Part shown: positions 1 to 32,000 of the stretch, in pieces
Layout: each line of letters starts with the position of its first letter
Numbering within the stretch: the stretch's first letter is position 1
Source of the DNA: Candidatus Saccharimonadota bacterium
GTDB taxonomy: Bacteria; Patescibacteriota; Gracilibacteria; BD1-5; UBA6164
NCBI GenBank assembly: GCA_004563595.2
Contig: CP042461.1
Location: 510,001-542,000 of the forward strand
DNA length: 32,000 nt
Reading direction: 5' to 3'
Translations under genes and position numbers: made by a program
The notes under the pieces: model-generated
The model's database searches: none
Seen by the model: the letters and a program-made list of their open reading frames with translations, nothing else
What the model was told of the DNA's origin: nothing

Positions 1-2397
1 ATAAGCTATTGTAACTCAAACATTTTCGAGTCTTGCTTCTAGATTTGCAATTTGGAGCTTAACTATTTTTTTAATATTCCCTTTATCAAGAGGCTTAAAT
101 ACAATAACTTTATCAATTCTATTTACAAACTCAGGAGAGAAGTAGTCAGTGAGATTTTCTTTTATTTTTGTACTTGCTTTTTCATAGTCAGCCATAACGG
201 AATCTTCTTGTTCACCTGATGCATCAAAACCAATTCTATGTGCTTTTTCCATAAATTCTTCTTGTCAGATATTCGAAGTCATTATGATAATGGTATTTTT
301 GAAATTTACCTGTCTTCATTTGTTATCTGTAAGAGTTCAGTCCTCCAAAATTTGGAGAAGAATATTATAGACCTCAAAATCTCATTTTTCAATTTCATCA
401 AAAAGAATAACTGAATATGGTTTTTTTCTTACTTTTTCAGTGAGCATCCCACCTTCTTCATATCATACATATCAAGCATTTGATCCGATGAGTTTATTTA
501 CAGCAGTTTTATCTGAATATTCACTCATGTCTATTTTGATAAGAGCATCTTTGTCATCATAAAATTCTTTTGCAAGGACTTTTACAAGTTCAGTTTTTCA
601 TACTCATGTTGGCCCGAGGAATAGGAAACTTCATAATGGTCTATTTGGATTTCAAATTCCAGCCTTGCTTCTCATAATTGATTTTACGATATTTTCACAT
701 GCTTCATCTTGACCAATAATACTTTTTTTAATATCCTTTGGTAAGTTCTTAAGCTTATCAATTTCGTGTTTATTTAAATTTGAAATAGGTATTCAGGTAG
801 CAATATGGAGTACTTTTTGTACATCATCAAGTGTGACACTGAGTCTTTTTTCTTTTGGAATGGTAAATTTTTTCTTTGCTTCAATAATTTTTGCTTCGAG
901 CTCAGCTTGATCTTCTTTGAGTTTATATGCTTTCTTGTATGATTGAGCGATAACTGCTTGCTCTATATTTTTTTGGAGAGATGCGATTTTTTCACGGAGT
1001 TTTTTTGTTTCTGTTTCATCAAAATTATACTTCATACTTTTTATACTACAAGCCTCATCAATAAGATCAATAGCTTTATCAGGTAAGTATTTATCCGTCA
1101 CATATCTCATTGATAGATCCACTGCTCATTTTACAGCATCAAAATCTATATTAAGGTTATGATAGTTTTCAAAAGATTCTTTGAGCCCATCAATAATTTG
1201 AGTAGCTATTTCTCTCGAAGGTTCATTTACTACAATCTTTTGAAACCTCCTTTCAAGTGCTGAATCTTTTTCTATATATTTTTGATATTCATTATTTGTA
1301 GTTGCTCAGATAACTCTTATTTTTCCTCTTCCCATTGCTGGTTTGAGTATATTTGAAGCATCAAGTGTTCATTCTCAACCTCAAGCTCAAATAATAGTAT
1401 GGATCTCGTCTATAAATAAGATAATTTCATTTTCTACTTTTGAAGCTTCTTCAATGACTTGCTTAATTCTTGATTCAAATTCTCATCTGTATTTTGTCCC
1501 TGCGATCAAAGAAGACATATCAAGTGACAAGACCCTTTTATCTTTCATTGAAAAAGGAACTTTTCATTCTATTATTTTGAGAGCCAATCCCTCTACAATA
1601 GCAGTTTTTCCAACTCAAGGTTCTCATACCAGAGCAGGATTATTTTTTGTTTTCCTATTTAATATTGCTATGAGTCTTTCGATTTCTTTATCTCTTCAAA
1701 GTATAACATCAAATTTTCAATCTCTTGCTTCTTTTGTCAGGTCATTTGAAAAGAAATCAAGTGCAGGAGTAGTAGATTCTTCTTTTTTATTGGTTTGCTC
1801 TTTATTGAGATCAAAAGGTGTGGTATCTCATTCTAAATTTTCCTCTCAAAGAAGGTTCTGAGTTAATGCTCATAATAATTTATCAATAGAATCATCTGCT
1901 AAATTCACATTTGTATTACTTGTTCAATATCATCCATTTTTTAATCCATCAATGGTTCATAATTTATTGAGATCTGTAAGGTTTGTGTCTATATCAGTTG
2001 TAACTATCCCAATATAATCTAAAAAGCTTGTAAACCAAGAGTCATTTTTAATCATAGATAATAAGAAGTCTTCTAAGCTGGCTTTTTCTTTAGAAAAACT
2101 TGCAGCTACTTTGACACTTCATAAAATGACGTTTTTTAATCTTGAACTCATCCCAGAATACACTCATTTTCTTATGCTTGGTGCTTCATTAAAAACTCAT
2201 TTGTTTATAATTTCAATGGCAAGTTTTTCATTTATTCAATAGAGTGCAAAAATTTCTTTTATTCCTCATGTCGAGTTTTTTATAATTTCTAAAAAAACAT
2301 CTTCAAGAGAAAGCTCTTTGAGTCACATTTGTTTTATATTATTTTCAGCATTTATGAGTACCTTTTTATATCCGTCAGAGAAGTTGTTGTATGACAT
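1..2397 (-). CDS. clpC: ClpC/ClpB-class AAA+ chaperone ATPase (N-terminal Clp repeats, two NBDs, short UVR-like linker). The C-terminus runs off the left edge.
   Basis: With TGA=Gly, track ORFs 16..252 and 793..1122 and the sequence between them form one frame from the ATG (rc) at 2395-2397. Walker A 1 reads PALVGEPGVGKTA, with two Gly encoded by TGA (rc of 1624-1626 and 1615-1617). Walker A 2 reads FLGPTGVGKTEL (rc near 601-640), also with TGA Gly. I read lines 241-660 in frame and found no TAA/TAG. The TGA at 16-18 is followed by more sense codons up to position 1. Confidence 0.9.
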
Positions 2398-2617
2398 TAT
2401 CTTTTGTTTTTATGATAAATTAAATTCTTCTTTAGTGTAGAGAGTTTCTTTTTCTTGTAAAGATATTTTTAAAAATTATGTTAAAAAATAGTTGTAAATT
2501 TTTATTATCATCTTATAATATCAATTATACTATATAAAACTGATTTTATTAAGTATTTTTCTATAAAATGGTTTTACTAGCGAGTAATATAATTTATAAT
2601 TTAAAACTTACTTTACT

Positions 2618-3121
2618 ATGTTCAATAAAAAATTCTTTATTCTTGCAACTTGATATGTAATGTGAGGACTTGTTTCGTCGTTTTATAATAAAAAGAAACC
2701 TGAACAATTAAAAACTGAGCTAAAAAAGGCAAGAAAGAATGGAGATGGAGATTTTCAAGTTTTACTAAATAGTTTCTTAGATACTCATAAAAATCTTATA
2801 CAAGATATAGAAAAGGAATTATTAACAGAAAAAAATAAAGAACTTTTTCATTCAAAAAAAGAAGAATTATTAAATATTGCAACAGTATATCAAACTGAGT
2901 GAAATAAGTTAATTGCTGAACTTAAATCTCAATGAAAAGATTTTATTGTTGAAGCATCTGATACATTAGAGAAGTTATATAATGAAAAAAAAGATGAACT
3001 CGATACTTTTAAAGATATTTCTCCAAAAAAAGTTGAAAATTTAAAAGATAATCTCCTCGCTTCTTTTGAGGAATTAAAAGAAGTAATTAAAAATGAGATA
3101 AAAAGTGAAAAAAAGAAATAA
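2618..3121 (+). CDS. Hypothetical small membrane-anchored coiled-coil protein (YtxH-like organisation, 167 aa)
   Basis: ATG at 2618, TAA at 3119-3121, four in-frame TGA read as Gly. It has an N-terminal hydrophobic segment FFILATGYVMGGLVSSF followed by a K/E-rich helical region. No motif-level identification. Confidence 0.5.
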
Positions 3122-3150
3122 ATAATATTTTACTATTAACTATCAAAGAC

Positions 3151-3729
3151 ATGAAAATCGAATTACCAGTACTTCCGTATGAAATGAATGCATTAGAACC
3201 ACATATTTCAGAAGAAACATTACAATATCATTATGGGAAACATCATAATACTTATGTTATGAAGCTGAATGGACTTATTCCAGGTACAGAGTTTGAAGGA
3301 AAAGATCTGGAAACTATTATAAAAACTTCAAATGGTGGAGTTTTTAACAATGCTGCACAAATTTGGAATCATACTTTTTACTGGAACTGTCTTGCTCCAA
3401 ATGCTTGAGGAATACCAGATTGATCTCTACTTGAAGCAATTGAAAACAATTTTGAAAGTTTTGAAAATTTTAAAGAAAAATTTACTGCTTCAGCTGTGAA
3501 TAATTTTTGATCAGGGTGGACTTGGTTAGTTAAAAATTTAGAAGGAAAATTAGAAATAGTAAATACTTCAAATGCAGAAACACCACTCACTGGAAACTAT
3601 AAGGTTCTCCTTACTTGTGATGTATGGGAGCATGCATATTATATTGATTATAGAAATGTGAGACCAGATTATCTCGCTGCGTTTTGGAATCTCGTTAATT
3701 GGGATTTTGTAAATAGTAATTTAAAATAA
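3151..3729 (+). CDS. sodB: Fe-type (Fe/Mn family) superoxide dismutase, 192 aa
   Basis: Track ORF 3151..3408 continues through TGA at 3406-3408, 3421-3423 and 3508-3510. Translation gives HHxKHH-type N-terminus, ...LAPNAGGIPDG..., FGSGWTWL and [30 protein letters not shown]. The YIDYRN region is typical of FeSOD. TAA at 3727-3729. Confidence 0.93.
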
Positions 3730-3746
3730 TACTCTCTTAAACTATA

Positions 3747-3786
3747 AAACATACAAAAGTAAAACTTTTTTTGTATGTTTTTTTGC
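3747..3786 (+). terminator. Rho-independent terminator after sodB
   Basis: Stem aacatacaaaa / ttttgtatgtt followed by a T-run (3748-3786). Confidence 0.6.
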
Positions 3787-3842
3787 TTTTTTGCCTTGAA
3801 ACCTTATTATTCAGGGTATTATCCAATAATGGAATTACAAAA

Positions 3843-4661
3843 ATGGAGGAACATTATTTATGAAATTCTGTGAAGAAAAAATGAGGGAAGTGATTCACTC
3901 TTGTAGAACTTTTAGTTATAGTATCGATTGTAGCAATTCTGGGTACAATCGGTTTTTTATCATATACATGATATACTATTCAAACAAGAAATGTGAAAAG
4001 GTCATCGGATCTTCATTCAATAATAAACAATATAGAAATTTCATTTATTGATAGCGTATCATTATTTTCTATGCTTGATAATACTTGATCAACACTTACC
4101 TCGACAGCTTCATGAGATAATATTCAAATATCGTGAAGAAGATATCCAGACTTGAATGGTTATTACGAAGCTTGAGATATTAATTATAGGATATTGTGAC
4201 TAGAAAAAGATAAATTTTTAGACCCATCAACGAATAAATCTTATAAACTGTGAGTTACTTCATTATGATATAGGTATGAGATAGGAGCGACATTAGAAAA
4301 ATCAGATTGATGAGATTCACTTATTATGTGAAATCGGAAGCCAAGAACTTCTCTATGAGCAAGATGAGAATGAACGGGAATATTATGAAATAGGTATTAT
4401 TTAGTCTCATGAAATTCTGCTGAATCGACATGATTAAAGCAAAGAGATATAGTAAATATAGGTACATGAGCTACAAGTTTAGATTATGTAATAATCGGGT
4501 TAAAATGAAATAAAGTATATTTAGACCAAGAAATTAACCAATGAGGAGATAATATATACTTGCAGTATGATGAAACTCGACATCTAATAAAAAGATGGGA
4601 TTCAAACTGGGCAATAGATATATGAAAAGGAAACATATATACTCCATATGAAATTAATTAG
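3843..4661 (+). CDS. Type IV pilin / pseudopilin-like protein with prepilin N-terminal cleavage/methylation domain (272 aa)
   Basis: The real frame differs from track ORF 3860..4051. From ATG 3843 it reads MEEHYLGNSVKKKGGKG|FTLVELLVIVSIVAILGTIGFLSY. The -1 Gly of the G|FTLxE site is the TGA at 3891-3893. There are many further TGA codons and the stop is TAG at 4659-4661. Confidence 0.75.
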
Positions 4662-5700
4662 TTACTTATTAAATAAAATAATTATGGCAAATAAAAACAA
4701 AGATGAAAACATGTTAGATGAACTTTTTGAAGATTTTACTGAAGTTCAAAAAAAGGAGAAAAATAATCAAGATAAAAATATAGAAAAATTGGATCCTAAG
4801 AAAAAAAAGAAACAAATTTTGATTCTTGTTGTTCTTTTAATTGCTGTATTGGTAGGATATTTTTTCTATTTAGAAAGTTTAGAAAATAGTGAGACTACAG
4901 TTACTCAGGATACAATTATTATTGATACTACAGATAGTGATTATGAAAATAATGTATGAGATTCAAATGATGTCAAAGAGAATCCAGATACAGATTATTC
5001 TATTGAACTCAAGGCGAGATATAAAAAACTCTATTCATTGTTTATTGATAGAACATGGGTAGTCACTGCTCGTTCAGATTTTACAAATGTTTGGTGAGAT
5101 GAGAATATTGAACAATTAGAAAAGTGATGACTAAAAATATCATACCCAAAGGGGAGTTATAAACCATCAGCAGATCCAAGGTGATGAGCAGGATTTATAT
5201 ATCATATATGAGATGATTATAAAAAATTAAAATTTTCTTATGATTTAGAGTTTGCTCCAAACTTTGATTTTGTTAAAGGGGGGAAGTTACCATGATTATG
5301 TTGATGAGATTGTGCAAGGGGTTGAGAAAATGCTAATAATGGTTTTTCTATTCGTTTTGCTTGGAAAAAAGATTGATATCTTGATACCTTAAGTTCAATT
5401 CCATGAGCATCAAAATATGGATCATACTCATGAAAAAAACTTTTTAAGTTTGAAGCATGAAAAAATTATAATATTTCACAAGAAATTATACTTAATACTC
5501 CATGAAAGAATGATGGATCTCTTATTGTAATGGTTGATGGAAGTGAAGTGTATAAGCAAACTGATTTACTTTATAGAAATAACTGAGCTATACAACTTGA
5601 TTCAATTCTATTTTCAACTTTTTTCTGAGGAAGCGATATCTCATGGGCTACTCCAGTTGCTACTTATATTAAATTTAGAAACTTCAAAATGAGTAAATAA
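4648..5700 (+). CDS. Signal-anchored secreted protein with polysaccharide-lyase family 14-like (PF14099-type) domain
   Basis: Track ORF 4648..4959 continues through the TGA at 4957. Motifs: SYPKGSYKPSADPRGGAGF, FVKGGKLPGLCGGDCARGG, NGFSIRFAWKKDGYLD, ILNTPGKNDGSLIVMVDGSEVY, FSTFFGGSDISWATP. TM segment ILILVVLLIAVLVGYFFYL. TAA at 5698-5700. The start could instead be ATG 4684. Confidence 0.65.
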
Positions 5701-5724
5701 TTTGTAAATATAATTTTTTCAGTC

Positions 5725-6576
5725 ATGAATAAACGTCAGCAAGCCATAAAAAAAATGATTATAAAAAACAAGGAGATTTTTTTTATTATTACTCTCTTTA
5801 TTTTTGCGATAATTATAATGACATTTAGTTTTCATGGGGGAAAAAAAGATGATTGAAAACTCGTTCAAGAAATTTCAGTTAATACTTTAAATAACTCACA
5901 AGCTCTTATGTTTGATAATTTTTTAAGTACACGTTGAAAGGTCTCTTGATATACTAATAATTGGTGACGTGAAAATATAATAAATTTTTCAAATGGCGAA
6001 TTAAAGATATTCTACCCAAAAGGGAGCTATACTCCATCAAAAAAGCCAGTCTGATGACTTGGATTTATTAAAAAGCTGAGTAATAGCTATGAACATGCAA
6101 AACTTACTTATAAAGTGAAATTTGATACTGATTTTGACTTTGTAAAGTGAGGGAAACTCCCCTGATTTTGTGGATGAGACTGTTCAAGGGGATGATTGGA
6201 TACAGATAATGGTTTTTCAACAAGATTTATGTGGAGAACAAATGGATATTTGGAAGTGTATGCATATTTAGCAACAAAAAAATGAACATATTGAAAAAGC
6301 CTATGAAGAGGAATGATAACGATGGTACCAGATAAATATTATGAAATCTCACAAGAAATAGTTCTTAATACTCCTGGAAAAGCAAACGGAGTACTTATTG
6401 TAAGTGTTGATGGAGAAGAAGTTTATAGAAATACTGAGCTTATATTTAGGAAAAATAGCTCTTTATGAATAGATTCATTATTATTTTCAACGTTTTTCTG
6501 ATGATGAGACCCGAGTTGGTCGAGTGAGAAAGATAATTATAGTTTTATGAAGGATTTTGAAATTTTTTATGAATAA
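5725..6576 (+). CDS. Second PL14-like signal-anchored protein, tandem paralog of 4648..5700
   Basis: ATG 5725, TAA 6574-6576. It has the same motif series: FYPKGSYTPSKKPVGGLGF, FVKGGKLPGFCGGDCSRGG, NGFSTRFMWRTNGYLEVYAY, LNTPGKANGVLIVSVDGEEVY, FSTFFGGGDPSW. TM segment IFFIITLFIFAIIIMTF. Confidence 0.65.
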
Positions 6577-6738
6577 ATGAAAAAAGCTGGGAATATTCTC
6601 AGCTTTAATTCCAATTACTTTATTTTCAACTTGATTACATATACTCCTATACTTAGGATGAGAGATATAAAACTTGCATTTTGTTGTTTTTATTGTAATA
6701 TATTGAGATGTTAATAGTTTATTTTTTTAGTAAATATT

Positions 6739-7038
6739 ATGGGTATTAAAGGAGGGGAAGGTTTAAAAATGGAAAGTATGGATATCTGAGAATATGATTT
6801 CAATAAAACGAATTGATGAAAACCTGTTGTTTTAGAGGAATCGTTATATGGTAAACCATTGGATATAACTAAATTCTTTAAGAATGAGACCATTGAAGTT
6901 TTAGATTTTCCTCCACATTATCCAGAGATTGATACAGCTTCTATTGATCCTGAAATCCTTGCATCAACTTTTCCTAAAGAAGGTGAAGGATGTTTAGATT
7001 TGAATGAGTTCATGAGAAAGATTGAGAAAAAATATTAG
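6739..7038 (+). CDS. Hypothetical protein (99 aa if ATG 6739; alternative starts at 6769 and 6778)
   Basis: Open frame with three TGA=Gly codons (6787, 6814, 6817) and TAG at 7036-7038. Native-style codon usage. No recognisable motif. Confidence 0.4.
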
Positions 7039-7068
7039 TTAAACTTACATTTTGATATTTATATATAT

Positions 7069-7097
7069 TTGACAAAAATATTTAAATATATATAAAT
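7069..7097 (+). promoter_or_regulatory. Sigma70-type promoter of the GT2 operon
   Basis: TTGACA at 7069-7074, a 16-17 nt spacer, then TATAAA/ATAAAT at 7091-7097. A GGAGAG Shine-Dalgarno site at 7132-7137 lies 6-8 nt before ATG 7144. Confidence 0.55.
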
Positions 7098-7143
7098 AGT
7101 CTACGAACTATTTTTAAATTTTTTTTGAAATGGAGAGTACGAC

Positions 7144-8688
7144 ATGGCTGATTTTATGCCACACAAACCAGAACAAACAGAATCTTCTAAGGATAGCCGA
7201 ATTTTAGTATCGGCTTTTACTGGTTTGATTTTTTTTGGTCTGATATCACATATAGCAGTTAATATTGATGATCTTTTGCTTCTTACAAAAGGATCAATGA
7301 CATCAGTGATTGCTTATGTGGCAGGGGTTGGAATTATTTCTGCTTGGAGATATTCTAACTATTTGTATAACGCGTATCGAGCTGTTACATATAAGTTTTG
7401 GTACAAAACTTGGGAAGAAGAAGTAGAGTCTCATGACTTACCTCTTCCATATGACTTACTTGAAGTTCATGTGATGGCATATGAGGAAACTCCTCTTGTT
7501 TTTGCTACTTGTTTTCGATCATTGGCAATTGATGTTGCATCAACTGAAATACCAGCAGTTATTTATGTGAGTATTTCTAAAGATAAAGCAAGAGCTTCGG
7601 TTGATTTACAGGTCATTAAGAAAACCATTAATGGTTTGGAAAAAGAGAATATTATTGTTGTTGATAATGCTACAAGGAAGTTAATCACTATTAATCAGAA
7701 AGGGCAAGGAAAGAAAAATGCACTTGCAAGTTCGATTGATATGGGATTAACTAACCCTAGTATGCAAAGTATACGACGAGCTGTTCTACTTATGGACTGT
7801 GATCAATTTATTGTGAAAGGAACGATTAAGAGATCTTTAAAATTTTTAGGATCGAGCGATAGAGTAAATGCTGTTACTCCTAGTAATAGAGCATGGTGCC
7901 TTACTGATAGTGATGCATATGTTGAACTATCATCTGTACGGCTTGGTCCTCGAAGAGATCATTCAATGTCAGTAGCAGCTACGGTAGCTACTGGTAGATT
8001 TGTGATATTTGAAGGGGAGTTTATTACTAAAACTCTTGTTAAAAAACTAAATCATGATATTTATACTTATGATGAGTTTGGGAGTTTTATAGCAGCTACA
8101 GGTGAGGATAAACGTACGTATTTGGACCTTCTTGAAAAAGGGGGTGATATAGCATTTTTATTATCTGTAGTAGTTTTTTCTATTGAGGAACCAGAGAATG
8201 AAGAAAAACCTATAAGGTCATTTGTTTCACAAATGTTTCGTTATAAGGGAAATTCCCATCGTTTTCATTCAAAAGTTCTTAAGCTTCCACCAGAGTTGCT
8301 TGACTTTCAGAAAAGACGAATATTTTGGGATCAAAAATGGGCATTCTGGACTCCTATAACAGGAATTTTAAGCGCTTTAGTCGGTTTAGTAATGTGGGGA
8401 AAAGTTGTAGTTGAAATATACTTTGTTGGAGCGTACTTAATAAGGGAAATCCAGGCAAGGTATTACTGTTGGTTTACTGGGGTGAAATATTCTCCATGGA
8501 TGCCGATAACTATTTATTTTGATCAAACTTTTGGAGCTTTTATTGATTTATTGGCTAGGTTTACACCAAATGTTTCAAAATGGATACAGAAAGGAGTACC
8601 TCAGGGGGGAGAAATTCAAGCGGTATCAATACTTAATATTACTATTACATTTATGGCAGTATTTCTGCTTATATTAACGATTACTTAG
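7144..8688 (+). CDS. Membrane-embedded processive family-2 glycosyltransferase (hyaluronan synthase / NodC / chitin synthase / Alg8 class), 514 aa
   Basis: Uninterrupted even in the standard code. Two N-terminal TM helices and several C-terminal ones flank a cytosolic domain carrying QKGQGKKNAL, LLMDCDQF (DxD), ATGEDKRTY (GEDR-type) and QMFRYKGNSHR (a QxxRW-type motif with Y in place of W). I counted about 28 Gly, all GGN and none TGA. TAG stop. Confidence 0.8.
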   Translation: MADFMPHKPEQTESSKDSRILVSAFTGLIFFGLISHIAVNIDDLLLLTKGSMTSVIAYVAGVGIISAWRYSNYLYNAYRAVTYKFWYKTWEEEVESHDLPLPYDLLEVHVMAYEETPLVFATCFRSLAIDVASTEIPAVIYVSISKDKARASVDLQVIKKTINGLEKENIIVVDNATRKLITINQKGQGKKNALASSIDMGLTNPSMQSIRRAVLLMDCDQFIVKGTIKRSLKFLGSSDRVNAVTPSNRAWCLTDSDAYVELSSVRLGPRRDHSMSVAATVATGRFVIFEGEFITKTLVKKLNHDIYTYDEFGSFIAATGEDKRTYLDLLEKGGDIAFLLSVVVFSIEEPENEEKPIRSFVSQMFRYKGNSHRFHSKVLKLPPELLDFQKRRIFWDQKWAFWTPITGILSALVGLVMWGKVVVEIYFVGAYLIREIQARYYCWFTGVKYSPWMPITIYFDQTFGAFIDLLARFTPNVSKWIQKGVPQGGEIQAVSILNITITFMAVFLLILTIT

Positions 8689-8696
8689 GGGGAAAT

Positions 8697-10124
8697 ATGA
8701 ATTCACCAATTTCTGAAGCAGAAGTATTGCATCATTCACACCCAGCACTTAAATTTCGAGTAGGAGATATATTATATGATATTAATGGCTGGAATTCTGT
8801 AACAATAGAATTGAAGACAAAGTTGCCAGATGACATTACTGATGCTGTTTTAGAGATATGGGATAAAAAACGAAAGGGGCTTATTCCATTACTGGTTGAT
8901 GATCTTCATGAGTCTGAGGGTAGACACTTTCTCTATCCTATACAAGAAGTAGGGGATGAATCCAATGGTCGACTCGTTGTTTTAGAAGGTGAGGTCGCTA
9001 TAGGTGATTCTGATAGCTGGGTTCAGGATTTGTCAGCTAGAGTTCCATTGGAGACAATAGATCATGATCATATAGCAGATATAAAGATGAAGCGTAGGAT
9101 GCCTCTGAAATTTAAGTTTCTTGGCTGGACGTTATTCACAGCTTTAGCTTTTGCGATTAGCTATGAAGTCATGTTCAAAGATATTGCATTAACAGCATAT
9201 TCAAGCCCTCAGTCTGTTGATCGCTTCCGACAATCAGGATTGGAAGTAAAAACTTCTTCTGTTGGTCAGGATGTTGAAGAAAACAGTGTGTACCTGAGCT
9301 TAAATGACTTTGATTTAATTGATAGGAAAACTGCACTAGAGAGTGAAGAAAAGCTATGGAGATCTAAAATAGCTTTGGCAATAGCAAGGTTTAATACCTT
9401 GAATATAAGAGTTAATCTTGATCGAGAGTTACTTACACCATTACTTGAGGAAAAAATAAAAAGAAGAACTGCTATGGGGAATGGTCATGAACATGCATTT
9501 TCTGCATATGAAATGGCTGATATAAACATTGAAGTACTTAATCTTCAGGCAAGATCAAATGCTTTAGAAAAAGGAGTTATTAACAATGGGGATACTACTC
9601 AATCTATTAATGTCTTTCAAGAAGAGTTAGATGTTCAGAGAGCTGAATTGAAAAAAGTAGTTAATGGTTTAAAATCATTAGAATTACAGGAAGCAAATTT
9701 AGAAAAACTAGCTCCATCTGATTCCAACTTTATAGAATTTATTGAAGGAGGAGAGAATGCCGAATTTAGTAAAGCTATTTTTATACCACTTGATAATACA
9801 GAAAATGTTATCATAGTAGCAGCCATAAGTCGGGATATATTTAATAGACTTTCTGGTAATGAAGTGTATTATAGTAGGGTAGGTGGAGGAATGTGGAGGT
9901 CAGCTCCATATGAAGTATTAAGTGACCTTGACTTAAAAAACTTCTACTTATCTAAAGACTTCTTAAATGGAGATACTGTTAAAATAAAAATAAAAACAGA
10001 AATAGGTGGGGAACTACGCAAGGAGCTCATTGGGGAACCAGTGAATGTTCATGTACCTGTAGTGCCTCTTAATTTCATGCCTCGATGGCTTCATCCTAGG
10101 GTTTTTCTATCCTATGTGATTTAG
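8697..10124 (+). CDS. Co-polymerase/export partner: ~140-aa cytoplasmic domain, one TM helix, then a periplasmic coiled-coil plus beta-rich region resembling membrane-fusion (HlyD-like) proteins. The architecture is Alg44/BgsB-like.
   Basis: GGGGG SD at 8688-8692, ATG 8697 (8 nt after the upstream TAG). TM segment FLGWTLFTALAFAISYEVMF. Heptad-like stretches (LNLQARSNALEKG..., ELDVQRAELKKVVNGLKSLELQEANLEKL) are followed by VIIVAAISRDIFNRLSGNEVYY and GDTVKIKIKTEIGG, which resemble an MFP barrel. No TGA codon. TAG stop. Confidence 0.55.
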   Translation: MNSPISEAEVLHHSHPALKFRVGDILYDINGWNSVTIELKTKLPDDITDAVLEIWDKKRKGLIPLLVDDLHESEGRHFLYPIQEVGDESNGRLVVLEGEVAIGDSDSWVQDLSARVPLETIDHDHIADIKMKRRMPLKFKFLGWTLFTALAFAISYEVMFKDIALTAYSSPQSVDRFRQSGLEVKTSSVGQDVEENSVYLSLNDFDLIDRKTALESEEKLWRSKIALAIARFNTLNIRVNLDRELLTPLLEEKIKRRTAMGNGHEHAFSAYEMADINIEVLNLQARSNALEKGVINNGDTTQSINVFQEELDVQRAELKKVVNGLKSLELQEANLEKLAPSDSNFIEFIEGGENAEFSKAIFIPLDNTENVIIVAAISRDIFNRLSGNEVYYSRVGGGMWRSAPYEVLSDLDLKNFYLSKDFLNGDTVKIKIKTEIGGELRKELIGEPVNVHVPVVPLNFMPRWLHPRVFLSYVI

Positions 10125-10140
10125 TACATCTACAAAAATA

Positions 10141-10170
10141 AAAACCTACATTTAATGTAGGTTTTTATTT
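10141..10170 (+). terminator. Rho-independent terminator of the GT2 operon
   Basis: aaaacctacat ... atgtaggtttt stem followed by tattttg (10141-10170). Confidence 0.7.
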
Positions 10171-10230
10171 TGCATTTTAATATAAATACTATATAATATA
10201 GTATATATATTAATTCATAACTATAAAATT

Positions 10231-10584
10231 ATGTCTAATACAGCATCAATATGAGGAGAAGCTTCATGAGTAGATAAATTTGCGTGATTGAGATCGTTAG
10301 GTGTAAATCCAGATATCCAATCAATAGATTTAGAAGTTTCTGATAGTGTCAGCAAAATAATTTTCACCCCAGGTAAGTCACCACTTACGCCTGAGGATGA
10401 TGGAACAGATCACTCTGGAGCATTATATTCTCATCAAGAACATCCTGAATTTGGACTCTCTGGTATTGGTGATTATTCTAACATGAGTAGTTTGAAGGAT
10501 AAACCTGTAACTTTTGAAGAGATTCTTGCTGAACATCAGGAATGGCATTCTTGAAAAAACTCACCACTAAGTATGAATGACTAG
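10231..10584 (+). CDS. Hypothetical protein, 117 aa
   Basis: ATG 10231 is in frame with track ORF 10288..10554. It has five TGA=Gly codons and TAG at 10582-10584. Native codon style resumes immediately after the TGA-free operon. Confidence 0.5.
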
Positions 10585-10600
10585 TCTCTTACTTAATATA

Positions 10601-10643
10601 AAAAAAAGATCTTACTTTATTTAAAGTAAGATCTTTTTTTTAT
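10601..10643. terminator. Bidirectional rho-independent terminator between convergent genes
   Basis: aaaaaaaagatcttacttta ttt aaagtaagatcttttttttt: a perfect stem with an A-run on one side and a T-run on the other. Confidence 0.7.
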
Positions 10644-12025
10644 ATTTTTGCATTATTTATTTGCTGCAGCATTCTAAGGTGACTCTCATTTACATGTTTC
10701 GTTTCTAATGTCATATATTCATCACTTTTTTTTGTATTAGTATCTTCATGAATTATTCACATTTTTCTTAATAACACTGTTAAGCTAGGATCAATTTGTT
10801 GGTCTTTAAACATCTCATGCATAAGTAATCTACTTGTTCATGCTGCAAGGAGTTCTTCTGTACTTACCTCCGTTTTCACAGTAGAAATTTGTGCATAGGT
10901 ATCAATAGCAGATTCTTTAATTGTAGCATTAAAATCTGTAAATATTGTTGGACGAACACTTTTTTTAGAGAGGCTTTGAAGTATATTAAGAGATGTCTCT
11001 ATTTCTGAATGATCTTCGTATAATCATTGTTGTTGCATCATTAACCCTCAGTTAATGAATAGTTTTTTATTATTAATTGGTTGTACCATTAATTGTTGAA
11101 ACAAGTCTATTGTAAGTTCTTCAATCATTTTTGTGAGTTGGCCTAGCTCAAATTTTTTATGTGAATCATCTATTAATAAAAAATGTTGTCATCCTTGAAT
11201 TCTATATCCTTTTAGGTTTGGTAAACCATAACCATTTATAATTGATGGTATAATATCACCTAAAATTACTTTTTCCCCTTCTTTTCAAGATATATTTTGT
11301 ATATTATTAAAGTTTTCAATATCAAAAACAATAACTCAAAAATTAGTTCATTTTTTTAATAATATTTCAGTATCATGAATAAATAGGTGTTTTGTGTATA
11401 AGCCATACTCATCTAGAGTAAGTGCTATATCGATTTTTCTTTTTTGTATTAATTGTTCAATTCTAACTACAATACTATTTGATATTTTAGTCAAAAGAGC
11501 TTGTATATCATTGTTAAACTTTTTTCATTCTATACAAAAAGTTCTTTTTAAAGCTAACTTTAATGATGCTATATCTCGAAAAGAATTTTGTGAAACAATA
11601 AAAGAAGAATTTTTAAGCTTATTTATTCATTGAGAGATATATATGTTTCAATTATTTTCTGAAGCAATGTACTTTTGAATTTGCTTTAAAAGTAATGTCA
11701 TATCTGTATCAATTTCTCATTTTTCACTTATTTGGAACTCTATAATAGGAGAATGAGCGAGCTTATATCAATCTGGGGTACCATCAAGAGCTTCAATTGC
11801 TTTGATTGATTTTGGTAGATTTGATAACAATGTACTTAAAATTGATCCTATGTTATCGGCTCAATTTATATCATTTACAAGTTTTTCTCCTTCTTTTTCA
11901 ATTTCTGATTGAATAAGGTCATTGAATGTGATTGGTTTTAAATGATTTTTAATTGGTTGTTCTTGTTTGTTCTCATCTAAAGAAACTATGTGAGAAACTC
12001 AACTTCAAGGTATTTTGTTTGACAT
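10640..12025 (-). CDS. Hypothetical protein with a degenerate GGDEF-like domain (GGQHF in place of GGDEF), 461 aa
   Basis: ATG (rc) at 12023-12025, TAA (rc) at 10640-10642, length 1386 nt, so the frame is consistent. The central region reads VIVFDIENFNNIQNISGKEGEKVILGDI...LKGYRIQGGQHFLLIDD. This parallels the diguanylate cyclase pattern DIDxFKxxNDxxGHxxGDxVL...RxGGDEFxxLL but lacks the catalytic DE. Confidence 0.45.
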
Positions 12026-12201
12026 TTATTTTATATTAATTTTAAATTCTATTTTATAATACCCATGATTCTAAAAAATCAAGTTTTATTTATGACTTTT
12101 TGTAAATAAATATTGTATATTTTTCAAGTAGATTTTTTTTTGCCTTTTTCTTATTTTTAAACATAATGATTTTAGCTCTAATACTTAATTATATACTATA
12201 A

Positions 12202-13149
12202 ATGGAATCAAAAAATATTCAAGAAAAAATACAACAAGTGAAAACAGAAATAGCAAAAAAAGTAGTGTGACAAGAAAACCTTGTAAGAGACTTGCTAATA
12301 TGACTATTTTCTCAATGACATGTACTTCTTGAATGAGCTCCATGATTAGCAAAAACACTTGCAGTTGCAACGCTTTCAAAAGTAGTTGATTTAAATTTTA
12401 AGAGAATTCAATTTACTCCAGATTTACTTCCAAGTGACCTTATCTGAGCAAAAATATATAACCAAGAAAAACAAGACTTCCAAATAAAAAAGTGACCGAT
12501 TTTTACGAATATAGTTCTTGCAGATGAAATTAATAGATCACCATCAAAGGTCCAATCAGCACTCCTCGAAGCAATGGCAGAAAAACAAGTAACCATAGGA
12601 GATAAATCATATAAACTGAGTGAGCCATTTATGGTTCTTGCTACTCAAAACCCACTCGAACAATCAGGGACATACTCTCTTCCAGAAGCACAACTTGATA
12701 GATTTTTACTTAAAACCATTGTAAACTACCCTAATGAAACCCAAGAAATAGAGATCATGAAACAGTATGCTTCTGATAGTGAAGTAAATCTAGATAAAGT
12801 ACTTTCAAAAAAAGAGCTTTTAGAAATACAAAAACAAGCTGAATCCATATTTGTAAACGATCATATATATGAATATGTAAAAGATCTTGTTTTTTACACG
12901 AGAAATCAAGATTTCATGAAAAAGTACCTTGCTATCTGAGCCTCACCAAGAGCATCAATTGCACTTATAAAAACAGCAAAAATTTTAGCTCTCCTGGACG
13001 GAAGAGACTTTGTCCTCCCAGAAGATATAAAAGAAATGATCTACCCTGTTATGAGGCATAGAATCATCCTCTCATACGAATCAATAGCTGAAGGAGTCAC
13101 AACAGATGATGTAATCACTGAAATCCTTTCTAAAGTAAGTGTTCAATAA
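12202..13149 (+). CDS. moxR: MoxR-family AAA+ ATPase, 315 aa
   Basis: ATG 12202, TAA 13147-13149. Walker A is LLEGAPGLAKT with TGA Gly at 12334-12336 and 12343-12345. Walker B is VLADEINR. Also [27 protein letters not shown] and ASPRASIAL. It joins track ORF 12574..12939. Confidence 0.9.
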
Positions 13150-13264
13150 TTATCTCTTCCCTGAATCCCTACTCTTTAGTCAAAGAGCAGGGGGCTACAA
13201 ATCAGTTAACTGCAGCCTCTTTCTCTTTGACTAAAGAGAGAGAATTCAAGTGAGAGATAATTAT
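13146..13264 (+). repeat. Long imperfect inverted repeat (~119 nt extended hairpin) in the moxR-DUF58 spacer
   Basis: The left arm 13150-13187 (ttatctcttccctgaatccctactctttagtcaaagag) pairs with the right arm 13223-13260 (ctctttgactaaagagagagaattcaagtgagagataa). By hand pairing, 31 Watson-Crick and 2 G-U pairs out of 38. The outer 12 nt (ataattatctct / agagataattat) are perfectly complementary. It starts on the moxR stop codon. Confidence 0.7.
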
Positions 13265-13284
13265 TATAATTTCAATATACAACA

Positions 13285-14124
13285 ATGCATAAAAAACATA
13301 AAAACCTTCTCGACCTAAAAATAAATAGACTCGTTGATAATCTCTCTGTTTGAAACCATAAAACAGCATTCAAGGCAAAATGAATGGAATTCGCTGACTA
13401 CAGAGAATATGAATACGGTGAAGAAAGTAAGAACATTGATTGGCTAGCATCTTCAAGAGAATGAAAAATGATAGTGAAGTTATTTGAAGAAGAAAGGGAG
13501 ATGGATGTATATGTATTAGCACTATTTGATTGAGATATCGATTTTGAATTCAATGGAGTAAAAAAAAGAGATGTAGTTGAAGAGATTTTTTACCTACTTG
13601 GACTCTCAACTATACAGTTTCAAAATAAACTATGAGCAATTTTTCATGATAGTGAGAAAAAAAGAATATTTGAAGCAAAGAAATCAAAGGCTCACTTTTT
13701 AAATATATTTTCAGAGTTTGAGAAGAGTAATTTTTCAGGGAATGATATAAATAGCTATTTAGAATATTTTAACTGACTAAATATAAAGAACTCTCTTGTT
13801 TTTTTACTCACATCAGATACAAATATTGATGAAAAAATATTAAAAATATCATGTGTAAAGAATGATTTTGTCGTTTGTAATACTTTTCATTCATTTGAGA
13901 ATAATCTTACAGGTACATGAATAATATGATTGAAAAACTCTTGAATGAAAGTCTCTATAGACTTAGATGATACAGAGAAAAAAAATCAATATAAAAAACT
14001 CAGATATGATAAATTAAGCAGCTTTAAAGATAAAGTTTTTTCTTCCAAATGAAGATATTTATACTTTGATGAGAATACCTGTGTATTCAGTGAATTTTTT
14101 AAATTTTTTCATACACATTATTAA
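13285..14124 (+). CDS. DUF58 family protein (MoxR-associated, VWA-like)
   Basis: ATG 13285, TAA 14122-14124. Signature GMEFADYREYEYGEESKNIDWLASSREGKMIVKLFEEE. Its position directly after moxR is typical. Confidence 0.8.
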
Positions 14125-14146
14125 AAAATAATTATAAGTTATCCAT

Positions 14147-14602
14147 ATGCAAGAACTATATTGACTTAGAGAAACACAATTAGATTATATAATTATCCCA
14201 ATAATAGCATTATTATTAGGAGTTATTATATATTCATTATTCCTGAAATATTTACAGGATAATAAGTGAAGTAAAAAGGCTGAAGAAATGATTGTAGAGG
14301 AGCATTTTGATCCGGTAGATATAATATATAAAAAGCTTCAAGTATTAAAAAAAGAATCTCATGTTATCTCAAAAGATATCTTTTATAAAGAAGTGAACGA
14401 TATATTTCGAGAATATTTTGTTTTATTATGAGTCTCAGGAGCATTTCAATCTACTTTAAAAGAACTTGAAAAATCTTGATTACCAAATGAGTTATTAGTT
14501 TTATTTAAAAGATGTTATTATCAGGAGTTTTCACTATCCCTAAATTCAATGAATGATAGAGAAGATATTATAGAAGATTTTATAAAAATATTACAAAAAT
14601 AA
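14147..14602 (+). CDS. Small membrane protein of the Bat operon (DUF4381-like position)
   Basis: ATG 14147, TAA 14600-14602. One TM helix IIIPIIALLLGVIIYSLFL. It sits between DUF58 and batA, as in Bacteroides-type aerotolerance operons. Confidence 0.55.
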
Positions 14603-14603
14603 T

Positions 14604-15614
14604 ATGTTTACATTTTTATATCCATGAGTTTTCCTATTTATTGTACCAGTAATTATATTGGTTGTTTTTTTGTATTTCCAATGATTAAGAAGAGTAGATT
14701 TTTGACCATTAAAAGATCTGCAAAAATTTTATAAAAAAGATACTCTCTATTTTAAGATATATAATTTTTTATTACTGCTGATATTTTTTGTTTTTATAAC
14801 AATTTTATCCGGACCAGTAGTAAGTGAAACAAAGGAAAACATAAAGAAAAATGGTATTGATATACAAATAGTCTTGGATGTATCACTTTCTATGATCGCT
14901 GAGGACCTAAAACCAAATAGATTAGAAGTAGCAAAGTGAGTGATATATGATTTTTTAAACACTCTCAAAACAGATAGAGTTGGGCTTGTTATTTTCGCAT
15001 GAAAACCATTTATCTCACTCCCACTCAATTTTGATTATAATATTTCAAAAAAAATAGTAGATAAAATTTCAGTATCTACTATTAATCAAAACTCCCCTCA
15101 CTTACAATGAACGGCTGTATGAGATGCTTTGTTATTAGCTACTGATTCATTTGATGACAAATCAAAGCAGAGATGAAAAGTCATTGTTTTGATAACCGAT
15201 TGAGAGGCTAACAAGTGATTGAATCCATTAATCTGAGTTGAATATGTAAATAAGTTGTATAAGAATAGCTTAAACAAAGAAAAAATAAAAGTGTATACTA
15301 TCTGAATATGATGATCAGAAAAAACGTTTATTCTCTATAAACACCCCTTTGCTTGAACTCAAAAGGTAGAAATTTCTTGAGTGGATGAAGAGACTTTAAA
15401 AACTATTGCTTCAAAAACATGATGAGAATATTTTAGGGCAACAGATAAAAAGAGCTTAGAGAAGATATTTGAAAATATTTCAAAACTTGAGAAAAAAGAA
15501 ATAGAAGTAGAATCTATTGAAGTTCATAAAAGTAAAAATATATATTTTGTTTCTTTGTTGATGATATTATTTTTACTCCTCTTTCTACTTAAATTAAGAA
15601 AGAATATAATTTAA
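14604..15614 (+). CDS. batA: VWA-domain membrane protein BatA
   Basis: ATG 14604 (1 nt after the upstream stop), TAA 15612-15614. MIDAS elements LDVSLSM, GTAVGDAL, ITDGEANKG and IGIG, with N- and C-terminal TM helices. Confidence 0.85.
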
Positions 15615-16577
15615 ATGAAAAATATGATATTTTCAAATGTAAATAATCTGAGTATTACTTTATTTTTACTTTTCGTAGGAGTATCTTTTATTTTTACATT
15701 TTTACTTTTTAAGAGGCAAAAATCTCTTGTTGTTTCTGTCTGTCTTTGATTATCAATGATATTTCTATCGATAAATATATTTGAGATCAAAGGATGACCA
15801 GCTCAGAATGTTCAAGAACTTGGTTGATCAAACATACTTTTTGTACTTGATGTGAGTAAAAGTATGGATGCACTTGATTTTAAAAATGATAGAAGCGTTA
15901 TATCTCGATTATCCACTGCTAAAATATTTATAAATTCATATTTAGATTATAGTACCAATAATAGCTATTGATTATTTGTATTTGCATGAGAAACACTTGA
16001 AATATTGCCATTTACAAGAGATCTGTGATTATATAAAACTATATTGCAATGAGTCGATAAAAATAATGTCTCAAAAAATTGAAGCGAATTTATATGAATT
16101 TTTAGAAGCTTATCTCGATTTTTTAAGGAAAGTAATGATAATTCACTTGTTGTGATATTTACTGATTGAGGAGAAGAAAGTCAAGCTGACTTAGATGATT
16201 ATGTAGTAAAATTAAATGAGAAGAATATTCTGGTCTTGGTTGTATGAATATGATCACTTAAATGAAATTATATCCCTATTTGAAGAAATTCTTTTGGGCA
16301 AATACAATATAAGATATATAATTGAAAAAAAGTAATAAGTGCATTGAATGAATCTTTTTTAAAAAGACTTTCTTCGAAGTATGACTTTGAATATATTCAT
16401 TTAGAGAACCTTAAAGACCTTGAAGCTATTAGTAATATAATTACAAGTATGTCTTGAGATGTTGTTTCGAATCAAAATATAAATTCTAGAACTGACCTGA
16501 CTTACGTTTTTGCTATTATATCATTTCTTTTTTTTATTTTATTTTTATTTTTTGAATATAAATTATGAAAAAAATAA
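15615..16577 (+). CDS. batB: VWA-domain membrane protein BatB
   Basis: ATG 15615 directly abuts the batA stop. LDVSKSM, FTDGGEES and VVGIGS motifs, plus a C-terminal TM helix. The frame passes TGA at 16566-16568 and ends at TAA 16575-16577. Confidence 0.8.
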
Positions 16578-17239
16578 GCTTAGTAACATGCGCCTGTATA
16601 GTTTTATTTTTTATTGTTAATTATAATGCTATTATATCAGAGTATTATAACTATAAAGGAAATATCTTGTATCAGGAATGATCGTTTACATGAGCTTTAG
16701 CATATCATAATTGATCACTTCAGAATAAAAAGTCTCCTGAGATTTTACATAACTTATGAAATGATAGTTTTAAAATTTGAGAGGAGAATACTGATCTGCA
16801 AAGAAAATTTGAGTTGTATAATAATGCATTAAATTTTTACTCATGATCGTTGAGTATTGCAGAAAATTTCGAAACTCGAGAAAATTATAATTATGTACTT
16901 GAAAAGATAATAGAAGAATTTACGAAACAAGAGAATAAAGGTCAGGATAAAAATAGGGAAGAACAAGATGAAAATAATAATGACCAAAATCAAAACTCAA
17001 GTAACACTTGATCTAATTCTGAGGAGAATTCAGGAGCACAGATCGAATTATCAGAATCTAACATGGAAGAAATTAAAGACTATATAGAAAAACTAAAAAG
17101 ACAGCAAGCTAAAAACTGACAGTACTTTAATAAGGAGGAACAATCAGATATTGATTCTAATAATTTCTTTTTCTGAAATTTTGTAAATGACCCATTTTTT
17201 CAAGATGTATTTAATAGATGATGAGAAAAAGATTGGTAA
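16565..17239 (+). CDS. batC: TPR-containing BatC-like protein
   Basis: ATG 16565 overlaps the batB end. Signal-anchor CACIVLFFIV, TPR-like GNILYQEGSFTGALAYHNGSL...LGNDSF, an acidic/low-complexity middle, and a C-terminal ...GGEKDW. TAA at 17237-17239. Confidence 0.7.
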
Positions 17240-17240
17240 T

Positions 17241-17274
17241 AAAAAACTCTCAGCATACGCTGAGAGTTTTTTAT
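17241..17274. terminator. Bidirectional terminator between batC and ybaB
   Basis: aaaaaactctcagc atac gctgagagtttttt. Confidence 0.75.
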
Positions 17275-17303
17275 ATAGATACATTGTGAGGTTATGTCCC
17301 TTT

Positions 17304-17636
17304 TTACATTCCAGGGAGTCATCCAGCACCCATATTTCCCATTCCCATTTGACTCATTACTCATTTCATTTTTTCAGCTGCAACTTCTTGAGATTTTTTA
17401 ATTCATTTATTTACTGCTTCCAAGATTGCAGTTTCTAATGCTGCTTTTTCTGAGCTAGATAAGCTTGGAATTAAGTCAGTTGTTTCAAACTCAACTTTTT
17501 CTATTTTCATTTCTCAGTTTACTGTGATCACAAGTCCACTTACTTCAGATTCAATAAATGTATTTTCTAATTGTTTTTTTACTTTCATTGCTTCTTGTTG
17601 AAGTTTCATCATTTCTCATGCTTTTGAAAAATCCAT
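17304..17636 (-). CDS. ybaB: YbaB/EbfC-family nucleoid-associated protein, 110 aa
   Basis: ATG (rc) 17634-17636, TAA (rc) 17304-17306. Reads MMKLQQEAMKVKKQLENTFIESEVSGLVITVNGEMKIEKVEF...ALETAILEAVNKGIKKSQEVAAEKMKGVMSQMG. Confidence 0.85.
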
Positions 17637-17767
17637 ATTTATTTTTTATTATATATTAAACATTTTGTGTAGAGATTATATAAATATATTATTTTTTTTC
17701 AAATTTTTGACTCTGAAAATTTTTTGTGTTACAATTTAATCATGTATTAGTTACTAAATGAAAAACT

Positions 17768-18538
17768 ATGGGAACTACTGGTCAATCAAAAGATGATGAT
17801 TTAATCATTTTATCAGATGATATAACTACAGATGAAGAAACATTTTGAGAAAATATTTTAGATGATTCTGTTTTATTAGATGATACAAAGGAGAATGACT
17901 CTGATATTCTTACATTTGATGCTGATTTAAGTAAAGCTGAGGATTGAGTTATGGATAATATGAGTGAAGATACTATCATTGATTTAGATGATAATAACTC
18001 TCTTGATCCTATAGAAGATGATTCAGATACAAAGTGAGATGATTCAAAAATAGATTTTGATTTTTGAGACTTATGATCTGATAATGTTGAAAAAGAAGAG
18101 GAATCTACTACAGAACAAGAGAATTCATTAGATATCTCTGATTCTGACGAGATATTAGACTTATGAGAATGATTGAATATTCCTGAGGATACTATTCAAG
18201 AAGATACTGAATGAAATAATGAAGAATCAGGTTTTTCTTTAGATTCAACTACATTCTCAGGTGATAATTCTTCAGATAACTGAACTATGTCATCCATCTT
18301 AGATGATACTATTTCGAAACTTAGTTCAAGAAAAGGAGCATTAGAGGATAAAAAAAATATAGAAGAAACTCATATATCTGAATTAAAAGATCAAGTAAAA
18401 GATTTAGAAATTCAAGTTTCTGATTCTGAAGAAAAAGTTGAAAATTTCAAAACTGAATCAAAACATATTGAATCTAATATTTCTCAATTAGAGAAAATGA
18501 AAGAAGTACCGAGTGATTGAGGGAAGAAAATGAAATAA
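17768..18538 (+). CDS. Highly acidic hypothetical protein with a C-terminal coiled coil, 256 aa
   Basis: ATG 17768 is in frame with track ORF 18287..18520 and continues past the TGA at 18518 to TAA 18536-18538. The N-terminal two thirds are D/E/S-rich. The C-terminus reads ELKDQVKDLEIQVSDSEEKVENFKTE. Confidence 0.6.
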
Positions 18539-18545
18539 TAGCCAT

Positions 18546-18581
18546 AAAAACCCCTGACTTGAATAAGTCAGGGGTTTTTAT
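18546..18581 (+). terminator. Rho-independent terminator
   Basis: aaaaacccctgactt gaat aagtcaggggttttt. Confidence 0.8.
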
Positions 18582-18590
18582 ATATAAAAA

Positions 18591-18640
18591 TTATTAAACA
18601 ATAATAGTCAAATTAAATCTTGACTATTATTGTTTAATAA
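18591..18640. repeat. Perfect 21-bp inverted repeat with an 8-nt spacer, overlapping a putative promoter
   Basis: ttattaaacaataatagtcaa (18591-18611) / attaaatc / ttgactattattgtttaataa (18620-18640). The right arm begins with TTGACT (18620-18625), and TAGAGT lies 16 nt downstream at 18642-18647. Confidence 0.6.
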
Positions 18641-18690
18641 TTAGAGTGCTTTATTAAGGAGGAGATATATTAAATAATCTCTAAAAAATC

Positions 18691-21006
18691 ATGCAAAAAT
18701 CTAGTATTCAGTATTTAGGTGGGATCGATAATAAAGATAAAGGAGTGACACTTACCTGAAGTGCTACTTTATTAAAAGTTCAATGAGAGTATCAAACTTT
18801 AAGTGTATTAATTGATTATGGAATGTTTCAGTGAGGCTTAAAGGATTCGGATATCAATCAATTGGTTGATGAAGAGGCTTTAAATGCAAATTGTATAGTC
18901 CTTACGCATGCTCATTTAGATCATTGTGGTAGATTACCATTACTAGTAAAAGAAGGATATAAAAATCCTATTTTTATGACAGATTTAACAAAAAAGCAAA
19001 TTTTTCATATTCTTTCAGATCATGTAAAAATTGTTCGCTATGAAATTGATGCAGTTTCTTCTCAAAATACAAAAAAATCAAATTTATATAAAAGAGCATT
19101 ATACATAAAAGATATGTGTAAGAGACTTAAGGAAAATAATTTATCTGATGAAGATAAGCAAAAATTTAAATCAGGCTTATTAAAAAAACTACAATGAAAA
19201 AATCAGTCAGAATGACTTAAAGAAGCCGAGGGATTATTATCAGCAGCAGGGATAGAGAATAATTGAGATATAGAGAAGATTCTACAAGATTTACCAGTTC
19301 TATTCTATGATGAAAAAGATATAGATGCTATGATGAAGTTAGTTCAAAAATTGGAAATTTGAGGAGAAAAAGTATTAAAGGATTATATGTATATTACTTC
19401 ATTAGATGATGATGACCTGGATAAGACTCTGCAAGCTGTGAAGCAGGGGTATAGTCAACCAATAAATGTAGATACAAAGTTATTAATTCCTCTTAAAACT
19501 AAATTAAATCAAAGAATTTGAGTAACAGAAAAAGCTATTGATGAAAATCTAAGAATTACTAAAGAGAATAATGCTTTACAAGAAGAGCTTATAGAAGCAT
19601 TTAATTTCATTACAGAGGTTGGTCAAGAAACAGCCAGAGAAATATATGATAGATATATGGAAAAATTAACTGAATATAATATTGAATCGTTAGATGATAT
19701 AGAAAAGGCAGGTGAGCAATTATATTATATTAAGTTTGATTTGGATACATTATACAATACTAGAAATCAGTTTGGATGAGTAGAAATTGATTATCAAAAA
19801 GATATTATAGATGCAGTAAAATTACGTTTTTTAGATGCATGACATATAGAATGAAGTATTCAGGCACTTATTACCGTTGTTACTGAAAAGATTGATAACT
19901 GTCTACGTTCAAAAAACCCTGTACCTCTTCCTAAAAAAAGAGCAACTCATAAAAATTTATTATTTACTTGAGATTTAGGAAGATTTAAAGACCCAAATTT
20001 AGCAGGTACTCCTGAGATTTCTGATTTAAAACTCGATTACCTACAAATGGAAACTACATATGCGGGCCGAGTTCATCCAGAAAAGCAAGAGAGTATAAAT
20101 GACTTTTTTAATGCCATACATAAAGCAGAATGAAAGGTGGTTATTCCATGTTTTTCTATGCAAAGGACTCAAGAAATATTAGTGCTATTAGTAGAGCAAC
20201 TCTTAGAAGCTAAAAATGATATACCAGTATTAAAAAAGAAATCAGCAAAATTAAAAAGAATTGAAGATGAACTCAAAAACTTACAATGATGAAATCTGGA
20301 AAAGAAAAGAATACCTGCCAGACAACAAGCAAAAATAGATAGAGTATTATGACTAAAAAATGAATTAAAAAAAGAAATAAAAGAGTTAAAGAGTAGGTGT
20401 TTCCAATATGATATTATACTAGATAGCCCTTTGAGTACTGAAATTACAAACATATATACAACAAATTTATTTGAAAAATATAGGTTATTATCTAATCAGG
20501 TTCAAAAAGAATTATTAGGAAAACCAGTGGTTGATGTATTATTAAATCAATCGGACCATAATAAGCTTTATACTGAGAAAAGAAGAAATAAAAAAGAAAT
20601 TATTCTCTCTTCATGATGAATGTGCCAATGAGGATCCGTACTAAATCATTTAAAGGAAAATCTATGAAACACACAGTCAACGATAATCTTTGTCTGATAC
20701 TGTCCAGATAATACAAGGGGATGATATATTAAAAATAAGAAAAGTATTGAAATCGAATGAGGACTCTATGAGATATATGCAAATGTAGTTAATATTAATG
20801 GATTTTCAGGGCATTTAGATGAAGAAGAAATATTTCATTATTTTGAAAAATCTTCATTTGCTAGATGAGCAAAAGTAGTGTTAAATCATGGAACTGAATC
20901 AAGACATATATTAGCTAATAAAATTAGTGAAGAAATTTTTTGATGTCGCTCATCTGTAAAAGTATTAGTTCCTTCTTTAAATGATACTATAGAATTTAAA
21001 TTATAA
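18691..21006 (+). CDS. Metallo-beta-lactamase fold, beta-CASP family nuclease (RNA-metabolising type) with large coiled-coil insertions, 771 aa
   Basis: ATG 18691, TAA 21004-21006, joining track ORFs 18862..19197 and 20431..20616. Motifs in order: VLIDYGMFQGG, LTHAHLDHCGRLPLL (HxHxDH), FLDAGHIEGS, LFTGDLGR, METTYAGR, IPCFSMQRTQE, SGGMCQGGS, FSGHLD and VLNHG. Confidence 0.8.
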
Positions 21007-21008
21007 AC

Positions 21009-21959
21009 ATGAAAGATATTAATATCACCTGCAATTCTACGCTTTCTTGTGTAATGAATAAGTCATCTACAGTCTTGTTAAAATATATTATAGCAACTTA
21101 TTTTTGAGGAGAAAATAATGATATAATTCAGATTTTTCAGAAAATTAAGAATATAGCAGCAATTTCACTTCAGGAGAAAGATCTATTTTTGAAATTTATG
21201 GAAACCTCTGAATTTAAACAGGCATTTATAGAGACAAAAGATGAATTTATAGTTTGTTGTGAAGAAAAAAATGAAATTATAAGTTATTCAAACTTGCTTA
21301 CTGAAGTAACCCAATTAGCCATTAATTGTAGGTGCATAGAGATTATGGAATCTTGAGATGGTATTTTGGACACAGGGAAAGAGTATTATTTTGATTTAAG
21401 GCTAGAGAACTGAAAAAAGAAATTTTATAAAGAAATTGCAAAATTTGGAGAGTATCAGTATGTGTATGATATCAGGACAATGAAGTTTAACATTATTAAA
21501 TGAAATAAGGTTTTACTTGAAAGTAATTATGAATTATCAGTAGGAAAAAATATTATAGGGGAAACTTGCACTTCTCTGGATGAGACATATCTTTTTTTTG
21601 GTGACTCTGTTATTCCTTTTAATCGTACATCAGAGATAGCAGAATCAAAATATTCTTTTTTTATTGTAGATGGTTATAATGCTAGGATTATTCGCATAGA
21701 TAAATCAGAAAAACAAGTGTGATATATTGAATTTACCTGACAGGAACTTTTGCGTACTATATGAAATTATGTACTTATATATGATCGTTGAGAGATGGAG
21801 TCAAATTGAGATTTATATATTTATTCATTAGATAAGAATCAAAAAATATTGAGTTGAATTAATTTCTGAGATTATATAATAGAGGATGGTATTTTAGTAT
21901 GATCATATTTAGAATGATGATCTGAAATAGAGTTTGATTTTAAAACTGAAAAAATTTAA
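21009..21959 (+). CDS. Hypothetical protein, 316 aa, probably translationally coupled to the nuclease gene
   Basis: ATG 21009 lies 2 nt after the upstream TAA. It has many TGA=Gly codons and TAA at 21957-21959. No recognisable motif. Confidence 0.6.
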
Positions 21960-21986
21960 GTAGCATCATTCTTAATAGAGGAACAT

Positions 21987-22020
21987 AAAAAAAGAGACAT
22001 CATACGATGTCTCTTTTTTC
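21987..22020. terminator. Bidirectional terminator between 21009..21959 and dapD
   Basis: aaaaaaagagacatc atac gatgtctctttttt. Confidence 0.8.
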
Positions 22021-22038
22021 CTGCCTCCAACAGGGTTA

Positions 22039-23091
22039 TTAATTATTATTATGAAGTTCATGGTTCAGTTTAATAGGCTTCTCATTTGTTAGACATACAA
22101 CTTGACCGGATTCAGAATCTCTACGGAAGAGTAGATCATCTTTTCCTGCTAAATCACGAGCTTTTTGCTGCCCATAAATTCCTCCTTCTGTATCGAGCAT
22201 GAGTACTTTTGTTCCAGCTGTAATATACAATCCAGCTTCTACAGTACATCGGTCACCTAATGGAATACCAGTACCTCCATTTGCACCGATTAAACATTTT
22301 TCTCCAACAGAAATAATAATATCATTTCCTCCAGAGAGTGTTCCCATAGTTGAACAACCACCACCTAAGTCAGATCCATCTCCAACGACAACTCCAGCCG
22401 AGATTCGACCTTCAATCATTGATACTCCGAGTGTTCCTGCATTAAAGTTTACAAAACCTTCATGCATGATAGTGGTACCTTTTCCAATATATGCACCAAG
22501 ACGAACTCGAGCAGTGTCAGCAATTCTGACACCACTTGGCACCACATAATCAGTCATTTTAGGAAATTTATCAACTGAACTTACTGAAAGAACCCTACCT
22601 TCTGCACGAGCTTGAAGCTGACGTGCAGGGAGTTCTTCGAGATCAATAGCTCCTTCATTAGTCCATGCGATATTTGGAAGAATACCAAATATTCCATCTA
22701 AATTTTGCTCATGAGGCTTTACAGCTCGGTGAGACAAAAGTGAGAGTTTTAGGTAGACTTCTTCAACATTTTGTGCTGTGGAATTTGTTTCAAGGATAGT
22801 TATTACTATTCTATTATGAGCATTTTCTGATCCTTTTAAAAATGAGCTAGTACCTTCATGTTTTGCAAAGATTTCTAGAAGATTCTCCAGAGTATAGTCA
22901 TTAACAGAGAGAGTGGTATTTCCTCCTGGATATCCAATATTTTCAGAACAAAGACGTACAAAGTCGTCTACGAGTTCGGAATTATTCTGACTTCGGACAA
23001 ATGCTTTATGATAGTAGACTTCTAATGTTTCTCCTTTTGTATTAGTAGTCTTTAATCCTAAACCAACTGCAAAAATTTTTGGTGAATTCAT
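22039..23091 (-). CDS. dapD: Long-form 2,3,4,5-tetrahydropyridine-2,6-dicarboxylate N-succinyltransferase (DapD, left-handed beta-helix acyltransferase), 350 aa
   Basis: Intact in the standard code. Contains YLKLSLLSHRAVKPHEQNLDGIFGILPNIAWTNEG, VDKFPKMTDYVVPSGVRIADTARVRLGAYIG, hexapeptide repeats, GSDLGGGCSTMGTLSGG and LLFRR. From memory this matches the ~340-aa proteobacterial-type DapD. GGGAGGG SD (rc of 23099-23105) lies 7 nt before the ATG. No TGA codon despite several dozen Gly. Confidence 0.85.
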   Translation of the reverse strand: MNSPKIFAVGLGLKTTNTKGETLEVYYHKAFVRSQNNSELVDDFVRLCSENIGYPGGNTTLSVNDYTLENLLEIFAKHEGTSSFLKGSENAHNRIVITILETNSTAQNVEEVYLKLSLLSHRAVKPHEQNLDGIFGILPNIAWTNEGAIDLEELPARQLQARAEGRVLSVSSVDKFPKMTDYVVPSGVRIADTARVRLGAYIGKGTTIMHEGFVNFNAGTLGVSMIEGRISAGVVVGDGSDLGGGCSTMGTLSGGNDIIISVGEKCLIGANGGTGIPLGDRCTVEAGLYITAGTKVLMLDTEGGIYGQQKARDLAGKDDLLFRRDSESGQVVCLTNEKPIKLNHELHNNN

Positions 23092-23188
23092 TTTTTTGCC
23101 CTCCCAGGCTTTGTTTTGATATTTGCATTCTAATCTATTTAAACTAGAAAAGTGTATTATTTATAGTAAATAACATCAATAAGTCAAA

Positions 23189-23221
23189 TAAAAAAATAGA
23201 TATTATTACGTATCTATTTTC
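23189..23221 (-). terminator. Rho-independent terminator of the upstream minus-strand gene
   Basis: On the minus strand: aaaatagata cgtaataa tatctattttttt. Confidence 0.6.
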
Positions 23222-23233
23222 TAGTATAAGTTA

Positions 23234-23878
23234 TTACTTATTATCCTCTTCTTGAAGTAATTTTTTACATTCCTTTCATTCATTTGAATACATAAATATT
23301 TTTGTGTAAAATGAGTAATTTTGATTGTATAGTTCATTTCTTACTATGTGAATTCTATCTTCTCTTAGTTCTCTTTGTCATAATTTTCAACTGGCTATAT
23401 TTACCTCTTCATTTGTGTACTCTTTCGTAACTTTTAATATTTTTGTTATAGATATTCATGTAAAGAAAAATTGTATAGCTTTAATTGCTTTATGAGAAAG
23501 TCCTTTTTCAATTAATTCATTTACTTCTTTTTGTTGTAGAATTTTTTGAGCTACAAGTTTCACGTTTTGTTGAACTCTTGATATGTTGGGAGTAGGATAC
23601 TCAAGAGAATCATGAATTAAATCTTCAATTTTATCTATATCATAATTGAACCTTTCACAAAAACTTCACAATCTCTCTGTATCATCAATGATTTTTTCAA
23701 AAAAAGATCTAACTGATGAATTTACTTTATATGATACAAGTGTATTATGTACCTCATGGATTAGCATAATATCACTTTCTGATAGAAATAAAAAGTTTAT
23801 ACATGTCAGTTTAGATAACTCTACTTTTGATATATTTATTTCAGTATTTTGTTCTATATAACTTTTAGCTGTATTCAT
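23234..23878 (-). CDS. Hypothetical protein, 214 aa
   Basis: Track ORF 23666..23878 continues through TGA codons to TAA (rc) at 23234-23236. Length 645 nt, frame consistent. Confidence 0.6.
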
Positions 23879-23940
23879 AAAAAAAAGGGACTTAAAAATT
23901 AAGCTCCTTTTTTTGTTGGCTGTAATATATTGAAATATTT

Positions 23941-24549
23941 TTAGAAGTCAAAAGAATCTCATTCGATTATTTGAATTTTTTTATATCAAGTATTTCAATC
24001 CATTTCGACATACATAATTTCGAGTTTTGTTCATAAAATATCCTCTATTAAATCTCTATATTCAATGAAATATTGAGGCCTATCTTCGTATACTGTAATT
24101 CTTGCAGGAATATACTTGAGATCAAATATAACATACCTAATAAGTGCAATGATTTTATCTTCTCATGTTTCTGTAACAACCATGTTAAAATGATCTATTC
24201 ACATATGTTTTACCTTTTCTTCTTGATACTCTCGTAAACCAGCAGTTAAAATCAATGATTTATGTTGATTTACAGAATTTATGAGATCTTTTGGAAACAC
24301 TTTCCCTTTATAATACTTACCTATTACTTTTTTAATTCCCAGCTTATTTGCTATCAGAAGATTTCATTTTTCACCTCTGTTTTTTTGAAAAATCTCATCA
24401 CTTTGAAGTCGTTCTTGAACAGAAAAAAGAGTATCATCTAAATCCATGACATCAAATTCTTCATTTTTCTTTTCTAGGTTTGCTACTTCTTCTTTCCAGT
24501 AGTTATAAAGACCATAATATTCAGTAAGTTTTTTTAGTTTTTCTTTCAT
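23941..24549 (-). CDS. HAD-superfamily hydrolase, 202 aa
   Basis: Track ORF 24364..24549 contains VMDLDDTLF (the DxDxT nucleophile motif). It continues through TGA to TAA (rc) at 23941-23943, length 609 nt. Confidence 0.65.
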
Positions 24550-24603
24550 ATATTGTATTTAATTTTATTTATATTATCTTAATTTTTTTATGAGAAGAAG
24601 CAA

Positions 24604-24630
24604 GAAAAAAGCCAGATGATTCTGGCTTTT
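24604..24630 (-). terminator. Rho-independent terminator of ileS
   Basis: On the minus strand: aaaagccaga atca tctggcttttttc, 7 nt after the ileS stop. Confidence 0.75.
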
Positions 24631-24636
24631 ACTCTT

Positions 24637-27600
24637 TTATTTCTTCAACTTAATTATAATATTCAAATCTCAGATTTCTAATTTTTTATCAATATCAGTT
24701 GTATCTAAACTTTCTACAACCGTTGAAAGTGTTTCAGATTCTATATTTTCTTGAAATTGAGCGAGTATATCATCAGCTCATTCTAAAGATACTTGAATCC
24801 TATCATCTACCCTATAATCAGCTTCCTTTCTTGATTCTTGTATGTGTCTTACTATATCTCTGTAATATCATTCTAGACGAAGTTCATCTGTGATATTTTC
24901 ATCCATAGCAATAACCATTCAGAAACCAGCTTCAATTAATGCTCCACTTTCTCAAGCTTCAAATACAAGTTCAAAGTCTCATGATGAAAGCTCAAAATGC
25001 CCCACTTTTACATCTCAATTTTCTAAGAGTTCAAAATTCCCTGATTTAGCTTCGGTCATGATAAATTTCACGTCTTTTCAAAACTTTGGTCCAATAGCTC
25101 TTCCATTTGGTTTACAAACCTGTTTCGCAAGAGTATTTCCATCTACTACAAGAACTTCTTTTACATTGAGCTCTTCTTTGATGATATCAATATAATAGTT
25201 ATCAAATGTTTCAGTAATAGTAATGGATTTTAGAGGTTGTCTTACCCTTAGTTTATTGTTTGCTCTCCAAGCTAATCCGAGGGTAATGATTTTTTGAATC
25301 TTTGCTGTATGCGTGTTTAATTTCTCATCTATGAGGTTAGAATCAAAAGTAGGGAAGTCAGTGAGATGAACAGATTTATCTCATGTCAGATCCTTATACA
25401 TGTATTCAGATATAAATGGCATGAATGGAGCTATGATTTTTGTAGTCTCAACAAGTACAAAGTTCAGAGTTTCATATGCTTGAAGTTTATCTCCATCATT
25501 TTCAGTTTTCCAGAATCTTTTTCTTGATCTTCTGATGTACCAGTTTGTAAGGTTATCCATAAATTTTACAATTGGTTTCGTAGCATCAGCAAGTTTATAA
25601 CTATCAAATCAGTTAGATACTTGTTTTGTAAGTGTGTTTAACTCAGAAAGTAACCATTTATCAAGATTATTTTCTATAGTTGTAGGAAGTCATTTTGATT
25701 CAAAGTTATCTATATTTGCATAGGTAGTGAAGAAATAATATGTATTCCAAAGTGGAAGGATTACTTTCTTTACTACTTCTTCTATTCATGCTTCTGCAAA
25801 CCTGAAATCTTGAGCTTCAACAACAGGAGAATTCATGAGATAGAATCTCATAGCATCAGCTCCATATTTATCAAATACAAGTGTTGGATCTGGATAATTT
25901 TGCTTAGATTTAGACATTTTTTGACCATCTTCAGCTAATATTATCCCATTTACGATCACATTTTTCATTGGAGCTTTATCAAATAAAGCTGTTCCAAGAA
26001 TAAGAAGTGTATAGAACCAACCTCTTGTTTGATCCAGTCCTTCTGCAATAAAATCAGCAGGGAATTTAAAATCACTTTTTGTATCAAAAGGGTAGTGTTT
26101 ACTGGCATATGGCATAGATCCACTTTCAAACCAACAATCTAATACTTCAGGAATTCTTTTGAGTTTTTCTCCTGTTTTTGGATCTTTTAAGAATATTTCG
26201 TCAACAAAATGTTTATGAATATCTACCTCTTCTCAGCTATTTGTATAGAAATACTTTATTTCTCAGTTTACAGTTTTTTCCTCAATTTGTCAGTATTCTT
26301 TATTGAGTTCATACATTTCTTTTATAGAACCAATACAAAGCTCAGTAGTTTTATCTTCATTTTGCCATACTGGTATAGCTGATCCCCAATATCTGTTTCT
26401 TGAAATATTCCAATCACGAGCATTTTCTACCCATTTTCAGAATCTTCAGTCTTTGATTTCATTTGGAGTCCAGTTGATTTCTTGGTTATTTTTGACCATA
26501 CGATCTCTTATTTTTTCAACAGCTACATACCAAGCAGAAATAGCTCTATACATAAGAGGTGATTCACACCTCCAGCAATGTGGGTATGAATGATCATATG
26601 TATTTATTTGAAGAGTTGATCCTTGTTTTTTGAGAGCTTCAATAACTAATTCATTGAAATCAAATACTTGAACTCAGTTGTTTTCAAGTAAGTTTTCAGT
26701 ATTTCCATTATCTGCGATATGACTTACAAAACCAAGTTTTTCATTTTTCCCAATTTGGTAATCATCTTCTCCATAAGCAGGAGCTATATGAACGATACCA
26801 GTACCAGACTCTGTTGTAACATGATGACCGATAACTACAGAATAAGTATTCGTATCAAAGTTCATCCCTTGAGGCATATTATCAGAGTCAGCGAGAGTTT
26901 GGAAATCCATAAATAATGGATCATATTTAATTCATTCTAAACATTTTCATTTATATTCTCTTGTGATGACATAATCATCTTCATTTTTATAGTATGCTGA
27001 GATTCTATCTCTTGCCATGATATATGTTTCTTCCGTTTTATGATCAAGTAATTCTACGTAATCAATATCTACTCAAACAGCAAGTCAGAGATTTGCAACT
27101 AGTGTCCATGGAGTGGTAGTCCAAGCGAGGATATACTTGCTTTCATTTCCTTGTACTTTGAATTTTACGGTTGCTGTTTTATCTTGAACGTCTTTATATC
27201 CTTGATTTACTTCGAAGTTTGAGAGGGGAGTACTACATCTAGGACAGTATGGTACTACTCTATATCCTTCATAGATAAGTCCTTTTTTATAGAGTTCAGA
27301 ATATACCCACCAAACAGATTCCATGAAGTCGGTATCCATAGTCTTATAATCATTTTCCATATCTACCCATCTTCCCATCCTATTTACTGTTTTTTTCCAT
27401 TCATTTGCGTAGGTAAATACATTTTCTCTACATGTTTCATTGAATTTATGTACTCAGATTTTTCATTCGATATCATCTTTCCCTGAAATTTCTAGTTTTT
27501 TCTCAACGATATTTTCGATAGGGAGTCCATGACAATCCCATCCAAATTTTCTATGAACTTGTTTTCATTTCATAGTTTGATATCTTGGTATTACATCTTT

Positions 27601-27798
27601 GATAGTACCAGCAAGGATATGACCATAATGGGGAGTTCCCGTTGCAAATGGAGGTCCGTCATAAAAATTGAACTCTTCAGAGTCTTTTCTGTTTTCTATA
27701 GATTGCTCAAAGATTTTATTCTCTTCCCAGAATTTTAATATACCTTCCTCAAGTTTTGGGAATGATTGTTTTGGGTTTACTTTTTTGAAGTTTGTCAT
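24637..27798 (-). CDS. ileS: Isoleucyl-tRNA synthetase, type 2 (long, eukaryote-like form), 1053 aa
   Basis: Track fragments 27565..27798, 27085..27378, 26674..26910 and 25786..26115 share one frame. HIGH region is [20 protein letters not shown] and KMSKS is [15 protein letters not shown] read every in-frame triplet from 25785 down to 24637. The first TAA/TAG (rc tta) is at 24637-24639. Confidence 0.93.
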
Positions 27799-28129
27799 TG
27801 GTTTGTGTTAGATTTAAAGTTTACTTAATTAAAAATGCCATTTGCAAAATTTTTTCTCATATAATTCATCAAATTATTATACCTATAATGACATTTGTTA
27901 ATGAGAAAATATATTTTAAATATTCTTTTTGAGAATTTAAGCTTTTATATAATAATATTGATGAAATATTTATACTGATTAGTAAGAATGCTACTCATAA
28001 GAATACTTGAATTTTTTCATGAGCTGACATTATGTTTATTGAGAATATCGTTCAAAAAATAATTAGTACTATTCATGAAAAAAATAATTTTTTATTATGC
28101 TTCATGTTTTAATATTGTTATATTTTAAA

Positions 28130-28217
28130 TGGAGGAAGGGACGGGATTCGAACCCGCGGTGTCGTGAGACACACACGCTTTCCAAGCGTGCTCTTTCAAC
28201 CACTCAGACACCCTTCC
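28130..28217 (-). tRNA. tRNA-Ser (anticodon GGA), type II with long variable arm and encoded CCA
   Basis: rc reads GGAAGGG UG UCU GAGUGGUUGAA AGA G CACGC UUGGAAA GCGUG UGUGUCUCACGACACC GCGGG UUCGAAU CCCGU CCCUUCC U CCA. All four stems pair and the T-loop is UUCGAAU. Track ORF 28097..28315 on the opposite strand is spurious. Confidence 0.85.
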
Positions 28218-28286
28218 ATTTAGTTTTGTGTCGTTTTCGGACGAATAGCCTCATCCTAACCTTCTCCTTCTTAGGAGATAGGGATA

Positions 28287-28538
28287 TTATCCTATCTCTT
28301 CCTCTAAATCCTTAATCATAGCTAATGCTTCATCTTTATAATCTTGATCTTTTAATTCAGAATAAAGCGTTGCTTCATCAGCTATATCAGAAACCTCTTC
28401 TATTTCTGCTTGGGTTAAGTTTGGAGAATACATATATTCTAAAATATAATCTAGAGACTTAAAATCATCTTTTTCAAGTGCTTCTTTTAATTTTGATATA
28501 CAATCATCGTATAGTTTTTTGAGATCTGTTTTTTTCAT
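28287..28538 (-). CDS. Small acidic hypothetical protein, 83 aa
   Basis: Complete ORF with a TAA stop, starting 6 nt after the CYTH gene stop. D/E-rich helical sequence. Confidence 0.5.
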   Translation of the reverse strand: MKKTDLKKLYDDCISKLKEALEKDDFKSLDYILEYMYSPNLTQAEIEEVSDIADEATLYSELKDQDYKDEALAMIKDLEEEIG

Positions 28539-28544
28539 GCTTTT

Positions 28545-29117
28545 TTAGTTATTATGTATTTTTAAAAGAATTTCATAAAGTTCAAAATTTTGGTGCATTG
28601 CTGCATTTCAAACTTTTCCCTCATCAATATTTATACCTGCATTGAGTCAAAGCTCTGACCTAAGTCACGTTATAAGTTCCTCTGCATTTATTCATGCATC
28701 ATCATCTAATAGTAATTCTATTTCATATCTTGATCAATACTGATAAATATCAAAATCAAAAGTAAAATTATAATTCTGATACTTATATGTATATTTTTCT
28801 CGTTGAGTGATTACTTTTACTACTCAACTCGTATCATCAATATTAAAATCAAACTTTTTAAGTTTTATATTAATTTCATCTTCATCATCATATTCATAAG
28901 CTTTTTCTACATTACTTGTATTATCATAGCTATAAATTTTCAATTCATATATTCCATTTCTCATTCTGAGATGATAGTTATTTTTCATAAGAGTAAAGTC
29001 TGAATTATCTAGATAATAATCTATTAATTCTTTTTCTTCTACAAACTCACACTTATCTTTAATTATTTCATAATCATGATCTGTAATTTCATATTTTTTT
29101 TCGATTTCTATTTTCAT
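28545..29117 (-). CDS. CYTH-domain (triphosphate tunnel metalloenzyme) protein, 190 aa
   Basis: The N-terminus MKIEIEKKYEI carries the ExExK signature. Track ORF 28824..29117 continues through TGA to TAA (rc) at 28545-28547, length 573 nt. Confidence 0.7.
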
Positions 29118-29128
29118 GTTATTTTAGT

Positions 29129-29533
29129 TTAGTTATATGTATTATCATGCTCTTGTTTGAGTCTTTCTTTTTGTATTGCTTTTATTTCTTGCCAAGTAGA
29201 ACCTGTTTCCATTCCAGATACCCTGTCCTCAAACTTTTTATATGACCTATTAAATACATTTTTACTATTTATATATCATTCATTCTCAAGTCTATCTAAA
29301 AGATTTATGTATGTCCAAAATACATCTCAGAGTTCATCCTCTAGGTAAACGGAGTTTTTTTCTTTTATTTCATTTGATGCTTCTTTTAGTTCTCAAGCCA
29401 TTTCTTTTATATAAATCTTATGACTATTCCAGTCACCATTATCTATATAATTAGGTGATTCTTTTGCTAATTTATTATTTGCATGAACCTTCCTCTTTGC
29501 TAATTCAAAAAACTTTGGAATGTTGTTTATCAT
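29129..29533 (-). CDS. MazG-like nucleoside triphosphate pyrophosphohydrolase, 134 aa
   Basis: ATG (rc) 29531-29533, TAA (rc) 29129-29131. Contains MAGELKEASNEI...YLEDELGDVFWTYINLLDRL, the paired acidic-helix motif EExxE/D...ExxD of all-alpha NTP-PPases. Confidence 0.6.
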
Positions 29534-29545
29534 AGTTCTTGCATT

Positions 29546-29589
29546 AAAAAACTAAAAAAGCATAAAAAAATATTATTTTTTTATGCTTT
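29546..29589 (-). terminator. Rho-independent terminator inside the 5' leader of the MazG operon
   Basis: On the minus strand: aaagcataaaaaaa taata tttttttatgcttt followed by tttagtttttt. A perfect 14-bp stem (29557-29570 / 29576-29589). Confidence 0.7.
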
Positions 29590-29744
29590 CGGTCCTTGCG
29601 GAAGTTACCACCTAAAGCTATACTTGATTTTATTTTTATGACGAAGATTTTCGACTTCGGGAGGGTCTAATAAGATATGACATCCGTTCTTCCTCAAGCT
29701 CACAGTTGATATCTGTTCAATCGCTTTTTATTGCCTCTAGTATA
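29590..29744 (-). promoter_or_regulatory. Candidate T-box-like leader RNA (antiterminator competing with the terminator) with its own promoter
   Basis: Minus strand: TTGCTT (rc 29761-29766), N16, TATACT (rc 29739-29744). Downstream lies a locally G+C-richer ~140 nt ending in gcuuuagg UGGUAAC uucc GCAA gga ccgaaagc. This forms helix A1 (7 of 8 pairs), a 7-nt bulge UGGUAAC (T-box consensus UGGNACC) and helix A2 with a GNRA loop. The 3' strand of A1 (rc 29585-29592) overlaps the terminator 5' arm. Confidence 0.4.
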
Positions 29745-29767
29745 TATTTTTTACTTATGAAAGCAAA

Positions 29768-30079
29768 TTAATTATTTCGAAGTGTTTTTGTATCCATTAT
29801 ATCGTGAATCGTCCTTCTTTTATTTGTTCAATAAAGTATTTTTTCTATTATTTCTAGGTCTTCTATTTTTGAGAGATCTAATTTTTCTCAATTTCCTTTT
29901 ATTCATTCATCTTTTTCTCAATCTAATTCTAGAATTTCTCTAAATCGAATAGAGTATTTATTTACCCAAGGAAGAGTTACTTCATTAATGGTTTCTCAAT
30001 TAGATAATTTTTCTCAGCTATGTCTAACGGCTAAAATTACTTGAGTATAATAGATGTCACGTATTTCTGGAGGAGTCAT
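29768..30079 (-). CDS. Hypothetical protein, 103 aa
   Basis: ATG (rc) 30077-30079, TAA (rc) 29768-29770, several TGA=Gly codons. Starts 15 nt after the upstream gene's stop. Confidence 0.5.
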
Positions 30080-30094
30080 GTCTGTATTTTTTAT

Positions 30095-31165
30095 TTAATC
30101 AATAAACTCAGTACAGTAGTGCGTTGTTACATAATAGTTATAATAGTTTTTTCATCACCATCCGTTTTCATCTACAGGAGCATCACTGATTGCAAGTCAT
30201 AATCATATTTTTGATATATCTGCATGAGTTATTGCCTTATAATGTGCATTAGCTGGGTAGGAAAGTCATTTTTCAGCCATGTATATATCAAAAATTTCTT
30301 TGAGTGAGTTTATGAGTTCATCAGTACAGTCATTATCAGTACATTTATAACCATATTTTCAAATACTTTCACTGCTGGTGGCTCTATTTTTCACTTTACA
30401 GATTACTCATCTATCATTAAACCATTTTTCTATTACTTTATAATCATAATATACATCAAAATAGTTTCTTTTATGCTCCATTACTCATTTTTGATCACTT
30501 ATATATGACCATTCATATGCTGAATTATCAAGCCTAGAATCATATGTATAGAGTGATACTCAAAGATCTCTCCTTGCTGTATTATGCCAATCTTTCCAAG
30601 TACTTTTTACTTTATTCATATCAATTTTATATTTTTTGTAATGACGTGTATATGTTGGTTCGAGGCTTATTTTTTTTGTTCAAACAATAATTTCATTAAT
30701 AATGACATATTTTTTTGTGCCTTCTTTGAGTTTCCTTAAAGTTTTCTCAAGTTTATAAATGAGGACTTCTTTATATTTTATTCATTTTGAATTCACGAGT
30801 TTTTTAATTTTTCCAATTACTTTTCCAGCAATTTTTTTATCACTACTTGATATAATATATTTTTTCGTGAGTATTTTATCTGATTTCTTTAATGATTGAT
30901 CCCATACCCATCAAGTACTCCCATTATCAAGCTCTATTTTATAGTATGAATCAACTTTTGCAATAATATTATAGGTTTCACCAGCTTTTACTCATCATAT
31001 TACCGTTGATTTATTTTTACAGGGGTAATTCCTGATATTTGATCAAAACTTTACTTCAGCAACAAAAGTTATACTTTCTGGTTTAAAAGTATCACATGCA
31101 TTCGTTGCAAAGCTATTTCAATAAGAAATGAAGAGTAGGACTATAATTAAGAGTATTTTTTTCAT
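30095..31165 (-). CDS. Secreted SH3b plus CAP/SCP/PR-1-like (YkwD-type) domain protein, 356 aa
   Basis: ATG (rc) 31163-31165, TAA (rc) 30095-30097, length 1071 nt. Signal peptide MKKILLIIVLLFISYGNSFA. SH3b-like IRNYPCKNKSTVIGGVKAGETYNIIAKVDSYYKIELDNGSTGWVW. CAP-like WHNTARRDLGVSLYTYDSRLDNSAYEWS...HKR...AHYKAITHADISKIGLGLAI. Confidence 0.7.
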
Positions 31166-31186
31166 AGAGAGTCTGGTAATTGGATA

Positions 31187-32000
31187 TTATTGGAGCTCAG
31201 TACAGTAGTGAGTTGTCATATATAATACGTAATTATTTCATCATTGACTTTGGATATCAAGTCAGAGTCATATTTTCCTAAAATCTTTATTTGTGATTCA
31301 TCTATAATGAGCATTTTGAGAATTAGAAAGTCACTTTTCAGACATATAATAATCAAAAGTTTTTTTAGCAGCAGATACAGCTCAGTCTGTACAATCATTA
31401 GTGCTACAGTTGAACCAGAATGCTCCAGTACTTTCACTATAGGTAGTTCAATTTACATTTTTACATACTACTCATCGATCTTTCATCCATCATTCAATTT
31501 TTGTATAGTTATAGAATGAATCTCATACATCTCTTTTATGAGATATATATCATCGTTGTGTTGCAAACTCTGACCATTCTTGAGCTGTTTTATCAAGTTT
31601 AGAGTCATATGAGTATAGCTCTACTCATATGTTTTTTCTTTCGGTATTTTGCCATTTCAACCATTCGGATCGTACTTTATTAATATCAAAACTAAGATTT
31701 GTATCGTTGCTAACCTCATAATTACTGGTAGTATTCTCAGTTGTAGGTGACTCTTGCTCAATTTCCTTTGTCCTATTTATGACATGTAAAATAATTTCAT
31801 ATTTTCGTGATCATGGTGATAGTTTTTGAAGTGCTTTTTCAAGAATAGTTATAATTTTTGACTTATAAATAAATCATTTTTTTCTTACTATTTTTTCAAT
31901 TCGAGAGTTGATTTTATATATAAGAATTCGATCTTTTGAGCTGAAATTATAATCAATTGTTACTGCTGTATTTGTTTGAATTATTTGGGGTGTGTCTATT
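31187..32000 (-). CDS. CAP/SCP-like secreted protein, tandem paralog of 30095..31165. The N-terminus lies beyond the right edge.
   Basis: The frame differs from track ORF 31216..31437. It ends ...VLYMTTHYCTELQ with TAA (rc 31187-31189), parallel to ...YYVTTHYCTEFID in the neighbour. The body reads WLKWQNTERKNIGVELYSYDSKLDKTAQEWS...HKR...AHYRGITNKDFRKIGLGL and is open to position 31999. Confidence 0.7.

Follow-up and report, generated by a model that had tools for sequence, protein, structure and literature searches.

The recoding of UGA to glycine has been known since 2013. The described system closest to the locus presented here is NCBI translation table 25, the Candidate Division SR1 and Gracilibacteria code. 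In a BD1-5 relative, proteomics yielded 97 unique peptides for UGA as glycine, 3 for UGA as tryptophan and 0 for UGA as stop (PMC4032931). The closed and curated genome of Candidatus Gracilibacteria bacterium 28_42_T64 (1.34 Mb, GC 28.87%) was published by Sieber et al. in 2019 with code 25 applied, with prfA present and prfB absent, the latter gene being reported absent from other BD1-5 genomes as well (bioRxiv 10.1101/595074). UGA is also a sense codon in table 4, employed by Mycoplasma, Spiroplasma and some insect endosymbionts, where it specifies tryptophan. Moreover, Codetta predictions suggest that in Absconditabacteria CGA and CGG are read as tryptophan on top of UGA as glycine, and that CGG is read as tryptophan in some Gracilibacteria (Shulgina and Eddy 2021, PMC8629427). 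Finally, phages free of TGA and compatible with code 11 have been predicted on Gracilibacteria, and the prophages of Gracilibacteria were all found to be TGA-dense (PMC10746230).

The stretch of DNA analysed here, referred to as the window, is 32,000 nt long, has a GC content of 29% and holds about 31 genes. It is almost certainly an ordinary chromosomal segment of the Gracilibacterium (BD1-5) 28_42_T64, using table 25, in which UGA encodes glycine and the set of stop codons is reduced to UAA and UAG. The window shares with this code the frequent TGA glycine codons, TAA and TAG as sole stops, the AT-rich genome and the Gracilibacteria lineage; no difference from table 25 was found in the window, and the source genome was deposited under that table.

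The structure of the open reading frames is the first line of evidence. When TGA is treated as sense, the coverage by non-overlapping ORFs rises from 60.6% (table 11) to 97.6%, the number of ORFs falls from 62 to 34 and their median length increases from 78 to 277 aa, while making TAG or TAA sense in place of TGA gives far poorer statistics. In a shuffled window, TGA as sense produces a coverage of only 43% and no ORF longer than 179 aa, whereas the longest one in the actual DNA reaches 1056 aa. The 30 complete coding sequences stop at TAA (25) or TAG (5), which are thus the sole stops retained. These results bear out the initial annotation, made from the DNA letters, in its claims that TGA is a sense codon, that the standard code breaks the genes and that every coding sequence ends in TAA or TAG; the gene re-calling under different codes that it had proposed separates table 11 clearly from the codes with TGA as sense. 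It does not separate table 4 from table 25, as their ORF maps are exactly the same. In terms of codon usage, 329 in-frame TGA occur among 9840 codons (3.34%), which together with GGN (3.23%) make up 6.6% of the total, a normal glycine content. In other words, about half of all glycine codons in the window are TGA. TGG accounts for 0.79% of codons.

The same fragmentation under table 11 could in principle reflect decay, an abundance of pseudogenes or frequent sequencing errors in a standard-code region. The probability of this explanation is negligible, as the interruptions are always TGA and never TAA or TAG, and neither frameshifts nor in-frame TAA or TAG were seen within the TGA-containing genes of the window. 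In addition, the TGAs fall on functionally essential glycines, such as those of the Walker A and MIDAS motifs, the sites are kept as TGA or GGN in 43 divergent genomes, and the source genome is closed and curated (bioRxiv 10.1101/595074).

Table 1. Features of the window discussed in the text, with coordinates relative to its first nucleotide.
Feature	Position	Strand	Remarks
clpC	1..2397	-	3' end outside window; 36 in-frame TGA
sodB, Fe superoxide dismutase	3151..3729	+	73% identity to Aliivibrio FeSOD 2w7w
Type IV prepilin-like protein	3843..4661	+	Motif read straight from translation
Alg8-like family-2 glycosyltransferase	7144-8688	+	TGA-free; binomial P 4e-12
475-aa protein, no recognised family	8697-10124	+	TGA-free; binomial P 2e-11
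moxR-family AAA ATPase	12202..13149	+	First gene of Bat-like operon; 2r44 alignment
DUF58 gene, Bat-like operon	13270-14124	+	Pfam
Two VWA genes, Bat-like operon	14604-15614, 15615-16577	+	Pfam
YbaB-like gene	17304-17636	-	Preferred call over antisense ORF
Acidic protein	17768-18538	+	Preferred call over antisense ORF
DapD-like succinyltransferase, gammaproteobacterial type	22039..23091	-	TGA-free; P 7e-18
ileS	24637..27798	-	25 TGA; best match 8wnd, 838 bits
tRNA-Ser(GGA)	28130..28217	-	ARAGORN, Rfam RF00005; sole tRNA in window

Specific motifs illustrate where these codons lie (genes in Table 1). The first Walker A of ClpC is encoded by GTA TGA GAA CCT TGA GTT GGA AAA ACT, with TGA at minus-strand positions 1626-1624 and 1617-1615, and the second reads GPTxVxKT, where each x is a TGA taking the place of a glycine codon. 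In MoxR, the Walker A GAPGLAKT corresponds to GAA TGA GCT CCA TGA TTA GCA AAA ACA (TGA at 12334-12336 and 12343-12345), and the FGSGW motif of SodB to TTT TGA TCA GGG TGG (TGA at 3508-3510). In the prepilin-like protein, which finds no match in Pfam and in which TGA represents 24 of 34 glycine codons, the stretch AAG TGA TTC ACT CTT GTA GAA places a TGA (3891-3893) at the -1 glycine of the G|FTLVE cleavage motif. All these sites had been proposed from the letters of the DNA, and every coordinate quoted for them proved exact, as had been proposed the TGA codons at the MIDAS and TDGE glycines of BatA, which read LQxTAVxD and LITDxE with x as TGA. In the region of the YbaB-like gene and the acidic protein, a Ser-rich ORF (17689-18612, minus strand) and a second ORF (17218-17739, plus strand) were discarded as antisense artefacts.

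The identity of the amino acid was established by aligning ClpC, MoxR, SodB and IleS, with TGA masked as X, to solved structures of proteins from standard-code organisms in the PDB. TGA falls on glycine at 35 of 52 aligned positions (P ~3e-29 against a background of 7% glycine) and never on tryptophan, as the initial annotation had predicted. The tabulation by protein that it had suggested gives glycine at 18/24 TGAs for ClpC (best match 6em9, ClpC of S. aureus, 578 bits), 6/17 for IleS, 3/3 for SodB and 8/8 for MoxR, the SodB glycines being conserved. The remaining 17 of 52 TGAs lie at non-glycine residues or gaps, at variable positions in distant homologues, and GGN codons are likewise off glycine in 12 of 48 cases. 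In IleS, most conserved glycines are held by GGN and TGA occurs mainly at variable positions; the TGAs off glycine coincide with variable sites or gaps. A codon-level alignment of ClpC with 43 Gracilibacteria orthologues extends this picture to relatives: the columns where the window has TGA carry TGA in 67% of cases, GGN in 15.5% and TGG in 0%, and the columns where the window has GGN carry TGA in 54%. This interchange at the same columns indicates that TGA and GGN serve as synonymous codons in the relatives. UGA is therefore a sense codon throughout the window, located at glycine positions.

These alignments also decide between tables 25 and 4. Table 4 has in common with the window UGA as a sense codon, low GC and the identical ORF map, and some public pipeline did translate 28_42_T64 proteins with tryptophan at TGA. 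UGA as tryptophan is nevertheless extremely improbable and is already refuted by the alignments, since none of the 52 aligned TGAs lies on tryptophan and TGG never appears at the TGA columns of the window's ClpC in relatives. Tryptophan is already served by TGG, found on this residue at 27 of 29 positions in the structure alignments (20 of 22 in IleS against 8wnd), and the TGG columns of the ClpC alignment with the 43 relatives are tryptophan in 98% of cases. Furthermore, table 4 would raise tryptophan to 4.1% of residues and leave glycine at just 3.2%.

An extended code of the Absconditabacteria type, with CGA and/or CGG as tryptophan on top of UGA as glycine, is in line with the Codetta predictions cited above. 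Like that code, the window reads UGA as glycine and uses CGA and CGG rarely: CGG occurs in just 3 codons, and both are missing from the core conserved genes ClpC, IleS, MoxR and SodB. The extension is nonetheless very unlikely here, the evidence against it coming from CGA, which behaves as arginine; specifically, CGA codons of DapD fall on invariant arginines at 4 of 5 sites and those of a CAP-domain paralogue on lysine or arginine. In the window, UGG stays tryptophan and CGA stays arginine.

As for the decoding of UGA, published work on this genome and its lineage suggests that the codon would be read by a tRNA-Gly with anticodon UCA and that the absence of release factor 2 would prevent its reading as a stop. 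A tRNA-Gly(UCA) was not found within the 32-kb window by ARAGORN and Rfam, which detected only the tRNA-Ser(GGA) (nothing else emerged from the Rfam scan of the whole window), and a scan of the loci of 60 relatives for a nearby tRNA-Gly(UCA) showed no tRNA present.

The lineage, for which the initial annotation had offered SR1/Absconditabacteria or Gracilibacteria, is resolved in favour of the latter by protein identity to the 28_42_T64 entries: translations with TGA as glycine are letter-identical to GenBank QFR39068.1 (SodB), QFR39077.1 (MoxR), QFR39090.1 (IleS) and QFR39080.1, encoded on a contig of 1,343,103 bp. Among the GTDB representatives, the highest nucleotide identity to the window was only 76%, which shows that the source genome is not one of them. 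A scan across genomes retrieved 73 loci with TGA at both glycine codons of the ClpC Walker A, all of them titled as Gracilibacteria, 'Peribacteria', 'Patescibacteria group' or uncultured-bacterium MAGs, and none as a named standard-code taxon. The assignment of UGA to glycine is correct here, yet already annotated and published, and since code 25 was applied to 28_42_T64 at its publication in 2019, it adds nothing new. The choice of table matters in practice, as table 11 shatters these genes and table 4 returns full-length proteins with tryptophan replacing essential glycines. The warning of mis-annotation that accompanied the first reading of this DNA holds in part: SodB and MoxR copies of 28_42_T64 translated with tryptophan, in the style of table 4, are present in public collections, whereas the GenBank record itself already has glycine at TGA.

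Three genes of the window contain no TGA at all, namely those for the Alg8-like glycosyltransferase, its downstream neighbour and DapD, in a host where TGA makes up 61% of glycine codons. Their arginine codon usage is also unlike that of the rest of the window, being rich in CGN. In the pair at 7144..10124 (plus strand), TGA accounts for 0 of 54 glycine codons, GC is raised to 0.35 and arginine usage is rich in CGA. Identity to the glycosyltransferase does not exceed 28% in any relative, and those of its relatives that bear a name are annotated as Alg8 or mannuronan synthase. The 475-aa neighbour matches nothing in Pfam or NCBIfam, and a comparison with the C-terminal half of glycosyltransferase homologues of about 880 aa gave no match. 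DapD (QFR39087.1) has TGA at 0 of 42 glycine codons, a GC of 0.38 and its own terminator-like hairpin; it scores 508 bits against TIGR03536, the cut-off of which is 518, and its top named homologues are from Marinobacter, Oleispira and Thalassolituus (60-64% identity).

The most likely explanation for these three TGA-free genes is that they were acquired from organisms with the standard code. As no in-frame TGA is present and the stop is TAA or TAG, they give the same protein under codes 11 and 25, and are in this respect code-neutral like the TGA-free phages predicted on Gracilibacteria (PMC10746230), from which they differ in being chromosomal and devoid of phage hallmarks. Mobile-element boundaries were searched for in the flanks of the TGA-free genes, and only terminator hairpins were found. 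High expression alone is rejected as a cause, because the three genes are rich in CGN, whereas the ribosomal protein genes of a relative keep a TGA share of 12-47% and use AGA only for arginine. A more tentative idea, which we consider rather unlikely, is that a small class of genes is kept wholly TGA-free inside code-25 genomes. If this state is maintained and not simply recent, it is possible that a code-neutral gene pool is exchanged between recoded Gracilibacteria and standard-code neighbours or hosts, or that particular genes are under selection against UGA as glycine. In both cases, gene flow would meet in the recoding a barrier that leaks and acts in one direction only, with traces readable gene by gene. 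The TGA-free genes are a modest lead on gene flow across a genetic-code boundary.

For DapD, a metagenome scan for TGA-containing orthologues was swamped by standard-code genes of the gammaproteobacterial type, and the partial matches of high identity came from GC-rich standard-code contigs. A Gracilibacteria DapD clade of single origin received 100/100 support in a small tree, and the inclusion of the window copy dropped to 19/100 with broader sampling; consequently, a single acquisition is not claimed. A group of DapD relatives (77-89% amino-acid identity) likewise lacks TGA on two or more further code-25 contigs, despite heavily diverged synonymous sites.

Throughout the window (32 kb, GC 29%), TGA is a glycine codon, as the initial annotation had claimed, and the evidence from open reading frames (ORFs), alignments and ClpC orthologues all agrees. 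In particular, when non-overlapping ORFs (minimum 60 aa) were tallied under four readings, the standard bacterial code (table 11) gave 62 ORFs with a coverage of 60.6% and a median length of 78 aa, whereas TGA as a sense codon gave 34 ORFs, 97.6% and 277 aa; re-calling under different tables had been proposed as a check. The corresponding values were 69 ORFs, 66% and 83 aa with TAG as sense, and 75 ORFs, 83% and 101 aa with TAA as sense. In mononucleotide shuffles with TGA as sense, coverage was only 43% and the longest ORF measured 179 aa, versus 1056 aa in the real sequence. TGA occupies 329 of the 9840 codons of the window gene set, and complete coding sequences end only in TAA (n = 25) or TAG (n = 5), in keeping with the earlier claim. 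The motif glycines cited in its favor, in ClpC, MoxR, SodB and the prepilin-like protein, are encoded by TGA at exactly the positions proposed (Table), as are those of the BatA motifs LQ-G-TAV-G-D and LITD-G-E. Two ORFs, although the longest in the region 17218-18612, were rejected as antisense artefacts, arising because TGA is dropped as a stop in AT-rich DNA; a YbaB-like gene and an acidic protein are preferred there.

Table. Coordinates of the features discussed, with TGA counts among glycine codons and binomial P values for TGA-free genes
Feature	Contig	Coordinates	Strand	Remark
ClpC Walker A, TGA codons	window	1626-1624, 1617-1615
SodB	window	3151-3729
SodB FGSGW, TGA codon	window	3508-3510
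Prepilin -1 Gly, TGA codon	window	3891-3893
PL14-like lyases	window	4648-5700, 5725-6576		tandem
Alg8-like glycosyltransferase	window	7144-8688		TGA 0/28, P 4e-12
475-aa protein	window	8697-10124		no recognised family; TGA 0/26, P 2e-11
MoxR	window	12202-13149
MoxR Walker A, TGA codons	window	12334-12336, 12343-12345
Rejected ORF	window	17218-17739	+
YbaB-like gene	window	17304-17636	-
Rejected ORF, Ser-rich	window	17689-18612	-
Acidic protein	window	17768-18538	+
DapD-like gene	window	22039-23091	-	TGA 0/42, P 7e-18
IleS	window	24637-27798	-
Secreted SH3/CAP-like paralogues	window	30095-31186, 31187-31999	-	tandem pair
DapD relative	L074	1820-2860		AT-rich contig
DapD relative	L077	932-1972		AT-rich contig
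DapD relative	L080	351-1388		AT-rich contig
DapD relative	L082	90-1130		AT-rich contig
Ribosomal protein and peroxiredoxin genes adjoining clpC	L007	1100-3014		related Gracilibacteria
Same	L041	3567-4217
Same	L013	6201-6845
beta-CASP/MBL protein, 548 aa	L027	2854-4500		TGA 0/33, GC3 0.10

The identity of the encoded amino acid was assessed by masking TGA as X and aligning the products to solved structures of standard-code organisms. TGA falls on glycine at 18/24 positions in ClpC (S. aureus ClpC, 6em9), 8/8 in MoxR (2r44), 3/3 in SodB (2w7w) and 6/17 in IleS (8wnd), where the others lie at variable positions or gaps. The residue opposite TGA in these four proteins, proposed as a check by the initial annotation, is thus glycine in 35 of 52 cases (P ~3e-29 versus a 7% glycine background) and tryptophan in none. 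In the structure alignments TGG matches tryptophan in 27/29 cases, and GGN matches glycine in 36/48 (MoxR, SodB and IleS). Composition agrees with this assignment: GGN accounts for 3.2% of codons by itself and for 6.6% together with TGA, which is a normal share for glycine; TGG accounts for 0.79%.

Moreover, a scan of GTDB (one genome per species) with the ClpC Walker-A DNA carrying TGA at both glycine codons matched 73 loci, whose titles are limited to Gracilibacteria, 'Peribacteria', 'Patescibacteria group' and uncultured-bacterium MAGs, with no named standard-code taxon among them. At the codon level, 43 of these orthologues were aligned with clpC of the window; the relatives show TGA (67%), GGN (15.5%) and never TGG at the 36 window TGA columns, TGA (54%) and GGN (32%) at its GGN columns, and tryptophan (98%) at its TGG columns. 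TGA and GGN are thus interchangeable, as synonymous codons would be. In the ribosomal protein and peroxiredoxin genes adjoining clpC in related Gracilibacteria, the TGA share is 12-47%, never zero, versus 70-83% in neighboring genes, and GGT is favored, which suggests that TGA is a non-preferred glycine codon in highly expressed genes.

The reassignment is not new, being already established for the source genome, which we infer to be the closed genome of Sieber et al. (1.34 Mb, GC 28.87%), whose genes that study predicted with code 25, finding prfA but not detecting prfB (bioRxiv 10.1101/595074). TGA-to-glycine translations of SodB, MoxR, IleS and BatA equal QFR39068.1, QFR39077.1, QFR39090.1 and QFR39080.1 at every residue, and the DapD-like protein is identical to QFR39087.1; the glycosyltransferase is listed under Candidatus Gracilibacteria bacterium 28_42_T64. 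In BD1-5 proteomics, database-unique peptides supported UGA as glycine (97), tryptophan (3) or stop (0) (PMC4032931). As the window contains a single tRNA, tRNA-Ser(GGA), the support for tRNA-Gly(UCA) and for RF2 loss comes from published work. Public collections also hold, on a 418,566-bp contig, copies of SodB and MoxR with tryptophan at every TGA, indicating that table 4 was applied to a draft assembly; mistranslated copies are hence in public circulation.

The lineage, left between SR1/Absconditabacteria and Gracilibacteria, is resolved to the latter. Codetta assigns CGA and CGG to tryptophan in Absconditabacteria, and CGG to tryptophan in some Gracilibacteria (PMC8629427). Unlike the former, the window shows no sign of a CGA change. 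Specifically, CGA (36 codons; CGG, 3) lies on invariant arginine at 4/5 DapD sites and opposite lysine or arginine in the comparison of the CAP-domain paralogues, whose partial upstream copy has CGA where the other has AAA or AGA; CGA is therefore arginine. ClpC, IleS, MoxR and SodB of the window contain neither codon.

TGA accounts for 61% of glycine codons in most window genes and is absent from the glycosyltransferase, its 475-aa neighbor and the DapD-like gene. These three genes encode the same protein under codes 11 and 25, and have raised GC and a host-like GC3. They comprise 13.6% of codons yet hold 18 of the 36 CGA, and their arginine CGN:AGR ratio is 32:32 versus 39:199 elsewhere (Fisher 2e-7). 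Among the 73 relatives' loci, 1 of 269 testable ORFs is fully TGA-free. The three window genes are a modest, preliminary lead; most likely they came in from standard-code donors and have ameliorated only in part. Gracilibacteria phages compatible with code 11 are known (PMC10746230). In another Gracilibacteria MAG, a beta-CASP/MBL protein likewise lacks TGA, the share in the rest of its locus being 66%.

The window DapD is of gammaproteobacterial type, with Marinobacter, Oleispira and Thalassolituus as best named matches (60-64% identity) and 508 bits against TIGR03536 (cut-off 518). Its nearest relatives, P0002 (L074) and P0004 (L077), use TGA at 0/44 and 0/39 glycine codons on AT-rich contigs with TGA-dense neighbor genes. 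The four tabulated relatives, all TGA-free, have a GC of 0.40-0.47 versus ~0.17-0.35 in their flanks. Promoter-like and terminator-like signals accompany each copy separately, and no synteny is shared among them. Across five related copies, 24 of 31 all-glycine columns vary among GGN codons, and TGA never appears. A small tree united these five at 100/100; after addition of 80 metagenome loci, the window copy joined the others in only 19/100 replicates, and P0002-P0005 formed an exclusive group at 100/100. We therefore take the number of imports to be one or two, a single one being unproven. The TGA-free persistence in P0002-P0005 may partly reflect ascertainment, because public table-11 ORF calls hide TGA-containing orthologues.

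SodB, 73% identical to the Aliivibrio salmonicida Fe-SOD (2w7w), uses TGA in only 3/13 glycine codons. None of the 73 relatives' loci has sodB adjoining clpC, and 32 keep the synteny of clpC and the hypothetical gene; SodB looks like a partly ameliorated gammaproteobacterial import. IleS may have been imported longer ago. It scores 838 bits against cytoplasmic eukaryote-type IleRS structures versus ~305 bits for the S. aureus type, and TGA supplies a low 38% of its glycine codons (P 1e-4), mainly at positions that vary.

The window also encodes clpC, a conserved hypothetical gene, a prepilin-like gene, a Bat-like operon (MoxR, DUF58 and two VWA genes), a beta-CASP nuclease, and CYTH and MazG genes. 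No relative of the glycosyltransferase above 28% identity was found among 1.84 billion representatives. About 21 of 140 remote homologues exceed 800 aa; fusions were suspected, but the 475-aa neighbor showed no match to their C-terminal halves. PL14 is an alginate-lyase family, and the two PL14-like polysaccharide lyases lie immediately upstream of the Alg8-like (mannuronan synthase type) glycosyltransferase. Together, they may make up a module for an alginate-like exopolysaccharide in this CPR bacterium.

Follow-up and report, generated by a model that had tools for sequence, protein, structure and literature searches.

How does a genome that reads TGA as glycine come to carry two long adjacent genes without a single TGA, and what might such genes encode? 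The question is raised by a two-gene operon on the plus strand of the window, as the whole stretch of 32,000 nucleotides analysed here is called. The original prediction took this operon for a self-contained polysaccharide synthase system of foreign origin, not yet adapted to its recoded host.

A standard-code-style operon in a recoded genome

Across the window, 66 long ORFs are obtained with TGA read as sense versus 16 under the standard code. The invariant glycine positions in the Walker A motifs of ClpB and MoxR are coded by TGA, and conserved glycine sites alternate between TGA and GGN among orthologs; thus, TGA is taken to encode glycine, and the host, as judged from its sequence, uses genetic code 25 of the Gracilibacteria/Absconditabacteria type. 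TGA accounts for 313 of the 521 glycine codons in native genes (60%), and between native orthologs with 75-80% identity TGA and GGN have been switched at 29-47% of conserved glycine sites, frequencies indicating that neutral turnover of these codons in the host lineage is fast. The G+C content of native genes ranges from 19 to 33% (mostly 24-31%), with GC3 values of 0.13-0.22.

Against this background, the genes at 7144-8688 (gene 1, 514 aa) and 8697-10124 (gene 2, 475 aa) are the sole plus-strand ORFs of more than 172 aa to remain uninterrupted when read in the standard code, so that the claim that no other long ones exist holds above that length. Their glycine codons, previously put at roughly 60, number 54 (28 + 26) and are, as had been stated, all GGN, and both genes end in TAG. 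Their G+C content is indeed raised (35-36%), but native genes do not lie at the 22% assumed earlier, and the surplus sits in codon positions 1 and 2, GC3 being almost host-like (0.22-0.24). Usage of non-glycine codons, driven by CGA for arginine and CAG for glutamine, is the most atypical in the window (z = -3.5 for gene 1 and -3.9 for gene 2), and the tetranucleotide distance reaches its maximum at 7001-10500. The codon-usage and tetranucleotide checks that had been proposed therefore both single out this pair.

Shine-Dalgarno (SD) sites were found solely at the synthase pair, which carries the only ones on this strand, and at dapD; none of about 27 native genes has one, as anticipated. A GGAG motif (7132-7135), with a duplex energy of -6.8 kcal/mol (about 0 for native genes), precedes the ATG of gene 1 by 8 nt, and a GGGGG motif (8688-8692; -9.3 kcal/mol) overlaps the stop codon of gene 1, 9 nt past which gene 2 starts, suggesting translational coupling between both genes. 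The clean terminator of the original prediction is real: an intrinsic-terminator-like hairpin with 18-nt arms, 100% complementary, and a T-run (10135-10171) closes the two-gene operon. The proposed textbook promoter, TTGACA-N16-TATAAA at 7069-7096, lacks statistical support. Indeed, 68 promoter-like matches occur in the window versus 62.8 +/- 8 expected, that is, the chance level of AT-rich DNA, so this element counts for nothing as evidence.

The sharp boundary claimed for the operon was not borne out. The pair is flanked by two small orphan plus-strand ORFs, at 6739-7038 (99 aa) and 10231-10584 (117 aa; G+C 0.367), which share its raised G+C content and TAG stops, and in which TGA is clustered at the ORF ends. 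The upstream ORF has the three TGA codons reported, all within its first 27 codons, whereas the downstream one has four (three near the start and one near the end) rather than five. Residues 56-78 of the upstream ORF resemble residues 3-25 of gene 1, with 12 identities in 23 positions and an E value of 0.002 against a small database.

Gene 1 as a divergent Alg8-family synthase

An exhaustive phmmer search retrieved 141 relatives of gene 1, the best of which aligns with residues 55-491 at 27% identity (E 5e-28). The top matches are full length (E 5e-28 to 1e-22; 22-27% identity) and are named Alg8 or mannuronan synthase at source; alg8 loci of Pseudomonas are also among the matches, with E values of about 1e-25. 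No relative exceeding 27% identity was found among 1.84 billion cluster representatives, and viral contigs (IMG/VR) contained no relatives of the synthase genes. The Pfam family Glyco_tranf_2_3 was recognized with 30.4 bits (cut-off 27 bits).

All 16 family-invariant columns are conserved in gene 1, including D218xD220, G320xD322K323, and R366xxG369N370. The DxD motif reads D218-C-D220. The catalytic-base motif is G320-E-D322-K323, i.e., GEDK, with G, D, and K invariant in 45 of 45 family members and E standing for D in 3 of 45. In the acceptor-binding motif, Q363-M-F-R366-Y367, the arginine is invariant, and since 7 of 45 members have Y instead of W, RY represents a known variant of QxxRW. 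The AlphaFold2 (AF2) model of the protein (pLDDT 84.7, pTM 0.87) has as its best Foldseek match the Chlorella virus hyaluronan synthase CvHAS (E 1.8e-13; TM 0.61-0.65 over about 490-510 columns), followed by XlHAS1 and then by BcsA, chitin synthases, and CesA; the hyaluronan synthases of Chlorella virus and Xenopus that head the list match over their full length, with TM scores of 0.57-0.65. Profile searches and the predicted fold thus agree with the original prediction in placing gene 1 among membrane-embedded processive GT2 synthases of the HAS/BcsA/chitin synthase/Alg8 class and, within them, in a divergent branch of the Alg8 family, of which, at 22-27% sequence identity, it is a distant member.

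Gene 2 as a probable Alg44-like partner

Of 83 homolog loci, about 60 have the gene of an Alg44-like partner right next to the Alg8-like one, and gene 2 occupies this position in the window. It scores 8.4 bits against the profile of the partner family, the maximum of 2000 region-preserving shuffles being 4.6 bits, and HHalign matches it to the Alg44-like family with a probability of 71-72% (E 3e-5) in a colinear manner, from the N-terminal domain through the transmembrane segment and the coiled coil to the C-terminal beta domain. The layout foreseen earlier appears to be present, with a single hydrophobic helix at about residues 139-158 and predicted helix, coil, and beta regions; the AF2 model computed from the sequence alone is too poor to be used (pLDDT 35.7). 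Comparison of residues 1-140 with the N-terminal domain of the family by HHalign and HMM was not significant, no PilZ domain was matched in Pfam even at E 10, and the positions of the c-di-GMP-binding motifs RxxxR and D/NxSxxG are occupied by LHHSH and NGWNSV. Gene 2 is probably an Alg44-like co-polymerase devoid of recognizable PilZ motifs, a homology moderately supported by these profile comparisons.

Lyase neighbours and the putative product

Two plus-strand genes upstream of the operon encode PL14 lyases (Pfam PF21294) with predicted N-terminal membrane anchors: one at 4648-5700 (6.6e-48; TM 52-79) and the other, 51% identical to it, at 5725-6576 (2.7e-55; TM 11-40). Both are fully recoded, with about 60% of glycines coded by TGA (18 of 29 and 17 of 31, respectively). 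The first is 40% identical to a PL14 lyase adjoining an Alg8-like gene in another locus (L004), and the second is 34-47% identical to PL14 genes of Alg8-like cassettes. In fact, a PL14 gene lies at most 6 kb from an Alg8-like gene in 23 loci, including 12 of the 15 best tblastn matches of gene 1. In Proteobacteria, the cassette comprises a TuaD-like UDP-glucose dehydrogenase (482-495 bits), an Alg8-like synthase, a partner of about 520 aa, and a PL14 lyase. Judged by gene content, the pair and the two lyases correspond to this proteobacterial cassette minus the dehydrogenase. The operon can therefore hardly be called self-contained: it has lyases alongside, as in the proteobacterial cassettes, and neither a nucleotide-sugar dehydrogenase nor any other precursor gene was found in the window.

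From the match to this cassette, the product is most likely a polyuronate, either glucuronan-like or mannuronan-like, an identity deduced from the neighbourhoods of homologs that are 24-27% identical. The UDP-glucose-dehydrogenase-like gene of the closest cassettes points as much to glucuronan as to poly-beta-1,4-mannuronate, the Alg8 product made from GDP-ManA. Gene 1 would act as the catalytic subunit, and gene 2 as a single-pass co-polymerase with its coiled-coil/beta domain outside the membrane; an acidic polysaccharide would be polymerized at the cytoplasmic face in a synthase-dependent manner, passed through the channel of the synthase, and then shortened by the membrane-anchored PL14 lyases.

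As no precursor gene is present in the window, substrate supply, and hence activity in the cell, is putative. The operon could then be an inert passenger in a cell unable to supply activated uronic acid, its lack of TGA being devoid of functional meaning. The missing dehydrogenase, which the closest cassettes have, would fit this explanation, as would the report that the probable source genome lacks central sugar metabolism and needs external UDP-GlcNAc (PMC6851277). Nevertheless, we regard it as improbable: TGA codons and frameshifts would build up quickly without constraint, whereas both ORFs are intact, gene 1 keeps every family-invariant residue at about 25% identity, the SD sites, the coupled start, and the terminator have all been retained, and two lyases that would act on the putative product have been kept nearby.

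Probable foreign ancestry of the operon

The lyases and the operon belong to a lineage-specific variable block (4648-12025) that is missing from the closest syntenic recoded relative (L086; ClpB 80% identical), where a pilin-like gene runs straight into MoxR. The last gene of the block, at 10640-12025 on the minus strand, is native-coded (16 TGA) and encodes a 461-aa protein that matches nothing in Pfam even at E 10 and is absent from the relatives' loci; a perfect 25-nt inverted repeat (10595-10646) would serve as a bidirectional terminator between the convergent genes. Homologs of the synthase genes were not found in the loci of 12 recoded relatives.

The absence of the block from L086 supports a foreign ancestry of the pair, as originally predicted. 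The pair looks foreign in its glycine and non-glycine codons, SD sites, stop codons, and tetranucleotides as well. Vertical inheritance with TGA avoided by chance is effectively refuted: the probability of 0 TGA among 54 glycine codons, given 60% in native genes, is about 3e-22, non-glycine codons and the presence of SD sites are atypical too, the recoded relatives' loci lack homologs, and the syntenic site is without the block. No point in favour of this explanation was found. The pair thus shows genomic-island signs in its atypical composition and codon usage and its absence from close relatives, but mobility hallmarks and an identifiable donor are lacking: neither an integrase or transposase nor a tRNA target nor direct repeats on the flanks came to light at 6400-10800, and even the closest homolog shares only 27% identity.

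The composition and coding style of the pair, unlike those of its flanks, might also betray a standard-code fragment joined to a recoded contig by misassembly or contamination. This is extremely improbable, since a contig from an independent Logan assembly of run SRR3580189 is 100% identical to the window at 3357-13179 and spans both junctions with recoded genes on either side. Moreover, several large contigs, of up to 1,343,103 bp, have an entry for a synthase-operon protein, the junctions carry no repeat, and dapD displays the same pattern in independent samples.

Probable maintenance of the TGA-free state

The pair is not the only case of its kind in the window, as had been supposed. The gene for DapD (tetrahydrodipicolinate N-succinyltransferase; 22039-23091, minus strand) has 42 GGN codons, 0 TGA, and an SD site, GGAGG, at 23100-23104. 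Its four orthologs are 63-68% identical to it, two of them on demonstrably recoded contigs, and the resulting clade of five (63-89% identical mutually) includes three that lie on demonstrably recoded DNA, namely those of the window, L165, and L167. All five lack TGA among their 39-44 glycine codons and have an SD site; in three orthologs, 23 of 32 conserved glycine columns vary among GGN codons, with 0 TGA. The TGA-free, SD-led state of DapD is, on this comparative sequence evidence, demonstrably maintained, and such xenologs persist across five diverged orthologs. Given that native genes switch between TGA and GGN so often, the absence of TGA from this diverged clade implies that it is no clock; the state can last long and is not simply a mark of recent arrival.

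This bears on the possibility that the pair came very recently from a standard-code donor, its avoidance of TGA being neutral and temporary. Several observations would be expected from it: 0 of 54 TGA despite fast neutral turnover, SD sites, TAG stops, and CGA/CAG codons still in place, a tetranucleotide deviation larger than anywhere else in the window, and a block missing from the closest relative. However, GC3 is already host-like, so the donor itself would have to have about 30% G+C; nothing above 27% identity exists among the cluster representatives or in viral contigs; the PL14 genes that accompany the pair within the block are themselves fully recoded; DapD, with the same signature, is old and conserved over five orthologs; and an integrase, tRNA target, and flanking direct repeats were not found around the pair. 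We consider such a recent arrival rather unlikely, although it is the most serious of the alternatives, and the earlier view that the pair has not yet adapted to its host is doubtful.

Our preferred explanation, held with moderate confidence, is that the operon encodes an Alg8-family synthase and an Alg44-like co-polymerase of an acidic-polysaccharide system, that its ancestry is foreign and standard-code, and that its TGA-free state is maintained. The lack of TGA, the SD sites, and the TAG stops would then be standard-code-style features that have been kept. Maintenance, rather than merely a very recent arrival, is the likelier history of the pair; its persistence is argued by analogy with DapD, orthologs of genes 1 and 2 not having been found. 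Two observations count against maintenance, namely that L086 lacks the block and that the arginine and glutamine codons are still atypical; both would also fit a recent transfer from an unsampled AT-rich donor with the standard code.

More tentatively, code-25 Gracilibacteria may keep a few xenologs, such as the synthase operon and DapD, TGA-free and SD-led under selection. If true, these genes would be readable under code 25 and the standard code alike, and could reflect a gene pool moving between the recoded symbiont and standard-code bacteria or, alternatively, a codon-gated regulon, translatable when decoding of UGA by tRNA-Gly(UCA) becomes limiting.

Comparison with known systems

Readability in both codes has a parallel in phages predicted to infect Gracilibacteria/Absconditabacteria, which are code-11-compatible, TGA-free, and use TAA/TAG stops (Liu et al., 2023, PMC10746230). 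The synthase pair shares with them the association with a code-25 host, the absence of in-frame TGA, and stops other than TGA, and hence the same reading in both codes, but consists of chromosomal metabolic/envelope genes, with no phage genes nearby and no relatives in IMG/VR.

Alg8 of Pseudomonas and Azotobacter, the mannuronan synthase that forms the catalytic subunit of their alginate polymerase, belongs to the same sequence family as gene 1, with about 500 aa, the same invariant motifs, and a partner gene next to it. However, gene 1 is only 22-27% identical to it, has unique residues at near-invariant columns (C219, D272, V287, E290, R324, Y326, Q363, D468, and S478), and may use UDP-GlcA rather than GDP-ManA as substrate. 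Unlike the Alg8 operon, the window has no algD, algK, algE, algG, algX, or algL, its lyases are of the PL14 family and not AlgL, and the host, in contrast to Alg8 bacteria, probably lacks an outer membrane. Like Alg44, gene 2 adjoins the synthase gene and appears to combine a cytoplasmic N-terminal domain, a single transmembrane segment, a coiled coil, and a C-terminal beta domain, with a weak but colinear profile match; it differs from this c-di-GMP-binding PilZ/MFP protein in lacking a detectable PilZ domain and the RxxxR and DxSxxG residues, and in its length (475 aa versus 387-389 aa in Pseudomonas).

The best matches of gene 1 come from the uncharacterized proteobacterial cassette (Halomonas/Billgrantia, Roseomonas, Lichenihabitans, and L004, among others), which resembles the window in having a partner of similar length and, within the cluster, a PL14 gene whose product is 34-47% identical to the window lyases. 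Nevertheless, the window synthase shows 24-27% identity to those of the cassette, as against 34-45% among cassette members; in addition, the window lacks the dehydrogenase, its gene order differs, the lyase is duplicated, the partner is devoid of PilZ motifs, and the lyases are TGA-coded whereas the synthase and its partner are TGA-free.

The best structural match of gene 1 is a class I hyaluronan synthase, CvHAS (PDB 7sp6-7spa), at 14-15% sequence identity. Both are membrane-integrated processive GT2 enzymes that synthesize and translocate an acidic polymer, putatively so in the case of gene 1. However, HAS works alone and produces a heteropolymer, whereas gene 1 is by sequence a member of the Alg8 family and comes with a partner.

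Coding style of the gene pair in a recoded genome

Reading TGA as sense raised the number of ORFs of at least 100 codons in the window from 16 in the standard code to 66. In ClpB and MoxR, invariant glycines of the Walker A motif were found to be encoded by TGA, and at conserved glycine columns TGA alternates with GGN in orthologs from related contigs. Thus, the organism, with a G+C content of about 29%, uses code 25, in which TGA specifies glycine. As stated in the original prediction, gene 1 (7144-8688, plus strand; 514 aa) and gene 2 (8697-10124, plus strand; 475 aa) are the only long plus-strand ORFs that are intact in the standard code. They contain 28 and 26 GGN codons, respectively, and no TGA, while TGA accounts for 313 of the 521 glycine codons in the native, TGA-rich genes of the window (P ~3e-22 for a TGA-free pair).

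The peculiarities of the pair extend beyond glycine. No other genes of the window deviate as strongly in the choice of synonymous non-glycine codons (z = -3.5 and -3.9 for the pair), a deviation that comes from Arg CGA instead of AGA and Gln CAG instead of CAA, and the tetranucleotide distance of 3-kb segments is highest at 7001-10500, so that both compositional checks proposed earlier pointed to these genes. The predicted Shine-Dalgarno (SD)-like sites were also found, GGAG (7132-7135) and, across the stop codon of gene 1, GGGGG (8688-8692), with none in about 27 native genes. Both genes end in TAG, native genes nearly always in TAA, and a good hairpin at 10135-10171, 3' of the pair, agrees with the proposed terminator. 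Two features had been overstated: the promoter described as textbook is present at 7069-7096, but such matches number 68 versus 62.8 +/- 8 expected in shuffled sequence, and the higher G+C (35-36%) resides in codon positions 1 and 2, with a GC3 of 0.22-0.24 versus 0.13-0.22 in native genes. A foreign, standard-code ancestry of the pair, as originally put forward, is well supported. A chimeric join is unlikely, since an independent Logan assembly (run SRR3580189) reproduces window positions 3357-13179 with 100% identity.

Two small orphan ORFs with TAG stops and TGA codons clustered at their ends lie on either side of the operon (6739-7038 and 10231-10584, plus strand). Their G+C contents (0.31 and 0.37) are closer to that of the operon than to that of native genes, and therefore the island boundary may be outside both. 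In the second, a standard-code ORF starting with TTG at about 10279 would end at the TGA at 10552-10554. Residues 56-78 of the first (6904-6972) resemble residues 3-25 of gene 1 (7150-7218), with 12 of 23 positions identical (E 0.002 in a tiny database); the similarity may reflect a remnant of a duplicated or replaced synthase 5' end, or chance.

Elsewhere in the window, an Rfam scan returned only a tRNA-Ser(GGA) (28130-28217, minus strand), and neither gene 1 nor dapD had a riboswitch ahead of it; the 61-codon ORF overlapping this tRNA (28069-28254) is spurious. Secreted paralogs with SH3_3 and CAP/SCP domains and a common C-terminal end, YYVTTHYCTEF, are encoded in tandem at 30095-31165 and 31187-31999 (minus strand).

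Lineage-specific blocks containing TGA-free genes

A MoxR query retrieved 12 recoded, AT-rich relatives. The operon at 12202-17239 (MoxR, DUF58, a small membrane protein, two BatA/BatB-like VWA proteins and a TPR-like protein) was syntenic in every longer one. In the closest syntenic relative, L086, whose ClpB, SOD and MoxR are 80, 76 and 69% identical to those of the window, the gene order is ClpB, a homolog of 2618-3121, one extra gene, SOD, a pilin-like gene and MoxR, the last two being directly adjacent. The whole of 4648-12025 is missing from it, that is, two PL14 polysaccharide lyase genes, the first small ORF, genes 1 and 2, the second small ORF and a gene for a 461-aa protein (10640-12025, minus strand). 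Homologs of gene 1, gene 2, PL14 and the 461-aa protein were found in none of the 12 recoded loci, and a metagenome scan with the 461-aa protein as query gave no match.

The site upstream of MoxR is a variable spot, because other recoded relatives have different genes there: methyltransferase-like, Bro-N-like and PLD-nuclease-like genes in L088 (6275-8881), PBP1-like and LytR-like genes in L093 (4382-9869), and repeat proteins in L085 (1-9990), among them a 278-aa TGA-free ORF without SD. No convincing flanking direct repeats or integration scar were detected around 6400-10800. A phage-borne origin was rejected, as neither gene 1 nor gene 2 had a close relative in IMG/VR, where the search returned just one distant Alg8-like match.

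A second block, 18691-23962, is missing from both L086 and L093, in which the homolog of 17768-18538 adjoins that of 23941-24549. It encodes a 771-aa beta-CASP/metallo-beta-lactamase RNase-like protein, a 316-aa protein, DapD (22039-23091, minus strand) and a 242-aa protein, and is a lineage-specific insertion in which TGA-rich and TGA-free genes are mixed. Thus, both TGA-free gene sets lie in lineage-specific blocks that also hold TGA-rich genes.

Persistence of the TGA-free state in dapD and its bearing on the gene pair

The dapD gene shares the coding style of the pair: none of its 42 glycine codons is TGA, it is preceded by the SD GGAGG, and its G+C (0.377) and codon usage (z = -2.9) are atypical. 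Its named relatives are from marine Gammaproteobacteria (60-64% identity), and viral matches in IMG/VR were no closer than cellular ones. DapD clusters with four other proteins, which share 63-68% identity with it, 76-89% with one another and no more than 55-61% with the remaining DapD sequences in the comparison, the named Gammaproteobacteria among them; by these identities, the five form a clade apart from the marine gammaproteobacterial sequences. Two of the four orthologs, L165 (1820-2860) and L167 (932-1972), are on clearly recoded contigs with TGA-rich neighbors lacking SD; the others are at L172 351-1388 and L174 90-1130. The genomic contexts of L165 and L167 differ, with a transposase fragment upstream in L167.

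All five orthologs are TGA-free (0 among 42, 44, 42, 39 and 40 glycine codons), carry an SD 7-9 nt ahead of the ATG and end in TAA or TAG. Among 32 glycine columns conserved in three of them, 23 vary among GGN codons and none contains TGA, whereas among native orthologs that are 75-80% identical as proteins, TGA and GGN have replaced each other at 29-47% of the conserved glycine sites. Thus, in this group, a gene of foreign ancestry has remained TGA-free and SD-led across a divergence that would have saturated neutral turnover. Across 129 genes of the recoded loci, six with at least eight GGN codons were TGA-free, and five of these fall among the six strongest-SD genes; only about two independent families are represented.

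These data bear on whether the pair is TGA-free merely because it arrived recently and has lacked the time to acquire TGA. The lack of the block in L086, the still atypical Arg and Gln codons and the possible existence of an unsampled AT-rich standard-code donor speak for such an arrival. However, GC3 of the pair is host-like, the linked PL14 lyases are fully recoded, no relative exceeds 27% identity anywhere, viral contigs included, and dapD provides a precedent for a TGA-free state that can persist. Neutral recency is consequently rather doubtful, and the view that the pair has not yet adapted to its host is not sustained. Weighing the same comparisons, we lean modestly toward a TGA-free state that is maintained. 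Avoidance of TGA at essential glycines for the sake of fidelity does not account for it, since the Walker A glycine codons of native ClpB and MoxR are TGA. Dual-code compatibility, an idea put forward for the TGA-free phages of this group (PMC10746230), would explain the lack of in-frame TGA, the non-TGA stops and the kept SD sites. No standard-code carriers of gene 1, gene 2 or DapD-clade genes were found, however, and a literature search turned up no report of Gracilibacteria genes that lack TGA or are led by an SD.

The persistence of such genes in code 25 genomes is a more interesting lead than the synthase system itself. The lack of TGA in a recoded genome is no simple mark of recent transfer, as dapD retains it at 11-37% protein divergence. 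If general, the pattern would define a dual-code-compatible gene class inside code 25 genomes and would affect the view of codon reassignment as a barrier to gene flow.

An Alg8-family synthase and its putative co-polymerase

A word-indexed homolog search with gene 1 returned only itself, phmmer against PDB sequences gave no match, and no NCBIfam model recognized gene 1, gene 2 or the partner family described below. When 1.84 billion cluster representatives were searched exhaustively with phmmer, 141 relatives were recovered, the best at E 5e-28 and 27% identity across residues 55-491, with source names such as "glycosyltransferase Alg8" and "mannuronan synthase". A scan of GTDB species genomes found the same family again, with Pseudomonas alg8 loci at ~1e-25. 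In a 45-sequence alignment, gene 1 keeps all 16 invariant columns, including G189-K190, D218xD220, R270, T283-G284-R285, G320xD322-K323 and R366xxG369-N370, and its RY in place of RW is shared by seven of the 45 members. The AF2 model built with this alignment is confident (pLDDT 84.7, pTM 0.87); structurally, it is closest to the hyaluronan synthases of Chlorella virus and Xenopus over their full length (TM 0.57-0.65), and next to BcsA, chitin synthases and plant CesA. Relatives, invariant residues and predicted fold thus place gene 1 in the Alg8 family of processive, membrane-embedded GT2 synthases, upholding the class originally assigned. It is an outlier of the family, with unique residues in several near-invariant columns.

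Many Alg8-like relatives are 870-910 aa long (P0003, P0004, P0011, P0014; L024, L038, L046, L053, L066, L073, L078, L082) and carry a C-terminal parallel beta-helix fusion (Pect-lyase_RHGA_epim/beta_helix_1); these synthases therefore have their own putative lyase or epimerase. An apparent code 25 Alg8 ortholog in a "Candidatus Gracilibacteria" MAG (L043; JALUTJ.., contig JALUWO010000225.1) was rejected: its standard-code reading is fully open with TGA used as stop, and across 7.7 kb its DNA shares 86% identity with a Campylobacterales contig (L055), suggesting that it is probably misbinned.

Gene 2 had no Pfam or NCBIfam match and retrieved only itself in a word-indexed search; its single-sequence AF2 model was unusable (pLDDT 35.7). 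Of the 83 loci of gene 1 relatives, about 60 have a partner gene next to the Alg8-like gene. By BLAST, the partners fall into a single cluster, to which Pseudomonas Alg44 also belongs; they diverge very fast, distant members being 22-29% identical. Against a profile of 61 partners, gene 2 scored 8.4 bits (maximum of 2000 region-preserving shuffles, 4.6), and HHalign gave probabilities of 71-72% (E ~3e-5). The alignment is colinear throughout, from the N-terminal domain, TM helix (~139-158) and G-x-V-x-x-G lipoyl-like turn to the coiled coil and C-terminal beta domain. The proposed Alg44-type partner thus finds moderate support in the predicted layout and in weak profile similarity, but none in the PilZ domain: RxxxR and DxSxxG positions are not conserved, and the N-terminal domain has neither Pfam PilZ support at E 10 nor profile support. 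A PilZ assignment was dropped, as was, on the same two grounds, a degenerate GGDEF domain in the 461-aa neighbor. Gene 2 is a probable Alg44-like co-polymerase without c-di-GMP binding.

A probable polyuronate system compared with proteobacterial cassettes

Just upstream of the pair, 4648-5700 and 5725-6576 (plus strand) each encode a polysaccharide lyase of family PL14 with a membrane anchor (Pfam 6.6e-48 and 2.7e-55, respectively). Of the 83 homolog loci, 23 have PL14 no more than 6 kb from the Alg8-like gene, and these include 12 of the 15 best gene 1 tblastn hits (Halomonas/Billgrantia-type genomes, Lichenihabitans, Roseomonas). The order of this cassette is nucleotide-sugar dehydrogenase, Alg8-like synthase, ~520-aa partner and PL14. 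It recurs in Halomonas/Billgrantia and other genomes (L006, L009-L011, L014, L017-L020, L022, L026, L027, L029, L031, L047, L052) and in further loci (L004, L005, L012, L016, L032, L036, L054), the synthase often being 640-700 aa. With synthase, partner and PL14, the window holds three of the four components, the dehydrogenase being missing; the unit is therefore larger than the self-contained pair originally described.

The PL14 family includes both alginate lyases and glucuronan lyases. From gene content, the product is most likely a polyuronate, which may be glucuronan-like or mannuronan-like. Genes 1 and 2 are laid out as an operon with a coupled gene 2 start and a terminator. The acidic polyuronate would be extruded through the synthase, with gene 2 acting as co-polymerase, and then trimmed by the membrane-anchored lyases, in a cell that probably lacks an outer membrane; regulation would be independent of c-di-GMP. 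The activated sugar would come from elsewhere, possibly the host, because the window contains no dehydrogenase and the probable source genome, a Gracilibacterium, is reported to lack central sugar metabolism (Sieber et al., 2019; PMC6851277), in a paper that mentions neither alginate nor this locus. An attachment or capsule role is speculation. If true, this would be the first indication known to us of an alginate-synthase-type acidic exopolysaccharide system with matching lyases in CPR/Gracilibacteria, bearing on the attachment of episymbionts to their hosts or shielding from them. Being TGA-free, genes 1 and 2 are directly expressible in Escherichia coli, which makes their function easily testable.

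The window lyases are 34-47% identical to cassette PL14s, which share 42-54% with one another, and gene 1 is 24-27% identical to cassette synthases, which share 34-45%. A literature search found no description of an Alg8/Alg44-PL14 cassette, which appears to be uncharacterized. Against the TuaD model of UDP-glucose dehydrogenase, the cassette dehydrogenase reaches 482-495 bits and Pseudomonas AlgD 255 bits. The cassette may represent a synthase system of the glucuronan type that is separate from the canonical alg operon. The window system differs from it in turn, since the cassette partner is of the PilZ/MFP type, whereas gene 2 has no PilZ similarity.
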